DNA from: a virus | Length of the DNA stretch: 64,000 nucleotides | Direction: 5' to 3' (one strand) | Virus record (IMG/VR): IMGVR_UViG_3300002461_000841 | Span: 503 to 64,502 of that record | Part shown: positions 1-64,000 of the stretch, one piece after another | Numbering within the stretch: the first letter of the stretch is position 1 | Layout of the letters: each line of letters starts with the position of its first letter | Position numbers and translations under genes: made by a program | The notes under the pieces: generated by a model | Told to the model about the DNA's origin: nothing | What the model saw: the letters and a program-made list of their open reading frames with translations, nothing else | Database searches by the model: none

Positions 1-393
1 GGCCTGATCGAGCATCATCTCGTGCAGGAGCTCGCGCGGCGCACGCACGAACGGCGAGGTCGGGCGCATGTAGACCGCGAACGGCAGCCCGACCTCCATC
101 TTCACGAGCTGGCCCGTCACGACCGCCGTGGCGATGCCGCGATAGATGGTGCGCTCGTCAGCGCTGCCGTAATCGTTCCGCACGGCGTTGACGATCGGAC
201 GGAAGTACGTGGGCGTCCGCAGGGGGACAGCGGCCACGATGGATTCAGTGAGCACGGCGCGATTGCCAGCCTTCCAGGCCCCAGCGCGGCGCCGCATCGA
301 GCGTGCCTCGCGCCGTGCGAAGCGTTTGCTGATCTTGTGCGCGGGATGGATATCCGTACGCGGGCAAGCGTCATGACGACAAATTTTCTGCAT
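1..393 (-). CDS. Hypothetical protein with N-terminal Cx4Cx5Hx2H motif and probable winged helix; runs off the left edge
   Basis: Hand translation MQKICRHDACPRTDIHPAHK...VRNDYGSADERTIYRGI...; open to position 1; absent from ORF track. Confidence 0.55.
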   Translation of the reverse strand, partial: MQKICRHDACPRTDIHPAHKISKRFARREARSMRRRAGAWKAGNRAVLTESIVAAVPLRTPTYFRPIVNAVRNDYGSADERTIYRGIATAVVTGQLVKMEVGLPFAVYMRPTSPFVRAPRELLHEMMLDQA

Positions 394-767
394 GCAAGTC
401 CCCCTACGGCGCGCTCCTCCGACGGAGATCACGCCTTGCTGCGGTCGAATCACGAGCGGTTGCTTACCGACAAGCAAGCCGCGAACGTGACCGCTCACAT
501 GTAGATCGAGCGCCCATGCACGCGCAAGATTTTCTCGTGCTGAATTTTGCTGCGGTGATCTGCCCGCCCGAAAAGACATCAGCCGGTTAGGCCTTCCCCC
601 GATCAAGCTCAAGCCCTCTCAGGCGAGATCGATCAGGTTCCAGCCTACCGGCCAACGTGCTGCATGGCGGGACCGGGGCAGCACCCGGGCTTCTGGCTCA
701 GCTCGGCGGAGGCGCGTAGGAAGGACTACGCGATCCTTTCACCGCACCGAACCCCCCTACCTCGTGA

Positions 768-1304
768 CTAGGCGCGCCGGGCGGAACCCTGCGCCTTCGC
801 GGCCCCATTGGCGGGGGCCTTGTTGGTCACCGGCGGCGCCTTGACCTCGGCCTTCGGCGGCGGCGCATCCTCGAGCGGCTGCTCGTTGATGACGTTCGCG
901 AACACGCCCGCCTCGCGCGGGTTGCCGTTCTGATCGACGCCGGGCTTGCCCTCCTCGTGAACCACGGTGCCGGTGATCTGCTGGCCCATGATCTGCGAGG
1001 CCTGGAACGACGCGAGGCTCGCGCCACACGCCACCATGAGCTGCTTGAGCCGGCCCGCGCCGGGCTTCGTCGTGTAGTTGTAGTTGTTGTAGGCGCGCTG
1101 CCCCTGGCACTCGCCCTCGGCGACCTCGAACGCGACCGAGATCATCGGGTTGCCGTTGTTCGAGTTCTTGTTCTCGACGTTCACGATGGTGAACTTGTAG
1201 TCCCCCGGCGGCACGAGAGGGCGTCTTTCGCCACCCCACGCCTGGACATCATCACCACTGAGATCGAGCTCGACGTTGAAGTCATTGAATTCCTGTTCGG
1301 CCAT
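768..1304 (-). CDS. DUF669-like phage ssDNA-binding protein
   Basis: LVPPGDYKFTI...GNPMISVAFEV pattern, low-complexity tail, next to a Sak4-like ATPase. Confidence 0.7.
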   Translation of the reverse strand: MAEQEFNDFNVELDLSGDDVQAWGGERRPLVPPGDYKFTIVNVENKNSNNGNPMISVAFEVAEGECQGQRAYNNYNYTTKPGAGRLKQLMVACGASLASFQASQIMGQQITGTVVHEEGKPGVDQNGNPREAGVFANVINEQPLEDAPPPKAEVKAPPVTNKAPANGAAKAQGSARRA

Positions 1305-1337
1305 CTTCCATTGTCCTTGTTGTGCCCCCTCGGGCGG

Positions 1338-2249
1338 TTAGCGCTGCTTCACCGCCGACGTGACCGTCGGCTTCGTGACCTGAGTGACGACCGGGAACAC
1401 CTTGGGGGTGGTAGCGGCCTTAGCAGCCGGCGGCGTGGCCGGCGCTGCGGGGCCCCCGCCGATGCGGGGAATCGCGATCGGCTTGGGCAAGAGCTTGCGA
1501 AGCGCAGCAGGATCATACCCGAGCGCGGTGATGAACGTGGAGTAGTCACCGATCAACGGATCGGGCAAGTTGTCGGCCTGCTCGCCGAGGCGGTTGCCGC
1601 AGATGTACGCGCCCCACTGGCGCGTGCGCATCTCATGCGCGACGACTTCCGTCTTGCCGTTGACCTGCTTGGTGTTGACCCGCGTGTGTACGAGGTAGTC
1701 GACACCGGCGGCGAACTTGTCCCCCTGCTTGCCGGGGATGAGCGGGCGGCCCTTGGGATCGTCCTCGTCGGGATGCTTGCAGAGCGTGTTCCACACAACG
1801 CTGGCGCCGAGCCCGTGCGTCGCCACGCGGAGCTCGCGAAGGTGCACGCCAAGGTCACCGTAGAGCCGGCGCGGATCGACAGCCTTGCCGCCGGCCGTCT
1901 GGATGTTGGTGAGGAACGATAGGTAGAGGTCGATGTAGAACGAGAACGCATCGACGACGATCGTCTTGATGCGCCCCGCCGCGATCAACGGCTTCACGCG
2001 CTCGCGGATCTGGAACATGTCGTTCATCGATTCGATGCCCCAGATCACCGGCGGCACATCGGGCTCGAAGAACGCGGCAGGATTCATGCGTTGGACGGTC
2101 TGGTACCCACCCTCGGCCACATCCGCGATGATGAGTGGCCGCGGGCATGTGGCACCCCAGCGCGTCTTGCCCGTGCGCGTGTCACCGTGCGCGAGCATGG
2201 TGAACACGGGAAACTGATCAGGCGGTTCGACTAGAGCGATGTCGCGCAT
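1338..2249 (-). CDS. AAA_24/Sak4-like ATPase (ssDNA annealing)
   Basis: Walker A GDTRTGKT, Walker B IVVDAFS; start moved to ATG 2249. Confidence 0.75.
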   Translation of the reverse strand: MRDIALVEPPDQFPVFTMLAHGDTRTGKTRWGATCPRPLIIADVAEGGYQTVQRMNPAAFFEPDVPPVIWGIESMNDMFQIRERVKPLIAAGRIKTIVVDAFSFYIDLYLSFLTNIQTAGGKAVDPRRLYGDLGVHLRELRVATHGLGASVVWNTLCKHPDEDDPKGRPLIPGKQGDKFAAGVDYLVHTRVNTKQVNGKTEVVAHEMRTRQWGAYICGNRLGEQADNLPDPLIGDYSTFITALGYDPAALRKLLPKPIAIPRIGGGPAAPATPPAAKAATTPKVFPVVTQVTKPTVTSAVKQR

Positions 2250-2518
2250 ACGGAGTGCTCCTTGGCGGTCTTGCCACGCTGGCTGCGCGGCGGTTCGGGC
2301 GGTGGCACCTGCCCCTTCTCGATCGTGCGATCGCAGTCGGTGCAGATCCCGGAGTGATCGACGAGCTTGACGACGTGGCCCCGACAATACGGGCAGCGAA
2401 TGTGCACACCAGCATGAGCCGGGTGAAACTCGTCAACAGGACAGTGCTCGCTACGACAGGGCTTGATGACGCCGATCATGTCGCTATCGTGCCGGTCCCG
2501 ATTGGCCTTGGTACTCAC
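2231..2518 (-). CDS. Small Zn-binding protein (Cx4Cx5Hx2H plus CxxC..CxxC ribbon)
   Basis: CRSEHCPVDEFHPAH, CPYC, CTDC; promoter box directly upstream. Confidence 0.55.
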   Translation of the reverse strand: MSTKANRDRHDSDMIGVIKPCRSEHCPVDEFHPAHAGVHIRCPYCRGHVVKLVDHSGICTDCDRTIEKGQVPPPEPPRSQRGKTAKEHSVCATSL

Positions 2519-2569
2519 GAGGGGCGTCACCCTAACGCATGGGGCTGACAGCGGAGGGGCCATTTGGGG

Positions 2570-3643
2570 CTACTCGGCCGATTCTGTGGGCAGCTCGATG
2601 CGCTCGCCGGTCGCGCAGTGATCGAACCAGTCGCACATGCCGTGACGATCGACGCAGTTGCGCCGTGACCGCGGAAAGCGCCCTGTCGCCCGCGCGAGCG
2701 CCATCTCGGCGGCTTGCTGGCGCAGATCCTCGCGATGCGAGCTGGCGGTGAACGCGCTCGGCGCGATGATCGTACGGTGGAACTGAATCTCCTTGGGCTG
2801 CTTGCCCGTAATGTTGACGATAACGCCCTTGAGCGCGCCCCAGCGCTTGTCGAGCTTGAGGCGCTCCCACAGGTCCATCTGCCCGAGCACCTCGCCCTCG
2901 TTGCCCCAACCATTGAGCGTCGAGTAGTCGAAGCGCGCGGCGGTCTTGTGCTCGAGGATGTACGTGCCGGCGGGGCGGCCGGCAACCTCGTGCGGATAGA
3001 ACGCGATCAAGTCGTAGCGGCACGACTCGCCCGTGCGGGGATCGACGAGATCCTGCTCGACGGCGAGCGGCACGATCTGCTCGTGCTTGTAGTAGAGCAT
3101 GTACGCCTGCGCGATCCGCCAGGCCTCGGCGATGTATGCAGGCTCCGAGAGCCCGTGGAGCTCAGCATGCAGCCCCTCAGGGCTCAGCGGATAACTAGGA
3201 TCGATCATGCGCTGGTAGTAGATCGCGAGGAACGTGTGGAAGAGCCCGCCGATCGCGAGTGCTGCGGCCTCGATGTGCATCGCCGGCTGCGCCCGATCAA
3301 GATAGCGGAGCTTCCACGCGTACCGGCACCGCTGCCAGAGCCCCCATGACGACCACCCCGTGCCCGTCGACGGCCCGCCGAGGCGGGGCAATCCGTACTT
3401 GGCGAACACCTGCATCGTCGCTTCGTCCGTCGGCATGAAGTTTCCGACGAAGAACGCGCGCTGCCTGTTGATCACGATCGGGCTGACGGGTTGATCGTTA
3501 TCGAGCGCGATCCCGTAGGAATCCGTGTAGAGCACCTCACAGTCCGGGACCTCGGGATGCTCCTGGCGCCCGTCCTCGAGCGGCGTGAGATCACGCCCGC
3601 AAAGAAAGCACGTCGAGATGCGCGGCGCGCGACGAATCTGCAT
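2570..3643 (-). CDS. PD-(D/E)XK exonuclease (RecB/AddB/Cas4-like fold)
   Basis: RYDLIA...ILEHKT catalytic motifs; 1+3 Cys pattern (QRC...NC...MCDWFDHC). Confidence 0.75.
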   Translation of the reverse strand: MQIRRAPRISTCFLCGRDLTPLEDGRQEHPEVPDCEVLYTDSYGIALDNDQPVSPIVINRQRAFFVGNFMPTDEATMQVFAKYGLPRLGGPSTGTGWSSWGLWQRCRYAWKLRYLDRAQPAMHIEAAALAIGGLFHTFLAIYYQRMIDPSYPLSPEGLHAELHGLSEPAYIAEAWRIAQAYMLYYKHEQIVPLAVEQDLVDPRTGESCRYDLIAFYPHEVAGRPAGTYILEHKTAARFDYSTLNGWGNEGEVLGQMDLWERLKLDKRWGALKGVIVNITGKQPKEIQFHRTIIAPSAFTASSHREDLRQQAAEMALARATGRFPRSRRNCVDRHGMCDWFDHCATGERIELPTESAE

Positions 3644-3971
3644 CGGGGGCTACCCTACTCGATGGGGCTGACATCGCGGTCCGCAGTCGAGGCATGCGAT
3701 AGCCATACGTTGGATTCCCGGCGGGCGGCCCAGCCTCAAGGACTACCCGCTCGATGACACCCGCCGCCGCGTAGCGTTGAACCACCCGATAGAACGTTCG
3801 CAGGCCCAACACCCCAAAGTTGTTGAGCACGCGATCATAGAGCTCACGTGACTTGATCGGGTAGTACCCGAGGCTACGCCGTCGGGGGCGGATCGCAGGG
3901 CGTGTGCCGGTAGAGGCATCGCTTGCGCAACCCTGATTGCACGACAGCGACGATCTGTTTGCACTTCGCAC
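3591..3971 (-). CDS. Probable winged-helix protein, paralogous to 1..393; 5' end uncertain
   Basis: RVLNNFGVLGLRTFYRVV resembles VRNDYGSADERTIYRGI. Confidence 0.4.
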   Translation of the reverse strand: MRSANRSSLSCNQGCASDASTGTRPAIRPRRRSLGYYPIKSRELYDRVLNNFGVLGLRTFYRVVQRYAAAGVIERVVLEAGPPAGNPTYGYRMPRLRTAMSAPSSRVAPDADSSRAAHLDVLSLRA

Positions 3972-3997
3972 AACGTTGTGAAGCCGACACGCGCCGT

Positions 3998-5617
3998 TTA
4001 CGCCGAGGCAAGGAAATCCTCCATGAGCCGATCAACGTCACCAACCTCGTCAGGGCCCATGATGGCCGTGCGCAAGGCGTCGATCGAATCGACGGCCGCA
4101 CCGACTCCGAGCGGATCAGCGGCCGACAGTTTGGTGATGAGCGCCCGGATGATGCGCTGATCGGTGAGGTGATCAGCGACGACGAAAATGATGTCCATCC
4201 CGCGCTGCGGGTTGTGCGACGGGAACGTGCGCATCTCGGCCTGCCCGATCACGGCCGGCGTGTAGTCGAGCTCGGCGAAGATCGCAACGGGTTTCGACGT
4301 CGGCGCGTGCGAGAGGTCAATGCCGACCTGGCCCACGGCCATCGTCGCGACGAGGAGCCCATTCGAGCACTGCCGCCACGCCTCGATCCGCCGATCGCGC
4401 TCGGCGGCGGCGATGTCGCCGTGGATCACCCATACCTCGTCGATCGGGCTCGACGCGTCGCGCGCGATCTGATTCGCGAAGTCCTTGTGCCAGGTCCACA
4501 CCACGACGGGGTGCCCGGCGGAGCGCAAGCGCGCGGCCTCGTTCGTGACGGTCTTGAGCTTCACACCTGTCACCTGCCGCCGATACGCGGCAAGGTGCGC
4601 GGCCGTGTTCGAGCGCTCGCTGAGGAGATGCCCCGCGAGGATGTCGAGCTTGTTGCGTTCGGTCTGGGGCACCGGAGCGATGATGATGCTGCGCGAGATC
4701 GGGGGCATCTCCTCCGTCACGTCCATCCACTTCCGACGCAGCATGATCTCGCCAAGGCGCGCGCGCAGCTCGGGCCCGTGTGAGAGGCCCGTGTAAACGG
4801 TGCCGTATCCAGACGACTCCGGTGCGCCATAGCGGTTCGCGAAGTCGTAGAAGCTCCCGAAGCCCTTCGGCGCGACGAGCGACAAGATCATCCAGAAGTC
4901 TGGGGGCAGGTCCCACACCGGCGTGCCCGTCATCGCGACGACGTTCTGCGCCTTGGCGGCGATGATCGACGCGGCAACGGCGCGCTTCGTCTTGTGGTTC
5001 GTCAGCGCATGGGCCTCGTCGAACACGACACGTCCATACTCCGACGGGCGCTGCCAGAAACGCAAGATGTCGTAGTGCGCGAACACGAGCGGTTTCTTCG
5101 CTGTTTCGACATCAAATTTCGTGCCGGTGAACACCCCGATCTCGGTATCGGGCCAGAGCTTGCGCATCCACCCGAGCCACACCCCGCGCGCCGGCAACGG
5201 CGCGACGACCACGAGCGGCCCATCGGCTGGATCGTGCGCCATGAGCGCGGATAGCGTCTTGCCGAGGCGCATGTCGTCGCCGAGAAGGGCCCCGCGCCGC
5301 TTGCCGAGGAACGCGGCGGCGTCGAGCTGGGTCGCACGCGGCGTGATGCCGCGCTCGGCGAGGCGCGCTACGAGGGCGTCGCGCGGTTCGGGGTTGCGCG
5401 ACGCGAACTCGAGCGTCAAGCGCGCAGCCTCGCTAGCCTCGATGAGCGGTAGCACGTTGCGATGGATGTGCCCGCTCACGATTGCCTCGACGCCTTGGAC
5501 GCCGCCCTTGAGCGCCGGGACGAGTCCAGGGATGCCACGCCGCGCGAGATCGCGCGCGATGTCGCACGAGACCCAGAACCAATCTGGGCCGTGACGGCGA
5601 TCGGCTGGCTTGATCAC
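3998..5617 (-). CDS. SNF2-family (SF2) helicase
   Basis: DDMRLGKT, FDEAH, MTGTP, GIDL, QAEMR motifs. Confidence 0.85.
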   Translation of the reverse strand: MIKPADRRHGPDWFWVSCDIARDLARRGIPGLVPALKGGVQGVEAIVSGHIHRNVLPLIEASEAARLTLEFASRNPEPRDALVARLAERGITPRATQLDAAAFLGKRRGALLGDDMRLGKTLSALMAHDPADGPLVVVAPLPARGVWLGWMRKLWPDTEIGVFTGTKFDVETAKKPLVFAHYDILRFWQRPSEYGRVVFDEAHALTNHKTKRAVAASIIAAKAQNVVAMTGTPVWDLPPDFWMILSLVAPKGFGSFYDFANRYGAPESSGYGTVYTGLSHGPELRARLGEIMLRRKWMDVTEEMPPISRSIIIAPVPQTERNKLDILAGHLLSERSNTAAHLAAYRRQVTGVKLKTVTNEAARLRSAGHPVVVWTWHKDFANQIARDASSPIDEVWVIHGDIAAAERDRRIEAWRQCSNGLLVATMAVGQVGIDLSHAPTSKPVAIFAELDYTPAVIGQAEMRTFPSHNPQRGMDIIFVVADHLTDQRIIRALITKLSAADPLGVGAAVDSIDALRTAIMGPDEVGDVDRLMEDFLASA

Positions 5618-5946
5618 AGACCGGGCCCACGCTCAAGATAGATTCGATTCGCGCGCACGAAATGCTTCCACGTATGCCGCCCCATGCCCCAGGTCAACGT
5701 GCTGTCAAGCCTTCGACTGGTTACGGTCACGTGCCCATCACGATCGGCACGAATGATCTCTAGCTGCTTGCCCGGCGGTTCGATCCACACCTGCCCGACC
5801 TGGGGCGCGATGTCGCGGGTTCGACGGTGGAGGCGGTACCAGTAGAGCCATTGCCAGCCGATCGCCACTAGCGCCGCAAGGAGGCCGAGCCCCACGAGCG
5901 AGATGACGACGAGCTTGAGCCACCCGAGAATGCGCCAGGGATCCAT
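5614..5946 (-). CDS. Hypothetical membrane protein
   Basis: N-terminal hydrophobic segment; box+TAGCTT promoter upstream. Confidence 0.5.
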   Translation of the reverse strand: MDPWRILGWLKLVVISLVGLGLLAALVAIGWQWLYWYRLHRRTRDIAPQVGQVWIEPPGKQLEIIRADRDGHVTVTSRRLDSTLTWGMGRHTWKHFVRANRIYLERGPGL

Positions 5947-5957
5947 CGTTGGACGCC

Positions 5958-5996
5958 AAGCTATCGTGTCGGGCTGACAGCCCTACGCGGTAAGGT
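5958..5996. promoter_or_regulatory. Bidirectional virus-specific promoter on the dyad GGGCTG-A-CAGCCC
   Basis: + strand CTGACA-11-TAAGGT; - strand CTGTCA-11-TAGCTT. Confidence 0.65.
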
Positions 5997-6009
5997 GCCC
6001 GACTCGCGA

Positions 6010-7565
6010 ATGGGCTCGACCGCGATCACGCTACAAGCCGCGATTCAGCGCCAACGGATCGACCGGATCCGGCGGGATAAACGCATGGATCAACGGGCGC
6101 GCCTGCTCGCACTCTGGAACTACGTGCTCGTCAACGAGCTCACCGAGGGCTCGACGTTCCTGGTCTCCGAACCCGACAAGCGCTGCTACATCGTCCTTGG
6201 CAGCTCGAACGAAGCGATCCGCTTGCCAGCGAAGCACGGCGATCGGTGGAACGCCTACTTCGCTACATCTACGAGGTACTCCGCGCGCACATCCTCGAGA
6301 ACGGCACCCACGTCGAGCTCCGGCGCTTCTCCGCGTTCAGTCGCGCGACCAAGACCGCGTACCTGTCGCAGTACAACGGCAGCATCTGGAAGATCGAAGG
6401 CTCCGAGGCGATCACCGCCGAGCCCAACGGCGTCGATGGCGTGTTCTTCGCCGACGACGACATCATCGACGCCGATCCGAAGTCGGTACACGTCGATCCG
6501 GACATCGGCCCCCACGGGATGCTGCTTCCGCGCCTGCTCACCATGAACTTCGCGACGACGGGCCTAGGCGGCATCACGCCCGAACAACAGCGCATGGCGC
6601 TCACGGTGTGGTTGTTCTGCCTCGCGTTCCCCGACATCATGCCGACCAAGCCCATCCTGCTCGTCGAGGGCGTGCGCGGCTCGGGCAAGAGCGCCAGCAT
6701 GAAGTTCATCCAGCTCGCGCTGATGGGCCAGATGCACCCGATGATCATGCAGAAGTCGAAAGAGGACGACTTCGGCGTGGTCCTGCTCCGGGCGCCGATC
6801 GCTCTCTTCGACAACATGGACAACTACATCGAGTGGGTCCCCGACGCGATCTGCGCCTACACGACCTCGGGCGTGTGGACCCGTCGCCGGCTCTACAGCG
6901 ACGACGACTCGATGACGATCCGCCCGCACGCGTTCATCGCGGTCTCGACGCGCAATCCAGCGAGCTTCCGCCGTGATGACGTAGCCGATCGGTGCATCAT
7001 CATTCGCCTCGAGCGCATCTTGGAGTTCATCCCCGAGGAACAGCTCAAGGCGCGGATCTTGGAGGAGCGCCCCAAGCTCCTCGGTGAGTACATCTGGTAC
7101 ATCGGCAAGATCGTCGACGAGCTACGCAAGGATGCGCTCGGCGTGCGCGGCGAGACCCACCGCATGGCCGACTTCGCGCTCATGGCGCGCGCGATCGGGC
7201 GCGTGATGGGATGGACCGACGCTGACGTCGATGGGCTCATGATCGCGCTGCAGGACGAACGCGACGCCTTCATCAACGAGGACGATCCGCTCATCGAGCT
7301 GCTCGAGATGTGGCTCTCGTACAAGGCCAACTCCGGGATCAAGAACGCGGGTCGCATCATGACGGCGACACAGTTGCACTCGGAGCTCGACACGCTCGCC
7401 CAGGCGAAGAACCTCACATGGCGCGCGTCGGCACGCTCACTATCGCAGCACCTACGCGCGCCACACCTAGAGAAGCTGTTCCTGATCGATCCGGTGACCG
7501 TGCACGGCAGCAAGGGCTTCCGCATCTACCGCCAGACCGAGACCCCGTTGGAGATCGTGGGCTAG
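6010..7565 (+). pseudogene. SF3/D5-like replicative NTPase-helicase with a frameshift near 6246-6262
   Basis: Walker A GVRGSGKS and Walker B LFDN in the 6246 frame; the plausible N-terminus lies in the 5995 frame and turns into S/R/T-rich shadow after WNAYF. Confidence 0.6.
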
Positions 7566-7588
7566 CTGTCAGCCCCACGCGCTAGGGT
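7566..7588 (+). promoter_or_regulatory. TGWCA-box promoter
   Basis: CTGTCA-GCCCCACGCGC-TAGGGT. Confidence 0.65.
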
Positions 7589-7596
7589 TGCGCGTC

Positions 7597-8211
7597 GTGA
7601 AGCAGCAAGGCCGCAAGCCGCCTAGGCGCCGCCAACCCGCGCGCCCGAAGCTCGACGCCGACATGCGCGAGCTCATGACCGTGCTGGCCGAGAACAAGCT
7701 CGACGACTTCGACGCGCAATTTGAGGCCCCATGGCGTGATGGCTGGAACACCGTCGCGCTTTTGTTCGAGGAAGCAATTGCTCGCGGTATCGACCAGGTG
7801 TTTGAAGGCCCCGGGTGGAGCGCGCAACTAGCGCTGTGGATTACCGACCGACTCGTTTCGCCGGACGTCTACCGCCAAGCGGAGCTGATGGAAGTTGGGG
7901 CCCTTCGCGAGCTCATGACGCGCGCGATCGACGCATATGGCCTGCGAGCAATCGCGCTTGCCGCGCGCTGCGCGCAGTTGGTCACCGCCAACACGAGCGC
8001 CGGCGGGCACGCCTTCAATCCGCTGCTCAAGCGATTCTACTCAACGGTGATAGCGACACCAACCGAGCTGAAGCGCATCCGCAAGCACCGCTGCAACGAT
8101 GCCGTCGGGATCGAGCGCGAAGATCACAAGAACGACCGCGAACGTCGCGCCTTCAACATCGCCTGGGAGCGTGGACTCTATCGGGCGGCCTATGCCATCA
8201 AGGGGACCTAG
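7597..8211 (+). CDS. Hypothetical protein
   Basis: GTG 8 nt after TAGGGT; normal composition. Confidence 0.6.
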   Translation: MKQQGRKPPRRRQPARPKLDADMRELMTVLAENKLDDFDAQFEAPWRDGWNTVALLFEEAIARGIDQVFEGPGWSAQLALWITDRLVSPDVYRQAELMEVGALRELMTRAIDAYGLRAIALAARCAQLVTANTSAGGHAFNPLLKRFYSTVIATPTELKRIRKHRCNDAVGIEREDHKNDRERRAFNIAWERGLYRAAYAIKGT

Positions 8212-8529
8212 ATGAAGATCCAGAACGTGATTGTGGTGTACGACGTCTACGTCGCGACGGGCGACGGTGAGGATGCAGGCGAGAACGCGCGCGCGGCCGT
8301 GCTCGAGTTCATCCGCGACGCGGAGCAACCGCTCGCGGTCAGCGAACAGAATGCGCTGCCCGTGACCAACGAGCGCTCGATCCGCGACGCATGGCGCGGC
8401 GAGAAGATCATCGTCGCGCGCTGCGTGTCCGATGCGGACTACGAGAAGATCAAGGGCAAGAGCACCCTCGACGTGTTCAACATGCTCCACACCAAGGCCG
8501 GCAAGGACGCCGCAGCCAAGCCGAAGTAA
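8212..8529 (+). CDS. Hypothetical protein
   Basis: Abuts previous stop; typical codon use. Confidence 0.6.
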   Translation: MKIQNVIVVYDVYVATGDGEDAGENARAAVLEFIRDAEQPLAVSEQNALPVTNERSIRDAWRGEKIIVARCVSDADYEKIKGKSTLDVFNMLHTKAGKDAAAKPK

Positions 8530-8530
8530 G

Positions 8531-8818
8531 ATGCCAGCCGTTCGCGACTTCGTGTTGCCCGAGCATCGCACGGCGTTCAGGGCGCTCTTGTTCGAGGTGG
8601 TCCAATGCCATCCCGAGGCTACCGTGATCATGACGACGATCGCCGATCGGTGCGCCGCGCATCCCGAACGTTGGGCGCGTGATCTTCAACGGAGCGCGCG
8701 GTTCAAAGACATCGTGCGGCATACACTGTCGAGCCTTAGAGAGGCTGGCAAGATCCGTTGCTTGAACCGCGGGCTCCGTGCCCATTGGAAGGTGATCGAT
8801 GGCGACACAAGCCCGTAG
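8531..8818 (+). CDS. Possible winged-helix protein
   Basis: VRHTLSSLREAGKIR...HWKV wing-like ending. Confidence 0.45.
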   Translation: MPAVRDFVLPEHRTAFRALLFEVVQCHPEATVIMTTIADRCAAHPERWARDLQRSARFKDIVRHTLSSLREAGKIRCLNRGLRAHWKVIDGDTSP

Positions 8819-9422
8819 GCCATACCCGCTACAGTGGCCCGAAGGCTGGAAACGCACGACGAATCGCCTCCGTCCAGCGTTCGGTTCTGGGCAGTTCACG
8901 AAGGTGCGGGACTCGGTGATCCGCTCGCTTCGTAAGCGTGGCTCGTTCGTCGTGATCACGTCGAACCTACCGACGAACAGCAAGGGCCTGCCGATCAACA
9001 TCGCGACCGAGGATCCGGGCGTCGCTGTATGGTGGGTGCACCAAGGGCGCGACCACGTGATCGCGTGTGATCGCTGGCGGTCAGCCGCGCTGAACCTGCG
9101 TGCGATCGACATGACCCTCACCGCGATGCGCGGCATCGATCGTTGGGGCACCGGGGAGATGGCCGAGCGCACCTACGCGGGCTTTGCGGCTCTTCCACCC
9201 GGTGCACCGGCGGATCCGGCTGGCAAGCGTCCGTGGCGCGAGGTGCTCAGTGGAGGCGGTGAATGGCCGGTCAACTGGCCGAACGACGACATCCTAGCCC
9301 TCGCCAAGTCGCGCTATCGCCGCGCGATGGGCATCCACCATCCCGATCATGGTGGTTCGGTTGCGCTCGCCGCCGAGCTCACCATTGCCATGCAAGAAGC
9401 CGAAGAGGAATTGACCAGATGA
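8799..9422 (+). CDS. Phage J-domain protein
   Basis: PLQWPEGWKRT N-terminus; C-terminal YRRAM..HHPDHGGS (HPD motif). Confidence 0.8.
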   Translation: MATQARRPYPLQWPEGWKRTTNRLRPAFGSGQFTKVRDSVIRSLRKRGSFVVITSNLPTNSKGLPINIATEDPGVAVWWVHQGRDHVIACDRWRSAALNLRAIDMTLTAMRGIDRWGTGEMAERTYAGFAALPPGAPADPAGKRPWREVLSGGGEWPVNWPNDDILALAKSRYRRAMGIHHPDHGGSVALAAELTIAMQEAEEELTR

Positions 9423-10063
9423 AGTACCGTCGAGAAGTTATCGTTGAGGCCGTTCAGTACAAGCTCGATGATGACGTTTCAGTGGAGGCGATTCGAGCGC
9501 TGGCAGACGCCAACGCGATCGTGAACGCCCGCAAGGAATGCGTCGTCTACACCGCGAGCAACGTGTTCACGCTCACCGGCGGGCGCTGGCTCGTGAAGCA
9601 TGGCCCTGGCGACTTCTCGACGTGGGGCGACGTCGAGTTTCGACGCGACTACATGCCGGCCGACAACCTTGTTGTCGCGAAGCACACGCCGATGCCGGAG
9701 GAGCGCCCCGGCACCACGCACCCATTCAAGCTCCACTACAAGCACAGCAACGGCGTCGGGGATGTGATGAAGTTCTACTTCACCGCTTCGACGTACCCCA
9801 GTGGCCAGCTCGGCGAGGTGTTCGTCAAGGCAGACAAGAGCGGCTCGCTCGCGAGCGGCGCGCTCCAAGTCGTATCGATCTTGATATCCGTCGCGTTGCA
9901 GCATGGCGTGCCGCTCAAGGCGATCCTCTCCAAGCTCCGCCACACGAAGTTCAAACCTGACGGCTTCACCGGCGATCCGGAGTTCCCGTCGTGTGACTCT
10001 CCGGTCGACCTACTCGCGCAGTGGCTCGAGAAGCGATTCATACCCAAGGAGCCAAATCAGTGA
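9419..10063 (+). CDS. Fusion of a small phage domain with a TSCPD (NrdJ-associated) domain
   Basis: GEVFV...ISVALQHGVPL..ILSKL...F.P.G...S.VD pattern; ATGA overlap with previous gene. Confidence 0.6.
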   Translation: MKYRREVIVEAVQYKLDDDVSVEAIRALADANAIVNARKECVVYTASNVFTLTGGRWLVKHGPGDFSTWGDVEFRRDYMPADNLVVAKHTPMPEERPGTTHPFKLHYKHSNGVGDVMKFYFTASTYPSGQLGEVFVKADKSGSLASGALQVVSILISVALQHGVPLKAILSKLRHTKFKPDGFTGDPEFPSCDSPVDLLAQWLEKRFIPKEPNQ

Positions 10064-10896
10064 CGATGATGCACGAACAAGCATGCGTGACGTGCGGCGG
10101 CCTAGACATCGCCTGCCGCTGTACTACCGTGCCCCCGGCGAGTGAGCCAGAGGCGGTACGCGCGGCGCGAGACCTGGCCGCGCTGACTGCCGACGAGCAA
10201 CCCGCAGACGACGCTGAGTGCGAGCGTATCGCAACGCGCTACAGCGACGACATCGTAGTTCGTGACGACATTCGCGTCGTCGCCCGCCACATCCTCGCCC
10301 AGCACGCAGCCGCCGAGCGCGCGAGGGAGGGGATGCCGGAGGCGGTCAGGATTGCGAGGGCCGTTGCCAAATGGGAGGACATCGACGGCCGCACTGGCGG
10401 GGACGCGCTTGCCATCAGCTTCGCCCGCTACATCGTTGAGACCCACGCCGCCGCCGACCGCGCGAGGGAGTCGATGCCTGCCATGGTGCGAGATGCGGCG
10501 GCTCGTCTTGCAGGCGAGACAACGGCCGGGCACCGGGAAATGACGGACCGTGCTCTCGTCGAGTGCCACGCCCAACTCGCCGCGTCGCGCGAGGAGTGCG
10601 AGAGGGTGAGGGGGGAGCTTGGCGTCGAGCGCGTACTGGTGAAACTCGCTGACCAACGCGCCGCTGGTTCGGACAGGGATGCTGCCGCCCTCGCTGCCGA
10701 ACGCGACAAGCTCCAGGCCGAGCTGGAAGCCGCGAACGAGGCACTCGTGATCTTGGGTGAGACGACCACGGAGGCGATGGTAAAACTGCGCGCTGGCCTG
10801 CTTCGTGCGCTGAGCAACTGGGAGCACAAGCGCGCTGTGACCTTCGACGAGTACACCGAGCTGCTCGGGCTCGCGACGGGAGAACCGAAGGCGTAA
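10060..10896 (+). CDS. Helical/coiled-coil protein with internal repeats
   Basis: HAAAERAREGMPEAVR / HAAADRARESMPAMVR. Confidence 0.55.
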   Translation: MTMMHEQACVTCGGLDIACRCTTVPPASEPEAVRAARDLAALTADEQPADDAECERIATRYSDDIVVRDDIRVVARHILAQHAAAERAREGMPEAVRIARAVAKWEDIDGRTGGDALAISFARYIVETHAAADRARESMPAMVRDAAARLAGETTAGHREMTDRALVECHAQLAASREECERVRGELGVERVLVKLADQRAAGSDRDAAALAAERDKLQAELEAANEALVILGETTTEAMVKLRAGLLRALSNWEHKRAVTFDEYTELLGLATGEPKA

Positions 10897-11018
10897 GTTT
10901 TCGGCGCGCTTGCGACATAGGAGCGAAGCGCGGTACAAGATCAACGCGCTCGTCGGCAGTCCCGACGACACCCTCGCCGAGCTCGCTCGACGCGGCTGGT
11001 TTCGTGTACCATCGGCGG

Positions 11019-11870
11019 ATGCCTACTCCGGCCGAGAACGCTCAAGTCTTGTTCGCGTACTGGCGCCTCGCCAACGGCTGGCGCGTCACCACCGAGCCCG
11101 CGGAGATCTTGGCTCGCATCCCCTACGTGGTGAACGCGACGCGAGCAGCCCGCGGGCTCGTCGCCCAGGCGCGTGCGTTGCCCGCCGCGGAAGCTCGCGC
11201 CCAGGTCATCGGATCGCTCGGCGTCCTCGACACCGCACTGATCGCAGAGGCCACCGGGGGCACCGACACGACCTGCGCCGCCGCGCAGAACCTCGTGACC
11301 GCCGTCGACGCGGGCGCGTTCAATCCAGCCAGCGTTTCGATCACGCTTCGGTCGCTCGTCGATGTGCGGCCTCCTCGGCTCATCCTGCTCGAGGGCGTCT
11401 ACGAATGCGCGACTCGGTGGTTTACCTCCGATTACGCCGGCGTGACCTCGTGGGTCAAATCAGTTGGTAACGCGCTCGGCGGCGTGTTGTTCACCATCCG
11501 GGATCAGAACCCGTCCGTGGTCGCGGCGCTCCTGCAGATCCTCGCCGCCGTCCCCATCCCGGAGATGTGGGCTCGAGGCATCACGAACGCCAACGCGCTC
11601 GTCGAGCTCGATGCACGGCTTCCTGGCTCGGGGTGGGCGCAGCCGTCGCGGGTGACCGTCCAGGCGCTCTCTGCGCGCGCCCAGGGTCGAATCGCGCAGG
11701 CGATGACGATGTTCCCTACCGGCGGCTTCCCAATGTTCCCCGACGGCGAGGGTAATCGAGTAGCGACCCTTCCGGCACGTCCGCGGGTCCAATGGGGCCC
11801 GATTCTTGCCGGCGGCTCCGTCGGCCTGCTCGCGGGGGCCATGGCCCAGGTCCGAGCACGGCGCCAATAA
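11019..11870 (+). CDS. C-terminally anchored membrane protein
   Basis: Ends WGPILAGGSVGLLAGAMAQVRARRQ; TACCAT 6 nt before ATG. Confidence 0.6.
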   Translation: MPTPAENAQVLFAYWRLANGWRVTTEPAEILARIPYVVNATRAARGLVAQARALPAAEARAQVIGSLGVLDTALIAEATGGTDTTCAAAQNLVTAVDAGAFNPASVSITLRSLVDVRPPRLILLEGVYECATRWFTSDYAGVTSWVKSVGNALGGVLFTIRDQNPSVVAALLQILAAVPIPEMWARGITNANALVELDARLPGSGWAQPSRVTVQALSARAQGRIAQAMTMFPTGGFPMFPDGEGNRVATLPARPRVQWGPILAGGSVGLLAGAMAQVRARRQ

Positions 11871-11902
11871 TCCTTTCGCTACGTTAGCGGCCTGAACGTC
11901 CT

Positions 11903-12030
11903 TCGTGACTCAGGCTGTTTTTTTTTTCGGGTAAACCTCTAGGGGGTCCCGAAAGTCTTGGTCTACCTAGCCGAAAACTTTCGGGGCCCCCTAACAATAA
12001 TGCTCCAAAAAAAATCAGTGTGAGTCACGA
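11903..12030. repeat. 128-bp imperfect palindrome with three coaxial arms in an AT-rich island
   Basis: TCGTGACTCA/TGAGTCACGA (10/10); CTG-T-run/A-run-CAG; TAGGGGGTCCCGAAAGT/ACTTTCGGGGCCCCCTA (16/17); all centred at 11966/11967. Confidence 0.9.
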
Positions 12031-12192
12031 TCGGCCAAGCCCGCGCAGGAATTGAAGGTGACCTAAAATCCGCCTCCATAACGCATAGCGCCATTAAAGG
12101 CGAACGGGCGTCAAAAAATACTCGACGGATCTTGAAGGTCAGCGTGGCTACAAAACTTGAAATTGTATGTACCGTTCTGATAGTCGATACGT

Positions 12193-13023
12193 ATGGGTCG
12201 ACGTCCAAAAGTTGTGCAAGTGGACCACAGCACGTTCAATGTTCGGCTCACAATACCCAAAAGAATTTGGGACGTGGCCGTGCGGACCGGAGAGGTGATC
12301 GGGGTCCCGCCAAGCGTGGCTGGTGAGGCTGGGATGGCCCTCATATTCAGCCAGCTCAACGGCCAGTTCGCCCACGGCCATGACATGGGCCTCAACGTCG
12401 CCGCGATCAAGCAAGCGATCCAGGACATCTATCGTGCCAATGACGGGCGCGGGAAGCTCGGCGAGGAGATCGACGTCGGACTATTGCATCGCGATCCCAA
12501 GCTCAAGAGTGGGTTCAAGGGCGTGCTCGTGCACTCGAGCGGCGGATGGCGCGCCGAGGCGTTGGTGGACGGGTGTACCAAGCTCCTAGGCGTCGCGCCG
12601 ACCGCAACCGAAGCCGCGTGGGAGCGGCGCCAGTTCTACATCACCAACGGCCTACCGTACGGCGAGCTCGAAACGCAGATCGAGGAGCTGCGCAAGCAGT
12701 ACCCGAGCTACGCGACGGCGCCGCTCGAGGTGTTGATCGAGGAGGTTCGCAAGCACGCTGAGATCGTCGGGCTCACGCAGCAGACCTTCGGGCCAGGCAG
12801 CGCCACGGTCCTACCACCCGGCTACGACGAGGTTGGGAATCGAATCGTGGCGCTGCCGGCGGCCCCCGGCCCGCAATCACCCTCGATCTCGGCGCAGCTC
12901 CGGCTGGCGGCCACTGAACCCCCGAAGATCGAGGCGCTCGGGTTCAAGAATGGGTTGCCGGCCCACCTCGATCCGGCCACCTGGACACCGGGCGCGGGCG
13001 CCGCCGACGACGATCTCGAATGA
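12193..13023 (+). CDS. DNA-binding protein: ribbon-helix-helix-like N-terminus plus AP2-like domain
   Basis: FNVRLTIPKRIWD; SGFKGV...WRA...LLG...TATEAA..R matches the AP2 pattern. Confidence 0.6.
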   Translation: MGRRPKVVQVDHSTFNVRLTIPKRIWDVAVRTGEVIGVPPSVAGEAGMALIFSQLNGQFAHGHDMGLNVAAIKQAIQDIYRANDGRGKLGEEIDVGLLHRDPKLKSGFKGVLVHSSGGWRAEALVDGCTKLLGVAPTATEAAWERRQFYITNGLPYGELETQIEELRKQYPSYATAPLEVLIEEVRKHAEIVGLTQQTFGPGSATVLPPGYDEVGNRIVALPAAPGPQSPSISAQLRLAATEPPKIEALGFKNGLPAHLDPATWTPGAGAADDDLE

Positions 13024-13349
13024 GCCGCCCGAACTACTTCATCTGCGCCGGGCGTTCGCGCGGCGCGCTGGTCGACCTTGAGCACTACGTGGAGCTCACC
13101 GGGCGCACCCGAAAGCAACGGCGCCCGGCGAGCACGTACTTCTCGGGCACCGATCGCGAGTATCGCTGCGCCACGTGCGGGCACCTCGGGTGGTCATCTC
13201 ACGTCGAGCTGCCGATAGTTGCCGCGCGGATCGTGCCGCCGCAGCCAGCCTTACCGAAGCTGTTTAGCCTTGGGCAGCACGACTGTGATCAGGAGGGTGA
13301 GCAACCCGAGCGCGACCACGACGCCGAGAGCCTTCACCCAGGTCGGTAG
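13020..13349 (+). CDS. Hypothetical protein (CxxCxH)
   Basis: ATGA overlap; YRCATCGH; 3' end overlaps a minus-strand ORF. Confidence 0.4.
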   Translation: MSRPNYFICAGRSRGALVDLEHYVELTGRTRKQRRPASTYFSGTDREYRCATCGHLGWSSHVELPIVAARIVPPQPALPKLFSLGQHDCDQEGEQPERDHDAESLHPGR

Positions 13350-13520
13350 GCTCGGCGTCGCGATGTCCTTGATCGTCGGGCCCGCGAGCGCGGCCTCGGC
13401 CGTTGCGGATTGCATCTGCATGAGCCCCGACGTCGGGATGTTCGGTGCGGGCGCCTGCGGGGGCCCAGAGCCCTGAGTGGTGAGGAATGGCGTGGCCGGC
13501 GGGTTCATCCGCCTGAGCAT
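13251..13520 (-). CDS. Small C-terminally anchored membrane protein
   Basis: Ends WVKALGVVVALGLLTLLITVVLPKAKQLR. Confidence 0.55.
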   Translation of the reverse strand: MLRRMNPPATPFLTTQGSGPPQAPAPNIPTSGLMQMQSATAEAALAGPTIKDIATPSLPTWVKALGVVVALGLLTLLITVVLPKAKQLR

Positions 13521-13643
13521 ACACGAAGATGCGGAGGGGCGCCCCACGGTCGAGGGGGCTCACCGTGGGACGCCTAGGTTCGTCGGATGTCGGAGTCCGT
13601 CGACCTGTTGACCGTTCTACACGACCGTGGATCTCGACGCAAA

Positions 13644-14009
13644 TCAGGTCTTGTGCCGAGCCCGCTCACGTTCGCAGTCGACGATCTTGCTCACGAACGC
13701 GGTGAACTCGTTGCATAGGTCGAGATCGTTGTCTGAGAAGTCCGGCAGTCGCGGCAAGTAGGCGGCAACCTCCTCGAGCTGCATCGCGGGCCAACCACGC
13801 GTGGTCTCCGGCGGCAATTGTCCAACAGCGAACTGAACGATCGGCAGCATCGCGCGCACGAGTGGAACGAGATCGCGTTGGGTCGGCGAGAGCTGCGTTG
13901 CGCGCTCCTGCGCGAGACTTGAGATCAGCTTCGCGTTGCTATCGTGGAGCGCCTTCTCGCGGGCGCGCATCTGATCGAGTTCTTCGAGCGTGATCGTGAC
14001 TGTTGCCAT
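13644..14009 (-). CDS. Hypothetical protein
   Basis: Box+TAGCGT 7 nt before ATG. Confidence 0.6.
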   Translation of the reverse strand: MATVTITLEELDQMRAREKALHDSNAKLISSLAQERATQLSPTQRDLVPLVRAMLPIVQFAVGQLPPETTRGWPAMQLEEVAAYLPRLPDFSDNDLDLCNEFTAFVSKIVDCERERARHKT

Positions 14010-14039
14010 GCGCGGGACGCTACCGCGTCGGGCTGACAG

Positions 14040-14249
14040 CTAGTGCTTTGGGGGCATCAAGTCCGGTCGATTCTCAGCCACCAGCCATTGCAGTCGCCGT
14101 GTGAGGTGGACGACCGGGTTTCCGGTGGGCCCTTTGAGCCCGACGCCTGCGTCGGTACACGGCATCAGCGGTTCAGCGTCGCATACACGGCAGCCGACTG
14201 ATAGATCCTTCGCGTACACCTCTTCGGGCGTTCCAAGAGTCGGGGCCAT
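14040..14249 (-). CDS. Small Cys/His protein
   Basis: CRVC...C...H...R pattern; operon spacing. Confidence 0.5.
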   Translation of the reverse strand: MAPTLGTPEEVYAKDLSVGCRVCDAEPLMPCTDAGVGLKGPTGNPVVHLTRRLQWLVAENRPDLMPPKH

Positions 14250-14251
14250 AG

Positions 14252-14581
14252 TTAGCTCTCCTCGATGGCAGAACCCACCGTCTCAAGCCCACGCTGCATG
14301 ATGCCCGCAACGACCGGCGTGAGCACGAGCATCATGAGCCCGACCCCGATCGGCTCAATGCTGATGCTGGTAGTCCAGGCCCTGCCGCGCAGGATGCCGG
14401 TGTCGAGGCGCAACACGAGCGCGGCGATCACGCCATACCAGAAGCCCGAGCACGCGGCGCAGTCCATGAAGCGGGCGAACGGCTTTGGGTATCGCGACCA
14501 CAGCCAGCCCGTGATCTTCGCTCGAGACCCGAGGTAGAAGCACGCGGTGCAGAGGAGCGCGTAGATCAGGATCGCGAGCAC
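14252..14581 (-). CDS. DUF1360-like membrane protein
   Basis: Hydrophobic segments and FMDCAACSGFW motif. Confidence 0.55.
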   Translation of the reverse strand: MLAILIYALLCTACFYLGSRAKITGWLWSRYPKPFARFMDCAACSGFWYGVIAALVLRLDTGILRGRAWTTSISIEPIGVGLMMLVLTPVVAGIMQRGLETVGSAIEES

Positions 14582-14583
14582 GG

Positions 14584-15015
14584 CTAGTTCACCTTGAAGC
14601 GCTTGATCACGTCGTCGCCGGTGACCCCGTCAACCTTGTCGACGAGCTCCTCGGGGAGCGTATCCATGGCGCCGCCGGCGCGCGCGATCGAGGACCCTGC
14701 GCCGGCCACCCACTTCTCGCACAGGTAGGTAGGCTGGATCAGATCGCCCACCGGCTCCCCGGTGGCGGTCTTGCCCACATCGCAGGTCACGAGGCCGCCC
14801 TTGGCGATCACCATGTCGACCTGGTGCACGTTCGTCTTGATCGCCTTGACCCGTGGATCCGCCTCGCCGAGCGGGGCGTCGATCGCGAGGCTGAGGGCGC
14901 GTTGCAGGAGCCCTTCACGCTTGGCCTCCCATAGCTTCTGGGGATCCTTCTGGTTCTTGCAGTTCCAGCATCCGGTTGACCGCTCGAACGTGCGTTTGGG
15001 GAGAGCGACGGGCAT
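14584..15015 (-). CDS. Cys-containing hypothetical protein
   Basis: CWNC, C, CEKW; operon spacing. Confidence 0.55.
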   Translation of the reverse strand: MPVALPKRTFERSTGCWNCKNQKDPQKLWEAKREGLLQRALSLAIDAPLGEADPRVKAIKTNVHQVDMVIAKGGLVTCDVGKTATGEPVGDLIQPTYLCEKWVAGAGSSIARAGGAMDTLPEELVDKVDGVTGDDVIKRFKVN

Positions 15016-15139
15016 TACCCGTACCGTTCCCCCATTCGCCTGCGTCTGTCAAATCCGACCTGCGTGCTCCGGTAAAATTGACACCGTTGGCGCAAATGGC
15101 CATGCTGCCGGGACTCGAATGGGAGGCCGGACCGATCAC

Positions 15140-17197
15140 ATGAGCCGCAAGATGGAACTCGCCCGTAAGGCGTTCGATGATGCCGTCCTGATCACGATGA
15201 CTGAACCCCTCACGGTTCGCGTCGAGAAGATCAAGGGCCACGCGCGCACCCCGATCCCGATGCCCGCCTCCGAGGGCGGCGACGGCTCAGCACCTGGATC
15301 GGGCTACACGAAGGACGACATCAAGAATCTCGAGCAGTGGCTCGTGACTCAGTGGTCCGGCGGTGGCCTCTACGAGATCACGGTCACTGACTCATCGGTC
15401 TCGCCCATCGCCATGAAGTGGGCCCCGCACTGGGACCCACGCGAGTACCCCGAGATCGTGCCGCCGCCGCTGCGTAGCGCCGTGAACGGTAACACCTCCG
15501 CGGCCCCGCCGCAGATCGCTCCCCCTCCCCTTCACCCCAGCCTGCAGGTGCCCCGCATGTCCGCCTTCCCGAACGGCCTCCCCATGACCCCGCTCCCGCC
15601 GCAGCCGCAGCAGCAGCCGCAACCCCAACCCGGCTTCTATCCGTCGCCGTACCAGCAGATGATGCCGCCGCTGCCGCCCCAGTACATCGGAACGCCGCAG
15701 TGGAACCAGTACAATGCGGAGCAGGAGCGTCGGAAGCAGGATGACGAGCTGCGTGCCGAGCGCGCGCGGCGCGAACAACAGGAGCGCGAGATGCTCGCGG
15801 CGAAGCACTCTGCCGAGCTCGAGAAGCTCCGTGCCGAGGCCGATCGGGTCAACCGTGAAGCCGCGCAACGTCACGAGGCCCAGCTCGCCGAGATGCGCTC
15901 CTCGATCGCTGCGCTGACGGCCCAACTCACGAACCAGCCCAAGGAAGATCCGAAGCTCGCTCTCATGCAGGCCGAGCTCGCCGAGGCACGCCGTCGTGAG
16001 GAGGCCGCCAAGGCCGAGCGTGAGCAGGAGCGACGCGATCGCGACATGCGCGATCTGATCAAGGCGCAGCAGGAGGCCACCGAGCGGCGCATCGCCGACC
16101 AGCAGCGTCAGTTCGAGGCGATGATCGCGGCGATCCGCGACAGCGGCAGCAAGCCCGATTCGATGCTGCAGCTCGTGAAGGACATGCAGCGCGAGAACGC
16201 CGACGCGCTCAAGGAGATCGCGCGCACGAGTCAGGCCTCGATCGACAAGTTGCAGGCGTTCATGATGAACCCGCGCGACATGATGCTGATGGCTCGCGAG
16301 AGCCAGCAGGGCACCGAGGCCGCAACCGATCGCATCTCGCGCATGTTCGGTGGCGTCGTCGAGATGCAGCAGAAGGTGATGGAAAACGCGCTCGCGATGC
16401 AGCCGCAGGGCGGCGGCGTTGCTGACGTCGTTCGCGAGGGTATCCAGACCGTGAAGGACACCGCCGAGCGCTATATCGGCGGCAAGGCCTCCGTCGAGCG
16501 CGCACAGGCGCAGGCGCAGGCGGAGATCGCTACCGCGCAGGCGCGTGCGATGGAGGCCCAGGCGCTCGCGAACCACCCCAACGCGCAGGTGATCTACACC
16601 GCAGGGCCGGGCGCCGAGCAGGCTCAGATCCCCCAGGGCGCGGGCCTGAACGGCGCGCAGGAGCCGCAGGCGACCGTCACGCCGATCACCGAGAGCCGGA
16701 AGTCGCGGAAGGCGAAGAAGCGCGACGCTGAGGCGCCCACGGGCCCCGAGGTGAAGCGCCTCGGCAAGACCGATCGCGAGTGGTTCGGGATGGCGTATCC
16801 GCAGGTCATCGAGGAGCTGCGTCCCGCCGTCGCGCGCTACCTCGAGTCATGCGGGATGACCCCGGTGCGCGTCACCAAGACGGGCGCGATCGACGGGTCG
16901 CCGCCCGAGGATGTCGTGCAGGTCGTCATGACCGCGCTCGGCCAGTCCGTGCAGTACGGCGTCAAGATCCCCGCGCTCATCGATCTGCTCATCCCCGAGC
17001 GCTACGCCGATTTCGCGGACGTGCTCCTGCCCGACGCGACCCAGCCGTACCGTGATGACGTCGCGCAGATGCTCGCGGGGGCCGTCGAGCGTTTCAAGGA
17101 GCTCACCGGCGAGAAGCCGGCCAAGGCCGACGCCGACGCCGACGACGACGAGGGCGAAGACGACGACGAGCCCGACGACGACAAGCAGGCGTCGTAG
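15140..17197 (+). CDS. Large Pro/Gln-rich coiled-coil protein with acidic tail
   Basis: PQ-rich linker, long E/R/Q heptad region, DDDEGEDDDEPDDD end; start moved to ATG 15140. Confidence 0.7.
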   Translation: MSRKMELARKAFDDAVLITMTEPLTVRVEKIKGHARTPIPMPASEGGDGSAPGSGYTKDDIKNLEQWLVTQWSGGGLYEITVTDSSVSPIAMKWAPHWDPREYPEIVPPPLRSAVNGNTSAAPPQIAPPPLHPSLQVPRMSAFPNGLPMTPLPPQPQQQPQPQPGFYPSPYQQMMPPLPPQYIGTPQWNQYNAEQERRKQDDELRAERARREQQEREMLAAKHSAELEKLRAEADRVNREAAQRHEAQLAEMRSSIAALTAQLTNQPKEDPKLALMQAELAEARRREEAAKAEREQERRDRDMRDLIKAQQEATERRIADQQRQFEAMIAAIRDSGSKPDSMLQLVKDMQRENADALKEIARTSQASIDKLQAFMMNPRDMMLMARESQQGTEAATDRISRMFGGVVEMQQKVMENALAMQPQGGGVADVVREGIQTVKDTAERYIGGKASVERAQAQAQAEIATAQARAMEAQALANHPNAQVIYTAGPGAEQAQIPQGAGLNGAQEPQATVTPITESRKSRKAKKRDAEAPTGPEVKRLGKTDREWFGMAYPQVIEELRPAVARYLESCGMTPVRVTKTGAIDGSPPEDVVQVVMTALGQSVQYGVKIPALIDLLIPERYADFADVLLPDATQPYRDDVAQMLAGAVERFKELTGEKPAKADADADDDEGEDDDEPDDDKQAS

Positions 17198-17390
17198 TGG
17201 CGCCCGATCAGCCCAAGACGCCGCCGCGGTTGGATGTGATCGTTTCGCGCTCCAACAGCGAGCCCACTGGCGGCTATGACGCGCCCATGATTCGCTACGG
17301 GCACTTCGTCACGCGTGACAAGTTCGGCAACCCGATCAAGTCGAACACGCGCTAGTTGTCAGCCCCACGCGGTAGAACCGAAGCCAGATC

Positions 17391-17657
17391 GTGAAGGCCT
17401 GGCTTAGCTACCTTGCCGATGCTGCTGCGGCCATCGGCTCCATCGTGGTGCTCGTCTTGATCGGCCTACCGGCCTACGTGCTAGTGGTCGGCGCGGCGTT
17501 GCCGGTGCTCGCTTTGGGGGCCCGCGAACGAGCATCTATGATGCTCCCCGAGATATGCGTGTTGGCCTTGATCTGGCCAATCACGCTCGCCGTGTTCATG
17601 CTGCACGTAGCCGTCGGTGCCCGCCGCGCGCTGCCGCCCGGGGACGGTACCCCTTGA
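17391..17657 (+). CDS. Small membrane protein
   Basis: Two hydrophobic stretches; promoter box upstream. Confidence 0.45.
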   Translation: MKAWLSYLADAAAAIGSIVVLVLIGLPAYVLVVGAALPVLALGARERASMMLPEICVLALIWPITLAVFMLHVAVGARRALPPGDGTP

Positions 17658-17901
17658 TGCCCGCAAGCCCGGTCACGCGCGCATCGAAGATGCGGAGCAA
17701 CGTGAAGATCGAGATGAGCCCGCTCGCGATGGCGGCACCGGCGAAGGCCTGCTTGGCGGGCACGCCCACGACCATCATCGGCGGCGCGATCATGATCGTG
17801 CGCGCCACGGTCCACCCGAGAAGCCGGATCCCAGAGCCCTTGTCGCGCTCGAGGACACGGGCAGCAGTGCGGTACGTAGGCAGGGATGCTGGTTGGGACA
17901 T
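17596..17901 (-). CDS. Small membrane protein
   Basis: TAGAAT 8 nt before ATG 17901; hydrophobic segments, basic end. Confidence 0.55.
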   Translation of the reverse strand: MSQPASLPTYRTAARVLERDKGSGIRLLGWTVARTIMIAPPMMVVGVPAKQAFAGAAIASGLISIFTLLRIFDARVTGLAGIKGYRPRAAARGGHRRLRAA

Positions 17902-17928
17902 CGCCCCCGATTCTACCAAAGGAACCCC

Positions 17929-18630
17929 ATGAGCAGCAAAATCAGGCTGGGCCTCGCCGTGATGGCCTACGGCGGCCAGGTCCATTCCAAGCACGTCGGC
18001 ATGTGGCTACGCATCGGAAACACCCTCGCCATGTCGCCGGACCGCTTCGAGCTCGGCGCCGAGGTCATCGTCGACACCAACCCCGTCGATCGCGCGCGTA
18101 ACTTGGCCGTGGCGCAGTGCATGGTGAACCGCTGTGACTGGATGCTGATGATCGACGCCGATACGTGGATCGAGGAGCCCGCGACGATGACGGACGCGCA
18201 CGCGGGCACGCTTGCACTGCGCATGATCTCCGACGCGGATCGCGCGGGGGCTGCCATCGTCGTCGCGCCGGTACAGCGCCGCGTGGTGCCGGGCACCGCC
18301 GAGCGGCAGCTCATGATCTATCGGCATGTCCCAACATCGACAACGCCGATAGGGGAGGCCGCAGTGCGGTTTCATCCTGGGGGGTACACGCCGTTCGACC
18401 ACAATCCAGGGGCCATGGTCGAGATCGACGCTGCCGCGACGGCGGTGATGGCGATCAATCTCAACTGGCTTGCGCAGCATGAGATCATGTTCAAGTTCAC
18501 CGACGACCGCGCGGAGGACATCAACTTCTGCCATGACGTGAAAGCGGCTGGCGGCAAGATTCTCTGCGACGGGCGGGTCCGCACGGGCCATCAATCGAAG
18601 TCCGTCTACCTCTACAGCGACGAAGGATGA
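17929..18630 (+). CDS. GT-A fold (family 2-like) glycosyltransferase
   Basis: RARN...WMLMIDAD (DxD); EDINFC...D.RVRTGH. Confidence 0.7.
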   Translation: MSSKIRLGLAVMAYGGQVHSKHVGMWLRIGNTLAMSPDRFELGAEVIVDTNPVDRARNLAVAQCMVNRCDWMLMIDADTWIEEPATMTDAHAGTLALRMISDADRAGAAIVVAPVQRRVVPGTAERQLMIYRHVPTSTTPIGEAAVRFHPGGYTPFDHNPGAMVEIDAAATAVMAINLNWLAQHEIMFKFTDDRAEDINFCHDVKAAGGKILCDGRVRTGHQSKSVYLYSDEG

Positions 18631-19268
18631 CCAGCACCATGGCGACGAAGAAGACAGCGAAGAAGCCCACGAAGAAGCCTGTAGCCAAGAAGGCGCCAAA
18701 GCAACCGAAGCCAACTCTTGTGACGGTGGCTGTCACCGTCAAGATCGGACGCGAGACGTTCAAGTTCGGAACTGCCGAACCCGAACCGCTCACGCATGCG
18801 GCCGTTGTCGCATTCACGGATGTGTTTGGAGGCGTGATCCATCCAGTATTGCGCGAGTTCATGTCGAAGCGCGATCGTAAGCGCCTCGCGAGCACGCTCA
18901 AGGCCTGGAACAAGGCCAACCCGCGCCCGGTCGATCCGCCCACCACCGTCGACGACGGGCCGATCGCCAATGGCGATGCGGTGGCGGCCGAGAACGAAGC
19001 CAACAACGTCGACGAGGGATTTGATCCAAACGTCGTCGATAAGCTCGATGGTGCCGAGCCCGAGAACGTGGAGCCCACCGAAGACGAGCTGTTGGGCGAG
19101 GAGTCCGACATCGACAAGCTCAAGATCGTCGCCGCCGAGGGTTCCATCCGTGGGCACGTCGCGCGCCGCCGCCTCCGCGAGCTCGGCGAGGGCGCCTACG
19201 TCGAGAGCCTCGGCTTCACGGCCGAGCCCAGCTCCGCGGTCCTCGACGATTCCGGCGAGTACCCCTGA
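18627..19268 (+). CDS. Hypothetical protein, Lys-rich N-terminus, acidic C-half
   Basis: KKTAKKPTKKPVAKK; ATGA overlap. Confidence 0.6.
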   Translation: MTSTMATKKTAKKPTKKPVAKKAPKQPKPTLVTVAVTVKIGRETFKFGTAEPEPLTHAAVVAFTDVFGGVIHPVLREFMSKRDRKRLASTLKAWNKANPRPVDPPTTVDDGPIANGDAVAAENEANNVDEGFDPNVVDKLDGAEPENVEPTEDELLGEESDIDKLKIVAAEGSIRGHVARRRLRELGEGAYVESLGFTAEPSSAVLDDSGEYP

Positions 19269-19432
19269 TGTGGCGGATGATCCACTGGCGGCTCTGGACG
19301 GCTGACCTGTTCTACAAGACGGTCGGGCGTCCGGCCGAGTTCCTCTACTTCGACGACACGGTCACGCCGACGACGGTGCGAGTGACCCCGCGTCGAGGGC
19401 CCACCACGCTGCTTCTGGGAGGCACGACATGA
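19268..19432 (+). CDS. Small hypothetical protein (54 aa)
   Basis: Hand translation MWRMIHWRLWTADLFYKTVGRP...; TGATG and ATGA couplings on both sides. Confidence 0.45.
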   Translation: MWRMIHWRLWTADLFYKTVGRPAEFLYFDDTVTPTTVRVTPRRGPTTLLLGGTT

Positions 19433-19800
19433 GCAACACCACTGCCGAAGAAATGGTCAAAGCGCTCGTCGCCGATGTGATGTTGAAGGCGCTCGACGAG
19501 GCGAAGTTCGAGGAGCTTCGTAAGGGCGCGATCAAGTACCTGCTCGAACCTGAACCACCGTCTAGCCTCGCTTTTGGGGCAAAGCCGGGACCGAGCCGGC
19601 TCGTCGCGATGTTCAATCAGCAGGTCTCGGAGTTGGCGCACAAGGAGCTCAAGAAGTACGTCGCGGACGACGAGGGCATTCGTGACGCGATTCGGGCGGC
19701 GGCCAAGCGCATCATCGAACGACTCATGACCGACGAGCTCGTGCTCGACACCGTTGCTGGCAAGCTCGTCGAAGGTATCCGCCAGCTCAGTTGGCGCTAG
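19429..19800 (+). CDS. Hypothetical helical protein
   Basis: GGAGG SD and ATGA overlap. Confidence 0.6.
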   Translation: MSNTTAEEMVKALVADVMLKALDEAKFEELRKGAIKYLLEPEPPSSLAFGAKPGPSRLVAMFNQQVSELAHKELKKYVADDEGIRDAIRAAAKRIIERLMTDELVLDTVAGKLVEGIRQLSWR

Positions 19801-20039
19801 GACTTCGAGTCTTCGCGGATCAGTTTCACCGTACGGAACACGGTGATCAGCGCGGAGACGGCGACGGCGAACGTCGATACCAGCGAGAGTGCGAACACGC
19901 GATCGTTGTGGGCGTTCATCGTCGCCATGACGTCTTCGATCGAGGCCGGCGCGGTCTGAACGACGGGCACCGTCGGCATGGTCGACGTTCCGGCCGGCAG
20001 CGACGCGCGCGAGTCGCCGAGGCCCGTGATGATCATCAT
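19797..20039 (-). CDS. Small C-terminally anchored protein
   Basis: TGaTACGTT 7 nt before ATG; C-terminal hydrophobic helix. Confidence 0.55.
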   Translation of the reverse strand: MMIITGLGDSRASLPAGTSTMPTVPVVQTAPASIEDVMATMNAHNDRVFALSLVSTFAVAVSALITVFRTVKLIREDSKS

Positions 20040-20234
20040 GGGGTATAACGTATCATGGGCATATCGGACCACGTCGAACCGTTGCACGCCGCTGATTGTG
20101 ATCGCGGTGCAGGCCCGGAGTTTCGTGTTGGCGGGCGCCTGATCAGACTGACGGCGGGCTACACAATCGGTATCGACCTGAACACCCGCCAGCGCATCAC
20201 GCAATGCAATGCGTGCTCTGGTATCGCGGTCGAT

Positions 20235-20468
20235 CTACTTGCCGAGAGCGCTCGCGATGAGGCCGACGGTGAGCGCCACCACGAACGAGCCGCCACCGAC
20301 GAGCCCGATCAGGTCCCACCGGATGCGCGCTGACGTGATGGGCGCGCCGAGCCCGGCGAGCCGCGCGAAGTCACGCTGGTACGGGTTCATGACGACGGTG
20401 GCGCCGGCGAACTGCACCGTCGTGGTGCCGGGCGCGACGCCGACCGACTGCGCGAAACGGATGGCCAT
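20235..20468 (-). CDS. Small C-anchored protein carrying a copy of the putative capsid N-terminal motif
   Basis: VGVAPGTTTVQ; TAGGCT 6 nt before ATG; C-terminal TM. Confidence 0.65.
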   Translation of the reverse strand: MAIRFAQSVGVAPGTTTVQFAGATVVMNPYQRDFARLAGLGAPITSARIRWDLIGLVGGGSFVVALTVGLIASALGK

Positions 20469-20483
20469 GGGCTTAGCCTACCA

Positions 20484-20684
20484 TTAGCGCGCACGTCGCC
20501 GTTCGATACCGCAGGCTTCACTCTTGGCCGTGCGTTCGCTACGCACCATGAACGGAGTCCCACCACGTTCAAAGACCTGCCACAGACCCCGCTTGAACTG
20601 CGTGATCTTGACGTTGCCTTGCTTGGTCGTGAACTGCTTTTGGGTGGTGGTGCTGGTGTTACGGAGCGCGCACTGTTTGGCCAT
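20484..20684 (-). CDS. Small basic protein
   Basis: K/R-rich; TAGGCT 6 nt before ATG. Confidence 0.55.
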   Translation of the reverse strand: MAKQCALRNTSTTTQKQFTTKQGNVKITQFKRGLWQVFERGGTPFMVRSERTAKSEACGIERRRAR

Positions 20685-20693
20685 GCGCTCAGC

Positions 20694-20942
20694 CTACCAC
20701 TTGAACGGTAGGTGCTGCGTGCGCTTGTAGGCGATGAACCCGAGCCCGAGCCCTAGGCCGCCGACGAGGAGCGAACCGAGAATGTATGGCTCGATCGAGG
20801 CCTTGATGGTCGGGATGGCTTCCTCAGCGCCTGCCTTCGCTTGCGCGCGAATGTAGGCCTCGAACTCGGCGAGCTTCCGGTTGACGTTGGCGCCGCCAGG
20901 GATGAGCGCCAAGAGTTCCTTGAGGTCATCCTGAACCGCCAC
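20694..20942 (-). CDS. Small C-anchored protein
   Basis: Ends PYILGSLLVGGLGLGLGFIAYKRTQHLPFKW. Confidence 0.6.
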   Translation of the reverse strand: MAVQDDLKELLALIPGGANVNRKLAEFEAYIRAQAKAGAEEAIPTIKASIEPYILGSLLVGGLGLGLGFIAYKRTQHLPFKW

Positions 20943-20945
20943 GGG

Positions 20946-21224
20946 TTAGCCCTTGCTGCGCTTGTAGAGCTTGTAGCCGCCGAACGCGATGAGCGCGAGC
21001 CCGACGATGACAAGCCACGTCGGGAGCTGGCGGCCGAAGATGGTCATCGTTCCGCTCGAGGCGCTTCCCGCCGAGGCGCCCTGGGGCCAGAAGCCAGGGG
21101 TCACCGTCGGCGCTTGCGAGGCGAACAGGTTGCCCACGATGGTGTGGGTGGCCGCTGCGTTGAACGTCGCGGCGGTTGGAATGGCTCCGAGCTGGGAATC
21201 GTCGACGGGCTTCATGATCATCAT
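20946..21224 (-). CDS. Small C-anchored protein
   Basis: Ends PTWLVIVGLALIAFGGYKLYKRSKG. Confidence 0.6.
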   Translation of the reverse strand: MMIMKPVDDSQLGAIPTAATFNAAATHTIVGNLFASQAPTVTPGFWPQGASAGSASSGTMTIFGRQLPTWLVIVGLALIAFGGYKLYKRSKG

Positions 21225-21226
21225 AG

Positions 21227-21466
21227 CTACTTGACCTTCTTCTTGTAGAGCGCGACACCGCCGACGCCGCCGGCAACGAGGAGGCCGATGCCCCACCACT
21301 TCTTGTACCAGGGCGTTGTCGCCGCGTTGATCGCGGCCTGGATGTTGGCCCCCGCAGCGGCGAACACCTGCTTGGGCTGGGATTGGTAGAATGCGACGCA
21401 GACGGGGTCATTCGGCGCGATCGCGCAGATGTCCGTCTCGCCGAGCGAGCGCCCCATGAGCAGCAT
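21227..21466 (-). CDS. Small C-anchored protein
   Basis: Ends PWYKKWWGIGLLVAGGVGGVALYKKKVK; TAATG coupling. Confidence 0.6.
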   Translation of the reverse strand: MLLMGRSLGETDICAIAPNDPVCVAFYQSQPKQVFAAAGANIQAAINAATTPWYKKWWGIGLLVAGGVGGVALYKKKVK

Positions 21467-21963
21467 TACGCTGCCGCCTTGCGCGGGGCCAGCACGAGCT
21501 TGTACGTGCCGAAGCCGAGGAGCGCGATGAGCACGATGCCGATGGGCGTCTTGTACCAGCCCGGCGCGAAGAACCCGACCGTGGTCGGCGTCGGCGCTGT
21601 GGGGGTGGTCGGCGCCGGGGGGTTCTGGCGGAACTTCACGGCCGCCGTGTTCGCGGCGACGGTGAGGGGGCCCGCGTACTGCGTGATCAGCGACTTCGCC
21701 TGTGAGGTGCTGCCGCCAACCGCGAGGCCAGCCTGCAGCACGACGTAGAGCCATGTCGGAAGCTGTTCGGAGAGGAGCCCAAGTGCGGCGGTCACGGCCG
21801 CGATGGTCTGGGATCCGACGATGCCGTCGATCGGCCCAGGGTTGATAGCGGGGCGAAGGGTCGCTTTCGCGAGGTTCGCGAGCGCGGTCTGCAGGCCAGA
21901 CACCGACGATGAGCCGCCGAGCTGGACGCCATGCCCCGCATCTTGAAGGCCGTAGTGCAACAT
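21466..21963 (-). CDS. Peptidoglycan-binding-domain protein with C-terminal anchor
   Basis: VSGLQTAL...PGPIDGIVGSQTIAAV (PG_binding_1 pattern); C-terminal TM. Confidence 0.65.
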   Translation of the reverse strand: MLHYGLQDAGHGVQLGGSSSVSGLQTALANLAKATLRPAINPGPIDGIVGSQTIAAVTAALGLLSEQLPTWLYVVLQAGLAVGGSTSQAKSLITQYAGPLTVAANTAAVKFRQNPPAPTTPTAPTPTTVGFFAPGWYKTPIGIVLIALLGFGTYKLVLAPRKAAA

Positions 21964-21990
21964 GGCCCTCAGCCTATCACGAGTCGCGCG

Positions 21991-23466
21991 TTAGCTTTTG
22001 CCGCTCGCTAGGATGGCCCCCGCCGCGAGTGCGCCACCGACGATGATGGGCCACGGGACGGTAGACGCCGCTTCGGTGGTCTCGGTGAACTCTTCGGGGA
22101 TCGGGGTTGGCGCGGGCGGCTGGGTCCAGAATTTACACCACGTCGAGATGGCGACATTGGCGGCCGTCACGGCGGCCTGCTCGGCGCTCGTCGGTGGGGT
22201 GCACTTGCAGAGGGCCTCACCCGGCTTGCACGTCTTGCCAGTGCTCTGATTTGAGCAAAGCGTCGACGCCAGCGAGGTGTTGTGCGACTGGATCGCGGTC
22301 TGGTTGGCGCAGATCATGTCGCCCATGGACCGCATCAGGCTAGCGAGCCCGTCGATGGCATCCTGATACCAGGCCTTGTCGTAGGGCGTGATCTTGAACG
22401 TGTAGCGCCGCGCGGCCCCGACGATCACGGAGATGTTGCGATAGCCCCCCATGGCGACGTTCAACCGGAAGGCTTGGCCGTCCTTGGTCTTGCAGAACTC
22501 GTGGCCCTTCTTGTTCGGTCCGCGCCCGAACGTCGGCATGAACTTCGTTTGTGCTGGGTACTCGCCACGAAGCACCGTGGCGTCGAGGAAGTAGCCGCCG
22601 CGCTCGAGGTACGCGAGGGCGCCCCCCTGATTTTTGCGTTCGGAGATCGAGGGGGCGATTGGGTTCAAGCTGTAGCCGGGGTAGTCGACAACCCAGCGAC
22701 CACTGGCGAGGAGCTCGTCAACAGAGTGAAACTTGGTGACCGTCTCGAGGCGCCCGCCGCCGGCGGTGTAGATCTTGACCCCTTTCGAGAACACGTTAAC
22801 GAGGCCTGATGGGCGGCTCGCCGATCCGGTCAGGTTGTCTTCGATACCGTCATCATTCAGGTCCCAGTCGATCTGGTCGCCGAACACGTCACGCGTGATG
22901 TTCGCCTGCGATCGAATGTAGAGCTGGAAGTCGACGGCGAACTGTTGATCGGTCGTGAGTGTTTGGGCAGTAGTGAACGCTTCGGTCTGCAAGCTCGTGA
23001 TCGGGAACGCGACTGTGTTCCAGGCGAAGAAGCCGTAGGGCACAAGCAACGTGTCGATCCCAAAGCTGCCGGCGGTGTAGGGCCATCCGTAACGGTACGG
23101 GGTGCTGAAACTCTTGGCGTTCGATCCGCAGTCCACCGTGGCCACGGCGGCAAGCGCGCGGCTAACAGCCTTGAGGCGTTCGGCGCGCTTCAACACGAAC
23201 TGGCCGTGTGCACGCTGGATCTCGGCGCGGGTGTCGCCGGCCGTCGAGATCTTGGGCATGCACATGAACCCGTTGGGGCCCGGAGTGCCGGGGACGCCGG
23301 CGCGCGCGCGCTGCCAGTGGCCCGCTACGGTGGCCGTAGCCGTTGCCCATGTGTACCCGGGGGGCGGATTCCCACAGGCGACCTCGGTCGCATTGGGGGT
23401 AGATGCTGCCGCGGCAATGACCTGGGCGGCATCGGCGCCGTCCTTGATGAAGTCGAAAAGGCCCAT
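21991..23466 (-). CDS. Large C-anchored putative virion protein with Cys-rich segment
   Basis: LCSNQSTGKTCKPGEALCKC...WCKFW; ends VPWPIIVGGALAAGAILASGKS. Confidence 0.65.
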   Translation of the reverse strand: MGLFDFIKDGADAAQVIAAAASTPNATEVACGNPPPGYTWATATATVAGHWQRARAGVPGTPGPNGFMCMPKISTAGDTRAEIQRAHGQFVLKRAERLKAVSRALAAVATVDCGSNAKSFSTPYRYGWPYTAGSFGIDTLLVPYGFFAWNTVAFPITSLQTEAFTTAQTLTTDQQFAVDFQLYIRSQANITRDVFGDQIDWDLNDDGIEDNLTGSASRPSGLVNVFSKGVKIYTAGGGRLETVTKFHSVDELLASGRWVVDYPGYSLNPIAPSISERKNQGGALAYLERGGYFLDATVLRGEYPAQTKFMPTFGRGPNKKGHEFCKTKDGQAFRLNVAMGGYRNISVIVGAARRYTFKITPYDKAWYQDAIDGLASLMRSMGDMICANQTAIQSHNTSLASTLCSNQSTGKTCKPGEALCKCTPPTSAEQAAVTAANVAISTWCKFWTQPPAPTPIPEEFTETTEAASTVPWPIIVGGALAAGAILASGKS

Positions 23467-23504
23467 CGGTGATGTCAGCCTATCACGTGGTACGCTCGAC
23501 CTTT

Positions 23505-25178
23505 ATGAAGCCCATCTCGGCGCAGCAGCGCAATCAGGTCGCATGGGTCTCGGGCGCCGCGGGTGTCGCCCTCCTCATCCTCGGCGGTGCGATGTACGCC
23601 CGCGAGCGCAAGCTTGGCCGCTCCGGGGGCGGACTTGGGCGCGGCGCGCGCGTCGCGCAGGCCCCGATCCTGAACACGTACTCCGACGGCAACATGCGCG
23701 CGGTGCTCCGCGGCGCGCCCGAGATGCCGATCGAGCAGCGCGTGGCGACGATTCAGGAGCTCATCGAGAAGTCGATCCAGGATCCGCAGATGCGCAAGGT
23801 CGCGCTCGAGGCCACGCGCAACTGCCCCGAGCGCGATGGGCTATGCGAGGCCAAGGCGATCTACGACTACGTCAAGAAGCGCGTCCGCTACACGGGCGAC
23901 ATCGCGCCGATCAAGTGGGCCGATGGCACCGTCGATGGCGTCGACCTCTACCAGACCGCGCGCCGCACGCTCGAGTTCGGTGGGGGTGACTGCTTGCCGA
24001 TCTCCGCACTCGTTCTGACCGACAACTACGAGCTGGTGCCGCTCATCGAGCTGGAGCCCGGACACCGCATCATGGGTGATGGCGGTTGGGCGACAGTGCA
24101 GGATCGCTGGCTGACGGGCGAGAAGCGTCTGCTCGCGTTCGAGCTCTCGAACGGGTGCGTGCTGCGCTGCACGCCCGAGCATCGCATCTTCCGCAACGTC
24201 GCCGGGCGCGTCGAGGAGATTCGTGCGAGCGAGGCGCGTCCTGGCGATGACCTCGTGATGGCCGACAAGATTCCAGTGGCCGGCGAGGATGGCCACGAGT
24301 GGCCAGAGGTCGCGCGGGGGCTCACCGACGACGAGCGCTCGTGGTTGCTCGGTACGTTCGTCGCTGACGGATGGGCCGATGGGAAACAGACCAAGGAAGG
24401 CTTTGCGCCATACCGCATCGGCATCTCCGGCCGTGACGGGCAGCTCAAGGAAGCGCAGAAGCGTGAAGTCGAGGCGCTCATGGCCAAGATCGGCGTCGCT
24501 ACGCGTTGGCATGAGAAGTACATCGCGGTCAACGATTCGGCGTTGGCGTGCTTCTTCGCGGGTGCCGGCAAGCTCGCGCGTAACAAGCACGTGCAGTCGC
24601 TCAAGCAAGTTTCCGAGGATCAGGTCCACGCACTCATCCGGGGCCTAGCTGCGGACGCTGACAACCGCAATGGTGTGTTCGGTACGACATCCGTGAAGCT
24701 CGCGTTGCAGCTTCGGGTGCTCCATCGCATGGTCGGATTCGGTACGCACATCAGTCGCGTCGACAACCACGGCGGGCTCGGAACGCATCCGGTTTATCGG
24801 GTGACGCCGCGCTTTGTCGCCGAGCGGCGTGATCATGAGTTCGCACGGATTCGTGCCATCGCTGATGGTGGCGTGGAGCTCTGCATGGACCTCACCACCG
24901 ACACGGGCAAGTTCTGGTTGCCAGAGTCGGACGTGCTCGTGCACAACTGTGACGACCACACGATCCTCACGTCGACCCTGCTCGCGCTCAACGGCGTCAC
25001 GCCGCGGATCCGCGTGACCAAGGAGTCGCGTCGCGGCGACTGGTCGCACATCTACGTCGGGGCGCTCCTGCCGAAGTTCGGCGCCGGCAAGTTCGTCGCC
25101 GTCGACACCACGCTGCCGGGTGACGCGAGTTTCGGCGTTGAAGCTCCGTACGCCAAGCACGTCGATTTCGACGCGTAG
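23505..25178 (+). CDS. Membrane-anchored transglutaminase-like (papain-fold) enzyme interrupted by an intein
   Basis: N-terminal TM; spliced GGD|CDD, WSHIY, VDTT give a Cys-His-Asp triad. Confidence 0.8.
   Translation: MKPISAQQRNQVAWVSGAAGVALLILGGAMYARERKLGRSGGGLGRGARVAQAPILNTYSDGNMRAVLRGAPEMPIEQRVATIQELIEKSIQDPQMRKVALEATRNCPERDGLCEAKAIYDYVKKRVRYTGDIAPIKWADGTVDGVDLYQTARRTLEFGGGDCLPISALVLTDNYELVPLIELEPGHRIMGDGGWATVQDRWLTGEKRLLAFELSNGCVLRCTPEHRIFRNVAGRVEEIRASEARPGDDLVMADKIPVAGEDGHEWPEVARGLTDDERSWLLGTFVADGWADGKQTKEGFAPYRIGISGRDGQLKEAQKREVEALMAKIGVATRWHEKYIAVNDSALACFFAGAGKLARNKHVQSLKQVSEDQVHALIRGLAADADNRNGVFGTTSVKLALQLRVLHRMVGFGTHISRVDNHGGLGTHPVYRVTPRFVAERRDHEFARIRAIADGGVELCMDLTTDTGKFWLPESDVLVHNCDDHTILTSTLLALNGVTPRIRVTKESRRGDWSHIYVGALLPKFGAGKFVAVDTTLPGDASFGVEAPYAKHVDFDA
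23991..24947 (+). mobile_element. 319-aa intein with LAGLIDADG-type endonuclease region
   Basis: Starts CLPIS, block B CTPEHRIF, LLGTFVADG and IRGLAADAD, ends VLVHN followed by Cys. Confidence 0.92.
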
Positions 25179-25394
25179 CTAGCGCTTGCAGGCGACCGCG
25201 GCGCGCGCGCCCTTGGTCGTGATCTCGTAGTGCTTGCTCTTGGGCGAAATGCGCTTGATGTAGCCGCCTCGCACGAGCTTGCTGACCGATCCTTTGGGGG
25301 CGCGGCGCGAGATGTCGCTCGCCGGGAAGGAATGCCCCCGTTGAAGCGAAATGGTGCGAGCGAGCTGCAGCAGCGAGCAACTGACGTTTGCCAT
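25179..25394 (-). CDS. Small basic protein, winged-helix-like
   Basis: VSKLVRGGYIKR...YEITTKG; TACGTT 5 nt before ATG. Confidence 0.5.
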   Translation of the reverse strand: MANVSCSLLQLARTISLQRGHSFPASDISRRAPKGSVSKLVRGGYIKRISPKSKHYEITTKGARAAVACKR

Positions 25395-25424
25395 GCCTCA
25401 ACGTAACACGATAGGCTGAGCACC

Positions 25425-25841
25425 ATGTTTCAGCTCGCCGGTACCGAGATCGAGACCAGCACGCTCAACTCCGAGATTGATGGCCTGATCAGCCGCTACG
25501 GCGACCCCAGCCGGGTCGATAGCTCGGCGGTCGCCAACTTCCTCGAGCTGTACCCCGCCAGCCAGCGTGACCTTGTCGGGCGCGCGCTGGTCGGCAAGGG
25601 CATCTCGAACGTCGCTGTCGCCAACGCGCTCCGGTGGAACGACACCACGAGCGCGTTCGCGCGGAACAAGAGCACGATCCTCGGCGTGCTCTCGCTCGCG
25701 AGCGCGGCAGCGTGCGGCTTCCACGGCTACCGCCGCAACAACTCGTACGGCTGGGCGGCGGCCTGGTTCATCCTCGGGGGCATCTTCCCCGTGTTCACCC
25801 CTGTCGTGGCCCTTGCCCAAGGGTTTGGCAAGCCCAAGTAG
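25425..25841 (+). CDS. Membrane protein with two C-terminal helices
   Basis: TAGGCT 7 nt before ATG; two hydrophobic segments around YRRN. Confidence 0.65.
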   Translation: MFQLAGTEIETSTLNSEIDGLISRYGDPSRVDSSAVANFLELYPASQRDLVGRALVGKGISNVAVANALRWNDTTSAFARNKSTILGVLSLASAAACGFHGYRRNNSYGWAAAWFILGGIFPVFTPVVALAQGFGKPK

Positions 25842-25863
25842 CCTCGTGATAGCGTAAGCGCTC

Positions 25864-26193
25864 ATGGCGAAGAACACCTTCATGAGTGGCCGGCTCAAGA
25901 TCAACGTCGGCTTCAACGATCGCACTGATTCCTATCGGGTGCGGTTGTGCCCGACCCCGGTGACGCGTCCGGCGAACCGCAAGGAGTTCCCGTGCCAGAC
26001 CGTGACGGTGAGCCTACCCAAAGCCGGCGCGCGTAGCCGCCATGGCAAACGTCTGGCCGTCGACGATCCACGCGCATTCATGAGCGCCGCGAAGGCTGGT
26101 ATCTCGTTCGCGCGGCAGGACATCCAAGACTTCGCTGATTGGAAGGGGCACGGCGCTGTCGTGCGCCCGCCGAAGCGCAAGCGTCGCCGGTAG
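25864..26193 (+). CDS. Basic hypothetical protein
   Basis: TGaTAGCGT 8 nt before ATG; ends PPKRKRRR. Confidence 0.6.
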   Translation: MAKNTFMSGRLKINVGFNDRTDSYRVRLCPTPVTRPANRKEFPCQTVTVSLPKAGARSRHGKRLAVDDPRAFMSAAKAGISFARQDIQDFADWKGHGAVVRPPKRKRRR

Positions 26194-26216
26194 CCGCTCG
26201 TGGTACCCTGGGCGGC

Positions 26217-26447
26217 ATGCTGATCGCCAAGCCCGTCGCCACCATCATGCCGCACGAGTCCACCCAGCTCTCGGGGCCGCGCCTCGGCTACGTGAGCGCG
26301 CAGGAGTGGCTCGGCGCGCCGCCTGCCGGCAGCCTCGCCGGCGTGTTCGATTCGTGGGCCTGGACCAACCGCAAGTGGCTCGCGCTCGGCGGCGTCGGCC
26401 TCGTCCTCGCCGCGATCGGGACCGCGCTCACCGGCGGCCTCAAGTAG
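26217..26447 (+). CDS. Small C-anchored protein
   Basis: TGgTACCCT 7 nt before ATG; ends KWLALGGVGLVLAAIGTALTGGLK. Confidence 0.6.
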   Translation: MLIAKPVATIMPHESTQLSGPRLGYVSAQEWLGAPPAGSLAGVFDSWAWTNRKWLALGGVGLVLAAIGTALTGGLK

Positions 26448-26810
26448 ATGCTGCGCTACGGGCTCAACGGGCACCGCACACCGGGGCTCGGATCGACGTT
26501 CACCGACGCGCAGGCGATTGCCGATGCCCTCGAGCGCGATCCGAACGGTGAAGGCTTCGAGCGGGCGTTCGCGATCCTCGCCAACTACGTCGGCGGGGAC
26601 CTGCAGCTCGTAGCGAACAAGGCGATCGCGCTCGGGGCGCGCCCAGACCTGATCAAGATCATGCTCGATAGCCTAGGCGGCGAGACGATCGAGGTGGTCG
26701 GGACCGCGCCGAGCTCGACGGCGGTGAAGGTCGGCAAGCTCGCGCTCGGTGCCGCCATCGTTGCTGGCCTCGGCGCGGGGCTTGTCGCCTACTCGCGGCG
26801 TGGGGCGTAG
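26448..26810 (+). CDS. C-anchored protein
   Basis: Ends KLALGAAIVAGLGAGLVAYSRRGA. Confidence 0.6.
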   Translation: MLRYGLNGHRTPGLGSTFTDAQAIADALERDPNGEGFERAFAILANYVGGDLQLVANKAIALGARPDLIKIMLDSLGGETIEVVGTAPSSTAVKVGKLALGAAIVAGLGAGLVAYSRRGA

Positions 26811-27382
26811 CTGATCGTGACGCCGTTGAAGTTCACGTAGCTGTCGCGTTGAGCCCAATGCGTCGCCGGGCCGGTACCGAATACAACCTGATGTCGGGCG
26901 GCGTCGTAGTTCTGGTAGTTCGTGAACACGACAAGCACCGGGGTGTATGCACGGGCTTGGATCGCGTCGAACGGTATGTGCGGCTGATAGGCGCCGAACA
27001 GCACCATTTGGTTTGAGCGTTCCTCGGGGCAGCTTCGCGATCCGAACACGGCGGGCGCGTCGGGGTCATCTGGGCGCGTCATGCCGAACGCCCAACGATT
27101 GGCGTCGTAGAACGAGACCACGCCACGAGTGAACGTGTTGGGGATGCCCGAGAACACCATCGGCGGCTCCGTCTCGCGATGGTTCTGGAAGAAGGCCTTG
27201 TTGTAGGCGCTACCGTGCGTACCGCACCCAGTGAATTGCACGATCGTGGGCCCGATCGGGGTCTCGCCGATCTTGTTGGCGAGTAGCTCCTCGAGCTTGA
27301 TGACGACGTAGCCGCTGCCCACGATGTGGTGAAACCCTCCGGGGCACTCGCGCAGCACGCTGAGGGCGTCGGCCCACGCCAT
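26789..27382 (-). CDS. Hypothetical protein
   Basis: Globular composition; TGATG coupling. Confidence 0.55.
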   Translation of the reverse strand: MAWADALSVLRECPGGFHHIVGSGYVVIKLEELLANKIGETPIGPTIVQFTGCGTHGSAYNKAFFQNHRETEPPMVFSGIPNTFTRGVVSFYDANRWAFGMTRPDDPDAPAVFGSRSCPEERSNQMVLFGAYQPHIPFDAIQARAYTPVLVVFTNYQNYDAARHQVVFGTGPATHWAQRDSYVNFNGVTISYAPRRE

Positions 27383-27774
27383 CAGTTGAGCCGCTCGGGT
27401 GCGACCTCGCGCGGCGCGACTTCGCCGTGCGTTAGCGTGAGCTGATCGGTCAGCATCTTGACCACGTGCTCGGTCGAGAGTTTGGTCTCGTTGCAGTAAG
27501 CGCTGATCGCGAGCACGAGCGTGCGCGTGGCGTCCGTGGGGAACAGGATCAGTGCATCAGCGCCCGTGACCTCCTCAGGCAGCCCCAACGCTTCGGCCAT
27601 GAGCGTCGCGCCGGCCGTCGTCACGAACGTGGCGAACTCCTGCGCCTGGGCCTTCGTCGAGAGCTGCATCACGCCGCGGCGAATGGCCGCGTCAACACTA
27701 GCGATGGCCGTGCGACGGCGGCGTGCGAGCGTCGACACGACGCGGCGCTTGCGCTTGGTGATCGGTTTGGCCAT
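27382..27774 (-). CDS. Hypothetical protein, basic N-terminus
   Basis: Box+TAGCGT 7 nt before ATG 27774. Confidence 0.55.
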   Translation of the reverse strand: MAKPITKRKRRVVSTLARRRRTAIASVDAAIRRGVMQLSTKAQAQEFATFVTTAGATLMAEALGLPEEVTGADALILFPTDATRTLVLAISAYCNETKLSTEHVVKMLTDQLTLTHGEVAPREVAPERLN

Positions 27775-27781
27775 GGGGAGA

Positions 27782-27809
27782 ACGCTATCACGTAGGCCTG
27801 ACAGGCCTA
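27782..27809 (-). promoter_or_regulatory. TGWCA-box promoter within a perfect 17-bp dyad
   Basis: TAGGCCTG-A-CAGGCCTA; CTGTCA-11-TAGCGT, ATG 7 nt later. Confidence 0.65.
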
Positions 27810-28382
27810 GCGGCGGTTTCTCCGCTGCATCGACGCGATCACGTCCTCGGGCACGTAGCGCAGCGTGCGCCCGCCACCACGTAGCGACGGGATCTCGCCC
27901 GCCTTCGTCATGCGGCGCACCGTAGGTACGCTGACGCCAAGAATCTCGGCCATGCGCTCGATGTCGACGACGGCCTCGTTGATGCCGCCCGGGTGCGTGG
28001 CCGCTAGCAGCTCTTGGATCGCCGCTTGGCCGATGTGCTGGATGTACGCAAGGAGATCCGCCACCGGATGGAACCAATCATCGCGAATGCGCGCCGCCTC
28101 ATACTGTTCACCGATCGCCTCGGCGTGCTCGAGGGGCGTCATGGTCGAGACGAGCCCAATCAGCATCGGGTCGAACGGGTTGTCACGTGCGAGCTCAGCG
28201 AGCCGGCGGCCGATGTGCGTGCCCTTGGCGCCCTCGATCTTGATCGGGCCTGCACCGCCGGGCGGCGAGACCTGGACGAACATCACCCACGCTTGCCCGT
28301 TGCCGCTCGCGTGGGGCGCGAATGCGGAGGCAGTGGTCGGGCTGACGATGAGCATTGGGGACGCGTGATCACTCGTGATCAA
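27807..28382 (-). CDS. Degenerate T5orf172/GIY-YIG-like domain fused to an excisionase-type HTH
   Basis: GPIKI...RRLAEL...RIRDDWF; MAEILGVSVPTVRRMTKAGEIP...LRY. Confidence 0.6.
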   Translation of the reverse strand: MITSDHASPMLIVSPTTASAFAPHASGNGQAWVMFVQVSPPGGAGPIKIEGAKGTHIGRRLAELARDNPFDPMLIGLVSTMTPLEHAEAIGEQYEAARIRDDWFHPVADLLAYIQHIGQAAIQELLAATHPGGINEAVVDIERMAEILGVSVPTVRRMTKAGEIPSLRGGGRTLRYVPEDVIASMQRRNRR

Positions 28383-28474
28383 TCGAGCCGCCCCCGGCGC
28401 GAATGGATTCGACTAGTTGAGCATCTACGAGTGAGCATGCGTCGTCAAATGCCTACGTAACCAATTGGAATGAT

Positions 28475-28503
28475 TTGACATTTCACTCACGTGCGCGTAG
28501 TGT
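28475..28503 (+). promoter_or_regulatory. Consensus sigma70-type promoter for the capsid cluster
   Basis: TTGACA-17 nt-TAGTGT, ATG 8 nt downstream. Confidence 0.75.
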
Positions 28504-28511
28504 TCTTGACC

Positions 28512-28901
28512 ATGGCGCTCATCATTCGGCAGGACAACCCGGGCTCGCCCATCCGTCCGGATCGCGTCTACGCGACGGGGGTCATCTCGCCGATGAGCGG
28601 ATTCTATCCGCCGAGCTCTGCCCAGCGTGTGCTACAGGCGTTCACGTCCGGCGCGCTGGGCTCGCCGACACTCATGGGGCCCCTCGCGCGCCTCGGGTAC
28701 CGCGTGCGTGCGTTCTTCGCCGCGCGGCGCGCCCGTGCCTTCTCGAACCTCTCCGGCGGCAACGTCGAGGCGCTCCACGCGCAGCGCGTGGCGCCGCAGA
28801 TCGCGCAGCAGGTTCGTGTCCTCGATCGCATCGCGTCGGGCCCCGCGGGCTCGTCGTCGGCGATGGTCGCGCGCAGCAACATCTTTGGGCGTCGGTACTA
28901 G
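28512..28901 (+). CDS. Putative virion protein
   Basis: First gene after the consensus promoter. Confidence 0.55.
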   Translation: MALIIRQDNPGSPIRPDRVYATGVISPMSGFYPPSSAQRVLQAFTSGALGSPTLMGPLARLGYRVRAFFAARRARAFSNLSGGNVEALHAQRVAPQIAQQVRVLDRIASGPAGSSSAMVARSNIFGRRY

Positions 28902-28904
28902 GTC

Positions 28905-29087
28905 ATGGCGAAGGTCATGACGCTCTCTGGCGCCGGTGACCTCGGTGCCCCGCCCAAGCAGGGCGAATGCAAGATGGTCTGCAACACGCGTACGGGGCGC
29001 GCCGCGAAGCTCTGCTTTGTCGGGAAGTCCTCGAAGAATCGAAGCGGCTGGCAGTTCGTAAAGGGCGGCGGCCAGCGCTGCAAGTAA
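28905..29087 (+). CDS. Small basic Cys-containing protein
   Basis: 4 Cys, K/R-rich. Confidence 0.5.
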   Translation: MAKVMTLSGAGDLGAPPKQGECKMVCNTRTGRAAKLCFVGKSSKNRSGWQFVKGGGQRCK

Positions 29088-29128
29088 GTCCGTCACCCTC
29101 AACCCCAGTCAAGGAAGGTACACGTCAA

Positions 29129-29707
29129 ATGGCTCAGCTCCGCGGTTCCGTCAACCTGCTCGGTCTCAACGCCTACGGGCAGAACCCGGGCATGAACCCG
29201 ATCTTCGGCACGCTCATCGGCGGCGGCACTGCGGCTGTCACGACGATCGCGCTCCGCCACACCGGCACCACGAACAACCCCGAGTTGTTCGGGCTCCTCG
29301 GCGGCCTCGCGGCGTCCGGCCTCATGTTCTCGATGAAGTCGACGCGCCACGCGGCGCTCGGCTCGGCGGTTGGCGCGTTCTTCGCGGCCGGCGTGGCCTG
29401 GCTCGAGAAGACCCTCTTCGGCGCGCAGACCGTTGCCGTGCCGGGCGTCGGTATCCCGACGATTCGCGGTCTCGGCATCCCCGCCGCGCGGCAGCTCAAC
29501 GGCGTCGGGATCCCGAACATCTCGAACGTGAGCTCGCCCGTGGGCGTTGCCGGCAACCAGCTCGCGCAGCCGGGGCACTCCTCGCCGCCCGTGAGCCTAC
29601 TCGGCACGCAGTCGCCGCAGGCGGCGCAGCTCCGCGGCATGGGCGGCCCGACGACGCACGGCCTCTCGGCGGCGTACGGCGCGACGCTCATGGGCATGGG
29701 CCGCTAA
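29129..29707 (+). CDS. Gly-rich multi-pass membrane protein
   Basis: AAGGAAGG SD; three hydrophobic segments. Confidence 0.65.
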   Translation: MAQLRGSVNLLGLNAYGQNPGMNPIFGTLIGGGTAAVTTIALRHTGTTNNPELFGLLGGLAASGLMFSMKSTRHAALGSAVGAFFAAGVAWLEKTLFGAQTVAVPGVGIPTIRGLGIPAARQLNGVGIPNISNVSSPVGVAGNQLAQPGHSSPPVSLLGTQSPQAAQLRGMGGPTTHGLSAAYGATLMGMGR

Positions 29708-29741
29708 CGCGACCCTGATCGAATCGCACTAGTTGTCTCTT

Positions 29742-29850
29742 CACGAGCGCCTCGGCGCTCGTGGGCCGAGCACCGATGAGGGTGCCATCGCGCGGGCGTC
29801 GTAGCCCGCTCGGCCCGCTGTTGCCTTCGCGAAGGGGACGTCCCCTCCGC
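29742..29850 (+). promoter_or_regulatory. Structured intergenic leader of the putative capsid gene
   Basis: Hairpin 29742-29763, three-way junction 29763-29816, hairpin 29829-29850. Confidence 0.45.
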
Positions 29851-29888
29851 GCGGGCGCGAACCTGTAATTTTTCAAGGAGAAGAAGAC

Positions 29889-30596
29889 ATGGCCGGCACT
29901 GTTGGTGTTGCTCCCGGAACCACGACCATCCAGATGGCGGATGGCAAGACCATCTCGATCGAGGACTGGATCGACGACAAGCTGTACTCGACGGTGCAGC
30001 TCGTGAATGCGCAGAGCTCGCCCGTCGAGGCGTTCATCGCTGGCCGCAGCCAGCCGATCTCGGGCGGCACGCGCGCGTCCACCCAGGTCGACACGAACGT
30101 TCCGCGCTCGGGCGACTCGGGTCTCATGCAGTCGTGGGAGATGTACATCTACTCCCTCTGCGTGTCCCCGGTCCGCGTGATGCGTCCGCCCACCGGCGCC
30201 GCGAACCCGACCCTGGCCGATGGCTCGGGCGCGCTCTCGAACGTCCCGACGCTGCAAACGCTGCTCTCGGTCGATCGCGTCACGTACCTCAAGTTCCGCT
30301 ACAACGAGAAGGACTACTCGTACGGCGTGATGTCCGACTACCCGGCGGGCAAGGGGTACTCGGTGTTCTCGACCAACGCGATCTTCGAGAACGCGAACAA
30401 CGGCGTCCCGTCGCCGCGCGACCGGCAGGCGCTCGTGCTGCCCATCTGGCTCCGCGAGAACCTCGCGTACAAGATGAGCTTCGCGCCCGAGGCGCCCCTG
30501 GTGATCAACCAGGCGGCGTCGGATGGCCAGACGGCACTGACCTTCATGGACGTGAAGACGTCCGCGTACGGTCTGATCCGCCGCAACGTGACCTAG
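29889..30596 (+). CDS. Putative major capsid protein, single jelly-roll-like
   Basis: Beta-rich alternation (LYSTVQL, WEMYIYSLCV, YLKFRY, LPIWL, VKTSAYG); strong AAGGAG SD; own terminator; no HK97 signature. Fold not verified. Confidence 0.55.
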   Translation: MAGTVGVAPGTTTIQMADGKTISIEDWIDDKLYSTVQLVNAQSSPVEAFIAGRSQPISGGTRASTQVDTNVPRSGDSGLMQSWEMYIYSLCVSPVRVMRPPTGAANPTLADGSGALSNVPTLQTLLSVDRVTYLKFRYNEKDYSYGVMSDYPAGKGYSVFSTNAIFENANNGVPSPRDRQALVLPIWLRENLAYKMSFAPEAPLVINQAASDGQTALTFMDVKTSAYGLIRRNVT

Positions 30597-30622
30597 TCGG
30601 TCACGGGCGAATCGCTCGAGAC

Positions 30623-30659
30623 AACGGCTCCGGCTTCGGTCGGGGCCGTTTCCCGTTTC
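30623..30659 (+). terminator. Intrinsic terminator after the putative MCP
   Basis: AACGGCTCCGGC-TTCG-GTCGGGGCCGTT stem then T-containing tract. Confidence 0.7.
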
Positions 30660-30663
30660 GGGC

Positions 30664-30846
30664 TCAGAACGGCAGCCTCGGATTAGCCTGGCGCCTGCGT
30701 GCCTCGGCCCACGCCTCGCGCTCCGTCGGGTAGGTCCAGATGCAGTGCAGATCGCCCTTGCTGTTCCTGAAGCACAGCGACCAACCAGCGGCTGAGAACT
30801 GACACACCACGTAGTGCTTGCGGATACCTCTGGGGCGCTTGCTCAC
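30664..30846 (-). CDS. Small hypothetical protein
   Basis: Operon spacing with upstream minus-strand genes. Confidence 0.5.
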   Translation of the reverse strand: MSKRPRGIRKHYVVCQFSAAGWSLCFRNSKGDLHCIWTYPTEREAWAEARRRQANPRLPF

Positions 30847-30849
30847 GTC

Positions 30850-31110
30850 TCAACCCTCGCCGGTCTCGTCGACGATGAGGTGCTCGCGCACACGCGTGTG
30901 GTAGTCCGGATCGATACGACTCTGCATGGTGGATTGCAAGGCGTCGAGCACGCCAGTAACGACGACATGGGCGCCGCCGAATGCCGCCTGCTTGCGCGTG
31001 TACATCTCGCTGGTGGCGACGGTCTCGCCGTTGGCGGCGACGATCGTGAACCAGTATTGAGCCGGGTCGATCATGCGGTCCAAGGCCTGCTTGTGGATCT
31101 TGATCTTCAT
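30850..31110 (-). CDS. YegP/DUF1508-like protein
   Basis: YWFTIVAANGETVATSEMYTRKQAA; AGGAG SD. Confidence 0.7.
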   Translation of the reverse strand: MKIKIHKQALDRMIDPAQYWFTIVAANGETVATSEMYTRKQAAFGGAHVVVTGVLDALQSTMQSRIDPDYHTRVREHLIVDETGEG

Positions 31111-31388
31111 GCTTCTCCTGTTTCGTCGACTAGGATCATCTGCCGGAGCTTCACCGTCATCACGCCGCTCGTGGCGCCCGCGAGGGCGGTCACGATGGTG
31201 CGCGTGGTCGGCGAAGCACCGTCCGTCAGGCGGACGAGATGCCCGAACAGGCCCTTGAGCAGGCCGTCGATCTCGCTGAGGGCGGTGAACTTGTTCGGGT
31301 ACGAGCTGCTCACGGCGACCGGGTTGCCGTGATTCTCGAGCGTGAACGCGTAGGCGCCGTGGCCGCGCTTCTGTAGCCGGATCTGCAC
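31107..31388 (-). CDS. Divergent YegP/DUF1508-like paralog
   Basis: YAFTLENHGNPVAVSSSYPNKFTA; shares VDETGE ending. Confidence 0.5.
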   Translation of the reverse strand: MQIRLQKRGHGAYAFTLENHGNPVAVSSSYPNKFTALSEIDGLLKGLFGHLVRLTDGASPTTRTIVTALAGATSGVMTVKLRQMILVDETGEA

Positions 31389-31760
31389 TTAGTTCACGTC
31401 CTCGGCGCCACCAAGCGCGTGCACGATGGTGCGGCCCCAGAACGCAATGCCGACGACGTGGGGCACTTCGTGGTGCGGGATGCCGATGGTGCGGGCGATG
31501 AAGCCCACCACGGTCGTCCATTCCTCGACCTCGCGCTTGCCGTTCACGGTCTCGCGCAGTGACTGGCGATCGACGAACATCTGGACCACGTCGTCGACCT
31601 TGAGCGGGGCGAGAAAGCTCGCGAGCTCCTTGTCGGCATCGGCGCGTTTGAACACCTCGGGCCAGGCCGAGGGCCCCTTCGAGATGTACGCCTTCGGGGT
31701 CACCTCCGGGCGAGTGAAGTGGAGGTCACGGGCGGGCTTCGGCAACGTACTGACAGCCAT
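31389..31760 (-). CDS. Hypothetical protein
   Basis: Abuts next gene; normal composition. Confidence 0.55.
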   Translation of the reverse strand: MAVSTLPKPARDLHFTRPEVTPKAYISKGPSAWPEVFKRADADKELASFLAPLKVDDVVQMFVDRQSLRETVNGKREVEEWTTVVGFIARTIGIPHHEVPHVVGIAFWGRTIVHALGGAEDVN

Positions 31761-31800
31761 TTGGACTTGGCTCCGGGGTATGGGTTAGGATGACGAGACC

Positions 31801-32340
31801 ATGAGCGATACCGAGTTTCCGATGAACGCGCCCGCAGGTACGGCCCCCGGCGGGAAGGGTCTGCCGATCCTCGGGCGCATCCCGTGGGCGATGTCCGGCG
31901 AGATGACCGTGACTTCCGCGATGCCTCCGACCCAGTTGCCGAGTGCGACCTTCGCGAACAACTTCTCCAAGACGTTCGAGATCCACGAGATCACGTTCGC
32001 GTGCGTCGGGCTCGACAACAACGGCGTCGCGTTGCCCCTCAAGACCCAGCCCAGCCAGTTCGCGCTGCAGAGCATGGTGCGCGTGTTCTTCCAGGACTTG
32101 CTGTTCACGCAGCCGCTCACCAAGGTGGCGACGAAGATCGCCACGCTGACCGAGGGTGACGCTACCAATCGGTGGCGCTGGAAGGCGCCGTACAACCTGC
32201 GCAACCAGGGCAACATCGTCGCCACGCTCGAAGGCCTCACGTTTCCGAGCGGCGAGAGCGTCGATCTGATCAGCATTGCCGTTGTGATCACGTTCAAGGG
32301 CTACTTGCTCGTGCAGGGTACGGGCGACTTCACGCCGTAA
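31801..32340 (+). CDS. Putative second/minor capsid protein, jelly-roll-like
   Basis: Beta-rich (FEIHEITF, VRVFFQD, WKAPYNL, VVITFKGY); TAGGAT 9 nt before ATG. Confidence 0.45.
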   Translation: MSDTEFPMNAPAGTAPGGKGLPILGRIPWAMSGEMTVTSAMPPTQLPSATFANNFSKTFEIHEITFACVGLDNNGVALPLKTQPSQFALQSMVRVFFQDLLFTQPLTKVATKIATLTEGDATNRWRWKAPYNLRNQGNIVATLEGLTFPSGESVDLISIAVVITFKGYLLVQGTGDFTP

Positions 32341-32382
32341 GGGCATCGGAGCCACCTACTCTAGCGCGAGGGGCTGACACTC

Positions 32383-32736
32383 ATGGCCGCAGAATCTTCG
32401 TTCATCACGCTCACGCTCCCCGAGGTCGACTCGGGCATGGGTGACGGCAAGGTTGTCGTGATCGCGCAGGCTCCCGCGGATCGTTGGATCCGCGTCCAGG
32501 CTCGCAACATCTCGTTCGGCGCAGGTTGCCGCATCTCGGACAGCGAGAGCGCGCTCGCACTCTTCCCCAACGACTCGAACACCTACTTTTTGCCGGCGGG
32601 GGCCTGTGACGTCTTCGTGCTCTGCCCCGGTCAGCGGCTGTTTGCCTCGAGCGCCAGCGAGACCGCCAAGCTCTGTTTGGCCATCTCCTGGGCGCTTCCC
32701 TCCGACGTCTCCCCGGCGAGGCTGCTCAGCCTGTAG
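32383..32736 (+). CDS. Small beta-rich putative virion protein
   Basis: WIRVQARN...FLPAG..DVFVLCPGQRLFA. Confidence 0.5.
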   Translation: MAAESSFITLTLPEVDSGMGDGKVVVIAQAPADRWIRVQARNISFGAGCRISDSESALALFPNDSNTYFLPAGACDVFVLCPGQRLFASSASETAKLCLAISWALPSDVSPARLLSL

Positions 32737-32748
32737 TACAGTCGGCTG

Positions 32749-33642
32749 ATGGCGGATCAGGCCACTCGGCTCAAGACCATCGCAGACAACCTCGAACAGA
32801 GCTACCAGTCGTTGCGCCTCGCCGGCGCGAACATCGCGGGGCTCTTGCAAGTCGGCAAGGCGACCTGCGAAGAGGTGCGGGCCTACAACATGTGGGCGAC
32901 CGCCATCTACAACACGCAGAAGGGCATGCTGCTCACGCTGCGTCAGCACGGCGAGACCGGCGTGCCTGCCGCGCCTCCGACACCGTTGTTCTTCACGTGG
33001 AAGGGCTCGGGCGGAACCAACATCGACTGCAACACGGCGACCAAGACGTTGCAGGGTGCGATGAAGGCCGCCCTCCGGGGCGCGAGCTCGGCGAGCTTCC
33101 TCTCCACCAACGAGATCAGCATTCAGACCGACGATCAGCACGCGCTCGCCCCCGAGAACAGCCCATCGTTCGCGACGCTCGCAGCGCTCGTGCAGTCGCG
33201 CGAGATGGCCAAGCAGGCGGGCCTGGGCGCAGTCGGCGTCATCATCGCCATCGCCGGCATCGCCATCGCGATCTCTGTCGCGATCGCCGCCATCATGAAG
33301 TACCTCGAAGTCTCCGAGGTTGCTGAGAGCAACACCGAGCAGGTGCGCGAGCAGTCGAAGGCCTTTGCGGTCTACACGGCCGCGCGGCTCGACTGCTTTC
33401 GGAGCTGCCTCGGCGAGGGCAAGACCTCGGAGCAGTGCGCGCCGGTCTGCGATCGCCTCGTCGACAAGCCGAGCTTCTTCGCGCCGGGGTCCGGCGGTAA
33501 GTGGGGCGCGCTGCAATGGATCGGCTTCACCGTCGTCGCTGGTGTCGGCACCGTCGCTGCCCTGAAGCTCTACCAGCGCCACAAGGAAGGTCGGCCGCTC
33601 CTCGAGCTGCCCGACCCGCCCGACTACGCTGAAGCCCCGTAG
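32749..33642 (+). CDS. Two-TM membrane protein with Cys-rich loop
   Basis: TM1 VGVIIAIAGIAIAISVAIAAI; CFRSC...CAPVC; TM2 WIGFTVVAGVGTVAAL. Confidence 0.7.
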   Translation: MADQATRLKTIADNLEQSYQSLRLAGANIAGLLQVGKATCEEVRAYNMWATAIYNTQKGMLLTLRQHGETGVPAAPPTPLFFTWKGSGGTNIDCNTATKTLQGAMKAALRGASSASFLSTNEISIQTDDQHALAPENSPSFATLAALVQSREMAKQAGLGAVGVIIAIAGIAIAISVAIAAIMKYLEVSEVAESNTEQVREQSKAFAVYTAARLDCFRSCLGEGKTSEQCAPVCDRLVDKPSFFAPGSGGKWGALQWIGFTVVAGVGTVAALKLYQRHKEGRPLLELPDPPDYAEAP

Positions 33643-33664
33643 GCGGATCTGGTAGGCTCGGGGG

Positions 33665-33997
33665 ATGCGCATTGACGATCTCACCCGAATGGGCGCCACA
33701 ATTGGCCATGTTGCCCCGGTCACACACGGCCCTGACGTGCTCAACCACAACGGCCCGATCGTGTTCACGTTCGAGGGCCCGAAGGCCAACATGCCCTTCG
33801 ATCTGCCGCCGCGGCTGCACGCCGACAACTTCACCGCCGTGTTGGGTGAACGCGCCGCGCCAAAGCCTGGCCGTGTAGTGCGTGGGGTTCGCGCCATGTT
33901 CCGTGCGGCGCACACCATCCTCGACGCGATCGAAGATGCGATCGAGCTCGCGATCGCCTCACAGACCCCATCGGATCCTGGCAGCCCCACGCAGTAA
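33665..33997 (+). CDS. Hypothetical protein
   Basis: TGgTAGGCT 6 nt before ATG. Confidence 0.5.
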   Translation: MRIDDLTRMGATIGHVAPVTHGPDVLNHNGPIVFTFEGPKANMPFDLPPRLHADNFTAVLGERAAPKPGRVVRGVRAMFRAAHTILDAIEDAIELAIASQTPSDPGSPTQ

Positions 33998-34006
33998 GCT
34001 TCGGGC

Positions 34007-34372
34007 ATGAGCAGCGGCAACGATCTCGTTCACGTCAAGGCGATGATCATCGTGTTCGCGATGAAGGATTGCCCCCATTGCGAGGAGTACAAGCCGCTCC
34101 TTGAGCGCGAGCTCAAGCGCTTCCAGGCTGCCGGGTTCCCGTTCGACATCTACGACGGGAAGATGGTGCCGCCGGGGCGCATCCCGGTGCTGTTCCTCGA
34201 CGCGACGACGCCGGATCCGACCATCCAGAAGCTCATGGACGACTATGGCGTCGAGGGGGTGCCGGTGACGCTCCTGCTCACGCGGAGCGCGAGGCCGTGG
34301 AAGCACGAGGGCCCCCTGCCTCCCGATCAAATCTACGAGTTGCTGCATTCTGCAGCGCTAGCGAATCGCTGA
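34007..34372 (+). CDS. Thioredoxin-fold oxidoreductase
   Basis: DCPHC active site; YGVEGVP cis-Pro loop. Confidence 0.8.
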   Translation: MSSGNDLVHVKAMIIVFAMKDCPHCEEYKPLLERELKRFQAAGFPFDIYDGKMVPPGRIPVLFLDATTPDPTIQKLMDDYGVEGVPVTLLLTRSARPWKHEGPLPPDQIYELLHSAALANR

Positions 34373-34447
34373 TGCGTTATGCAGCACGCAGCCTGAGGGG
34401 CATTTCCGATCTGGGTGCATCCGCTGATAAGATCGGTGGAAGTAGTC

Positions 34448-34948
34448 ATGCAGCCCACGTCGATGCCCCTTTCATCCGTCCCGGCCGTGCCCGATCAGTG
34501 GGCGCAGTTCGGCATCGTCGGCATCGTCGCCTTTCTGTTCTTGGTGGCGGTCGTCTACTTGTTCCTGCGCTCTGACAAGCGCGAGGCGAATCACCTCGTC
34601 GAGCGGCTCAAGGTGGAGTCCGCGCGCAGCGATCAGGAGGAGAAGTTCGCCGTCGAGCGCGAGGGTTGGAAAACCGAGCGGGCGCTCATCGTTGCCGACT
34701 TCGAGCGCAAGCTCCGGGAAGCCGTTGAAAAGCAGTCCATCGACCTCCGTAGCGAACGCGAATCACACGCGCAGATGTTGCGCACCGAGCGCGAAGCCAA
34801 TCGGCAGCACGAGGATCTCGTGCGCAAGGAGTTCACCGAGCTCATGGATCGTGTCAGCTCCCAGCAGTCGGAGTCGGCGGACAAACTCCGTGACCTTCTC
34901 AGCCGGTTCTATGACCGTTTCATCTCACCCGGATCGCGCGGCGGGTAG
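34448..34948 (+). CDS. TM plus coiled-coil protein (holin/lysis-associated type)
   Basis: FGIVGIVAFLFLVAVVYLFL then E/R heptads. Confidence 0.55.
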   Translation: MQPTSMPLSSVPAVPDQWAQFGIVGIVAFLFLVAVVYLFLRSDKREANHLVERLKVESARSDQEEKFAVEREGWKTERALIVADFERKLREAVEKQSIDLRSERESHAQMLRTEREANRQHEDLVRKEFTELMDRVSSQQSESADKLRDLLSRFYDRFISPGSRGG

Positions 34949-35058
34949 GCGCGAGGCGTGCAAGCGCCTCACACGGAACAGCCCCATCAAGGCATGACGC
35001 GTAGATCTCACCCCGGCGGGGTGATAGCGTCGATGGGGTAACTTCACGGAAGGCCCAA

Positions 35059-35316
35059 ATGTCGCATCGTCCCCCTGCCGCTCGCCCATCTCGCCCTCGA
35101 GCTGATGGCTCCATCGGAGTCCTTCCCGTAGCACGTAAGCACGCAGAGCGCGCGATCGACGCGAACAAGCGCGTGTGCAGCGCCGCCGACCGCTTGCTCG
35201 AGGAGCTCGACGAGGTCACCGCGCCGCACGGCATTCCGGTGACGGGCCTCTCCGACGAGGACTCGCTCGTCATCGCGATCGCTGACGTCCGCGCTGCCGG
35301 CGCCGCGCGCAGCTAG
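35059..35316 (+). CDS. Hypothetical protein
   Basis: Plausible ORF in + strand run. Confidence 0.5.
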   Translation: MSHRPPAARPSRPRADGSIGVLPVARKHAERAIDANKRVCSAADRLLEELDEVTAPHGIPVTGLSDEDSLVIAIADVRAAGAARS

Positions 35317-35339
35317 CTGACAGCCCCACGCGCTAGGGT
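35317..35339 (+). promoter_or_regulatory. TGWCA-box promoter
   Basis: CTGACA-GCCCCACGCGC-TAGGGT. Confidence 0.65.
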
Positions 35340-35345
35340 CGGCGT

Positions 35346-35645
35346 ATGAAGCTCGAAGAGCTGCTCCAGTGCGCGCGCAACCTCAAGCCCTCAATTGTCG
35401 GGTGGCCCCAAGGGCACCCGCGTCTCCCCGACGCGGATCTCGTCAACGTGACCCTGCTCGTTGATAGGTTGATTCAGCTCTCCGGCGTCAGCTTCCCATG
35501 TGGCTTCCCCGAGCCCACGCTCGCTAAGGACGAGGCCGGCAACGGTGTCGTCATGTACGACGGGCATGGCTACACGCCCGACGAGGCGCGCGGCATCGCC
35601 ATCGCGATGCTCTACAAGGCCGACGAAGCCGAGGCCGTGTCGTGA
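35346..35645 (+). CDS. Hypothetical protein
   Basis: CTGACA-11-TAGGGT, ATG 6 nt later. Confidence 0.6.
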   Translation: MKLEELLQCARNLKPSIVGWPQGHPRLPDADLVNVTLLVDRLIQLSGVSFPCGFPEPTLAKDEAGNGVVMYDGHGYTPDEARGIAIAMLYKADEAEAVS

Positions 35646-36073
35646 AGCTCCCACCGAGCCTGCAGGCCGTGTTGCGGGAGCTCAAGGGCCGCCCGGCAAC
35701 GGCCATGGAGATCATCACCGTACTGCACCCGGATGGGCCCGTCCTTGGGGTGTTCGATCAGCTAATGGCACGCGGGTTCATCACGGGGGATGTTGGCGCC
35801 ATCGGCGGCTGGAACCCGCACATGACCGTGTTCGAGATCACCGGCCTTGGCGAGCAGGCGCTCGCGATGCACGACGGCGCACAGCGGGGCCAGGCCATGC
35901 TCGATCGGTTCGATCTCGTCGTCGCCAAGGCACGCGAGGAGTACCGCGCGTTTCTTGAGGCGGGGCACATCCCGACAGACATCGAGGTCGGCGTGGTCTC
36001 CTCGTCGCACGTGTTGAAGGTTTGGCTTCGCGCGCCATTCTGGGAGCCCGCGCATGCGTTGGTGCTGCGATGA
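35642..36073 (+). CDS. Hypothetical protein, winged-helix-like N-half
   Basis: LMARGFIT...FEITGLG; GTGA overlap. Confidence 0.5.
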   Translation: MKLPPSLQAVLRELKGRPATAMEIITVLHPDGPVLGVFDQLMARGFITGDVGAIGGWNPHMTVFEITGLGEQALAMHDGAQRGQAMLDRFDLVVAKAREEYRAFLEAGHIPTDIEVGVVSSSHVLKVWLRAPFWEPAHALVLR

Positions 36074-36153
36074 AAAGTTCGAGACCCGCCAAGCCGTGAG
36101 GCCTGACGGGTCCGTTACTGTTTCCACACGTGGTGGATCAGCTACGCGCTAGC

Positions 36154-36417
36154 TTAGCGCAGGCGCGCGGGCGAGAGCTCGGTGAACTGCGTCGAGACGC
36201 AGTTGCGGAACTTCGAGCCCTTGAGGTTCTTGCGCGAGCACGAGCGCGAAGCCGCCGCGAGCGTCTTCTTGAACGGGTTCAGGTGCCCGGTCTTGGGCTT
36301 CGGACGCGGGCCGCACGCTGGTCCGCTCTTGCCGGCGAACTCGATCGTCTTGCCGCGCTTCGTCTTGAACTTGATGGTGGTCCGCTTGCAGCCGGACTTG
36401 GGCTTCTGCTTGGCCAT
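36154..36417 (-). CDS. Highly basic Cys-containing protein (possible DNA-condensing core protein)
   Basis: Very K/R-rich, 4 Cys; AAGGAG SD. Confidence 0.55.
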   Translation of the reverse strand: MAKQKPKSGCKRTTIKFKTKRGKTIEFAGKSGPACGPRPKPKTGHLNPFKKTLAAASRSCSRKNLKGSKFRNCVSTQFTELSPARLR

Positions 36418-36598
36418 GATCCTGTAGCTCCTTCTAGCGCCGGACGTTACGAACCTGCGTCGCCGGGCGCGGAGCGGGACGCGGGCCAGTAGGAGCCACC
36501 GGCCGCACGGGGCGCGTGCAGCACGAAGGCGTGCTCGGGGGCTTACCCTGACTCATGGGCCCAGCATATCACGCCTACGTTGACGTAGGCGCGGCGTG

Positions 36599-37531
36599 CT
36601 AGGGCCGTTCGGGTGACCAACGCGAGGCCACCCATGCGCCCACCACGGTTGCGAGGAGGCCGGCAGCGGCGAGCGTACCGCCGGCCCCAACAACGCTACC
36701 CGGCCCGACGATCGGCCGGCCACAGATCGGAAGGTCGCCCCATGACGGGCGGCCTTGCCCGAGCTGCTCGAGGGTGAGTTGCACTTGCCGCGCCCCGATC
36801 GGTGTCTTGTCCGTCTGCCCCTTGAGCGGCGCACGCGCGAAGATGCTCCACGGGTCGACGTTGGGGAGAGCCCCGACCCAGAACTCGCCCTCACGCGCGC
36901 GGTTGATCACGTGCGCGCGAACGCCGCTCGAGAGGATCGGACGCGTGCAGCTTCCGCAGCGCTTTCCGCTGCCACCAGTGTCCGGGTAATACTCGAGCCC
37001 GACCTGATCGACGGCGCCGCGCCCGAAGTTGGCGCTGGCCCCGGACAGCACGAACTTCGCGAGCATGACGGTGAGGGCAGTGGGGTCCCTCGACGTTGCC
37101 GCCCACCGACCATATGGGGCGCTGTCGACGCCGCTCGGGGGGTGGATCGGGCCGTAGAAGCCGCGGTTGGGATGCCCCGCCTTCTGGCGATAGAGCAGGA
37201 TGCCCGTGACGCCGGCGAGGCGCCACTGCCGCGAGCGGTTCACGGCGATCTCCCCAACGAGCACACGCTCCTCGACCGTGCCAGAGCCCTGCTCGCTTTG
37301 CATGTAACGCGCGAGCGTGTACTCGTCGAGTGTGAGCCCCGGCGGGACCTCGGCGAACGATGTCAGCTTCTCGGCGCACCGCGCGCGCATCGTCTCCGGC
37401 GCGCACGGGGCATTGCCCGTGCTCGAGTTGACGGGGCATCCCACTGACAACGGGATGTTGTACTCGGCGATGCCGCGAAACTTGTCGAACTTCTCGTGCC
37501 ACCACGGTAGGCAGTCGATGGGCGTCGTCAT
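36599..37531 (-). CDS. SleB/Hydrolase_2-like cell-wall hydrolase with C-terminal anchor
   Basis: LARYMQSEQG...VGEIAVNR pattern; C-terminal TM. Confidence 0.6.
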   Translation of the reverse strand: MTTPIDCLPWWHEKFDKFRGIAEYNIPLSVGCPVNSSTGNAPCAPETMRARCAEKLTSFAEVPPGLTLDEYTLARYMQSEQGSGTVEERVLVGEIAVNRSRQWRLAGVTGILLYRQKAGHPNRGFYGPIHPPSGVDSAPYGRWAATSRDPTALTVMLAKFVLSGASANFGRGAVDQVGLEYYPDTGGSGKRCGSCTRPILSSGVRAHVINRAREGEFWVGALPNVDPWSIFARAPLKGQTDKTPIGARQVQLTLEQLGQGRPSWGDLPICGRPIVGPGSVVGAGGTLAAAGLLATVVGAWVASRWSPERP

Positions 37532-37577
37532 GGGGTGGTTTCAGGATACCCCCGCCCCCGTGATAGGGTCTACTTCT

Positions 37578-38060
37578 ATGGGTGACGCCAACGTCGTGAA
37601 CCTACAGCGTGCGCTCAACCGCTTTGCGGCGAGCGTTGGTTTCACCCCGATCGCCGCGGATGGCGTGGTGGGCACGCAGACCTTGATCACCACCAAGCGG
37701 GTGCTCACGTACATCGCCGTTGATCTGACCGAGACGGGTGAACCGTTCTCGCAACAGGCGAGCTACTTCGACGCGAAGACGACCACGAGCACGACGGTGC
37801 TCGCGGTGAGCTCCGCCCAGCTCGCGGCCTTCTTGAACCAGGTCGCAACGGCTTGGGCGCTGCCCGTCACGGGACCGGGCATGATCATCCCGGGTGCTGG
37901 CGGGGGTACTGTCATCGGCACCAAGCCGGGCCTCGCGACGTCGCTTGTCGGGGGCTGGTACAAGCTCGCCGCGTGGCAGAAGGTCGGCGCGGTGTTGCTC
38001 GCGATCATCGCGGCCTTGTGGGGCGCCAAGCAGTGGAAGGCCCGTAAGGGGGGCGTGTAA
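37578..38060 (+). CDS. Peptidoglycan-binding-domain protein with C-terminal anchor
   Basis: VVNLQRALN...IAADGVVGTQT; TGaTAGGGT 8 nt before ATG. Confidence 0.65.
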   Translation: MGDANVVNLQRALNRFAASVGFTPIAADGVVGTQTLITTKRVLTYIAVDLTETGEPFSQQASYFDAKTTTSTTVLAVSSAQLAAFLNQVATAWALPVTGPGMIIPGAGGGTVIGTKPGLATSLVGGWYKLAAWQKVGAVLLAIIAALWGAKQWKARKGGV

Positions 38061-38599
38061 TGGCTGAGACAGTCCGTTTTCCGATCATCCGCGCCAGCAT
38101 CGGGCCGGGCAAGACCTTGCCCTCCGAGGACGATCAGGTTCTCGTGCTCGTCAGCGCGCAGGATTCCTTTCCCCAGGGCGGCGGCAACAACTTCGTGGCG
38201 CTCGCGCCATGGAAGCAGATCGCGGCGGGCTCCGAGACGCCATACACCGATGTCGTGATCGAGTTCATGTACGCGGGCCCCGGTACGCCGAGCTCGTTCC
38301 AGATCGGCGATGGAACTGCCACGACGGCGCTCGGGCTGTTCGGCGAGATCACGGTCCCCTTCAAGGGTGCTACCGCGCCGCAGCGCTTTCTGTTGGGCCG
38401 GCTCGGCCTCAATCAGGGCACGGTCGCCCCGACGATTCCGATCATCTCTTCGACGGTCGGATTCGCGCAGGAGGTGTGCAGCGTCGCCGTGTACGACAAG
38501 CTCGCCATTGGCGGCATCAACACCGTCGTGAGCGTCACCGAGTCGTACCCGATCACGGTACGTGCACGTCCGATTCGTCGTCGGTACTACGGAGGCTAA
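38060..38599 (+). CDS. Beta-rich putative virion protein
   Basis: TAATG coupling; precedes spike genes. Confidence 0.55.
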   Translation: MAETVRFPIIRASIGPGKTLPSEDDQVLVLVSAQDSFPQGGGNNFVALAPWKQIAAGSETPYTDVVIEFMYAGPGTPSSFQIGDGTATTALGLFGEITVPFKGATAPQRFLLGRLGLNQGTVAPTIPIISSTVGFAQEVCSVAVYDKLAIGGINTVVSVTESYPITVRARPIRRRYYGG

Positions 38600-38602
38600 G
38601 CC

Positions 38603-40579
38603 ATGAGCAAGTGCAACGGCTTCGTACCCGGTGGGGGCGGCGGCGATGGTGGTGGTCCGTCCATCCAGACGATCTCCGCCGGAACGACGGTGGCGACCGG
38701 CCCGTTGGTCGCGTTCGGCAACGCCAACGGCGTGACCTTCGGCGTCAACGGCAACACGGTCACCGCGAGCATCGTCGCGGGCGGTGGTGGTTCCGGGTCC
38801 GGTGTCGGCCTATCGGCCGGCACGACCAACGCGACCGCCGGCGTGGTCGTGTTCTCGAACTCGAACTCGATCTCGTTCGGCCTCAACGGCCAGACGATGA
38901 CGGCGCAGTTCTCGTACACCCAGAGCACGGCGCCGGGTGCGATCGCCGCTGGATCGCAGACCGCAGGCTCGGGCACGGTGGTGCTCGCCAACAGCAACGG
39001 CGTCACCTTCGGGATGTCGGGCAGCTCGCAGGTGACGGCGAGTGTCTCGAGCCTCGTTTACTCGAACTCGAACAACATCACGTTCGGCCTCAACGGGTCG
39101 ACCCTGACGGCGTCGGCGTCCTACTCGAACTCGACCGCCCCCGGGGCCTTCGCCGCCGGCACTCAGACCGCAACGTCAGGCACGGTCGCGCTCGTCAACT
39201 CGAACGGTCTCACGTTCGGGATGTCCGGTAGCTCCCAGGTCACTGGCTCGTTTTCGACGCTGGTTTACTCCAACTCCAACAACGTGACGTTCGGGCTCAA
39301 TGGCTCAACGCTCACCGCTTCGGCATCACAGAGCTCGCTCAGCTTCTCGAACGCCAACGGCGTCACCTTTGGCACCAACGGCTCGACGCTCACTGCCTCG
39401 GTGGCGGCGCAGACCTCGCTCGTGTTCTCGAACTCCAACGGCCTCACCTGGGGCACTAACGGGTCGACGATCACGGGCAGTTTCAGCTCGCTCTCGTTCG
39501 CTAACGCGGGCGGGGTGAGCTTTGGGCTCAACGGCTCGACGCTCACGGCCGCAGCCCCTGCGGCGACGAGCCTCGTGTTCTCGAACTCGAACAACGTCTC
39601 GTTCGGGACCAACGGCAGCACGATCACGGCGACGGCGAGCTTCCCGGCGCAGGTCCCGTTCGGGGTGTCCGCCGGGACACAGAGCGTCAGCACCGGCACG
39701 CTGGTGTTCTCGAACTCGAACGGCGTCACGTTCGGGATGAGCGGATCGTCGCGGATCACGGCCTCGGTCGCGGCGCAGACGGCATTCGTGTTCTCGAACT
39801 CGAACAACGTCTCGTTCGGGACCAACGGCAGCACGGTGACGGCGACGGCCACGTTCTCGCAGTCGACGGCGCCCGCCGCGATCTCGGCGGCAGGGTCAAG
39901 CCGCACGTCGGGCACGATCGTGTTCTCGAACTCGAACAACGTGTCGTTCGGGATGAACGGCGGCACGATCACTGCGACGGCGAGTTTTCCGGGTGGCGGC
40001 GGTGGCGGATTCTCGGGCAGCTACTGGGCCCCTGCTGGGAACTTCCCGAACAACCTCGGGATCACTTGGAACCAGAGCCAGTTCAGCGTGCAGCGGGTGT
40101 CGGCGGGGATGTCGTTGTCCGCGACGCGCATGGATCTGCTCGTCGAATACGGCTCGACGGTGTCTGACGCCACGTTCTCGTATGGGGCCACGCTCTACAC
40201 CATCAACTCGACCGGCGGCTATGCTCAGTCGGTGAGCTCCGCGACTGTGACGGCCGCCCTCGGCGCGGCCACCGGCATCCGCTGGCGCTCGATGCCGCTC
40301 GGGACCTGGAACATCACCCCGGGCGAGTACCTGCTCGGCATCAACGGCGCGTATTCATACGCTGGTACCCAGCCACCGACCTGGATGCACTACGGTGCGC
40401 TCATCCCGCCGCAGATCGAGGGCACGGGCAACGAGCCGTTCCTCGCCAATGGCGTGTTTGCGAACACCCTCAACGTCACGCAGACGGTGAGCGCGATCTC
40501 CACGAATGCGGTGACCAACCAGTTCGCCAGCTATGCCATCGCGCAGCCCTACGTGCGCTTCGTTGGAGCGTCGGCGTAA
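38603..40579 (+). CDS. Spike/fibre protein 1 (about 13 FSNSN.V.FG repeats plus C-terminal head)
   Basis: Repeats counted by eye; head with WRSM.LGTWNITPGEY and QPYVRF. Confidence 0.75.
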   Translation: MSKCNGFVPGGGGGDGGGPSIQTISAGTTVATGPLVAFGNANGVTFGVNGNTVTASIVAGGGGSGSGVGLSAGTTNATAGVVVFSNSNSISFGLNGQTMTAQFSYTQSTAPGAIAAGSQTAGSGTVVLANSNGVTFGMSGSSQVTASVSSLVYSNSNNITFGLNGSTLTASASYSNSTAPGAFAAGTQTATSGTVALVNSNGLTFGMSGSSQVTGSFSTLVYSNSNNVTFGLNGSTLTASASQSSLSFSNANGVTFGTNGSTLTASVAAQTSLVFSNSNGLTWGTNGSTITGSFSSLSFANAGGVSFGLNGSTLTAAAPAATSLVFSNSNNVSFGTNGSTITATASFPAQVPFGVSAGTQSVSTGTLVFSNSNGVTFGMSGSSRITASVAAQTAFVFSNSNNVSFGTNGSTVTATATFSQSTAPAAISAAGSSRTSGTIVFSNSNNVSFGMNGGTITATASFPGGGGGGFSGSYWAPAGNFPNNLGITWNQSQFSVQRVSAGMSLSATRMDLLVEYGSTVSDATFSYGATLYTINSTGGYAQSVSSATVTAALGAATGIRWRSMPLGTWNITPGEYLLGINGAYSYAGTQPPTWMHYGALIPPQIEGTGNEPFLANGVFANTLNVTQTVSAISTNAVTNQFASYAIAQPYVRFVGASA

Positions 40580-40582
40580 CTC

Positions 40583-41881
40583 ATGGCGGATACGCAGCCC
40601 ATCGCGTTTGGTTCTTACCAGGCCTCGAGCATGCGCCTGGGCGGTGCGAACCCGTACCCGCAGGGGTCGATCTCGGCGGCTATCGTCGAGCTTGGCAACT
40701 CGGTCGTCTCGTCGATCACGTCGATGGGGACGGACACGAAGTACGTCGAGCTGATCTTGAACAACCGGGGCCCCAACACCGGCGGCGCCGGCAATGGGCT
40801 CACCCTCGTCGGCGGCCTTGCCGGATACCGCATCAACTTCCCAGGCACTGTGGATGCCGGGACCGCCGGCGTGCAGGGCACGCTGGGGATGATCAGCGGG
40901 GTCTCGTGGAACAGCGGATCCCCCGTGGTGTTCTCGAACGGCCTCATGTTCTTCGACAACGCCAACGGGGTGACGTTCGGCGGGTCTGTCAGCGGGCAGA
41001 GCATGACGATCACGGGCTCTGTCGTGGGCGGCGGGTACGCGCTACAAGCCGGCACCCAGAACGCCTCGAGCGGCACCGTGCGCTTCGAGAACTCGAACGG
41101 CGTCACGTTCGGAATGAGTGGCAACAGCCGGGTGACGGCGTCGGTGGCTGGCGTGTCGGCGGTGTCGGCGGGCACCAACGTGATCAGCAACGGCACCGCG
41201 GTGTTCTCGAACTCGAACGGTGTCAGCTTCGGCGTCAGCGGCTCGACGGTTACTGCGCAGCTCGTTCCGGCGCGTTACTGGGACGTGAACACGCCCATCA
41301 CGTCGATGGCGTTCCGCCCGCTGTCATTCGGCTCGGTCACCCTGCAACGCGTGCAGATCCCACGCATGTCCGCAACGCGGATGGAGCTCGCGGCCGAACT
41401 ACGCCAGGTCGGTAACGACGCCATCACGCTCGCCCTGGGGGCCGGGCTCTACGGCATCTCGGGATCGACGATCACGTTGCTCTCTACGGCCTCGGTTGGG
41501 CTCAACCTCACGCGGGTGTCGCTGTCGACCTCGAATCCGCTCATCATCGAGAACCAGACCGGGTACCGTTGGCGATCGATTCCGCTCGGGACGTGGAGCA
41601 TCACACCGGGCGAGTACATGCTCGCGTTGGCGTACAACTACACGAACAGCGGCGGCTTCGCGATCTCCTTCGATCCTTGGGGCAACGTGGTTTCGCAGGC
41701 GATCTACGCCCCCGGTGATACGACGGTCAACTACTCTGCCTACTTCGCCAACGGGATCTTGGGCAGCACGCTTGCCGATGTGACCGCCTTTCCGAGCTCG
41801 TTGCAGCTTTCGCAGATCAACCAGACCGTGGCTGAGGCGCAGAACTCGCCGTACTTGCGTCTCGTCGGTACCGGAGGTTAA
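40583..41881 (+). CDS. Spike/fibre protein 2 (about 3 repeats plus head)
   Basis: MADTQP start; WRSIPLGTWSITPGEY; SPYLRL. Confidence 0.7.
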   Translation: MADTQPIAFGSYQASSMRLGGANPYPQGSISAAIVELGNSVVSSITSMGTDTKYVELILNNRGPNTGGAGNGLTLVGGLAGYRINFPGTVDAGTAGVQGTLGMISGVSWNSGSPVVFSNGLMFFDNANGVTFGGSVSGQSMTITGSVVGGGYALQAGTQNASSGTVRFENSNGVTFGMSGNSRVTASVAGVSAVSAGTNVISNGTAVFSNSNGVSFGVSGSTVTAQLVPARYWDVNTPITSMAFRPLSFGSVTLQRVQIPRMSATRMELAAELRQVGNDAITLALGAGLYGISGSTITLLSTASVGLNLTRVSLSTSNPLIIENQTGYRWRSIPLGTWSITPGEYMLALAYNYTNSGGFAISFDPWGNVVSQAIYAPGDTTVNYSAYFANGILGSTLADVTAFPSSLQLSQINQTVAEAQNSPYLRLVGTGG

Positions 41882-41883
41882 CC

Positions 41884-43245
41884 GTGGACACGCAGCCGAT
41901 TGTCCGGGGCTCGTATGGATCCTCCAACGCGCGCCTAGGAGGCGCGAACCCATACCCGCAGGGGTCGGTGATCGATGCGATCGTCGAGCTTGGCAACTCG
42001 GTCGTCTCGTCGATCACGTCGATGGGGACGGATACGAAGTACGTCGAGCTGCGGCTCAACAATCGTGGGCCCAACACCGGCGGCGCCGGCAACGGCTTGA
42101 CGCTGGTGGGCGGGCTCGCCGGCTACCGCATCAACTTCCCGGGCACCGCTGACGCTGGTACGGCGGGGGTTCAGGGCACGCTGGGGATGATCAGCGGGGT
42201 CTCGTGGAACAGCGGATCCCCCGTGGTGTTCTCGAACGGCCTCATGATGCTGTCGAACGGCAACGGCATCACGTTCGGCGGCTCGATCGATGGCAACTCG
42301 TTGTCCCTGACGGGGTCTTCAGCCGGCGTCAAGGCGCTCGCTGCTGGCACCCAGACCGCAACCTCTGGCACCGTCGTGTTCTCGAACTCGAACGGCGTCA
42401 CGTTCGGGATGTCGGGCAGCTCTCAGGTCACCGCCAACTGGGGTGGAGTCAAGAGCGTCGCCGCTGGCGGCTCGACGATCCCGGCGACCGTTGTGCTTGG
42501 TAGCGCCGACGTCAACTTCGGGATCGCTGGGGTGACGGTCACGGCTGCGCCATTTCGTGTGTCCATGTCGGCCAACAGTGACTCCCCAATCCACCCGGAA
42601 GGCCGGGCGGCGATCACGCAGCAACCTGGGGTTGGTGGATCCTCGTCGTACTACGCCAGCTTTCAGCGCCTATCGTTCGCTAATGCGCTCTCGGCGACGC
42701 GCTTCGATATCGTGGCCCGGATGTTCGGGACGGCTAGCACCGCGAGCTCGATCCAGACACGCTACCCGGGCGGGTCGATCACGATCGTGGCAGCGATCTA
42801 CACGATCAACAACTCGACGATCGGGTCTGTCAGTTCAGCGTCAACGCAGATCAGTTGGGAGCGGCAGTTCACTGACGAGTTCGTCGGTACTGAGTGGTAC
42901 CGGGGGCAAAGTGGGTGGCGATGGCGTTCGATGTCGCTTGCGGATGGCGGTTGGAACGTCACCCCCGGTGAGTACATGGTGCGCATGCACATGTCGATGG
43001 GGGCCCTGCAGTCCGCCGACGACTTCATCTATTTCGAGGTCCCGGCGGCGTACTACAACGGTGGGCCCGGGGTCCCGATCCTGCCTCCGGGGGTATCGAC
43101 CATACAGACGTTGCCGTACTTCGCGAACGGCGTGTACTCGGCGACGGTCAACGTCAACCCGACGACGCTGGGCACGGTACATGTCTCCGAGATCCAATCG
43201 AATAGCGTCGCGCAGCCGTACTTTAGGCTGATCGGTAGCGCTTAG
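41884..43245 (+). CDS. Spike/fibre protein 3 (2-3 repeats plus head)
   Basis: N-terminal ~120 aa nearly identical to spike 2; WNVTPGEY; QPYFRL. Confidence 0.7.
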   Translation: MDTQPIVRGSYGSSNARLGGANPYPQGSVIDAIVELGNSVVSSITSMGTDTKYVELRLNNRGPNTGGAGNGLTLVGGLAGYRINFPGTADAGTAGVQGTLGMISGVSWNSGSPVVFSNGLMMLSNGNGITFGGSIDGNSLSLTGSSAGVKALAAGTQTATSGTVVFSNSNGVTFGMSGSSQVTANWGGVKSVAAGGSTIPATVVLGSADVNFGIAGVTVTAAPFRVSMSANSDSPIHPEGRAAITQQPGVGGSSSYYASFQRLSFANALSATRFDIVARMFGTASTASSIQTRYPGGSITIVAAIYTINNSTIGSVSSASTQISWERQFTDEFVGTEWYRGQSGWRWRSMSLADGGWNVTPGEYMVRMHMSMGALQSADDFIYFEVPAAYYNGGPGVPILPPGVSTIQTLPYFANGVYSATVNVNPTTLGTVHVSEIQSNSVAQPYFRLIGSA

Positions 43246-43261
43246 ATTAGAGTAGGGGTCG

Positions 43262-46200
43262 ATGGCCGACACTCAGCCTCAAGTAACGGGCAGCTACGCG
43301 TCCGTTCAAGACGGCACGTCAACGCTCGGGATCCAGCGGCTCGTGGTCGGGCGTTCGGACGACGCGGGCGGGCACACGATTCAGTTCGGCCAGAGCACGA
43401 ATCCGCTCGAGTTGCACGCCCCGACGGGGCCGTACACGTTGACGTTGCCGCAGGGCAACGGGCGCCTGGGCCTTGTCTCGGCGATCGTCGTCAGCGATCA
43501 GACCTTCACCAACGGACAGGTTGCCTTCGGGGTCAGCAACGGCCTCACGTGGGGCATCTCCACTGACGGCAGCTCGGCCACCATCACCGGATCGATCCCG
43601 CTCTACTCGAGCGTCAGTTTCGCCAACGCGAACAATGTGACGTTCGGGCTCGCGGGCTCGACGCTCACTGCTAGCGCCAGCTACAGCCAGTCGACGGGGC
43701 CGGGGGCCATCAGCGCGGATGGGGGCGCGATCACGAGCGGCACCGTGTTGTTCTCGAACTCCAACGGGGTCTCGTTCGGGGTAGCCGGCCAGACGGTCAC
43801 CGCCAGCGTGGCGGCGCAATCGGTGGCCCCGGGGGCACTCGCCGCCGGCACGCAGACGGCCACCAGTGGCACCGTCGTGTTCTCGAACTCGAACGGCGTC
43901 ACGTTCGGGATGTCGGGGAGCTCGCAGATCACCGCCAGCTATAGCCAGAGCACGGCCCCGTCAGCGGTTGGGGCCGGGGTATCTAACATCACAAGCGGTT
44001 CGGTCTACTTCTCGAACTCGAACAACGTCACCTTCGGCGCCAACGGGCAGCGCATCACTGCCTCGGCCAGCTTCGCCCAATCGACCGCCCCCGGCGCGAT
44101 CGCGGCTGGAACCCAGACCGCCACGAGCGGAACCGTCGTGTTCTCGAACTCGAACAACATCACGTTCGGGATGTCGGGGTCGTCGCGCATCACTGCGAGC
44201 GCGAGCTTTCCCGCGGAAACCCCGTTCGGGGTGTCGGCTGGTACCCAGAGCGTCTCGACGGGAACGCTCGTGTTCTCGAACTCGAACGGCGTCACGTTCG
44301 GGATGTCGGGCAGCTCCCAGGTCACTGCGAGTGTGAGCTCGGTGGTGTTCTCGAACTCGAACAACATCACGTTCGGCCTCAACGCGTCGACGCTAACGGC
44401 ATCGGCAAGTTACAGCCAGAGCACGGCTCCCGGCGCGTTCGCTGCCGGCACGCAGACGGCCACGAGCGGTACGATCGTCCTCGCGAACTCGAACGGGCTC
44501 ACGTTCGGGATGAGCGGATCGTCGCAGATCACGGGCAGCTACAGCCAGTCGACGGCGCCCAGCGCGATCGGTGTGGCGGCCTCGACGGCCTCGAGCGGCA
44601 CGGTCGTCTTCGGTGACGCGAACAACCTGACGTTCGGCATGGTGGGCAACACCGTCACCGCGTCGGCGAGCTTCCCTGCACAGAGCACCGCCCCCGCGGC
44701 CATCTCCGCCGCTGGTAGCTCGGTCTCGAGCGGCACCGTCGTCTGGTCCAACAGCAACAACGTCTCGTTCGGAATGAACGGGAACACGATCACGGCAACG
44801 GCCACGTTCGCGGGGGGCGGTATCGCTGCCGCAGCCGGCACCCAAACCGCCACGAGCGGGACCGTTGTCCTTGCGAACAGCAACGGCTTGACGTTCGGGA
44901 TGTCGGGCAGCTCCCAGGTCACGGGTTCGTTTTCTACCGTCGTGTTCTCGAACTCGAACAACGTCACGCTCGGCTACAACGCCGGCACGCTGACTGCGTC
45001 GGCGAGCTTTCCCGCGGAAACCCCGTTCGGGGTCTCGGCAGGCACGCAGAGTGTCAGCACGGGAACGCTCGTGTTCTCGAACTCGAACGGCGTCACGTTC
45101 GGGATGTCTGGTTCAAGCCGCGTTACCGCGAGCGTCAGCTCGGCGACCTTCTCGAACTCGAACAACGTCACGTTCGGCGTCAACGCGGGGACGGTGACCG
45201 CCAGCGCCAGTTTCAGCCAGAGCACGGCGCCGAGCGCGATCTCGGCGGCTGGCGCCTCGGCCTCGAGCGGCACGGTGGTGTTCTCGAACTCGAACAACGT
45301 CTCGTTCGGGATGAACGGGAACACGATCACCGCGACGGTCACCACGCCGAGCCAGGTCCCGTTCGGGGTGTCTGCCGGGACGCAATCGGTCTCGACGGGG
45401 ACCCTCGTGTTCTCGAACAGCAACGGGGTCACGTTCGGGATGAGCGGATCGAGCCGCGTGACGGCGTCGGTCTCGAGCGTCGTGTTCTCGAACTCGAACA
45501 ACATCACGTTCGGGCTCAATGCGGGCACCCTCACCGCAACGGCCACGTTCTCGCAATCGACGGCCCCCGCGGCGATCAGCGCTGCCGGCAGTTCGGTCTC
45601 AAGCGGCACCGTGGTGTGGAGCAACGCCAACAACGTCTCGTTCGGCATGAACGGCAATACGATCACCGCCACGGCGACCTTCGCCGGGGGCGGGGGCGTC
45701 GCCGCCGCCGCTGGGACGCAGACGGCAACGTCGGGAACGGTCGCCTTCGCGGACAGTAACGGCCTGTCGTTCGGCATGTCGAACAGCTCGCAGATCACCG
45801 CGAGCTTCGAGGCCATCAAATCGGTTGTCGCCGGTACACAGACCGCGGTCGGACCCCAACTCAGCTTCAACAATAGTTGGGGCGTGCTGTTCGGGATGGT
45901 GAACAGCGCCAGCATCACGGCGCGGCTGCAGTTCGACAACGCGTTCGCGGCTGGCGGCAACGTCCAGTTCGGGGTGACCAACAGCTCGATTTGGGGCTCG
46001 GCGCCGGCGCCGATCACGCTCTCGGCGGGGACCAACGTCATCGCGGTAGGCACTGCCGTGTTCTCGAACTCCAACGGGGTCAGCTTCGGCATCAACGGCA
46101 ACACGATCACCGCAAGCGTCGCGCCTGGCGGTGGTGGCGGCGTCGCGGTGTCCGCCGCCGGCAGCTCGGCATCGACTAACACCATCGTGTGGTCGAACTT

Positions 46201-47317
46201 CAACAATGTCTCGTTCGGGATGAACGGGGACACGATCACCGCCACGGCCACGTTCGCGCAGTCGACAAACCTTGCCGCGCTCGCCGCGGCTGGCGGCACG
46301 ATCACGACCGGGACCGCGAGCTTCTCAAACGCCAACGGCGTGAGCTTCGGCGTGAACGGCCAGACCGTCACCGCCTCGGTGGCGGCACAGACGGCGTTCC
46401 AGTTGTCGAACAGCAACGGGATCTCGTTCGGCACGAACGTCTCTACCGTCACCGCGACCTTCGCGGGGATCAAGAGCGTCTCGGGCGGCACCACCCAGGT
46501 CACCAACGGCGAGCTCGTGCTCTCCAACGCCAACGGAGTGACCTTCGGCGTCAACGGCAACACCGTCACCGCCTCGGTCGCCGCCGGCGGTGGCGGTGGG
46601 GTTGCAATCTCCGCCGGCACCCAGACCGCGACGTCGGGCACGGTCGTGTTCTCGAACTCCAACGGCGTCTCCTTCGGTCTGAACGGCCAGACCGTCACCG
46701 CCGCCGTTGGCAAGGTCGCGAACATCAGCTACTTCACGGCACACAACTTCCTCAGCGCATCGGGCGCGGCCGTGGTCACCACCTCCGGCAATCTCAGCCT
46801 GCAGCGCATCGTCGTGAACGCACCGCTACCGGCCACGCGCCTCGAGATATTTGCCAGCCACACGGTGAACGGCAGCCAGGCCGGCTCATACACGATGCGC
46901 GCCGCGCTCTACTCCATGGCGGGCACGTACATCACGCAGCTGTCCAGCAACTCGCAGTCGTACACCTTCGGTACGGGGTCGACCAACTCGTTCTCGGTGT
47001 ACGGCGGCCACTCTGGCATCCGCTCGCGCAGCATGTCCGTGAGTTGGTCGATCGAGCCGGGCGAGTACATGCTCGCCCTGATGATCTCGAACTCCAACCC
47101 GGCTGGCACGACGGGCTCGTGGACTGTGTATGGCAAGTCGGTGCTCGCGCAGTTGGCGCCTATCGGCACGAATGGAACGAGTAACCAGGTCTGGAAGGAC
47201 TGCGTCTATACGGCGTCGGCTTCGAGCTTCATGGACAGCATCCAACTGGTCCAGGTGCAACAGTCCGTCACTGGTGCCCTGCGCCAGCCCTACGTCGAGC
47301 TGGCCGGCACGTTCTAA
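43262..47317 (+). CDS. Spike/fibre protein 4 (about 28 repeats plus head)
   Basis: MADTQP start; long S/T/G/A/N repeat shaft; WSIEPGEY; QPYVEL. Confidence 0.8.
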   Translation: MADTQPQVTGSYASVQDGTSTLGIQRLVVGRSDDAGGHTIQFGQSTNPLELHAPTGPYTLTLPQGNGRLGLVSAIVVSDQTFTNGQVAFGVSNGLTWGISTDGSSATITGSIPLYSSVSFANANNVTFGLAGSTLTASASYSQSTGPGAISADGGAITSGTVLFSNSNGVSFGVAGQTVTASVAAQSVAPGALAAGTQTATSGTVVFSNSNGVTFGMSGSSQITASYSQSTAPSAVGAGVSNITSGSVYFSNSNNVTFGANGQRITASASFAQSTAPGAIAAGTQTATSGTVVFSNSNNITFGMSGSSRITASASFPAETPFGVSAGTQSVSTGTLVFSNSNGVTFGMSGSSQVTASVSSVVFSNSNNITFGLNASTLTASASYSQSTAPGAFAAGTQTATSGTIVLANSNGLTFGMSGSSQITGSYSQSTAPSAIGVAASTASSGTVVFGDANNLTFGMVGNTVTASASFPAQSTAPAAISAAGSSVSSGTVVWSNSNNVSFGMNGNTITATATFAGGGIAAAAGTQTATSGTVVLANSNGLTFGMSGSSQVTGSFSTVVFSNSNNVTLGYNAGTLTASASFPAETPFGVSAGTQSVSTGTLVFSNSNGVTFGMSGSSRVTASVSSATFSNSNNVTFGVNAGTVTASASFSQSTAPSAISAAGASASSGTVVFSNSNNVSFGMNGNTITATVTTPSQVPFGVSAGTQSVSTGTLVFSNSNGVTFGMSGSSRVTASVSSVVFSNSNNITFGLNAGTLTATATFSQSTAPAAISAAGSSVSSGTVVWSNANNVSFGMNGNTITATATFAGGGGVAAAAGTQTATSGTVAFADSNGLSFGMSNSSQITASFEAIKSVVAGTQTAVGPQLSFNNSWGVLFGMVNSASITARLQFDNAFAAGGNVQFGVTNSSIWGSAPAPITLSAGTNVIAVGTAVFSNSNGVSFGINGNTITASVAPGGGGGVAVSAAGSSASTNTIVWSNFNNVSFGMNGDTITATATFAQSTNLAALAAAGGTITTGTASFSNANGVSFGVNGQTVTASVAAQTAFQLSNSNGISFGTNVSTVTATFAGIKSVSGGTTQVTNGELVLSNANGVTFGVNGNTVTASVAAGGGGGVAISAGTQTATSGTVVFSNSNGVSFGLNGQTVTAAVGKVANISYFTAHNFLSASGAAVVTTSGNLSLQRIVVNAPLPATRLEIFASHTVNGSQAGSYTMRAALYSMAGTYITQLSSNSQSYTFGTGSTNSFSVYGGHSGIRSRSMSVSWSIEPGEYMLALMISNSNPAGTTGSWTVYGKSVLAQLAPIGTNGTSNQVWKDCVYTASASSFMDSIQLVQVQQSVTGALRQPYVELAGTF

Positions 47318-47895
47318 GGCTTCACGGCTTGGAGCTTGGCCTCCCAGTCGCTGATCTGGTTGATCTGGTGGGTCATCTTGAGCCGTGCCGCGTCGGGGTG
47401 CAGGAGCGTCAGATCCTGGCTGACCATCGGGTTCGCGCCGCCGATGAAGTTGCACCGCACGTTGTAGTGATCGAGCATGTTGCCCTTGCGGAACTCGGGG
47501 TTCAGGTACGCGAACGTCTCGGCGACGATGTAGCGCGTGTGGGTCGGGTCCTGAAAGCCGCGGTTCGAGAACGCGTTGGGGACGACGATCGTCATCCAGG
47601 CCCCGGGGGCCATGATGCGCCAGCACTCGTCGAAGAACGCGAAGAACGGGTTCTGCCCGTTGACGAGTGGGTACTGCGGGATGTGCTCGATGTAGTGGGA
47701 GCAGTAGAGCTCGGCGACGCTCGAGTCCGGGATCGGGGCGCCATCGACCTGCCACGGGAACTGGTTCAGGTCCCACACGTGCTGGGCCTTCTCGTAGATG
47801 TCGATGCCCTCGAAACCCTCGCGCGGGCGTTGGCCGCAGGCGAGATCGAAGCGGCGAGTAGCGGTGGGCTGAGCGATGATCGGGGGCGTCGTCAT
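47314..47895 (-). CDS. Class I SAM-dependent methyltransferase (type 11-like)
   Basis: DLACG motif I; SHYIEH; ECWRIM.PG; DPTH. Confidence 0.75.
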   Translation of the reverse strand: MTTPPIIAQPTATRRFDLACGQRPREGFEGIDIYEKAQHVWDLNQFPWQVDGAPIPDSSVAELYCSHYIEHIPQYPLVNGQNPFFAFFDECWRIMAPGAWMTIVVPNAFSNRGFQDPTHTRYIVAETFAYLNPEFRKGNMLDHYNVRCNFIGGANPMVSQDLTLLHPDAARLKMTHQINQISDWEAKLQAVKP

Positions 47896-48950
47896 GGGAG
47901 CTGCAAAACCTTTCTGATGTGGGAGCCAACAGCGGTGTAGGAGAAACGTTCCGGGAAGTCGTAGAAGAGGGATTGAGCGGGCCGTGCCGTCGTCGCGCGC
48001 TGCATCGCCAGCGCGAGCTTGGCGTGGTTAACGGTGATCCAAGCGTCGCGGCACGACAGGCCCTGTGGGCGGTGCCCGTCGCAGATGACAAGATCCGGCC
48101 GGCTCTCGACGAGTTGCGCCGACGCGGAGCTCAAGAAGAAGTCGCTGCCGAGGCCCATCGGGGCGATCACGTGTTTGCCCGCGAGCACGGCCTCGAACGC
48201 GGCCAAGCCCCAGGCTTCGCCGTGGCTCGCGGTCACGAAGCAGTCGTGATTGCGCAACGTCGCGTTGCGCCGATCGGGCGGGAAGTCATCGTGTACGACG
48301 CGCAGGGCCGGCAAGTCTGAGGCCCCGATCGCAGCGATCTTGGTCGCATCGTCGAGCTCCTGGCTGTACGCGCCACGCAGGTAGAGCGTGAGCTCGACGG
48401 GGTCTGCGGTCTTGAACGCGGCCGTGTACGCGCACAAGAGCCCGCGCAGATTCTTCCGCGGGGAGCTGTCGCCGCGGTAGTAGAACCGATAGAGGGGGCT
48501 CGGCGTGGCCGGTTGCTGGTGATCGCGGTCTGCATTGTACGCGTGCGGGATCCAGTCCGTGAATGGCTTCGGGCTGGGGGTCGGGCTCCACACATGATCG
48601 AACTTGGCGAGCGCGGCAAGGAGCGCTGGGTCCGTGGGGGTGGCGACGCCCTCCCACGTCGTGTAGACCGCCGTCTCGACGCCATCGAAGCGCGAACTAT
48701 CCATGCGCAGGGATTCCAGCTCGCGCGCGGCGGCGAGTGGCTGCAGATGGATGAGCAGGAGATCCGGCGTGCGCGTCCAGCGATTGAAGTGCGGCGCAAG
48801 CGGGGCTGCGTCGCCTTCCCAGCCTGCCATCGCGCCGTGGCGCCCGATGTCCAGTTCGATGCCGGCGGCGAGGATCGATCGGCACAACCCGGTGCCTGCC
48901 TCGCCGTAGCCTGAGCGCCCGCCAACGTGGCCGTAGTAGCGGATCAGCAC
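47892..48950 (-). CDS. GT-B fold (family 4-like) glycosyltransferase
   Basis: SGYG, RKNLRGLL, DCFVTASHGEAWGLAAFEA; start moved to GTG 48950. Confidence 0.75.
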   Translation of the reverse strand: MLIRYYGHVGGRSGYGEAGTGLCRSILAAGIELDIGRHGAMAGWEGDAAPLAPHFNRWTRTPDLLLIHLQPLAAARELESLRMDSSRFDGVETAVYTTWEGVATPTDPALLAALAKFDHVWSPTPSPKPFTDWIPHAYNADRDHQQPATPSPLYRFYYRGDSSPRKNLRGLLCAYTAAFKTADPVELTLYLRGAYSQELDDATKIAAIGASDLPALRVVHDDFPPDRRNATLRNHDCFVTASHGEAWGLAAFEAVLAGKHVIAPMGLGSDFFLSSASAQLVESRPDLVICDGHRPQGLSCRDAWITVNHAKLALAMQRATTARPAQSLFYDFPERFSYTAVGSHIRKVLQLP

Positions 48951-48954
48951 ACGA

Positions 48955-49773
48955 TCACCACATCTGCTTGCCGGTGGGGTCCGCGAGATCGATGTGCCCG
49001 ACGCGAACGCGCGTGTCGACGGCGAACCGCTTGCCTTTGCGCTTGGCCTTCTCGCAGAAGTAGAGATCCTGCGTGAACCCGACCGGGCCCTTCTCGGGGA
49101 TGATGTCCGAGAGAGTCTGGAACCACGGGCCCTCGATGTCGCGGAACAGGTCCATGCGGTACAGCGAGCAGCCCATCGCGATCCCATTGACCTCGACGAT
49201 GTTGCCGTTCGCGAGCGCGCTGCGGATGTCGCGCGGCCGGAACTCGAGCTCGCCCGTGCGCCGGAAGTGTTCGGGGTCGCCGTACGCCATCGGCATGTTG
49301 AAGTCGCCCTTGGTGAAGTAGAGCCCACCGACGGCATCGAAGCTGCCCGCCTCGATCGCTTCGAGCAGCCGCACGTGGGCGTCGGGCGGCACGAGGTTGT
49401 CGCTCTCGAGCGTCAACACGTACTTCCATTTCGAGAGGTTCGGGTCGGCCAGGATGTTCTTGATCATCTGGTCGTACGCCACCCCGACCTCGTGCCCGAT
49501 GACGTAGAACTTGGCGCGCTTGCCGTTCATCGGCGCGATGAGGCTGTCCCAGGCCTGAACGATGCGCCAATGGAACTTGTGGTCGCGCTCGGGGATGATG
49601 ATGATCGTCGAGTTGTCCTTGTAGGTGGAGCCGGGGATCATCTCGACGCGCTCGAAGCCAAGCATGCGATCGCGCTCCATCGCGGTTTCGATCGCAACCT
49701 TGCCGGTTGCATCGGCGACGGCGCTCGCCGCCGGCAGCGTCACGGACTTCGGGGTAACGTCTTCGTTGGCCAT
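48955..49773 (-). CDS. GT-A fold (family 2-like) glycosyltransferase
   Basis: YVLTLESDN; QDLYFC...VDTRVRVGH; same family as 17929..18630. Confidence 0.7.
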   Translation of the reverse strand: MANEDVTPKSVTLPAASAVADATGKVAIETAMERDRMLGFERVEMIPGSTYKDNSTIIIIPERDHKFHWRIVQAWDSLIAPMNGKRAKFYVIGHEVGVAYDQMIKNILADPNLSKWKYVLTLESDNLVPPDAHVRLLEAIEAGSFDAVGGLYFTKGDFNMPMAYGDPEHFRRTGELEFRPRDIRSALANGNIVEVNGIAMGCSLYRMDLFRDIEGPWFQTLSDIIPEKGPVGFTQDLYFCEKAKRKGKRFAVDTRVRVGHIDLADPTGKQMW

Positions 49774-49852
49774 CGGGGCAGCACCCTAGCGCGTGGGCCT
49801 GACACCAAACGCGCGTTTGCGGGGTGTCTGGGCGATGCGGTACCGTCACCTG

Positions 49853-50170
49853 ATGGAACCCAATCCCTCCTCTTGGACTGATTTCTTCAAGTCGGAGCGC
49901 GGCGTGTTCGCGCTCGCGCTCCTCATCGCGGCCACGGTGCTCGTCGCACTTGGGCACTTCACATCCGAGCAGTGGAAGGAGTTCGCACAGTGGATCGCTG
50001 CCTTCTACCTCGGCGGCAAGAGCCTCACTGGTGCGGCGATGCTCATCGCGAACCGGCCGGTGACCCTCACTGGTGCGGTGATGCCCATCGCGAACCGGCC
50101 GGTGACCCCGACCGTCATCACCAATCCGCCCACCACCAACACCACCACCGTCGTCACCCCGAACGTCTAG
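49853..50170 (+). CDS. Holin-like membrane protein with 14-aa tandem duplication
   Basis: Hydrophobic helices; TACCGT 6 nt before ATG. Confidence 0.5.
   Translation: MEPNPSSWTDFFKSERGVFALALLIAATVLVALGHFTSEQWKEFAQWIAAFYLGGKSLTGAAMLIANRPVTLTGAVMPIANRPVTPTVITNPPTTNTTTVVTPNV
50023..50106 (+). repeat. 42-bp tandem duplication (40/42 identical)
   Basis: 50023-50064 vs 50065-50106. Confidence 0.9.
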
Positions 50171-50182
50171 GAAGGCCCACCC

Positions 50183-50626
50183 ATGAAGCCCCTCAAGTCG
50201 ATCGCCAAGTTCGCCCTCGTCCTCTGCCTGCTCCTCGGTCTGCCCATGTGCGGACCGCCGACGTACGTCGACCCCGTGACCCACGAAGAGATCGCGTGCT
50301 CCGAGCTGCCCGCCGTCACCCTCGAGACGACCATCGCGGAGCTCGCCCAGGTCTACAGCACGAAGGGCTTGCCAGGCGTCTACACGTACGCGCTCGGCAA
50401 GGGCGTCGCTTACGGCGGCTGCGCGCTCGCGTACTTCCTGAATGACCTCCTCACCGTCACCCCCGGCGAGCAACCGCTTTCCGATGCGGAGGCCGTCGCG
50501 GCGCGCAAGACACTCGAGGACGCACGCGCCGAGTTCTTGCGACTCGAACAAGACAAAGCGCTCAAAGCCACGCAGAGCCCGCCGCGTCGGATCATCTGGA
50601 TCGATGCCGAGGGCCACGCGCTGTGA
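50183..50626 (+). CDS. Exported/lipoprotein-like protein
   Basis: Signal-like N-terminus ending ...LGLPMC. Confidence 0.5.
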   Translation: MKPLKSIAKFALVLCLLLGLPMCGPPTYVDPVTHEEIACSELPAVTLETTIAELAQVYSTKGLPGVYTYALGKGVAYGGCALAYFLNDLLTVTPGEQPLSDAEAVAARKTLEDARAEFLRLEQDKALKATQSPPRRIIWIDAEGHAL

Positions 50627-51411
50627 TCTTCGAGGCGCCGCTCGTTGGGCCGCTCGGGGTCTCGCATAGCAAGACGGACTCGCGCACGATCAAGCTCGCC
50701 CAGGTCGCTGTGCGCCGGCCCCTGCGGGCCCCGCCATCGAAAGCGATCTGGGGCGTCCTGCCCACGGGCGGTGTCGTCAAGCGTGGCGAGGCGTACGGCA
50801 ACACCGAGATCGGCAACTGCGTGTTCGCCGAGTGGGGCGGCGTCGACGAGACCGTGTGCGCGCACACCGGAGCGCCGCGCAAGGTCACGCGTGATGTCGC
50901 GATCCAAGGATACTCCGACTACACGAACTACGATCGCGCTACCGGCAAGGGCGACGACGGCTCTTCGATGTACGATGGGATCAAGTGGGCCAAGGCGATC
51001 GGGCTCATCGATGCGTTCGCGCAGATCGAGACGGGCGACGCCGTGCAGTGCAAGGCCGAGATCGAGCTCGCCGTACACTTGACCATGAGCGCCCAGCTCT
51101 CCGTCGCGATGCCGATCGCGTGGCAGTCGCGCAAGGTCTGGGACTCGGCGCCAGCGCAGGGCCGCGATCGGACCTGGGAGTACGGCTCGTGGGGCGGTCA
51201 CGCGATCTCGGTGATCGACTATGACCAGCGCGGGCTCTGGGTCTTCACGTGGGGCGGCGTGAAGTTCATGACGTGGGAAGGCTACCTCTCGTACCGCAAG
51301 AGCGACGCTTACGTCGGCTTCCATCACGCGCTCGCGCGCATGCCCGATGGAAGCCCCACGCCGTGTGGCCTCTACGCATCCGAGATCAAGCGCATCCTCG
51401 CGGGCCTCTGA
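50623..51411 (+). CDS. Papain-like cysteine peptidase (possible endolysin)
   Basis: GNCVFA (Cys), GGHAI (His), FTWG; next to holin-like gene. Confidence 0.6.
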   Translation: MIFEAPLVGPLGVSHSKTDSRTIKLAQVAVRRPLRAPPSKAIWGVLPTGGVVKRGEAYGNTEIGNCVFAEWGGVDETVCAHTGAPRKVTRDVAIQGYSDYTNYDRATGKGDDGSSMYDGIKWAKAIGLIDAFAQIETGDAVQCKAEIELAVHLTMSAQLSVAMPIAWQSRKVWDSAPAQGRDRTWEYGSWGGHAISVIDYDQRGLWVFTWGGVKFMTWEGYLSYRKSDAYVGFHHALARMPDGSPTPCGLYASEIKRILAGL

Positions 51412-51540
51412 TCACAGCCGCAGAATGGGCGGCTGAGCGGGTTTCGCGCGCTTGGGAATGGCCTCGTGATCACGCCCGCAAGCCGTTTGATTTCGCCCCC
51501 CTACCACGTGTACGGTGACAGGTAAGGAGCGAACCAACGC

Positions 51541-51993
51541 ATGGCTATCACCGCAACTCTGGTGGCTGCCGGTAACAACCGGCTCCGCTACCTCCTCTCG
51601 ACGGCAGTCACCACCGCCGACTCGGTCACGATCTCGACCAGCGGCGCGGCGACGCCCGATGTTCGTACCGACTCGCCCGCGGGTCCGATCAAGGCCCTCG
51701 CGCTCGCTGCCGTCAACGGCTACGGGGAGATCGGCCCGGCGAGCATCACCCAGGCGCAGAGCCGGCAGCTCTGGCTGTCGGACAACGGCGATTCGTTCGG
51801 CCCTTCGGTCCGCCCGTCGACGGGCGAGCTCCCGACGGCGCAGTGTACGATCGAAGATCGTACGAGCGGCGCAACGTTCTGGGCCGTCGACGCCAACGTG
51901 TCGGGCGCGAACCCGACGATCGTCGTCAACTCGTTGGGCGCTGCCGGGACGGCGTACCTCGACATCTTCATCCCCGGCGCGATCGGAGCCTAA
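51541..51993 (+). CDS. Beta-rich virion-type protein, paralog 1 of 3
   Basis: TAAGGAG SD; N.LRY, ATPD..TDS.AGPIK, GYG, TQA.AR.LW. Confidence 0.7.
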   Translation: MAITATLVAAGNNRLRYLLSTAVTTADSVTISTSGAATPDVRTDSPAGPIKALALAAVNGYGEIGPASITQAQSRQLWLSDNGDSFGPSVRPSTGELPTAQCTIEDRTSGATFWAVDANVSGANPTIVVNSLGAAGTAYLDIFIPGAIGA

Positions 51994-51996
51994 GTC

Positions 51997-52425
51997 ATGG
52001 CCGTTACCGCTTCCATCGTCTCCATCGGGCACAACCGCCTTCGGTATCGGATCACGCAGGACGGCACCGCCGGCACCACCGTGACCATCACCTCGAGCGG
52101 TGGCGCGACGCCCGACCTCAAGACGGATTCCGTCGCGGGTCCGATCAAGGCGCTCACCAACGCGCCGACGACGGGCTACGGCAGCATCGCCGCTGGCGCG
52201 CTCACTCAGGCCAACGCCCGCACGCTGTGGCAGGCGAACGGCTCGGGCACGAGCCCGTTGCCCTACGCGCGCTGTCAGCTCACCCAGCGCAGCGGAGACC
52301 CCGCGGCTACCTGGGCCGTCGACTCCAACGTGTCGACCGGCATCCCGACGATCGTCGTCACCGCCCCGTCGACGGCGGGCACGGCGTACCTCGACGTCTA
52401 CATCCCTGGCCAGATCGGAGCCTAA
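51997..52425 (+). CDS. Beta-rich virion-type protein, paralog 2 of 3
   Basis: Same motifs; TAAGTCATG junction. Confidence 0.7.
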   Translation: MAVTASIVSIGHNRLRYRITQDGTAGTTVTITSSGGATPDLKTDSVAGPIKALTNAPTTGYGSIAAGALTQANARTLWQANGSGTSPLPYARCQLTQRSGDPAATWAVDSNVSTGIPTIVVTAPSTAGTAYLDVYIPGQIGA

Positions 52426-52428
52426 GTC

Positions 52429-52854
52429 ATGGCGATCACCGCAGCTCTCGTTGCCTCGGGCAACAACTTCCTCCGCTACCTCGTCACGTCCACATCCGGC
52501 GGCGGCGAGGCCGTCACGATTACGTCGACGGGCGCCGCGACGCCGGACCTCCTGACCGACTCCGCCGCGGGGCCGATCAAGAAGATCGCCAGCGTCAAGA
52601 CGGCCGGCTACGGCAAGGTCGCCGCCGGCACCACGATCACGCAGGCGCTCGCGCGGTCGTTGTGGCTCTCGGATGCCGCCGCGACGAACCTGGGCCTGCA
52701 GGGCGCCGCCTGTCGGGTGCAGGATCGCTCGGCGGTCGGCTTCGTCGTCGACGCCGTACAGGGCGTCGACACGGCAACGGCCTCGATCACGGTCACGGCC
52801 GCCAATGCGGGCACGTGCTACGTCGAGGTCGCGTTCGCCGGCGCCATCGGCTAG
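52429..52854 (+). CDS. Beta-rich virion-type protein, paralog 3 of 3
   Basis: Same motifs; TAAGTCATG junction. Confidence 0.7.
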   Translation: MAITAALVASGNNFLRYLVTSTSGGGEAVTITSTGAATPDLLTDSAAGPIKKIASVKTAGYGKVAAGTTITQALARSLWLSDAAATNLGLQGAACRVQDRSAVGFVVDAVQGVDTATASITVTAANAGTCYVEVAFAGAIG

Positions 52855-52880
52855 GCCCCTTCGGCCGGCGGATCACGTAC

Positions 52881-52912
52881 ACGGCCCCGGGCACTCCGGG
52901 GCCGTTGTTCGT
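52881..52912 (+). terminator. Intrinsic terminator between convergent genes
   Basis: ACGGCCCCGG-GCACT-CCGGGGCCGT then TGTTCGTT. Confidence 0.7.
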
Positions 52913-52922
52913 TCAGGCCTCA

Positions 52923-53162
52923 TCACCCGGGCTTCACGGCATGGAGCCATTCCGTCGTGAGCCGTTGCTCGGCTAGGTCACGATCGCGGATCGCCTCGGT
53001 GAGCGCGGCGCGTAGGGTCCCGACCTCGGCGATCAGCGCCGCCCGTTGGGCCTCCCAGCCGATCAACTCCTCGGGGAGCGGTGTCGTCTGCGTTAGCTTC
53101 ACGATCACGGCTAGGAGCTCGTCGCGGCGAATCTCGAGCGCGGCGCAATTCGGGCACGTCAT
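52923..53162 (-). CDS. Small coiled-coil protein with CPNC
   Basis: GAGG SD; heptad pattern. Confidence 0.5.
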   Translation of the reverse strand: MTCPNCAALEIRRDELLAVIVKLTQTTPLPEELIGWEAQRAALIAEVGTLRAALTEAIRDRDLAEQRLTTEWLHAVKPG

Positions 53163-53274
53163 CGGGGTACCTCGATGGTGAAAGGGGCTCGCGAGCGCCG
53201 ATCACGCTCGACCAGCTACGGGCCCGCACACCATGTGCAAGGCATCCGCGCGATCGGCGCTCGCGAGCTAACAG

Positions 53275-53634
53275 CTAGCCGTCGACGGGCGGGGCGTTGA
53301 TCGGGTCCAGTTGGCGCGTACGATCCTCGACGGCGGCCACCCGTGACGACAACAGCGCAACTTGGCTCGCGACACCTTGCACGCGTCCGCCCACCTCGGC
53401 AATCTGCGCCCCGAGCGATGGCGGCCCCCCTAGCACGTCGACGACGCGCGCGAGCTCGGCCTCGCATGCCTGGCAGAATTGCCCGACGTTGGGGACCTGA
53501 TCGACTCCGCTCGCGGCCTCGTATTGCGCGCCACACCACGCGGTGAGGCCCACACTCATGATGCCCGCCTTCGCGGTTCGACGAACAACGCAGCGGGTTC
53601 CGACGGGGACCGCGACCATCGACGGGATCGACAT
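53275..53634 (-). CDS. Hypothetical protein
   Basis: CTGACA-11-TAGAGT, ATG 7 nt later. Confidence 0.5.
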   Translation of the reverse strand: MSIPSMVAVPVGTRCVVRRTAKAGIMSVGLTAWCGAQYEAASGVDQVPNVGQFCQACEAELARVVDVLGGPPSLGAQIAEVGGRVQGVASQVALLSSRVAAVEDRTRQLDPINAPPVDG

Positions 53635-53675
53635 GCCACGCACTCTAGCGCGTGGGGGTGTCAGCGAAGACGCGA

Positions 53676-54026
53676 TCAGCGGATCGGCGTCGGGAACGTA
53701 AACTGCGTGCCCAGCTCGGGCCAGCGCGCAACCGCATCGCTCCATGTCGTCGGCAATTCGCTCGCCGCGTATTGCGCGGCATTGTCCACGATCACGCGTG
53801 CCATCTGCACCGCAAGCGCGCGCGCGAGATCAAACGTGAACTCGTGCCCCGCTTCGCCGAGCATGGTTGCGAGCCCCGCGCGAAGCACATCCGAAATCGA
53901 GACCCCATGAGCCTGGCAGTAGGCCTCCAACTGGATCCGAGTCGCGGTAGGGACCCGACACGCAAGGTAGTGATCCGGCTCCGTACCCCGGGCGGATGGC
54001 CGCTGTAGCTGCGGGCGGATTCCCAT
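53676..54026 (-). CDS. Ribbon-helix-helix (CopG/Arc-like) regulator
   Basis: LACRVPTATRIQLEAYCQAHGVSISDVLRAGL. Confidence 0.6.
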   Translation of the reverse strand: MGIRPQLQRPSARGTEPDHYLACRVPTATRIQLEAYCQAHGVSISDVLRAGLATMLGEAGHEFTFDLARALAVQMARVIVDNAAQYAASELPTTWSDAVARWPELGTQFTFPTPIR

Positions 54027-54088
54027 GGAATTCGGATCAGACTCGCATAACCGTAAAACAATCGCAAACTTACGGGCTTTCCGAGTCT

Positions 54089-54209
54089 TTTCGCATAGTT
54101 ATCCGAGTCATCCGAGCGGCGGGTGTGGCAAGGATTCGACACCTGTTTAACGCATAGTGTCCGAATATCCACACTTTCTACCATGTGATTTCGCATAGTT
54201 ATCCGAGTC
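54089..54209 (+). repeat. Two exact 21-bp direct repeats 100 bp apart in an AT-rich divergent intergenic region
   Basis: TTTCGCATAGTTATCCGAGTC at 54089-54109 and 54189-54209; partial copy near 54151. Confidence 0.9.
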
Positions 54210-54359
54210 CATCCGGTCCGACCGGCAGCTATCCTACCAGATTTCGGCTACTTAGCCGATTGGCCCGGGACTTGGATATTAGGGCACCATGGAATCGAAC
54301 GGTCCGAAAGGCCCGGCCGATTCGACCGACCGACCTACCGACCCAAGGAGCCGATCCGC

Positions 54360-54569
54360 ATGTCTTCCACGTTTGTTCCGGGCAAGCTCAAAAAGCTCCC
54401 CACGCTTTGCACTGCGCAGTGCTGCGATCTCAAGATCGAGAGCGCGAAGCAGCGCGTGTGGTTGTGCCGCGTCAATCACGGGGTGACCGTCGAGCGTTAC
54501 GACGCGCCGAGCGGCCGGTGGGAGATCTACGCCGGTAGCTGCTCCGCCCGCGCGGGGGTGTATCTGTGA
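54360..54569 (+). CDS. Small hypothetical protein
   Basis: AAGGAG SD after ACC(G/T) run. Confidence 0.55.
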   Translation: MSSTFVPGKLKKLPTLCTAQCCDLKIESAKQRVWLCRVNHGVTVERYDAPSGRWEIYAGSCSARAGVYL

Positions 54570-54802
54570 TCGAGCTTAGGAGCAGCTTTCCGAGTGAGCG
54601 CTCGGCGCGCGCGTTTGGTGAGCACGTCTCCGATCGCCTCAATTGCAAACACGCGGTGTCCATACTCGAGGTCAACCGCGAGCCTACTTGCTGGTATCGC
54701 CTCGCGGTTCCCGCGCGGCACATCAAGCGCGCGGAAGAGCTGCGTATCACGTGGGAGGCGGCCATCGCAGCCGTTGGTTCCTCGGAAAGTGAGATCAAGT
54801 AA
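54566..54802 (+). CDS. Small hypothetical protein
   Basis: GTGA overlap. Confidence 0.5.
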   Translation: MIELRSSFPSERSARAFGEHVSDRLNCKHAVSILEVNREPTCWYRLAVPARHIKRAEELRITWEAAIAAVGSSESEIK

Positions 54803-55164
54803 TGCGCGATCGGTATCTGCTTCTGCAACGTGACGGCAAGGTCTACGTGTGTCTCCACACCACGGCCACCGATGAACCCGTCCTGATCTTCCATTGGTGG
54901 CTAACCAAAGCGACCCCAAAGCAAATGGCCGACTACGGCATTGCTGACGGTACCCCGGTCCGCCCGAACAACGATGGCACCTATCAGATCGAGGGGCGCG
55001 GGATCTTCGTCGCGGCCATCAACGGCGGCGCGACGCTCGCCGAGCGCGTCGAGCGCGTCTCGGCCCCAGGACCCGATGCGCGCAAGGTCCGGCGGCGCGC
55101 GGTCCGCTGGTATCAAGGTGGCTGGCAGGTTCTCTCTAAGCGCGAAGGATGGATCGCCCTATGA
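54802..55164 (+). CDS. Hypothetical protein
   Basis: TAATG coupling. Confidence 0.55.
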   Translation: MRDRYLLLQRDGKVYVCLHTTATDEPVLIFHWWLTKATPKQMADYGIADGTPVRPNNDGTYQIEGRGIFVAAINGGATLAERVERVSAPGPDARKVRRRAVRWYQGGWQVLSKREGWIAL

Positions 55165-55346
55165 CGCGCAAGATCACCTATCACGTGGTGCGGCTCGTTG
55201 CACCTAGTGCGTTCTATCCAGACGGCTCGTGTCTAGTGTGCTTTTCGGGCCCGTCGCTGGAACTCGCGACGCAGATCCACGCGCGTGAACTCCGGCAGGG
55301 ATTCGACGCGAATTTGTTGACGCGCATTGCTACCGACGACAACTAG
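55161..55346 (+). CDS. Small hypothetical protein
   Basis: ATGA overlap. Confidence 0.45.
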   Translation: MTRKITYHVVRLVAPSAFYPDGSCLVCFSGPSLELATQIHARELRQGFDANLLTRIATDDN

Positions 55347-55435
55347 CGCGGTTTCGCTCGTCACGCGTGCTCTGGCACGCGAGCCGATCAAAGCCTCGCA
55401 CCGACCGACCAACCGACCGACCGATAGGAGCTTCC

Positions 55436-56014
55436 ATGTCTGATCTCGCTACGCTCGCCGCTGCGGCGGGCATCTCGTCCAAAGCGCTCGCCAAGATCAC
55501 CGCGAATCTCGGCCCCAATGGCCTCGGCACCGCGTCAGAGGCCGAGCTTCGCGCGCATGGCGTCGCACCCGTGCTCGCCAAGCGCCTCTCGGCAGCAATC
55601 GCGCTCGGGCGGACTTGCGTGATCCGTGCGGGGGAGCCCAAAGCGGTGATCGGAATGCCAGCGCTTGCAGCGGCCGAGCTTGCACCGCTGATCGAGGGCC
55701 TACAGCAAGAGCTGTTCTTCACGATCGCCCTCGATGTCCGTAACCGCTTGCTCGGCGTGTTTGAGGTGGCGCGCGGCACGGTGGCTAGTGTCGAGGTCCA
55801 CCCCCGCGAAGTCTTCCGGCCGGCGATCCGCATAGCCGCAGCGGGGATCGTGATCGGGCACAATCATCCGAGCGGGGACCCCACGCCGAGCGCCGAAGAT
55901 ATCGCGCTCACGCACCGCCTCAAAGAGGCGGGGACGATCCTCGGGATCCCGGTGATTGATCACATCGTCATGGGATCCGGTGGCCGCTTTCGTTCGATCG
56001 CGGAGTGCTTCTGA
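55436..56014 (+). CDS. radC: RadC-family JAB-domain protein
   Basis: VHPREVF, HNHPSGDPTPSAED, DHIV. Confidence 0.92.
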   Translation: MSDLATLAAAAGISSKALAKITANLGPNGLGTASEAELRAHGVAPVLAKRLSAAIALGRTCVIRAGEPKAVIGMPALAAAELAPLIEGLQQELFFTIALDVRNRLLGVFEVARGTVASVEVHPREVFRPAIRIAAAGIVIGHNHPSGDPTPSAEDIALTHRLKEAGTILGIPVIDHIVMGSGGRFRSIAECF

Positions 56015-56217
56015 TGCGTACGCTACCATCCACGGGGCGCCCATCAACGCGCGGCAGCGTCGTGCTCACCGTCCGCTTTGACGTGACGGGGTTGACCGCC
56101 GATCAACGCTCGCGGTTCTTAGGCGCGCTGATCGCGCAAGCGGAGGGCCTCGACGACGATCCCGACGGATACCCCGAGCTTCCTTACCTCGACTTCGTGA
56201 TCACTCCAGCCCGCTAG
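56014..56217 (+). CDS. Small hypothetical protein
   Basis: TGATG coupling. Confidence 0.45.
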   Translation: MRTLPSTGRPSTRGSVVLTVRFDVTGLTADQRSRFLGALIAQAEGLDDDPDGYPELPYLDFVITPAR

Positions 56218-56265
56218 CCGATCAACCAACCTACCGACCAACCGACCGCCCAAGGAGCTACCGCC

Positions 56266-57492
56266 ATGAAGATCACAAGCTGCAATCTCACCGGGCCTAC
56301 GGGCATCATCGCCACGCCGATCACCATCGAGGCCTCGATCAACACGTCCACACTACCAGCGTTTCACGTGCCCGCGTTCGGCGATCCTAAGACCTCGCCC
56401 CGGCTCCGTGAGATGTCCACGCGCATGCGCGCGGCGATGTATGCCGTGGAGCTCACGTGGCCCGTGGGACGCATCGACATCGCGATCACGGGCGCCGACA
56501 AGATCCACGCCGCCGCCGCGCTGGATCTGCCGATGGTGCTTGCCATTGCCGGGGCCGGGCTTCCCCTCGACGGGATCATGGTACTCGGTGAGCTGGGATT
56601 CGACGGGTCCGTGCGCGCCGTGCGCGGCGTGACCCAGGCCGTGCTGCTCGCCAAGTCGCTCGGCATGCGCGGGATCCTCGTGCCGGCCGTGAACGCTCGC
56701 GAGGCGTTCGCCGTCGCGGACGGATTCCCGGTCCACGCGGTCCTGAACCTCGCTAACGTGCGCGACGCGCTCGCCGCCGAGGTGACGCAAGTGATCAGCA
56801 CGCGGCCCCGCGTCGACGGGCCGGACTTCCGCGACGTGCGCGGGCAACCAGCCATCGTCCAGGCCGTCGAGGCCGCCGTGAGGGTGCGCGCGCCGATCGC
56901 GTTGTCGGGCCCGCCGGGCACCGGCAAGACCATGATCGCGCGCCGCGTGCCGAGCATCCTGCCCGCGCTCACTCGCATCGAGGCGCTTGCCGTCACCGCC
57001 AACTACAGCGCGTGCGGGCTCGCCGAGGATCTCATCGCCGAGCGCCCGTTTCGCGCGCCCCACCACACGATCTCAACGGCGGCGCTTGTCGGCGGTGGCG
57101 CTGGTCCACGCCCTGGCGAGGCGCAGCTCGCCGCGTATGGGGTTTTGTTCCTAGACGAGTTGCACGAGTTCTCGCGGCTCGCGATCGAGGGCCTCGCAAA
57201 CGTACTCGAGCGCATGCCGGCCCGCGAGCGCCCGCTCGTGATCGCCTCGACGATGCCTTGTCCGTGCGGCTGGCGTGGCTCGGTCGAACGCGTGTGGGCG
57301 CTCACTCAGTGCTGCCAGTGCAGCACTGAAACGGTACGCCGGTTCCGCGAGCGGTGTGAGGGCTTCATGAAGGTTCTCGGGATGGCCGAACCGATCGCCG
57401 TTCAGCCCGTCACCATGACCATGCTCCGCGATGGCGCCGAGGGCGAGGCGAGCGCCGCGATTCGTGCGCGCATCGAGGCCGCCCATGGTTAG
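56266..57492 (+). CDS. Shortened, divergent ComM/YifB (Mg-chelatase-related) ATPase
   Basis: LDLP.. LGELG.DG.VR.V.G, D..DVRGQ, GPPGTGKTM, PFRAPHHT, G.PGEA.LA..GVLFLDE, PCPCG. Confidence 0.85.
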   Translation: MKITSCNLTGPTGIIATPITIEASINTSTLPAFHVPAFGDPKTSPRLREMSTRMRAAMYAVELTWPVGRIDIAITGADKIHAAAALDLPMVLAIAGAGLPLDGIMVLGELGFDGSVRAVRGVTQAVLLAKSLGMRGILVPAVNAREAFAVADGFPVHAVLNLANVRDALAAEVTQVISTRPRVDGPDFRDVRGQPAIVQAVEAAVRVRAPIALSGPPGTGKTMIARRVPSILPALTRIEALAVTANYSACGLAEDLIAERPFRAPHHTISTAALVGGGAGPRPGEAQLAAYGVLFLDELHEFSRLAIEGLANVLERMPARERPLVIASTMPCPCGWRGSVERVWALTQCCQCSTETVRRFRERCEGFMKVLGMAEPIAVQPVTMTMLRDGAEGEASAAIRARIEAAHG

Positions 57493-57682
57493 CCAGGTCG
57501 ACACCGCGCTCGCGGCCCTCAACGCGCATCAACGGCGCTACCGCGGCGAGGTCATGACCGCCGGAACCTTCGCTAGCGCGGAGTTTGATCGCCTCTACAC
57601 CGTGTGGATCTGTGCGCGGTGGGACGCCGGAGACGCGTGGGCCCGTCGGGTCTGGACCACGCGCCCCACGGGGGGCGCATGA
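57485..57682 (+). CDS. Small hypothetical protein
   Basis: Overlap coupling. Confidence 0.45.
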   Translation: MVSQVDTALAALNAHQRRYRGEVMTAGTFASAEFDRLYTVWICARWDAGDAWARRVWTTRPTGGA

Positions 57683-57999
57683 GCGCCATCGGCACCGTGA
57701 TCGAGACGCGCTACGGCACGATCGAGATCACGGGCTGGGATGGAGCCTGGCGCCACGAGATCTATCGGCCCAAGGAACCGCACCCGAGTGAACCCTGGAA
57801 CCGTGAGATCCGCGAGCGCTCGATGGCCACGGGCCCCGACGACATCAGCCCCCCGATCACCATCGGCCTCGACTACCGCGCCGAGTGCCCCGTGTTGCTG
57901 GCTCAACATCAAGCACACCCGCGAGCGCCACGACGCCGCGCTTGCGGCGATTCCTGTCACCCCCACGCGCTAGCTTCCATTCACCGACCAACCGACTAG
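57679..57999 (+). CDS. Hypothetical protein, possible 1-nt frameshift in C4 run 57888-57891
   Basis: Removing one C gives ECPCCWLNIKHTRERHDAAL...TR ending at TAG 57971-57973. Confidence 0.4.
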   Translation: MSAIGTVIETRYGTIEITGWDGAWRHEIYRPKEPHPSEPWNREIRERSMATGPDDISPPITIGLDYRAECPVLLAQHQAHPRAPRRRACGDSCHPHALASIHRPTD

Positions 58000-58011
58000 G
58001 AGGGCCACCCC

Positions 58012-58473
58012 ATGGCTACAATCAAGTTCGCTACGTTCACGCTCATCGTTTCCGACGATCTCGCGGTGCTCGCGGGGTTCACCCTCGACGCCGAAGGCCG
58101 CGCGACACTACCAAAACCGTTCTTTGAGCGGCGCTTCATTGAGGCTTACGACGACATCGCCATGCGCAGGGTCGAGACTGGCCGCGCCGCCCACGATGAT
58201 GCGGTGCTCGTCCGCATGATCGCGCTCAGTGAGCAGGCCTCGCATCGTGCCGACGAGCGCAAGACGGCCGAGCTCGAACTCGACACACAACGCACGCGGC
58301 TCCGCGCCGCCTCACTCGAGACGGCCATCGCGGGGCAGGCCACCGCGATCGGAGCAATCGCGCTCGAAGTGCAATCCAAGCGCGTCGAGGCGTCGCAGAA
58401 TGACCTCGCACTGGGCAAGATTCACGAGGCGATCCATGCGTTCAACACCGAGCGCGCGAAGGCGGCCCAATGA
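58012..58473 (+). CDS. Coiled-coil hypothetical protein
   Basis: AGGAGG SD. Confidence 0.6.
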   Translation: MATIKFATFTLIVSDDLAVLAGFTLDAEGRATLPKPFFERRFIEAYDDIAMRRVETGRAAHDDAVLVRMIALSEQASHRADERKTAELELDTQRTRLRAASLETAIAGQATAIGAIALEVQSKRVEASQNDLALGKIHEAIHAFNTERAKAAQ

Positions 58474-59048
58474 CCATCATGATTGGCCTCACGATCACCA
58501 GCACGTACGGTGCGCCGTCCACCCACACAGACACGCCCGGCGCCCTCGACTACGAGGTCACGCTCACCGACGCCGAGGGCAACGCTACGCAGGGCGAGGT
58601 AACGCTCTGTCCACGACAGTACGACGGCAAGCTCGCCGCCTGGGGCACCCTCGACAATTGGTGCTCGGACGCCCTTGTGAGCGTCGCGTGCCTGCTCACC
58701 GATCATAGCCGCGCAGAATTCTTTGCCGCGATCGTCGCCGATTGCATCGACGACGACACCGAACGCGAAATCGAGGTCGAGTTGTCGGCCGCGAAAGCCG
58801 CCGAGAGTGATGTCACCGAGGTGGCTAACGCGCCCGATGGCATCCAATCGCTTCGCGATGGCGCACGCGTGCCGCCGGCGGTGGAGTGGGGCGAGGCCGC
58901 CGCCAACGCGGCGCGGGCCACCGTGGGCGCATTCCGCCCTATCCCTGAGGTGATCGGCGACGCATGGCGCGCCGCGTACGAGCTTACGGCCGCAAAGCTC
59001 GCCGAAGAATGGGTTGCCGAGCACGATGTCAAGCGGGCGGATGGTTAG
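58470..59048 (+). CDS. Acidic hypothetical protein
   Basis: ATGA overlap. Confidence 0.55.
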   Translation: MTIMIGLTITSTYGAPSTHTDTPGALDYEVTLTDAEGNATQGEVTLCPRQYDGKLAAWGTLDNWCSDALVSVACLLTDHSRAEFFAAIVADCIDDDTEREIEVELSAAKAAESDVTEVANAPDGIQSLRDGARVPPAVEWGEAAANAARATVGAFRPIPEVIGDAWRAAYELTAAKLAEEWVAEHDVKRADG

Positions 59049-59445
59049 CGTGCGCGTATGGAACATCATCAAGCGCGTTGGGCTCGACGCCGAACGCGTG
59101 TTCATGGGCTCCGATCGTGGCTCCGTCGCGCGCGAGTTGGGTACGCCTAACATCGTCGGCGTGCTCGACATCCCCCGCGACGTGCTGCGCGAATGGGATC
59201 CCACCGTCGGCTACGGGCTCGTGTGCCTCGCGCCGGCCTGGTCCCCGGGCGGTCCGCTCGTCCGCAAGAGCCCGATCAACTTCCACCGCTTCGGGGACCG
59301 CGCGCCGATTCGCGTGCCGGTGGTGTGGGTCGCCACCACGCCGGACGGGATCCCGTGCTCGATCGACGAGCCGATCGCGACGTACCTGCTCGCGATGATG
59401 AAGCAGCACGCTCCTATGACCGATCTCGCGGTGGCGGCGTCATGA
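59041..59445 (+). CDS. Hypothetical protein
   Basis: Overlap coupling. Confidence 0.55.
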   Translation: MVSVRVWNIIKRVGLDAERVFMGSDRGSVARELGTPNIVGVLDIPRDVLREWDPTVGYGLVCLAPAWSPGGPLVRKSPINFHRFGDRAPIRVPVVWVATTPDGIPCSIDEPIATYLLAMMKQHAPMTDLAVAAS

Positions 59446-59990
59446 GCGACGAGTTAGCGCTTGACGCGCACGACGCGTTACCAGACCTCGAACTTCCCGA
59501 AGCACCCGTGGCCGACACGGATGCGTTCTACAGCGCGGACAACGGCGTCGGCGTCGACTTGCTCGACGCTAAGCAGTACGTCGAATGTGGCCCCGCGATG
59601 TTCCCGGCCACGGACCCGCTCGAGATGTTGCAACGGCTCGTGCGTGGCGTCGACGGCGCGATCGAGGAGCTATGCGACGGCATCGCCAAGCAGCTCAAGG
59701 AGTACCAGACCGCGACGCGCGCGCTCGTCGCCGCGCGTGAGGCTGCCTACAGCACACGGATCACCGAGCTGCGCGACCAGATCGCGACCCAAGCCGAACG
59801 CCTCGCGGCCCACGCCGCCGCGCGTCCTATGGGGCAGCTACAGCTCGTCGGTGCCGTCGCCGACGCGCTCCCCGTCAACCCCGAAGCCGATCGCGCGGTC
59901 AACCAAGCGCTCGCGCGCCACTCACGCGCCGGCGGTAGCCGCAAGCTCACCGCCAAACCCCGCACGCCTCGAAAGGGCCCCACCAAGTGA
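59442..59990 (+). CDS. Hypothetical helical protein
   Basis: ATGA overlap. Confidence 0.55.
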   Translation: MSDELALDAHDALPDLELPEAPVADTDAFYSADNGVGVDLLDAKQYVECGPAMFPATDPLEMLQRLVRGVDGAIEELCDGIAKQLKEYQTATRALVAAREAAYSTRITELRDQIATQAERLAAHAAARPMGQLQLVGAVADALPVNPEADRAVNQALARHSRAGGSRKLTAKPRTPRKGPTK

Positions 59991-60166
59991 AGATCATCCC
60001 GATCCTGTTCCTGCTCGCGTGCGCGTCCGGCGACGACACCGAGCCCGAGATCCCGACCTGCGCCGAGCTCGGCGCCCAACCCGATGACCCGCTGTTCTGC
60101 ACCGCCGAGGGGCTCTGCACCTACGACGGCATGCAGTGCCGTCGCGTCGAGCCGAAGGCTGAGTAG
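59987..60166 (+). CDS. Small Cys-rich lipoprotein (59 aa)
   Basis: Hand translation MKIIPILFLLAC... (lipobox LLAC) plus 4 further Cys; absent from ORF track. Confidence 0.6.
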   Translation: MKIIPILFLLACASGDDTEPEIPTCAELGAQPDDPLFCTAEGLCTYDGMQCRRVEPKAE

Positions 60167-60168
60167 CC

Positions 60169-60546
60169 ATGGTCACAGACTGGGCTTCCTGGCAAGAACA
60201 GGAGTGGCGGGAGCACGTGAAGCGCCTCGAAGATCTCAAGCGCGCGACGCGCCCGCCACAAGATCGCGACTATCACGTCGAGGTCCGCATGGGGAGTGGC
60301 TACCACATGATCGATTCGGACATGTGCATCACGTGGCTACGGGCCGACACCGGCATCAGCGAGATCATCACGAAGCTCACCGAGTTGATGCCACGGCTCG
60401 CGCGTCGCAAGTACACGTGGGTGTGCATGTATGAGGCCGGAGCGCCTCAGCGTGGCCCATGGTACCTGCCGATCGAGTGCGTCACGAATATCTGGCTGTA
60501 CCCGCAATCAACTGGCACCCCGCACACCGAAGGGCCCTACCGCTGA
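60169..60546 (+). CDS. Hypothetical protein
   Basis: Operon spacing. Confidence 0.55.
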   Translation: MVTDWASWQEQEWREHVKRLEDLKRATRPPQDRDYHVEVRMGSGYHMIDSDMCITWLRADTGISEIITKLTELMPRLARRKYTWVCMYEAGAPQRGPWYLPIECVTNIWLYPQSTGTPHTEGPYR

Positions 60547-60971
60547 TGCCGATCGACTTCCTCGCCAGGCTCTCACCCAAAGCTCGCGCGCGCTACGAGG
60601 CCACCAAGGAGTGGCATGACCGCAGGTGCGCCGAGGCCACGACGTTCACTGACGCCGAGCTTGCCGACAAGCTCACGTACTACATGGCCAACAGCACGCA
60701 GTTGCCACAGTGGGCCCCAGGCGAACCCGTGTACGACGCCGCGATCTGGCACGTGCTTCTGCCCGAGGTGATCAAACGCCTCAAGATACCGCCGCGACTC
60801 GGACCCTCGTCACGCGCCGTAGTGACCCGCCATGTGGTGGACGTGTTCCGGCGCCGCAGCAACACCAACATGCGCGAAGCCGAGGAGCTTGCCCCGCTTC
60901 TCGTCGATGCGGTGCTCGCGGGGCTGCAGCACCTCGGCAGCACGACCGCTACGGACAAGGGACCAACGTGA
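60546..60971 (+). CDS. Hypothetical protein
   Basis: TGATG coupling. Confidence 0.55.
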   Translation: MPIDFLARLSPKARARYEATKEWHDRRCAEATTFTDAELADKLTYYMANSTQLPQWAPGEPVYDAAIWHVLLPEVIKRLKIPPRLGPSSRAVVTRHVVDVFRRRSNTNMREAEELAPLLVDAVLAGLQHLGSTTATDKGPT

Positions 60972-61822
60972 AGCTAACCCCCGAAATTCAGACTACGCTC
61001 GCGAACGTCGAGCTTGCCATCGTCGGTCAGACCCTCGGGCTACGTCTTCCCGCCGGACTCGATCGCGCGCTCTATGTGAAAGCCAACAAGGCGCTCGAGG
61101 CGCTTGGCGGGAAGTGGAACCGCGGCGCGAAGGCGCATCTGTTCGGCAACACGTCGGCCGCCGAGCTCGAAGCGAGCCTTGAACGTGCGATCACGCTCGG
61201 CGAGGTCACGACGGCCGCCGACCTGGGCTTCTTCGCAACCCCGCCCGCGCTCGCGAAGAAGCTCGTGGGGCTCGCTGACGTTCGCCAGGGCATGACCGCG
61301 CTCGAACCGAGCGCCGGCGAGGGCGCCATCGTGCGCGAACTACTCCGCGTTGGCGCTAAGGTCACGATCTGCGAACGCGACCCGAAACGGTTCGCGAAGG
61401 CCGAGGCCGTGGCTAGCGAGTTCAAGCAGGGCGCGCGAGGACCGTTCATCAACTCATGGGGGCGCAAGCCCGAAGATGCTGACGGAGCGTTCCCGGCCTT
61501 CGAGCCGTTCGATGACTTCATGGACGTGCCGGCAGCGCAGGAGTTCGATCGCGTCGTGATGAACCCGCCCTTCTGCAAAGTCGGCAAGGGCGATCACCTC
61601 GATCACGTGTACCACGCGTGGCAGTTCTTGAAGCCCGGCGGCGTGCTCGTCGCCGTGCTGCCGTCGAGCGTCGAGTTCCGCACCGATAAGCGCCATCGCG
61701 AGTTCATCGCGTGGTGGCAGGACGAAGCCTACGCCTTCAACTTGCAACCGCTGCCGGCGGGCTCGTTCAAGGCGAGTGGCACGATGGTGAACACGTGCGT
61801 GCTGCGCATGGTGAAGCCGTGA
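60968..61822 (+). CDS. N6-adenine DNA methyltransferase
   Basis: FFATP, LEPSAGEGAI (motif I), VVMNPPF (motif IV). Confidence 0.85.
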   Translation: MKLTPEIQTTLANVELAIVGQTLGLRLPAGLDRALYVKANKALEALGGKWNRGAKAHLFGNTSAAELEASLERAITLGEVTTAADLGFFATPPALAKKLVGLADVRQGMTALEPSAGEGAIVRELLRVGAKVTICERDPKRFAKAEAVASEFKQGARGPFINSWGRKPEDADGAFPAFEPFDDFMDVPAAQEFDRVVMNPPFCKVGKGDHLDHVYHAWQFLKPGGVLVAVLPSSVEFRTDKRHREFIAWWQDEAYAFNLQPLPAGSFKASGTMVNTCVLRMVKP

Positions 61823-62103
61823 GGCCGCCGGATCCGTCCGGGCCGCCGATCGTGTTCTCGATGGAGGACGCGACGGCCACGGCCCGCATGTGGCGTACGC
61901 TGATGATCATCGGAATCGTAGCAGCCCTGGTCCAGCTCGCGGTTTTCGTCGCGCGCCCGACCGAGCCCCGCGCGCTGCTCGCGTTCACTAACGCGATGGT
62001 GGCGCTGCTATGTCGCCACCAACGCGCGTTCTGGAACCGCCGCATCTGGCGCGCGCTCGTGAAGGCTTCGGTATTCGGGGCCATCAAGCGAGATGTCCAA
62101 TGA
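61819..62103 (+). CDS. Small membrane protein
   Basis: Two hydrophobic helices; GTGA overlap. Confidence 0.5.
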   Translation: MRPPDPSGPPIVFSMEDATATARMWRTLMIIGIVAALVQLAVFVARPTEPRALLAFTNAMVALLCRHQRAFWNRRIWRALVKASVFGAIKRDVQ

Positions 62104-62795
62104 AGCACTACAACAAGCATGAGGAACGCGATTCCGCGTTGCGGTCCGCGCTCAAGGCCTTCGGCGCCGAGCTCGTGGCGACCGAGCCATGCATCAAGAT
62201 TCGGCTGCCCAAGGCGTACGACAAGCAGGCCCTGATCGCGTTGCTCGCCGAGCACGACATCATCGTGAACGAGCCCACGCCATCCAACCTAGACGCGTTC
62301 CTCGCCGCGGTCACGGGCGCCGAACATGGGGGCGCCAATCGCGAGCTGGCCTATCACGAGGCCCCGTTCGCGTCCGGGAAGTACCCGATCCTCCCGCGAG
62401 GCTTCGCGGCGGGCGGCGGCACCGTGACAGGGCGCGCCGAGCGCATCGGCGGCACGCTCGATCTTGATGCGCTGGGGCGCGAGCACGCGAAAGCGTGGCG
62501 CGATTGCGCTGCACTCGTCGCCAATGGCCCCCAAGGGGGCGCGCTGATCGAGGCGCGGCCTGGATGTGCGCTCGCCTACGAGTTCTCCGAATTGGGTTTC
62601 AATCTGTCCGACTACGGCCTCGACGACGCGCCGCTCGGGATCAGCATCTGGGAGGGTACGGCAGAGGCCCAATCACCGCCGTTCGAGAACCCGCTCGAGA
62701 TCGGTATCGACTACGAAGGCGCGTTTCGCCGCCTCACCGCCGAGGAGGCCGCGAAGGTCCAAGCAGGCGAACCGATCTGGGGTTCCGGAAAATGA
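62100..62795 (+). CDS. Hypothetical protein
   Basis: ATGA overlap. Confidence 0.55.
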   Translation: MKHYNKHEERDSALRSALKAFGAELVATEPCIKIRLPKAYDKQALIALLAEHDIIVNEPTPSNLDAFLAAVTGAEHGGANRELAYHEAPFASGKYPILPRGFAAGGGTVTGRAERIGGTLDLDALGREHAKAWRDCAALVANGPQGGALIEARPGCALAYEFSELGFNLSDYGLDDAPLGISIWEGTAEAQSPPFENPLEIGIDYEGAFRRLTAEEAAKVQAGEPIWGSGK

Positions 62796-63178
62796 AGGCG
62801 CTCGCGATCGATTGCCCGAACGGATGCGCACCCGCCGGCACGTTCTGCAACGGGTACGGCGTAGGCCTCGATATCTGTCAGACCCGGATCAACCGGGCTC
62901 GCGCGATCACCCTCGCCAAGCGAAAGGGGTGTGAGTTGCCTCCCCTTGATGCTGTGACCGAGGAGGACTTGGAAGCGTGGCGGGAAGCCTGCACCAAGCG
63001 CGCGGATCGGATCGGAGCGCCGTTCCACGAGAGGACCCTTTGGCGAGGCCGCGAAACCGACGCGCAGATCGCTTTGGGGCGCCTACGTCCGTTCAAGGGT
63101 GGGACCCGCCAGGACTCGCGAAAGCGCGTCGTAGAGGCGATCCGCGCGTACCGAAGGACGTTAGCGCTTGACGCCTAG
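62792..63178 (+). CDS. Hypothetical protein with Cys cluster
   Basis: CPNGC..C..C; ATGA overlap. Confidence 0.5.
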   Translation: MKALAIDCPNGCAPAGTFCNGYGVGLDICQTRINRARAITLAKRKGCELPPLDAVTEEDLEAWREACTKRADRIGAPFHERTLWRGRETDAQIALGRLRPFKGGTRQDSRKRVVEAIRAYRRTLALDA

Positions 63179-63202
63179 GTGTCGGATACCATAGAATATC
63201 CG
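63168..63202 (+). promoter_or_regulatory. Sigma70-like promoter with overlapping inverted repeat
   Basis: TTGACG-18 nt-TAGAAT; CGGATA/TATCCG dyad around the -10. Confidence 0.5.
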
Positions 63203-63356
63203 CTACCTACGTAAAACCCAATGATAACAAGCACTTAACCCTCTAAGTGCCTGATCCCTCGTCAAGCGCGATCTCAAACCCGCCAACCTGCCCCCGCGAG
63301 GGGCCCGTATCCATGTCCGGCACCCGGACAAACGCCAACGTCCCGAAAGGATCCCC

Positions 63357-64000
63357 ATGCCCGTCGATAACTTCCCCGTCTTCGCTCAGCTCGTAGCCGA
63401 ATCGTTTCAGGCCATCGCCAAAAGCTCGGAGGTGTTTGTTGCCGGCGCCGATGGTGACGCGCTCTATGAGGCCTACCTCGCTGTATTCCCCGCGGGCACC
63501 AATCTGACCTTCAAGAAGCGGCCCGAGCACGAATGCTCGACGTGTCGACAGTTCATTCGCCGGGCGGGCAACGTCATCGCCGTCGATGATCAGGGCCCCA
63601 TTCGCACCGTTTGGGAGGAAGCCAGCAAGAAGGCGCCATACCCCTACAACGTTGTGGCTGCCGCGCTGCACGCCATCGTGATCACCGGCGACATCTCCGA
63701 CCTGTTCCGCGTCCGACGCGCTCGCTCTCCGCTGACGGTCAGGCGCTGACGTGGAGCCACCTTCACACGGGTCCGATCCCCAAGCGATTGCAGGCCGCCT
63801 CGCCTGACCAGGTGTGCGGCGATTACCGCACCACGGTGCAGGTATTCACGCGAGGGCTCACCGAGCTCTCGCCCTCGGCGATCGAGACCGTACTCGCGCT
63901 GATCGACGCCAACAACCTCTATCGCGGCGCCGAGCACAAGCACGCCGTTGCCGAGTTCCTGACGGCGCAGCGCGAATACCATCACCGTAAGGCGACAACC
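63357..64000 (+). pseudogene. Phage protein with frameshift at about 63714; runs off the right edge
   Basis: FPAGTN...HECSTCRQFI...DLFRV, then a shifted frame TRSL...TWSHLH...ETVLALIDANNLYRGAEH open to 64000. Confidence 0.6.

Follow-up and report, generated by a model that had tools for sequence, protein, structure and literature searches.

Class A sites and the genes that they precede

The window analysed here is a 64,000 nt stretch of viral DNA covering bases 503-64502 of a 69,887 bp record, which CheckV rated as ~65% complete. The source is considered to be an uncultured environmental virus with a genome of roughly 70-90 kb. Distributed along it is a motif of 22 bases, referred to here as class A, that consists of a TGNCAG box, an 11-base gap and a bacterial-type -10 hexamer (TAnnnT). 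Class A sites serve mainly replication genes, including those for a UDG-fused family A DNA polymerase, UvrD and SNF2 helicases, a D5-like primase-helicase and a nuclease. The family is real: an initial annotation had claimed at least 12 copies, and all 13 sites that it listed were located in the window at their coordinates and on their strands. The pattern TGWCASSCC-N7-TAGNNY is matched 12 times in the window, where dinucleotide shuffles predict 0.01 matches. In a weight-matrix scan of the whole record the distribution of scores was bimodal, the family scoring 26-41 bits (25-42 after iteration), the best non-family sequence ~10 bits and shuffled genomes at most 11.6 bits. The scan brought the family to 16 members, with one further site in the window at 33979-34000 (+) and two beyond it, at -67 to -46 (-) and 69165-69186 (+) in window coordinates. 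The TA of the hexamer is invariant in this genome and its final T is present in 15 of the 16 sites.

For 14 of the 16 sites, an ORF of at least 50 codons begins with an ATG or GTG no more than 13 nt from the hexamer, mostly at 6-8 nt. The description of almost all sites as lying just before a gene start is therefore accurate. The site at 2529-2550 (-), with a TGTCAG box, 11 nt and TAGGGT, is followed by a GTG 10 nt downstream. That at 3652-3673 (-) precedes a PD-(D/E)XK nuclease gene (2570-3643) with the ATG 8 nt downstream; nuclease orthologues carry the motif of their own genome directly upstream in relative G001 and ~110 nt upstream in G002 and G003, with none in G004 or G005. Two divergent promoters share one box. 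The first (5958-5979, -) serves a small gene (5614-5946) and an operon encoding the SNF2-type helicase, and the second (5975-5996, +) precedes the ATG at 6010, where the coding sequence for the N-terminal part of the D5-like primase-helicase begins. The primase-helicase gene is split by a frameshift in this record. Both palindromes quoted in the initial annotation exist, GGGCTGACAGCCC at 5971-5983 arising because the two back-to-back promoters share their box, and TAGGCCTG-T-CAGGCCTA lying around 27793-27809.

The highest score of the family belongs to 7567-7588 (+), located 1 nt past the TAG stop of the upstream gene with a GTG 8 nt downstream. It serves the core gene p204 (7597-8211), whose orthologues have a site in 6/6 genomes, in G004 at ~150 nt upstream. 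Another core gene (13644-14009) is preceded by 14017-14038 (-), its ATG 7 nt downstream. The site at 17357-17378 (+), with a GTG 12 nt downstream, has TAGAAC as its -10 (17373-17378), as had been reported. The site at 27782-27803 (-) also contains GTGnTA, an extended -10, and lies directly past the stop of gene 27807-28382 with an ATG 7 nt downstream; orthologues of that gene have a site past the stop in G001 and G004 as well. A weight-matrix family member at 32358-32379 (-) is oriented antisense into a conserved plus-strand gene (31801-32340) and possibly provides a long leader for 31389-31760 (-). The site absent from the initial list, 33979-34000 (+), is a TGGCA variant with TAAGCT, 6 nt before the ATG of 34007-34372. 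The remaining members in the window are 35318-35339 (+), 1 nt past an upstream TAG stop and with an ATG 6 nt downstream, 49783-49804 (-), 53642-53663 (-; ATG at 53634, 7 nt downstream) and 57955-57976 (+), the one clearly leadered member, in which a 35-nt leader and a Shine-Dalgarno sequence precede 58012-58473. Of these, 49783-49804 serves a glycosyltransferase-like gene (48955-49773, ATG 9 nt downstream) whose orthologues in G001, G002, G003 and G005 also carry the site, that is, 5/5 genomes having the gene when this one is included.

Two other promoter classes were identified. An extended -10 class, GTGnTASSnT, gave 11 matches against 2.4 expected, and a canonical promoter, TTGACA-17-TAGTGT-8-ATG, is present at 28475-28503. 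TGn precedes the -10 in only one of the 16 class A sites (27782), being typical of the separate class and of G004. In both additional classes the -10 is similar to that of class A and equally far from the start codon, which argues for a single sigma-70-type polymerase whose upstream contact can be provided in several ways. Leaderless genes also occur behind a TAnnnT hexamer that has neither box nor TGn, and a generic sigma-70 scan of 46-64 kb found sites no more often than chance. The coexistence of these classes, and the possession by relatives of their own versions of the motif, agree with the proposal that class A is specific to the virus and not a generic host signal.

The clade to which the virus belongs appears to consist of uncharacterised high-G+C viruses of bacteria with genomes of roughly 70-140 kb, represented by more than 25 genomes and fragments, from soil, sediment, groundwater and drinking-water filters. 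Records of relatives are 85-138 kb in length with direct terminal repeats. Tyrosine integrase is a core gene (6/6 genomes). A search of 185,579 species genomes revealed no integrated copy, the sole matches being short contigs binned to four different phyla. GenBank phages yielded no close relative by DNA or capsid-like protein, and the exact motif was not present in IMG/VR. The sequencing runs listed with virus DNA were DNA runs only, from activated-carbon, drinking-water and biofilter metagenomes, with no RNA among them. The TGn-extended and TTGACA-17 promoters, together with ComM, RadC, the family A polymerase and UvrD, point to a bacterial host; ComM look-alikes are spread over many phyla.

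Geometry and divergence of the motif among relatives

The spacing of the motif was constant. In 0.70 Mb of sequence from 16 relatives, a gap of exactly 11 separated YGNCAG from TAnnnY in 149 cases, whereas each other gap from 6 to 17 accounted for 28-40; where a start codon followed, the counts were 118 at gap 11 and 2-13 at the others. The distribution had no shoulder at 10 or 12, and the most enriched 5-mer upstream of TAnnnT was situated at a gap of exactly 11 in 6/6 genomes. No -35-like conservation was found 16-18 nt upstream of the -10, and the flank upstream of the box carries little information. With a strict gap of 11 nt and nothing conserved at 16-18 nt, the box stands in the place of a -35, as had been supposed, only nearer to the -10, an arrangement of the MotA type.

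The enrichment before start codons on which the initial annotation had staked its reading was also found. In six related genomes, 92 of 126 sites had an ORF-opening ATG or GTG 5-11 nt past TAnnnT (mode 6-7), compared with 7.8% of random positions. This fixed geometry is that of a promoter-like element, and start codons so placed suggest that the sites are promoters of leaderless mRNAs. From the distance between hexamer and codon, transcription should start on or near the A or G of the start codon, which would place initiation about 7 nt downstream of TAnnnT, as at a sigma-70 -10 element. Judged by sequence, the architecture is shared by the whole clade.

The box and the -10 are common to relatives. 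The 10-nt spacer is conserved within each genome and differs between genomes; in two relatives it includes an 8-bp palindrome, CCAGCTGG in G005 and CGTCGACG in L002. TGNCAG is retained among viruses whose capsid-like proteins have diverged to ~60% identity. The central base of the box may be T, A or G, and TGGCA variants make up 17/26 sites in G001 and occur once in this genome. In G004 the box is replaced by TCTCC at the same distance, joined by a TGn extended -10, and the G004 box therefore cannot be a target of sigma region 4. Approximately half of the hexamers in G002 and G003 end in C (TAGAAC, TACAAC). Such hexamers are poor for a standard primary sigma factor, which leaves room for another reader. 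RNA structure was considered and rejected, since the CCC/GGG pairing in the motif is broken in members with TAGCGT, TAGCTT or TAGAAC.

The suggestion that the box is read by a dimeric protein was not borne out. Only TGNCA is perfectly complementary about the centre of the box; one position further out the figure is 9/16, and beyond that it is at background. The first T of the box is present in only 10/21 sites of G003, and TCTCC of G004 has no symmetry. Nor does the motif resemble a MerR-type operator, a long dyad set between a -35 and a -10 that are 19-20 bp apart, as there is no -35 and the dyad is only 5-7 bp.

Transcription genes, candidate readers and rival explanations

No recognisable sigma factor or RNA polymerase genes were found. 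Of five genomes searched with the Sigma70_r2 profile, four (including three complete ones) gave no match at E≤1 and the fifth gave a single weak one (E 0.05); apart from that match, the statement that no sigma factor is seen thus extends to complete relatives. Sigma70_r4_2 gave only sub-threshold helix-turn-helix matches, among them small LuxR-type proteins of G004 and G005, which are not clade-wide, and these were discarded. Five genomes, of which three are complete, were searched in six frames with the MotCF and AsiA HMMs, and nothing matched at E≤1. The Pfam RNA_pol model likewise had no match, though its control genomes could not give one either. All conserved ORFs of more than 500 aa are accounted for as DNA polymerase, helicases, primase-helicase, a coiled-coil protein and spikes. 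An apparent 811-aa ORF was rejected as a polymerase; its first ~125 codons are spurious, with stops in the orthologues, and the real product is a Pro/Gln-rich coiled-coil protein of ~685 aa. The p204 protein was rejected as a sigma-like factor (model pLDDT 81, no Foldseek match), its best VIA match being a DUF416 helical protein with a Z of 8.9, below the level that helical bundles need.

Pfam and PHROGs searches of ~60 proteins identified almost no regulators, and neither a repressor gene nor a SARP-like protein was found. Two candidate readers of the box can be named. The first, p191 (27807-28355, -), has a C-terminal HTH_17/MerR-like domain and is conserved in every relative examined. The second, p218 (1-393, -, running off the left edge of the window), is the product of a core gene, carries the motif CxxxxC...HxxH and is predicted to have a winged helix. 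Four binders had been proposed previously; the architecture being clade-wide, the universally conserved 27807 stays in contention, whereas 8531 and 53676, with no homologue in any relative, and 12193, present in 3/5, do not. Covariation of the 27807 helix-turn-helix with box type was sought and proved uninformative, the TCTCC genome differing by a single M to W change. As this helix-turn-helix is nearly invariant even there, no covariation speaks in its favour.

The explanation that we favour, and regard as somewhat probable, is that the -10 is recognised by host RNA polymerase and the box by a factor that the virus encodes, in the manner of T4 middle promoters and with no homology to them. 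Host polymerase carrying a primary-type sigma factor would recognise TAnnnT and begin transcription on the first base (A or G) of the start codon, 6-8 nt further downstream, producing leaderless transcripts. A sequence-specific factor, most likely virus-encoded, would bind TGNCAG at around positions -28 to -23, always in the same register with the -10, and would recruit or stabilise the polymerase either as an activator replacing -35 recognition or as a sigma-remodelling or sigma-like specificity factor. The genome-specific spacer may be recognised by this factor as well or by a separate protein. Dependence on such a factor is proposed because these promoters have no -35 and, in this genome, no TGn. 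The motif would then represent the main regulated promoter class of the clade. A more specific form of this explanation, offered tentatively, is a previously unrecognised redirection of bacterial RNA polymerase, in which a conserved clade protein whose fold has so far had no link with transcription (winged-helix, HTH_17 or sigma-like but invisible to profiles) bound to TGNCAG exactly 11 bp from the -10 might replace the contacts of sigma region 4, with a second, rapidly co-evolving reader of the spacer giving each virus a private promoter code operating on leaderless transcripts.

It is unlikely that the host alone provides the reader, the box being the target of an alternative sigma factor, or of the primary sigma factor or a transcription factor with odd spacing, and the viruses copying a strong host signal. 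The retention of TGNCAG despite the divergence of the capsid-like protein would be explained more easily by a conserved cellular reader. In the Caulobacter housekeeping consensus, as it has been described, the spacing is short and variable and the -10 (TANAWC) ends in C, a form that the TAGAAC and TACAAC variants resemble. Leaderless mRNAs are, furthermore, common in the Caulobacter lineage (PMC4117421). However, the spacer differs between genomes and is not read by a host sigma factor, one relative has a different box, and the same genome contains a canonical promoter with 17-nt spacing. The 11-nt gap is, to our knowledge, shorter than the spacing of any primary sigma factor.

Improbable, too, is a composite of promoter and operator, in which TAnnnT would suffice as a -10-only promoter and the box and spacer would form a site through which a virus repressor shuts off 16-27 promoters together. 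The integrase among the core genes of six genomes makes a repressor-operator reading plausible, and leaderless genes with TAnnnT but neither box nor TGn do exist. The sites are many, asymmetric and oriented with transcription, and the genome-specific spacer with its palindrome in G005 and L002 resembles immunity specificity. A repressor has no need of a base-exact register, yet the gap is constant in 16 genomes, and the C-ending hexamers of G002 and G003 are unlikely to work unaided. The length and direct terminal repeats of the relatives, the lack of integrated copies in the species genomes searched and the failure to identify a repressor gene count further against an operator.

Promoters for a T7-style virus-encoded RNA polymerase, with ~23 conserved bases, one genome-specific block and initiation within the motif at the G run of TAGGGT, would account for copies that are nearly identical within a genome and diverge block-wise from one genome to another. 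They are nevertheless very improbable. The large conserved ORFs are otherwise explained, the RNA_pol model was unmatched within the limit set by its controls, and the shared TAnnnT and the TGn extension of G004 are hallmarks of sigma-70. Start codons 6-8 nt past the hexamer fit sigma-type initiation and would otherwise imply odd leaders of 10-14 nt without a Shine-Dalgarno sequence. A sigma-54 (-24/-12) promoter or an archaeal TATA-type promoter of leaderless genes is scarcely credible and is contradicted by the sequence: the TGGCA variants recall the former, and a box ending 21 nt before the ATG with TA at about -11 mimics the TATA/WW geometry of the latter, but T usually takes the place of the second G in the -24 GG, no conserved GC or TTGC lies where sigma-54 needs it (exactly 10 nt from the GG, as in TGGCAC-N5-TTGC), the box at the archaeal TATA position about 26 nt before the start (TGTCAGCC) is G+C-rich and not an A+T-rich TATA, the hexamer nearly always ends in T, and the host is indicated to be bacterial.

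Comparison with known promoter systems and significance

Few phage systems in which a box replaces the -35 are understood; MotA/AsiA of T4 is the textbook case, the MotA box lying 11-13 bp from the -10. T4 middle promoters combine this box with a sigma-70 remodelled by AsiA, a process termed sigma appropriation (PMC7403470). Like class A, they have a normal -10 and, nearer to it than a -35, a phage-specific box in its stead, and they serve mainly replication genes. The boxes differ, TTTGCTTTA in T4 and TGNCAG here, and unlike in T4 the conservation in class A runs through the spacer to the -10, the transcripts are predicted to be leaderless and the presumed host is high in G+C. The analogy with MotA drawn in the initial annotation therefore stands as regards mechanism, with activation the presumed effect, and fails as regards homology, there being no MotA or AsiA homologue.

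Leaderless mRNAs are known from Thermus phage phiYS40. In Thermus phage P23-45 an extended -10 class is documented (PMC7403470); it is a middle/late class that lacks a -35 and involves gp39. Those high-G+C phages similarly avoid -35-dependent promoters, and an extended -10 class is present here also; class A differs from their promoters in having a conserved box, at -28 to -23. Promoters of the T7 group are near-identical within a genome and diverge between relatives in one block. Class A shares both properties and a length of ~22-23 conserved bases, but differs in its sigma-type TAnnnT, in start codons at the sigma-type start position and in that no viral polymerase gene was found. The stoperators of the temperate mycobacteriophage L5 are numerous asymmetric repressor sites that contain TGTCA. 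They too occupy short intergenic gaps and are oriented with transcription, but no fixed register with a -10 is known for them, whereas the register here is exact. SARP-type activators of actinomycetes such as AfsR bind boxes that overlap the -35 region. There, as proposed here, an activator site near the -10 substitutes for the -35 in high-G+C bacteria; SARP sites are direct heptamer repeats, whereas class A has a single box.

A whole clade of abundant uncultured viruses uses one rigid architecture. The motif marks an early/middle replication regulon. In genomes that otherwise resist annotation, it allows gene starts and operons to be recognised from the sequence by the order box, 11 nt, -10, 6-8 nt and start codon. 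It also constitutes a defined DNA bait with which to find the factor that reads it, and the combination of a shared box with a genome-specific spacer forms a natural data set on the co-evolution of promoter specificity.

Conservation and anatomy of the class A motif

The class A promoter motif (a TGNCAG box, a gap of 11 nt and a TAnnnT hexamer) is genuine, departs strongly from randomness and has been conserved throughout the clade. All 13 sites named in the initial annotation exist, and a degenerate pattern recovered 12 of them against 0.01 expected. A weight matrix delimited a family of 16 sites at 25-42 bits, the next best sequence scoring about 10 bits, the level of a shuffled genome. Fourteen of these lie inside the window, namely the 13 named sites and one at 33979-34000(+) with TGGCA in its box; the remaining two lie just outside. 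The family has the consensus (C)TG(T>A>G)CAGCCCCACGCGCTAG(G/C)(G/C)T.

The 5-mer most over-represented upstream of TAnnnT sits at a gap of exactly 11 nt in all six whole genomes, that is, the record itself (G000) and five related viruses (G001-G005). This 5-mer is TGTCA in G000, G002, G003 and G005, TGGCA or TGTCA in G001, and TCTCC in G004. Each genome carries 16-27 sites with its own 22-nt consensus, and more spacer versions occur at further loci. In 0.70 Mb pooled from 16 relatives, YGNCAG...TAnnnY was found 149 times at gap 11, whereas the other gaps between 6 and 17 each gave 28-40 occurrences and neither 10 nor 12 formed a shoulder; with a downstream start codon included, the counts were 118 versus 2-13. 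Orthologous genes bear the motif in their own genome's version. Sites precede orthologues of p204 (core gene 7597-8211) in six of six genomes (about 150 nt upstream in G004), of the glycosyltransferase-like gene 48955-49773 in all five genomes that have it, and of the PD-(D/E)XK nuclease gene 2570-3643 in four (about 110 nt upstream in G002 and G003).

The motif is divisible into three blocks: box, 10-nt spacer and hexamer. Almost all of the clade has the TGNCAG box, which lies at about -28 to -23 and is free at its centre base (T, A or G). The 10 nt that follow are strongly conserved within a genome and divergent between genomes; in two relatives, G005 (L036-L040) and L002, the spacer is a perfect 8-bp palindrome at the same position (CCAGCTGG, CGTCGACG), a possible sign of either a methylation site or a second reader that is dimeric. 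Two flavours of the hexamer exist, TAG(G/C)(G/C)T and TA(G/C)A(A/C)C; the latter, ending in C, is present at 17373-17378 and accounts for roughly half of the sites in G002 and G003. The earlier proposal that the box binds a dimer was not borne out: symmetry is limited to TGNCA (complementarity 16/16, 16/16, then 9/16 at the third position and background beyond), the flank upstream of the box is not conserved, and the TCTCC box of G004 lacks symmetry. In G003 only 10 of 21 sites have T as the first box base. The full dyad at 5971-5983 is one box common to two divergent promoters.

Start codons and coexisting promoter classes

An ORF-opening ATG or GTG lies no more than 13 nt past the hexamer, usually 6-8 nt, at 14 of the 16 sites. 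Eight sites start 1-3 nt past the upstream gene's stop codon (TAG in seven cases), and there the intergenic gap consists of the stop codon, the motif, about 7 nt and the start codon, so that a ribosome-binding site cannot fit. Across the six related genomes a start codon occurs 5-11 nt downstream at 92 of 126 sites, versus 7.8% of random positions. Judged from the sequence, this geometry is that of leaderless transcription off a sigma-70-type -10 element, with a putative transcription start site. Several high-G+C bacteria commonly have leaderless transcripts (PMC4117421). The site at 32358-32379 is directed into the conserved gene 31801-32340 in antisense orientation. The ORF of 203 codons that it opens completely overlaps this gene, and the transcript from the site may be an antisense RNA or may give 31389-31760(-) a long leader.

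Class A, extended -10 and canonical promoters agree in their -10 flavour and in their distance from the start codon. The extended -10 class, GTGnTASSnT, gave 11 matches versus 2.4 expected, concentrated at 20.6-26.2 kb (20691-26209) and with members at 35021-35030 and 37560-37569; it sits 5-8 nt ahead of the start codons of leaderless genes for small membrane proteins and transglutaminases. The sole clear -35/-10 promoter found in the window, TTGACA-17-TAGTGT-8-ATG, lies at 28475-28503 (ATG at 28512). The coexistence of these two classes suggests that the host RNA polymerase works with ordinary promoter spacing.

The virus record and its clade

The record comprises 69,887 bp (bases 503-64502 forming the window) with a G+C content of 65% and a CheckV completeness of about 65%, and activated-carbon and drinking-water metagenomes contain the same DNA; no RNA run was among those listed for it. 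The capsid-like protein (29889-30596), used as query, retrieved 7 IMG/VR contigs, 40 metagenome loci and 4 contigs from MAG bins that span four phyla; identity was 60-76%, and the sampled habitats were soil, sediment, groundwater, mats and bioreactors. This protein has no relative among GenBank phages, and almost none of the structural proteins of the window matched Pfam or PHROGs. The clade appears to be undescribed. Complete relatives look like free genomes of 85-138 kb with terminal repeats, yet the clade's core genes include a tyrosine integrase (record 67088-68026, window coordinate 66586-67524).

The left end of the record cuts a gene for a UDG-fused family A DNA polymerase and the right end a UvrD-like helicase gene; both are preceded by a class A site, and in relatives both contain inteins. 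The D5-like primase-helicase is split (6010-7565), with the first 84 or so residues encoded from 6010 and the main ORF at 6246-7565 in another frame. These residues are homologous to the N-terminus of orthologues, and the split stems from a frameshift or else from an assembly error. The 811-aa ORF at 14762-17197 is over-extended, as orthologues carry stop codons within the first 125 or so codons; the gene truly starts near 15140 and its product is a Pro/Gln-rich coiled-coil protein.

Polymerase and candidate readers

In this genome class A promoters have neither a -35 element nor TGn. In G004 the TCTCC box occurs together with TGn, so that there the box must be a factor site and not a target of sigma region 4; by homology of architecture, TGNCAG should also be a factor site. 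A virus-encoded reader of the box is somewhat favoured, because the spacer, and once also the box, differs from virus to virus. Reading by the host only would agree with a box found clade-wide, but is unlikely given the TCTCC variant and a spacer that is specific to each genome. It is quite unlikely that class A is a repressor-operator composite, as a core integrase and an immunity-like spacer might suggest, since the register is exact and the hexamers of G002 and G003 are weak.

The polymerase is almost certainly that of the host, and a viral polymerase promoter is very improbable. Sigma70_r2 had no match at E≤1 in four of five genomes, three of them complete, and one weak match (E 0.05) in the fifth; a T7-type polymerase model had no match, the control genomes being unable to give a positive signal. 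The large conserved genes are all explained (UDG-fused family A DNA polymerase, UvrD helicase, SNF2 helicase, D5-like primase-helicase, coiled-coil protein and spikes). A sigma-54 or archaeal promoter is hardly credible.

Four binders had been proposed, of which only 27807 (p191) occurs in every relative; 12193 has a homologue in only three of five, and 8531 and 53676 in none. Gene 27807, which probably starts at 28355, encodes an HTH_17/MerR-like domain (E 9e-11) whose recognition region is almost invariant across relatives, the TCTCC genome included. Its leader (28356-28470) contains paired TGATCA repeats at 28366 and 28376, found also upstream of the orthologues in G002, G003 and G005; these may be its real target, perhaps an autoregulatory operator. 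A G-rich element resembling GCTGGGGGCAGCTCGA recurs upstream of the orthologues in G001-G003. Further possible readers are two core proteins: p218, at the left window edge, with a predicted winged helix like the DNA-binding domains of Fur and PadR, and p204, which is all-helical and gave no convincing match on structural comparison. Small LuxR/GerE-type helix-turn-helix proteins are encoded in G004 (52162-52401 and 15876-16169, both with the G004 version of the promoter motif upstream) and G005 (29692-30033), and are absent from this genome.

The initial reading of class A as a promoter in which the -35 element is replaced holds; most of the binders proposed with it were not upheld. With a virus-encoded reader, class A would work like T4 MotA/AsiA (PMC7403470), but it is not a member of that family. 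Class A is best seen as a novel form of a known phage theme, in which a box replaces the -35 element.

Follow-up and report, generated by a model that had tools for sequence, protein, structure and literature searches.

A probably undescribed lineage of large, putatively tailless bacterial viruses with candidate jelly-roll capsid proteins and a predicted internal membrane

What kind of particle is encoded by a virus among whose genes neither a terminase or portal nor an HK97 capsid or tail component can be recognised? This question is raised by the window, a stretch of 64,000 nucleotides corresponding to positions 503-64502 of one 69,887-bp virus record, for which our own gene calls give 106 genes. 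The record has no terminal repeat and is therefore a fragment. The original prediction had assigned the region 19797-52854 to a large tailless, internal-membrane virus. The analysis presented here supports this reading, and we consider it reasonably probable that the 19.8-52.9 kb region is a module for the virion, spikes and lysis of such a bacterial virus, which would belong to an undescribed lineage.

Near-identical DNA is present in activated-carbon metagenomes from 2015 and in drinking-water metagenomes from 2024, obtained in two separate studies, and this recurrence indicates that the virus is a real, persistent entity. The repeat-ended relatives in IMG/VR span 85.2-137.9 kb, and the largest relative, of 221 kb, is a single linear record rated complete. 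The main complete relative used for comparison has 85,650 bp, and 121 of its proteins were scanned; the searches also covered five further relatives, of which four have terminal repeats. These records most likely represent a lineage of uncultured, widespread and undescribed bacterial viruses with circular or terminally redundant dsDNA of ~85-138 kb, and perhaps as large as 221 kb, on which no paper was found in the literature. The virus had been expected to be a much larger relative of known internal-membrane viruses, and the lineage is larger still than that guess. The suggestion of a Myxococcota-like host found no support, and no host was established.

The replication genes are phage-like and include PolA-UDG, a Sak4-like ATPase, DUF669, a PD-(D/E)XK nuclease, an SNF2 helicase and a D5-type primase-helicase, which bears out the Caudoviricetes-style replication set initially proposed. 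An integrase is present as well, and a pilin-motif protein is encoded by a relative. At 15140-17197 (+) lies a core gene for a 685-aa protein combining a long Glu/Arg/Ala/Gln-rich helical stretch, a coiled coil by eye, with a Pro/Gln-rich stretch. It matches no family in profile searches, and its homologues occur in all relatives tested (669-825 aa long as open frames and 514-866 aa as predicted by our gene calls); it is a candidate scaffold or core protein.

No structural protein is better conserved than the 235-aa product of 29889-30596 (+), which shares 57-73% identity with its counterparts in three fully fetched relatives. Its homologues form 396 clusters at 90% identity, and the 120 listed among them are 63-94% identical to it and 234-241 aa long; at 50% identity there are 188 clusters in 1.84 billion representatives, the best 150 of which do not exceed 333 aa. 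The AF2 model (pLDDT 78, pTM 0.73) is a jelly roll. Using VIA-align, the sole match with Z of at least 8 was the capsid protein of SPV1 (6oj0_A; Z 8.4, 146 residues aligned, rmsd 4.2), a level that is middling on the tool's own scale, followed among capsid proteins by those of HHIV-2 (7.2), HCIV-1 (6.7), SH1 (6.5) and P23-77 (6.2). Non-capsid jelly rolls, namely FlhE, GOLD, PHM, phage cement proteins and Ena pilins, score at Z 5.5-7. Foldseek gave weak matches, nearly all of them to jelly-roll capsid proteins, and neither sequence nor profile comparison connected the protein with a solved capsid protein. The predicted fold is a single jelly roll and not that of HK97, and among solved structures it comes closest to the capsid proteins of viruses with an internal membrane. 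This protein is the candidate major capsid protein.

A second core protein of 179 aa (31801-32340, +) is modelled as a beta-sandwich in one pre-existing ESM Atlas model (pTM 0.75), whose neighbours match those of the 235-aa protein (Cep192_D3/FixG_C, GOLD and Cu2_monoox_C). Sequence homology between it and the 235-aa family was not detected with hhalign. The protein, whose conserved homologue follows the capsid gene in 22 loci, may be a second capsid or vertex (penton) protein. Both of the beta-rich capsid candidates that had been picked out from the sequence are real and conserved.

These two genes belong to a fixed order that is found again in relatives whose capsid identity is as low as 46%, composed of a small basic protein, a Gly-rich membrane protein, the jelly roll, one to three small genes, the second beta-sandwich and a 117-aa protein. 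The first of them (28905-29087, +), directly upstream of the capsid pair, encodes a conserved, basic, cysteine-containing protein of 60 aa that adjoins the capsid gene in 20 related loci and is a candidate DNA-condensing or core protein. The Gly-rich, strongly hydrophobic core protein (29129-29707, +), always directly upstream of the capsid gene, is kept in all four fully compared genomes and in 16 loci; it matches no Pfam or PHROG family, probably spans the membrane in several stretches and is a candidate major virion membrane protein. Downstream lie the conserved, beta-rich 117-aa core protein (32383-32736, +) and, at 32749-33642 (+), a protein of 297 aa that has hydrophobic segments, neither with a Pfam or PHROG family, and a thioredoxin-like protein with a CPHC motif (34007-34372, +; Thioredoxin_2 at 3.8e-5, below cut-off), conserved in G1, G5 and loci from metagenome-assembled genomes (MAGs). 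An HTH_17 DNA-binding protein (27807-28355, -; 9.7e-11), conserved beside the capsid genes in G1, G4 and MAG loci, could be either a regulator/excisionase-like or a DNA-recognition protein.

A lipid membrane in the particle is suggested by the distribution of hydrophobic segments. Charge-free segments of 17 residues are found in 14 of 36 genes (39%) in the 19.8-38.6 kb block, against 10 of 70 elsewhere (Fisher p = 0.007), and in 14 of 34 structural-block genes of the complete relative, against 11 of 102 (p = 2e-4). Those in the block are mostly C-terminal anchors, and eight of the nine proteins with pure C-tail anchors are encoded inside it. The many membrane-anchored small proteins noticed at the outset are confirmed. 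A leftward run of eight genes (19797-23466, -), partly conserved in relatives and without Pfam or PHROG families, encodes six small proteins (77-165 aa) and one of 491 aa, each with a single C-terminal anchor followed by basic residues, together with a small basic protein (20484-20684, -). Four further small genes (25425-26810, +) encode three membrane-anchored proteins, one of them the product of a core gene (25425-25841), and a very basic protein (25864-26193, +).

Two enzymes had also been proposed, and they fared less well. An anchored cell-wall hydrolase finds a partial counterpart in two anchored proteins with sub-threshold PG_binding_1 matches (21466-21963, E 0.04; 37317-38060, +, C-tail-anchored, E 0.11), but no hydrolase domain was found. 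The papain-fold enzyme corresponds to an N-terminally anchored, transglutaminase-like protein (23505-25178, +), which matches Intein_splicing (2.8e-5, residues 197-481), Transglut_core (1e-3) and LAGLIDADG_3 (8e-3), all below curated cut-offs. It is interrupted by an intein carrying a LAGLIDADG homing-endonuclease remnant, and insert-free homologues of 229-281 aa, aligning as two flanking blocks, are present in all relatives; its gene is a core gene of the lineage.

The distal part of the module would serve host recognition and release. Four paralogous spike/fibre genes (38603-47317; 658, 432, 453 and 1351 aa), read on the plus strand because its frames are uninterrupted and those of the minus strand are broken, encode Ser/Gly/Thr/Ala-rich shafts with repeats of ~23-25 residues and a recurring FSNSNGVTFG motif, and share a C-terminal head of ~180 aa. 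They have partial homologues in G4 and no Pfam or PHROG family, and they agree with the spikes originally noted. Directly upstream, the protein with the weaker peptidoglycan-binding motif and a beta-rich 179-aa protein (38060-38599, +; Atlas model with pTM 0.23, too poor for use) keep their synteny in L047 and L048 and are candidate vertex or adaptor proteins. Beyond the spikes, three leftward genes (47314-49773, -) include a GT4-like (GT4-conflict, 2.6e-7) and a GT2-like (Glycos_transf_2, 4.6e-3) glycosyltransferase, which possibly glycosylate virion proteins. A probable lysis cassette (49904-51411, +) comprises a small core protein with an N-terminal transmembrane segment, a lipoprotein-like protein (hydrophobic N-terminus followed by LPMC, a lipobox by eye) and a protein of 262 aa in which a Cys/His peptidase pattern may be present; the last (50623-51411), the other protein bearing on the papain-fold proposal, matches only the unannotated PHROG 19005 (3.5e-12). 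An endolysin is encoded by the complete relative. Three tandem paralogues of 141-150 aa (51541-52854, +), beta-rich by eye and with shared N- and C-terminal motifs, are represented once or twice in G1, G4 and a Gemmatimonadota MAG region; their Invasin_D3 match is at chance level, and they are probably virion-associated.

Tailed-phage hallmarks and packaging ATPases were searched for throughout. The ten largest proteins of 19797-52854, compared with Pfam and PHROG, matched neither a terminase or portal nor an HK97 capsid or tail family; in profile searches, the 19.8-52.9 kb region lacked matches to a large terminase, a portal, an HK97 capsid, a tube, a sheath and a tape measure; the rest of the contig yielded neither TerL or a portal nor an HK97 capsid or a recognisable tail module; and such hallmarks are absent from all 121 scanned proteins of the complete relative. 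In the five further relatives, Terminase_6N, TerL_ATPase, Phage_portal and Phage_capsid were unmatched, while control genomes responded. These results confirm and extend to relatives what the original prediction had observed in the window, and the same applies to the FtsK/A32-like packaging ATPase, absent from both the window and the complete relatives. Only two canonical Walker-A proteins exist in the complete relative, the Sak4-like ATPase and, by fold, the D5-type SF3 primase-helicase, which in the window lies at 6010-7565 (+, start approximate). The AF2 model of the latter family (pLDDT 88) matches the primase-helicases of ASFV (PrimPol), SCCmec (Cch), NrS-1 and SaPI5 in Foldseek (E 1e-9, probability 1.0); as it folds as a primase-helicase and is the sole Walker-A protein besides the Sak4-like one, it is not the packaging ATPase. 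What looks like a frameshift in the window's gene at 6266/6267 stems from a 38-bp gap in this record that public contigs close.

It might be argued that the virus is of the strict PRD1/Sphaerolipovirus type, with a vertical jelly-roll capsid, an internal membrane and a unique packaging vertex, its ATPase being too divergent, supplied by the host or replaced by a moonlighting D5-like or Sak4-like protein. The jelly-roll candidates, the many membrane proteins and the SH1, HHIV-2, HCIV-1 and P23-77 fold matches fit this explanation, as does a language-model feature search in which PM2 P2_N/P2_C clusters are the nearest Pfam-bearing neighbours of both the 29889 and 31801 proteins, at a weak 0.77. 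However, FtsK_SpoIIIE matches in the five relatives are sub-threshold and no better than P-loop fragments, one inside the Sak4-like gene and another in a 573-aa open frame of relative G010, and the D5-like protein aligns to primase-helicases over its whole length and is located in the replication module. In Halopanivirales the genes follow the order ATPase, small MCP, large MCP, an order absent here, and the present genomes are 3-10 times larger than those of any member of this type. The packaging ATPase that defines Halopanivirales/Bamfordvirae was looked for and not found. The parallel drawn originally with PRD1-like viruses and Halopanivirales stands as an analogy of fold and gene set, without sequence homology, and strict membership is unlikely.

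It is also improbable that a tailed phage (Caudoviricetes) is involved, whose head, packaging and tail genes had diverged past recognition, the jelly rolls being decoration, cement or fibre parts and the repeat-shaft proteins tail fibres. Replication genes typical of tailed phages, ESM Atlas clusters of homologues labelled mostly as Uroviricota, KHP30 and KHP40 jelly-roll cement proteins at Z 5.6-6.1 against the 29889 model, and a large coiled-coil-looking core protein that could be a tape measure or scaffold speak in its favour. Moreover, the complete relative has one protein with matches to tail-spike and tail-fibre PHROGs at 1e-10 to 1e-14 and to 'tail protein' PHROGs; these matches correspond to receptor-binding domains, yet are compatible with a tailed virus too. 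In all 60 proteins of 13.2-52.9 kb and the structural block of the complete relative, PHROG gave three virion-related kinds of match only, namely tail-spike/fibre domain families, an endolysin, and one TerS-like HTH (PHROG 57, 'terminase small subunit', 1e-6), whose source is probably the HTH_17 protein. Against a tailed phage, no phage gene is detected more reliably than the large terminase, yet the four Pfam hallmark searches and the PHROG scans were empty in genomes with terminal repeats; both Walker-A proteins of the 85.6-kb genome are assigned to other roles; portal, HK97 capsid, protease, tube and sheath matched no family; and dense tail-anchored membrane proteins within structural operons are, to our knowledge, foreign to tailed phages. 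Still, a portal or an unconventional motor might be concealed among the core proteins at 15140-17197, 21991-23466, 32383-32736, 38060-38599 and 51541-52854.

Just as improbable is a non-icosahedral entity (an enveloped or pleomorphic virus, or a vesicle-transferred, integrative or conjugative element, with the beta-sandwich protein as a surface, matrix or pilus-like subunit), for which the absent packaging machinery, the many membrane proteins, the weak peptidoglycan-binding motifs, the integrase, the pilin-motif protein and the Ena pilin and FlhE fold matches may be adduced, but against which stand the lack of VirB4, TraG and relaxase-like proteins in the Walker-A census of the complete relative, the repeat-ended IMG/VR genomes of discrete sizes, the endolysin, probable lysis cassette, long fibre genes and full replication module, and the capsid proteins as best fold matches.

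The reading as a large tailless internal-membrane virus finds its closest structural analogue, by the 29889 fold, in archaeal SPV1 (Portogloboviridae), not named in the original prediction. Gene content, conservation, predicted folds and the lack of hallmark genes in complete relatives are what the analysis shows; capsid role, membrane, taillessness and mode of packaging are inferred. SPV1 has single-jelly-roll VP4 hexamers, VP10 pentamers, an internal membrane, subcapsomer proteins and a VP1 nucleoprotein core (PMC8459092). The proposed particle would lack a tail, and its icosahedral shell would be formed by the small jelly-roll protein 29889-30596, with 31801-32340 probably at the vertices or as a second capsomer component. 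Under this shell, an internal lipid membrane would carry ~15 virus-encoded, mostly C-tail-anchored proteins and the Gly-rich 29129-29707, and the long repeat-shaft fibres would be placed on the vertices for host recognition. Taking into account that both a terminase/portal pair and an FtsK/HerA (A32/P9-type) ATPase are absent, it is proposed that encapsidation does without pumping of the DNA into a ready-made shell. Rather, the DNA would be condensed by small basic proteins, such as 28905-29087, 20484-20684, 25864-26193 and 36154-36417, and then be wrapped by membrane and capsid in an SPV1-like manner. As far as we know, the membrane-lined jelly-roll architecture has been found so far solely in much smaller viruses; if this proposal is true, a membrane-lined shell of small jelly-roll proteins would occur in far larger genomes than known before.

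According to an AF2 model built from a 43-sequence alignment (pLDDT 78, pTM 0.73), the 235-aa candidate major capsid protein (29889-30596, + strand) is predicted to adopt an eight-stranded-type beta-sandwich with an N-terminal arm. No significant match to this model was returned by Foldseek, and its weak matches were almost all jelly-roll capsid proteins. In a first search with VIA-align, which is independent of Foldseek and covered 48,161 chains, the top match was SPV1 (Z 7.9, 148 residues), followed by HHIV-2 (7.2), STIV A223 (7.0), HCIV-1 (6.7) and P23-77 VP17 (5.7). In a second look, SPV1 6oj0_A (Z 8.4, 146 of 178 residues, rmsd 4.2) was the only match at Z >= 8, the next lying 1.4 units lower; further down came SH1 (6.5), the P23-77 VP16-VP17 complex (6.2) and then poxvirus D13 and PBCV-1, in a list where non-viral jelly rolls are interleaved and where Z < 8 may reflect a common arrangement. 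The jelly-roll fold of the modelled protein can be considered secure, and homology to any single virus cannot. The modelled fold is a single jelly roll and not HK97, in keeping with the original prediction, which had proposed this protein as a beta-rich capsid candidate.

The second shell candidate, the 179-aa protein at 31801-32340 (+), is also a beta-sandwich in its Atlas model (pTM 0.75), and its neighbours are the same beta-sandwich clusters as those of the 235-aa model. No sequence similarity between the two families was detectable by hhalign, and the complex predicted from both proteins scored 0.00, a value that counts neither for nor against their interaction. The Atlas model of the protein at 38060-38599 was too poor to use. 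An exhaustive HMM search with the 235-aa family recovered 188 representative clusters; the best 150 of them include no protein longer than 333 aa and thus nothing to suggest a double-barrel form. The capsid-family profile found nothing below E 0.8 among all PDB sequences, tblastn of the 235-aa protein gave no match in 50,697 phage records (a set that may or may not include SSIP-1), and the NCBIfam search was equally negative. Throughout the family, database names read 'hypothetical protein', and the contigs of two distant members (P0277 and P0310) are equally unannotated, offering no bridge to a known virus group.

Homologues of the 235-aa protein form 396 clusters at 90% identity; the 120 of these that were listed are 63-94% identical, 234-241 aa long and located on contigs of up to 179 kb. 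In IMG/VR, 18 related loci were found. Direct terminal repeats occur in four of its records (85,650, 85,185, 85,269 and 137,914 bp), a fifth repeat-ended record has 123,913 bp, and a linear record of 221 kb is rated complete. The terminal repeats, of 90 and 123 bp, fit circular or terminally redundant genomes. The window corresponds to bases 503-64502 of a single source record (~65% G+C, 69,887 bp), which has neither terminal nor inverted repeats and is thus a fragment.

The genomes of three relatives were taken whole and compared with the window's contig by all-against-all BLAST. The core common to the four comprises a replication set (PolA, DUF669, a Sak4-like ATPase, a PD-(D/E)XK nuclease and an SNF2 helicase), a Walker-A protein of 439-561 aa, a coiled-coil-looking protein (15140-17197), a GT-A-like protein, a transglutaminase-like protein, a membrane protein at 25425, a Gly-rich membrane protein at 29129, the 235-aa, 179-aa and 117-aa proteins, an anchored protein at 37317, a small TM protein at 49904 and an integrase. 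In the window, DUF669, the Sak4-like ATPase, the nuclease and the SNF2 helicase lie in the left arm, and a tyrosine integrase is found at the right end of the contig. In an 85-kb genome PolA is fused to UDG. The order small basic, Gly-rich membrane, 235-aa, 179-aa and 117-aa protein is kept down to 46% capsid identity, the shell candidates being parted by one to three small genes. The homologue of 15140-17197 has 514 aa in the complete 85,650-bp relative G001 (gene call), 669 and 724 aa in the other two 85-kb genomes (open frames), 711-729 aa in genomes of 124-138 kb and 825-866 aa in records of 196-221 kb (open frames or gene calls for both); as the trend of length with genome size is at best weak, the idea that this protein is a capsid-size ruler was dropped.

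Among the large unassigned proteins of G001, Pfam identified PolA-UDG, ThyX, a Dam methylase, a GH25 lysozyme with PG_binding_1, glycosyltransferases and a pilin-motif protein. In the latter, a 350-aa protein (L023:11864-12916, on G001), the motif is that of type IV pilin N-methylation (N_methyl 1.3e-10). A sigma-factor PHROG match was also obtained in this genome.

In the structural block the original prediction had recognised no terminase, portal, HK97 capsid, tail tube or sheath, and the Pfam and PHROG searches with the ten largest proteins of 19797-52854 likewise gave no such family and no other tail family. A wider PHROG scan of 60 window proteins (13.2-52.9 kb) and 59 from the matching block of the complete relative hit 37 families; among the best 25 of them, those related to virions were receptor-binding (spike, fibre and appendage) families, endolysins and one 'terminase small subunit' (E 1e-6). 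The tail-spike, fibre and appendage matches all come from one protein, in the relative and not in the window, and the source of the terminase match is most likely the HTH_17 protein at 27807-28355. For 121 of the 136 proteins of G001, the best 25 of 88 PHROG families include no terminase, portal or capsid, and cover replication, nucleotide metabolism, regulators, an integrase, a pilin and spike domains. Neither the best 25 of 37 nor the best 25 of 88 families contain a tail-structure or major capsid protein PHROG, and no large terminase was matched by Pfam or PHROG in the window or its contig. Six-frame HMM searches, positive in control genomes, detected Terminase_6N, TerL_ATPase, Phage_portal and Phage_capsid in none of at least five relatives (five for Phage_capsid). 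In the rest of the contig and the complete relatives, no TerL, portal or tail-structure gene and no packaging ATPase was recognised.

The original prediction had also seen no FtsK/A32-like packaging ATPase, and this was borne out by a Walker-A census, an FtsK_SpoIIIE search and the D5-like fold of the remaining candidate. The motif census of G001 gave two canonical Walker-A proteins only, the Sak4-like ATPase and the core Walker-A protein. In the FtsK_SpoIIIE search of five relatives nothing rose above sub-threshold fragments of 27-33 residues: one lies within the Sak4-like gene of G001, another in a 573-aa open frame of a further relative, G010. The core Walker-A family comprises 213 members, all within the virus group and some with inteins. 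Its model, from a 48-sequence alignment (pLDDT 88, pTM 0.80), matched over its whole length the D5-type SF3 primase-helicases ASFV PrimPol, SCCmec Cch, NrS-1, SaPI5 and MPXV E5 (Foldseek E 1e-9 to 1e-7, probability 1.0). The whole-length D5 match and the location in the replication module indicate that the modelled protein is a replicative helicase and not a packaging ATPase; thus, the D5-type primase-helicase fold of the family rules out the 439-aa Walker-A protein as the packaging enzyme. Among the relatives of this helicase, P0130, P0143, P0171, P0233 and P0235, some reach 795-879 aa, with Hom_end or intein-splicing domains.

In the record, the D5-like gene (~6010-7565, +) appears frameshifted at 6266/6267. 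Public contigs from three runs, some from the record's own sample and some from others, have an additional 38 bases at this point that restore the frame, and a fourth run gives loose ends. Since these bases restore the frame, the break is, on the available sequences, an assembly defect or a minor variant and not the mark of a pseudogene.

Genes of the window were called with a codon-bias caller written for this analysis (106 genes, with approximate start positions). Between 38.6 and 47.3 kb the long + strand ORFs have GC1 < GC2, yet they are unbroken where the opposite strand is broken and are thus considered real; they encode Ser/Gly/Thr/Ala-rich repeat proteins. The claim that the block is rich in membrane-anchored proteins stands, as the region from 19.8 to 38.6 kb has a charge-free 17-residue hydrophobic stretch in 14 of its 36 genes, compared with 10 of the 70 other genes (p = 0.007). 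In nine proteins, eight of them inside the block, the anchor is a simple C-tail with Lys/Arg after it. Two enzymes proposed from the sequence fared less well: for the anchored cell-wall hydrolase, two anchored proteins with sub-threshold PG_binding_1 matches were found and nothing beyond them, and for the papain-fold enzyme a Transglut_core match exists that is itself sub-threshold.

The gene for this transglutaminase-like core protein (23505-25178) is split by an intein with a LAGLIDADG remnant, and an intein-free version of 229-281 aa is present in all relatives examined; a transglutaminase-like protein is an unusual host for an intein. A tandem array of three paralogues (141-150 aa each) occupies 51541-52854; their conserved motifs are MAITA..V..GNN.LRY at the N-terminus and YLD..IPG.IGA at the C-terminus, and relatives carry one or two copies of the gene. 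The RadC-like and ComM-like genes mentioned in the original prediction lie at 55436-57492, and a 46%-identical homologue in the 221-kb relative places the ComM-like gene in more than one member of the lineage. Just to the right of the window (L001:1287-2890, genome 64786-66389), two neighbouring genes encode proteins of 370 and 162 aa, which match PHROG 1735 (1.7e-112) and PHROG 2018 (1.3e-37), both families without assigned function. Taking into account that the three fully compared relatives lack these genes and that the integrase adjoins them, they probably form an accessory or defence-type cassette.

Among known viruses, SPV1 (Portogloboviridae; VP4/VP10, PDB 6OJ0) comes closest to the 235-aa protein in structure (Z 8.4), without sequence similarity. 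The lineage resembles it in having two small jelly-roll or beta-sandwich candidates for shell proteins, many small membrane proteins and glycosyltransferases, and the short terminal repeats of the relatives are compatible with a circular genome such as that of SPV1. The SPV1 particle consists of VP4 hexamers and VP10 pentamers, together with subcapsomer proteins, a membrane and a VP1-DNA coil, and only nine of its ORFs have been given functions, a packaging ATPase not being among them (PMC8459092). However, SPV1 has a genome of 20 kb, infects a hyperthermophilic archaeon, is non-lytic and encodes no replication proteins (PMC8459092), whereas genomes of the lineage measure 85-221 kb and encode their own PolA, helicases and recombination genes, together with bacterial-type genes (a GH25 and PG_binding endolysin, a sigma factor and a lipobox-like motif). 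Genome size, host domain and replication strategy place the lineage outside Portogloboviridae. The enrichment in membrane proteins, the small basic proteins and the missing ATPase are compatible with the SPV1 plan of an internal membrane and a VP1-DNA nucleoprotein core, but do not amount to a demonstration of it.

A second comparison is with Halopanivirales (Sphaerolipoviridae, Simuloviridae and Matsushitaviridae; SH1, HHIV-2, HCIV-1, P23-77 and IN93), which have no tail, possess an internal membrane and build their capsids from two single-jelly-roll proteins; these capsid proteins rank near the top of the fold matches to the 235-aa protein (Z 5.7-7.2). The corresponding pair here would be one modelled jelly roll and one Atlas-model beta-sandwich. 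In Halopanivirales a conserved A32-like packaging ATPase adjoins the capsid genes, whereas the lineage has no recognisable A32-like ATPase, and its shell candidates are neither adjacent nor mutually homologous. Genomes of this order measure 16-31 kb. The Thermus phages P23-77 and IN93 demonstrate that this virus type is present in bacteria (PMC6356626). SSIP-1, a tailless membrane phage of bacteria with PRD1-type architecture and two types of major capsid protein, is described as a sequence orphan (PMC6356626). This halophile is the nearest bacterial precedent, but no similarity to it emerged from tblastn of the 235-aa protein against the phage records mentioned above, and genomes of the lineage are 2-5 times larger. 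No larger prokaryotic virus of this kind than SSIP-1 (~44 kb) is known to us.

Tectiviridae and Corticoviridae (PRD1, PM2), like further double-jelly-roll phages of bacteria, are also tailless, with vertex spikes and an internal membrane containing many small virus-encoded proteins, features that the lineage would share. PRD1 P3 and PR772 match one barrel (Z 5.1-5.3), and in feature space no Pfam-bearing clusters lie closer than those of PM2 P2 (0.77). [quoted passage not shown] The double jelly roll characteristic of Bamfordvirae is not seen in the model, which suggests one barrel of 235 aa, and the FtsK/HerA-superfamily ATPase that Bamfordvirae have in common with Halopanivirales would also be missing, judging from sequence searches. 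As for Caudoviricetes, their defining TerL and HK97 capsid appear to be lacking as well. By analogy, the architecture would resemble that of SPV1 or of the Halopanivirales/PRD1 type, and in the defining features tested the lineage fits none of these groups. No published description of jelly-roll prokaryotic viruses of this size was found.

Both known packaging systems are absent from the repeat-ended genomes, an observation that stands with the gene content and the folds. We infer the capsomer, vertex, membrane, fibre and lysis roles as follows. Capsomers would be formed by the 235-aa protein, with the 179-aa protein as a further constituent of the shell or its vertices. An internal membrane would contain the Gly-rich protein and about 15 anchored proteins, which would also link it to the shell. 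The vertices would bear the four repeat-shaft proteins as fibres, and a lysis cassette would lie at 49904-51411. The N-terminus of one of the anchored proteins, a 77-aa tail-anchored one (20235-20468), SVGVAPGTTTVQF, is a near copy of the N-terminal VGVAPGTTT arm of the capsid candidate, TVGVAPGTTTIQM; this protein is possibly a membrane tether that mimics the capsid arm.

As no motor was recognised, the SPV1 route would be the simplest model of assembly: DNA would be condensed by small basic proteins, and membrane and capsid would then be built around it without a motor. Five small basic Cys-containing proteins, most of which begin with MAK, are scattered in the structural block. Four of them (20484-20684, 25179-25394, 25864-26193 and 36154-36417) have a pI of 11.3-11.6 and 21-28% Lys+Arg, and the fifth, of 60 aa (28905-29087), is kept beside the capsid gene; 28905-29087 and 36154-36417 are conserved in relatives. 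These five are candidate DNA-condensing proteins, and condensation by them is the least supported step of the model, put forward tentatively.

The observation behind the original prediction is confirmed, and its interpretation as a large tailless internal-membrane virus is supported. We regard it as probable that this is a tailless jelly-roll virus of bacteria with an internal membrane, without a recognisable packaging ATPase and far larger than any described. The broader proposal is rather doubtful as a whole: a separate lineage outside all named realms, comprising the largest non-tailed prokaryotic viruses (85-221 kb), with an SPV1-like shell and membrane, tailed-phage-like replication and motor-free enclosure of DNA condensed by small basic proteins.

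Between 95 and 100% of the words sampled from 28500-33700 were found in metagenomes of activated carbon (2015) and of drinking water (2024). These are two separate studies, and such near-identical DNA indicates that the virus is real and persistent. It is also partly present in biofilter metagenomes, and its relatives come from water-filter and other metagenomes. The host is, from the gene content, pointed to as a bacterium by the lipobox-like motif, the GH25/PG_binding endolysin and the sigma factor. Assignment from MAG bins was rejected, since their labels (Actinomycetes, Polyangiales, Gemmatimonadota, Tessaracoccus, Alphaproteobacteria and Woesearchaeota) are mutually inconsistent, which indicates binning noise. 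In the Gemmatimonadota sequence CP070815.1 (G006), the one 'chromosome' among them, the structural module (3.67-3.72 Mb) lies 1.45 Mb from the helicase and coiled-coil genes (2.25-2.26 Mb), and the capsid gene was found in none of 400 other Gemmatimonadota genomes. Because the modules are split and the gene is unique among 401 genomes of the phylum, this sequence was rejected as evidence of a prophage or host; either the MAG was scaffolded wrongly or several elements are present. Two neighbouring distant capsid homologues (E 8e-7 and 2e-5) are found at 1,187,664-1,189,330 of the same sequence.

In bacteria and archaea, the genomes of known tailless viruses with a membrane range over ~10-44 kb, and large genomes of prokaryotic viruses are assumed to belong to tailed ones. 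If the reading is true, the lineage would break this size limit and would represent a major unrecognised group of the virosphere, which classifiers based on hallmark genes now assign to tailed phages. In metagenomes the lineage is common, with 396 capsid clusters at 90% identity and complete genomes of 85-138 kb, and drinking-water biofilters, where the virus persists, are an accessible source for its isolation. Both the scaling limit of jelly-roll/membrane capsids and the question whether large icosahedral shells of DNA viruses can be filled without a motor would become testable in bacteria. Motor-free assembly around a nucleoprotein core would then, if true, be more than a peculiarity of archaea: it would be a strategy widely used in bacteria and workable up to very large genomes.

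Follow-up and report, generated by a model that had tools for sequence, protein, structure and literature searches.

It is only partly known how an icosahedral shell is brought into register with an internal membrane, even in PRD1 and the sphaerolipoviruses, where unidentified or weakly assigned membrane proteins lie beneath the capsomers. In PRD1, a membrane-containing phage whose capsid protein is a double jelly roll, the small proteins P16 and P30 act as cement between capsomers or connect the vertex with the internal membrane, P16 being anchored at its N-terminus. We know of no capsid-arm mimicry by P16 or P30.

In HCIV-1 (Sphaerolipoviridae), the N-terminus of VP7 runs beneath the jelly roll of a neighbouring VP4, and three VP7 per asymmetric unit are unpaired (PMC6414509). 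The small membrane proteins VP13 and VP10 lie beneath the capsid, over the membrane, and set the position of capsomers or pentons; VP13 (8.8 kDa) has a C-terminal membrane helix and lies under the penton (PMC6414509). In Sindbis capsid crystals, Leu108 and Leu110 of the arm occupy a hydrophobic pocket of the neighbouring capsid protein, and the same pocket is held to take the cytoplasmic tail of the membrane protein E2, linking core and envelope (PMC3522669). In vaccinia, the N-terminus of A17 tethers the double jelly-roll lattice of D13 to the crescent membrane; D13 makes no lipid contact itself and has its own N-terminal arm at its base (PMC3169552).

In the window examined here, which is the whole 64-kb stretch of viral DNA, a small tail-anchored protein and a jelly-roll protein that is likely the major capsid protein carry nearly the same peptide close to their N-termini. 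The features are as follows.

20235..20468, minus strand: gene of the 77-aa tail-anchored protein (ORF; GC3 0.94; family of 26 aligned relatives)
20244..20312, minus strand: predicted C-terminal transmembrane stretch, residues ~53-75 (mean Kyte-Doolittle 2.22, hydropathy window)
20412..20444, minus strand: anchor copy of the peptide, VGVAPGTTTVQ, residues 9-19 of the 77-aa ORF
23469..25178, plus strand: gene of a membrane-anchored transglutaminase-like (cysteine-protease fold) protein, intein-interrupted (weak Pfam matches)
28967..29707, plus strand: gene of a 246-aa glycine-rich membrane protein, immediately upstream of the capsid gene
29875..29880, plus strand: ribosome-binding site AAGGAG, 8 nt before the start of the capsid gene, read from the sequence
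29889..30596, plus strand: gene of the 235-aa jelly-roll protein (AlphaFold2 pLDDT 88, pTM 0.81)
29901..29933, plus strand: capsid copy of the peptide, VGVAPGTTTIQ, residues 5-15 of the 235-aa protein
31801..32340, plus strand: gene of a second jelly-roll protein, 179 aa (AlphaFold2 pLDDT 81), 1.2 kb downstream of the capsid gene

Like HCIV-1, HHIV-2 and SH1, this virus has two genes for single jelly-roll proteins, the likely major and a candidate second capsid protein, known here from genes and models, and the 235-aa and 179-aa models match the capsid chains of HCIV-1 and HHIV-2 (Z 6.5-7.6). The 77-aa protein resembles VP13 and VP10 of HCIV-1 in being small, having one predicted membrane helix and being encoded in the structural module. 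In contrast to HCIV-1, the arm is on the larger capsid protein here and on the smaller one there, and in the searched text of PMC6414509 no membrane protein is said to resemble a capsid arm in sequence. The principle of one pocket for the protein's own arm and for a segment of a membrane protein would be shared with the alphavirus capsid, but there unrelated sequences resemble each other in a hydrophobic pattern of two residues, whereas here the likeness is a conserved, co-evolving peptide of 9-11 residues; moreover, alphaviruses are enveloped RNA viruses with a chymotrypsin-like capsid protein, whereas here the capsid protein has a jelly-roll fold and an internal membrane is proposed. As with vaccinia A17, the N-terminal region of an integral membrane protein would attach a jelly-roll lattice to the membrane. 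Unlike the present case, PMC3169552 reports no copy of the D13 arm sequence in A17, and D13 is a transient scaffold of a eukaryotic virus, removed after protease cleavage of A17.

The peptide shared by the anchor and the likely capsid protein

The two peptides are identical at ten of eleven residues (VGVAPGTTT(V/I)Q), as the sequence-only reading had noticed, and the likeness extends further than it had noted: BLASTP of the 77-aa against the 235-aa protein aligns 15 of 30 residues as identical (E 2e-5), and a comparison of the anchor and capsid family profiles aligns their N-termini (probability 95.4%, E 1.9e-8). A six-frame scan of the 64 kb allowing up to four mismatches found these two sites alone. 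Outside the spike paralogues (38.6-47.3 kb), this is the sole case of strong N-terminal sharing between two genes of the window, and no other ORF copies the N-terminal sequence of the 179-aa protein, which reads MGRLP... in relatives; this indicates that the mimicry is specific to the 235-aa protein. The ORF of the 77-aa protein, for which no strand had been given before, is on the minus strand.

The 77-aa protein consists of the N-terminal motif, a 35-aa linker, one predicted transmembrane stretch and a tail of six residues. The hydrophobic stretch begins at residue 53, in agreement with the C-terminal anchoring that had been read from this ORF, and is preceded by a conserved RIRWD, of which RWD is nearly invariant in the family. 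In the alignment of 26 relatives, the motif is the best-conserved block (G10, V11, P13, G14 and T17 are invariant), and the rest of the protein diverges to ~30% identity. A possible start codon is always found 3-21 residues from the motif, or 3-16 residues if an ATG is chosen as the start; linker length ranges between 31 and 163 aa, and a tail of 2-8 aa follows the membrane stretch. Judged from sequence, a conserved motif, a very variable linker and a tail anchor are the architecture that a tether would need. The membrane topology is ambiguous, as the side before the membrane stretch is more positive in 23 members and the C-terminal tail in 13.

Anchor relatives were collected by way of the capsid gene and from the protein database, a search for related loci with the 77-aa protein alone having found none. 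Pfam and PHROG searches (E up to 0.01) gave no family match for the protein, and its 20 database relatives all lack a protein name; no homology to a described linker protein was found, and a cluster look-up yielded neither names nor hosts. The gene is located 9.4 kb from the capsid gene among conserved genes for small membrane proteins, and it has the same place in relatives. It lacks a ribosome-binding site like that of the capsid gene and has TAGGCT 7 nt upstream of its ATG; this contrast, as read from the two sequences, suggests different expression levels. One genome has a second, N-terminally damaged anchor copy, and another has three motif carriers.

The sequence-only reading had staked its proposal on co-conservation of the two motifs across homologues, and this was found: 25 distinct related genomes, two of them complete, proved to have a second carrier, and in every one both proteins have the motif near the N-terminus. 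The two copies also co-vary. At four variable core positions, 56 of 64 anchor-capsid comparisons match, against 44.5 expected, and none of 100,000 shuffles gave as high a number. Six derived states are shared by the two copies where 1.06 are expected (P 8e-5). On the capsid-protein tree, five of the six independent changes in the capsid motif are paired with an anchor change at the same position, and in four of these five the same residue was reached (Y/Y, plus S/S at three positions). The Ser change in the capsid motif of L011 has no anchor partner, and several anchor changes are likewise unpaired.

At the codon level, seven of the eleven identical residues in a 14-residue stretch around the motif are encoded differently in this genome, and GC3 of this stretch is 1.00 in the anchor copy and 0.57 in the capsid copy. 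That the codons differ, and hence that conservation is at the protein level, had been claimed for this pair and holds more widely. In every genome, from 4/9 to 11/11 of the identical residues have different codons, and GC3 differs between the two copies in 15 of 16 genomes. The matching Ser residues of L007 are encoded by AGC and TCG, indicating that they arose separately. The Tyr of L006 and L007 is encoded by TAC in both copies, with flanking codons that differ at third positions. These codon patterns indicate that the motif is kept at the protein level and not through recent gene conversion.

Among distant capsid homologues, the VGVAPG arm is absent in L104 and L106 and has the variant form LVGVPPGTTV in L108. 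No second ORF copying its own capsid N-terminus was found in these three, whose contigs are only 7-18 kb long, so that this absence says little.

The jelly-roll proteins and their neighbours

AlphaFold2 predicts an all-beta jelly roll for the 235-aa protein. We assigned the fold by an exhaustive VIA-align search of 48,161 solved chains, in which the top three matches were SPV1 6oj0_T (Z 7.9; rmsd 3.4, 140 residues aligned), HHIV-2 6h82_b (Z 7.0) and HCIV-1 6h9c_D (Z 6.8), all capsid proteins of membrane-containing viruses. In BFVD, SPV1 VP4 stood at rank 2 (probability 0.99), and no Foldseek match in PDB or BFVD reached E 1e-3. Scores this middling (Z below 8, Foldseek E above 1e-3) place the protein in the jelly-roll fold class and do not prove kinship with membrane-containing viruses, and the label of capsid protein therefore rests on fold class, conservation and context. 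The gene is the most conserved of its module (63-76% identity across loci), and V-G-x-x-P-x-x-x-T is kept in 72 distinct capsid sequences. For scanning, an alignment of 15 capsid sequences took the place of one of 41, which was too diverse. The protein is thus likely the major capsid protein, an identity that had been put forward from the sequence and that the resemblance to capsid proteins of internal-membrane viruses supports.

The monomer model shows little order in residues 1-10 and has a strand beginning at residue 13; residues 11-24 pack on the protein's own body (pLDDT 82-85), so that a vacant acceptor site is assumed rather than seen. When columns of the capsid body were searched for co-variation with positions 7, 10 and 12 of the motif, the signals were clade-wide only and no clear pocket candidate emerged. 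A complex prediction of two 235-aa copies, the 179-aa protein and anchor residues 1-50 (own alignments, without controls) scored 0.00, which speaks neither for nor against docking.

The model of the 179-aa protein matches the EhV-201 capsid protein (Z 7.7) and HCIV-1 6h9c_D (Z 7.6, rmsd 3.5 over 127 residues), and its gene is conserved and syntenic in 15 loci. On the basis of this model the protein is a candidate for a second capsid protein or penton, and it is a possible acceptor of the arm. The glycine-rich membrane protein is conserved in all seven of the first loci (43-55% identity), gave no match in Pfam or PHROG, and might be a third-party receptor. The product of 23469..25178 has Pfam scores below the cut-offs (Intein_splicing 24.3 bits, cut-off 35.8; Transglut_core 19.7, cut-off 23; LAGLIDADG_3 16.8, cut-off 22.5); its N-terminal part is kept in 7/7 loci, and a Transglut_core gene is also found near distant capsid homologues.

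Two uses of the motif were considered and set aside. Glycosylation of the Thr run is disfavoured by changes of the middle Thr to Tyr, Ile or Ser. A role as glutamine substrate of a transglutaminase would require the Gln at the end of the motif, which is not conserved in the capsid proteins and is mostly replaced there by Thr.

A proposed shared acceptor site and its alternatives

The sequence patterns suggest that both peptides use one acceptor site of the capsid lattice and that the anchor attaches capsomers to an internal membrane or nucleates them there, a reading to which we give a probability of about one half. On this reading, the N-terminal module of the two genes is homologous and consists of a short, extended arm, VGVAPG(T/S)xT, that leads into the first beta-strand. 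In the 235-aa jelly roll this module would serve as the arm of the capsid protein itself; the small protein would carry it on a linker of free length that leads to the C-terminal membrane anchor. The acceptor site would be on a neighbouring 235-aa copy or on the 179-aa protein, and the anchored arm would fill those sites to which no capsid arm extends. Sites so filled would pin capsomers to the internal membrane or start assembly there. A tether by arm mimicry was what the sequence-only reading had proposed; co-conservation and co-variation, the jelly-roll fold and the conserved tail-anchored family speak for it, and we infer the docking of the arm on a capsid subunit, the use of the same site by the anchored arm and the presence of a membrane in the virion.

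A third viral factor, such as a chaperone, the glycine-rich membrane protein or the transglutaminase-like enzyme, might instead recognise both peptides, in which case the motif would be an address tag or a processing site. Co-variation to the same residue is equally expected if both peptides are ligands of one outside site; distant relatives, too, have the transglutaminase-like gene together with the capsid gene, whose conserved neighbour encodes the 246-aa membrane protein, and in vaccinia there is a precedent for a protease that acts on a membrane tether, as I7 cuts the A17 N-terminus by which the D13 lattice is held (PMC3169552). Processing is nevertheless at odds with the variable residue before the motif (T, S, A, Y, F, K, N, R, V, M or G in capsid proteins and S, T, N, Y, R, H, W or G in anchors), and in some anchors just two residues precede the motif, so that removal of a leader would achieve little. 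We consider recognition by a third factor unlikely. Less likely again is that the small protein is a regulator, a membrane-bound decoy arm that competes with capsid arms and need not be present in the virion; such a decoy would hold capsid subunits at the membrane, delay closure of the shell or block the assembly of a co-infecting relative. The same sequence evidence for binding at one site applies to it, the weaker ribosome-binding context of the anchor gene suggests lower amounts, and the damaged second copy in one genome and the three carriers in another suggest turnover. The anchor gene is, however, within the conserved block of small membrane-protein genes beside the capsid genes in every genome, and its retention in all paired genomes fits a core structural role.

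That the likeness has no shared function, being a relic of a partial duplication at the 5' end of the capsid gene that occasional short gene conversion has kept alike, or a chance match, is very improbable. An old conversion event could explain the shared TAC codons in L006 and L007, and in a genome of 65% GC the residues Gly, Ala, Pro and Thr are common. Nonetheless, the motif outlasts the divergence of the remaining anchor protein, codons differ throughout (including the Ser codons of L007 and the third positions flanking TAC), and both the two-site result in 64 kb and the profile E value are set against chance; the conservation, codon and co-variation data largely refute this explanation.

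If the tether by a shared acceptor site is real, it is another variant among the known capsid-membrane linkers, one in which the sequence itself points to the contact, as a peptide of 9-11 residues is present on both partners and co-evolves across dozens of genomes. A directly testable contact model follows from the shared peptide, as does a search rule for other uncultivated viruses, namely membrane proteins that copy a capsid arm. A bolder form of the reading, which we hold only tentatively, is that an exact copy in trans of the arm and first strand fills lattice sites that lack a donor, so that one co-evolving peptide both glues subunits together and fixes the shell to the inner membrane, in an undescribed single jelly-roll lineage whose genomes of 85-221 kb would be several times larger than any known.

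The virus group and its genomes

The 235-aa protein has the capsid fold class of the vertical single jelly-roll group (Helvetiavirae: Sphaerolipoviridae, Simuloviridae and Matsushitaviridae; Portogloboviridae: SPV1), and the nearby pair of jelly-roll genes (235 aa and 179 aa) is a character of Helvetiavirae and SPV1. The packaging ATPase of this group is of the FtsK/HerA (A32-like) type; the Pox_A32 model PF04665 gave no match in G000, G001 and G002, a result from a single model in genomes with many matchless ORFs. In giving no Pfam or PHROG match, and perhaps in lacking this ATPase, the present viruses differ from the HCIV-1 group. The window's record and two complete relatives did not match the HK97 capsid model PF05065 or the Terminase_6N model PF03237, whereas control genomes matched these two models, the only ones used; this speaks against a tailed-phage identity (HK97 capsid plus large terminase). 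The viruses are likely tailless and membrane-containing, with unusually large genomes. A lipid membrane inside the virion is indicated indirectly, by the block of conserved genes for small membrane proteins beside the capsid genes.

Single jelly-roll viruses with an internal membrane have genomes of ~16-31 kb, a range that the present genomes exceed. The family profiles give genome sizes of ~30 kb for Sphaerolipoviridae and 16-19 kb for Simuloviridae. The source record is 69,887 bp long, with an estimated completeness of 65%, and the complete relatives are of 85,269 bp (with direct terminal repeats) and 221,422 bp, compared with ~30 kb in the HCIV-1 group.

A peptide shared by an anchor and a putative capsid protein

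Two ORFs of the window, encoding a 77-aa tail-anchored protein (hereafter the anchor) and a 235-aa putative capsid protein, share the peptide VGVAPGTTT(V/I)Q near their N-termini:

20235-20468, minus strand: anchor ORF, 77 aa, with VGVAPGTTTVQ at 20412-20444
29889-30596, plus strand: capsid ORF, 235 aa, with VGVAPGTTTIQ at 29901-29933

The sequence-only reading had reported both this sharing and the differing codons behind it, and both observations were borne out. A six-frame scan permitting four mismatches found only these two motif sites in the 64-kb window. The two proteins align by BLASTP with 15 of 30 residues identical (E 2e-5), the similarity extending beyond the motif, and comparison of their family profiles aligned the N-termini at 95.4% probability (E 1.9e-8). 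Over the 14-residue stretch spanning the motif, different codons are used at seven of the 11 identical residues, and GC3 is low in the capsid copy (0.57) and high in the anchor copy (1.00). The spike paralogues at 38.6-47.3 kb aside, comparable N-terminal sharing was seen in no other gene pair of the window. The peptide sharing is confirmed and is not due to chance. VGVAPG is also identical in all six residues to the hexapeptide repeat of mammalian elastin, a unit described as turn-forming and flexible; the match is certainly a compositional coincidence.

The structural model of the 235-aa protein, based on a 41-sequence alignment, is all-beta (pLDDT 88, pTM 0.81) and shows a jelly-roll fold. 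Its family comprises 101 cluster representatives in 1.84 billion proteins. In an exhaustive alignment to 48,161 chains, the top three solved matches of the model were capsid proteins of membrane-containing viruses, namely SPV1 (Z 7.9, rmsd 3.4, 140 residues), HHIV-2 (Z 7.0) and HCIV-1 (Z 6.8), followed by P23-77 VP17 (Z 6.0). As the Z scores are of middling size and the same model found no Foldseek match at E up to 1e-3, we infer the capsid role rather than state it outright. It is nevertheless well supported, since the gene is also the most conserved of its module (63-76% identity), has a strong ribosome-binding site (AAGGAG) and lies 1.2 kb upstream of a gene for a second, 179-aa jelly roll (pLDDT 81) that matches an HCIV-1 chain at Z 7.6. 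Although genomic GC3 is near 0.9, the first dozen capsid codons (29889-29930 in the window) end in A or T (GTT GGT GTT GCT), as they do at the corresponding position of every locus; the anchor copy of the motif has G/C-ending codons. Such A/T-ending codons are typical of the 5' end of a highly expressed gene.

The anchor family consists of 20 database relatives and further copies on related viral contigs. Its best-conserved part is the motif block, with invariant G10, V11, P13, G14 and T17, and a second conserved block, RIRWD, immediately precedes the membrane stretch. In the 44 members compared, the start of the motif lies 3-16 residues from the N-terminus, except in one database ORF (residue 54). 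Linker length ranges from 31 to 163 residues, and a tail of 2-8 residues follows the membrane stretch. This layout is that of a tether, with a fixed docking end, a spacer of free length and a membrane anchor. Flanking charges point both ways on the anchor's orientation: the segment before the membrane stretch carries the greater positive charge in 23 members, the segment after it in 13. The anchor ORF has no ribosome-binding site, TAGGCT (20480-20486, minus strand) standing 7 nt before its ATG.

Conservation and change of the two copies among relatives

Using the capsid gene as query, we fetched 18 viral and 80 metagenome loci (L-numbers below). The capsid motif is retained in 72 distinct sequences, at identities down to about 44%, and 25 distinct genomes proved to have a second carrier as well, tail-anchored, which in two complete genomes lies just past the 10-kb flank. 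Co-conservation of the two copies, on which the sequence-only reading had made its case depend, thus holds across relatives.

At the four variable core positions, the two copies within a genome agreed in 56 of 64 cells, compared with 44.5 for shuffled pairings, and none of 100,000 shuffles reached 56. Shared derived states numbered 6 against 1.06 expected (P 8e-5). Because shuffles ignore relatedness, we also mapped motif changes on a tree of the capsid protein from which the N-terminal 25 alignment columns had been removed. Five of the six capsid motif changes on this tree are paired with an anchor change at the same position in the same lineage, the sole exception being a Ser in L011:

L006-L007-L052 clade: Tyr in both copies
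L007, position 7: Ser in both copies
L016, position 4: Ser in both copies
L012-L019 clade, position 6: capsid Ser with anchor Ala or Ser
L004-L005, position 8: capsid Ser with anchor Ile

The two motif copies are thus both co-conserved and co-evolving.

Additional carriers were observed at two loci. L002 has a tandem second anchor copy (about 594-830, minus strand) whose motif begins RARVAPGTTT rather than SVGVAPGTTT; it has no start codon preceding the motif and is therefore probably a decaying duplicate. L014 encodes three carrier proteins: besides the capsid protein, there is an anchor of 189 aa (VGVAPGTTTFT) and a tail-anchored protein of 297 aa that begins with the looser FGVAPGAPT. Its extra carriers are located as follows:

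L014 759-1652, plus strand
L014 5157-5726, plus strand

A candidate docking site and alternative explanations

Two peptides that repeatedly change to the same residue are most simply regarded as binding a single site. In the proposed arrangement, the N-terminal arm of the 235-aa protein would dock onto a neighbouring jelly roll, and the anchored protein would offer that arm too, from the membrane, wherever an acceptor site lacks a capsid donor, with the result that capsomers might be tethered or nucleated at the membrane. In the monomer model residues 11-24 are packed against the protein's own body, so docking of this kind presupposes an unoccupied acceptor site. The proposal of arm mimicry, in which the anchor docks in the site of the capsid arm and ties capsid to membrane, is partly supported.

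HCIV-1, among the best-studied relatives by fold, gives a concrete picture of such docking. The building block there is defined by the N-terminus of the capsid protein VP7, which passes underneath an adjacent VP4 jelly roll at its base; each asymmetric unit contains three unpaired VP7 subunits, and the space between shell and membrane is occupied by small proteins that have a C-terminal membrane helix, among them VP13 of 8.8 kDa (PMC6414509). Partial precedents of principle come from two viruses. In Sindbis virus the capsid pocket accepts the N-terminal arm of the capsid protein itself and is proposed to accept the E2 tail too (PMC3522669). In vaccinia virus it is the N-terminus of A17 that keeps the jelly-roll lattice of D13 attached to the membrane (PMC3169552). 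A conserved copied peptide is part of neither. Capsid-membrane linkage itself is known, and the version proposed here belongs to an apparently undescribed lineage of large single jelly-roll viruses.

A third factor recognising both peptides would produce the same pattern in the sequences as docking in one site. Candidates are the transglutaminase-like membrane enzyme, itself conserved, and the glycine-rich membrane protein whose gene adjoins the capsid gene; we consider this explanation rather unlikely. That the anchor instead serves as a regulatory decoy seems less probable still. The likeness might also be a functionless relic or an artefact of conversion, but the matching Ser residues of L007 are encoded by AGC and TCG, so copying of one gene into the other cannot be their source, and we regard this explanation as very improbable.

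The viral lineage and neighbouring genes

The source is a 69,887-bp IMG/VR virus record with an estimated completeness of 65%, of which the window covers bases 503-64502. Within the window GC content is 65%, no tRNA genes were found and most ORFs lack Pfam or PHROG family matches. Two relatives are complete, G001 (85,269 bp, with direct terminal repeats) and G002 (221,422 bp), and models of the HK97 capsid, Terminase_6N and Pox_A32 matched nothing in either of them or in the window's record. Viral contigs carrying the capsid gene family span 77-221 kb, several times the size of known viruses with single jelly-roll capsids, and the lineage hosting these genes looks like an undescribed group of large single jelly-roll viruses.

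Even in distant relatives, with capsid identity of 20-40%, the capsid gene still occurs together with one for a membrane-anchored transglutaminase-like protein:

23469-25178, plus strand: transglutaminase-like gene of the window
L104 802-1365, L106 1342-1971 and L108 1834-3513: copies in relatives

None of its matches to the Pfam families Intein_splicing, Transglut_core and LAGLIDADG_3 reaches the curated cut-off, and only the window's copy, and possibly the 559-aa copy of L108, is long enough for an intein. The glycine-rich membrane protein (28967-29707, plus strand), conserved directly upstream of the capsid gene, has no family match, and units resembling G(V/L)GIP recur in the C-terminal half of the protein. 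A thioredoxin-like protein (34007-34372, plus strand; PF13098, E 3.8e-5, below cut-off) is kept in the structural module of most relatives, and several of the membrane proteins adjoining its gene are Cys-rich.
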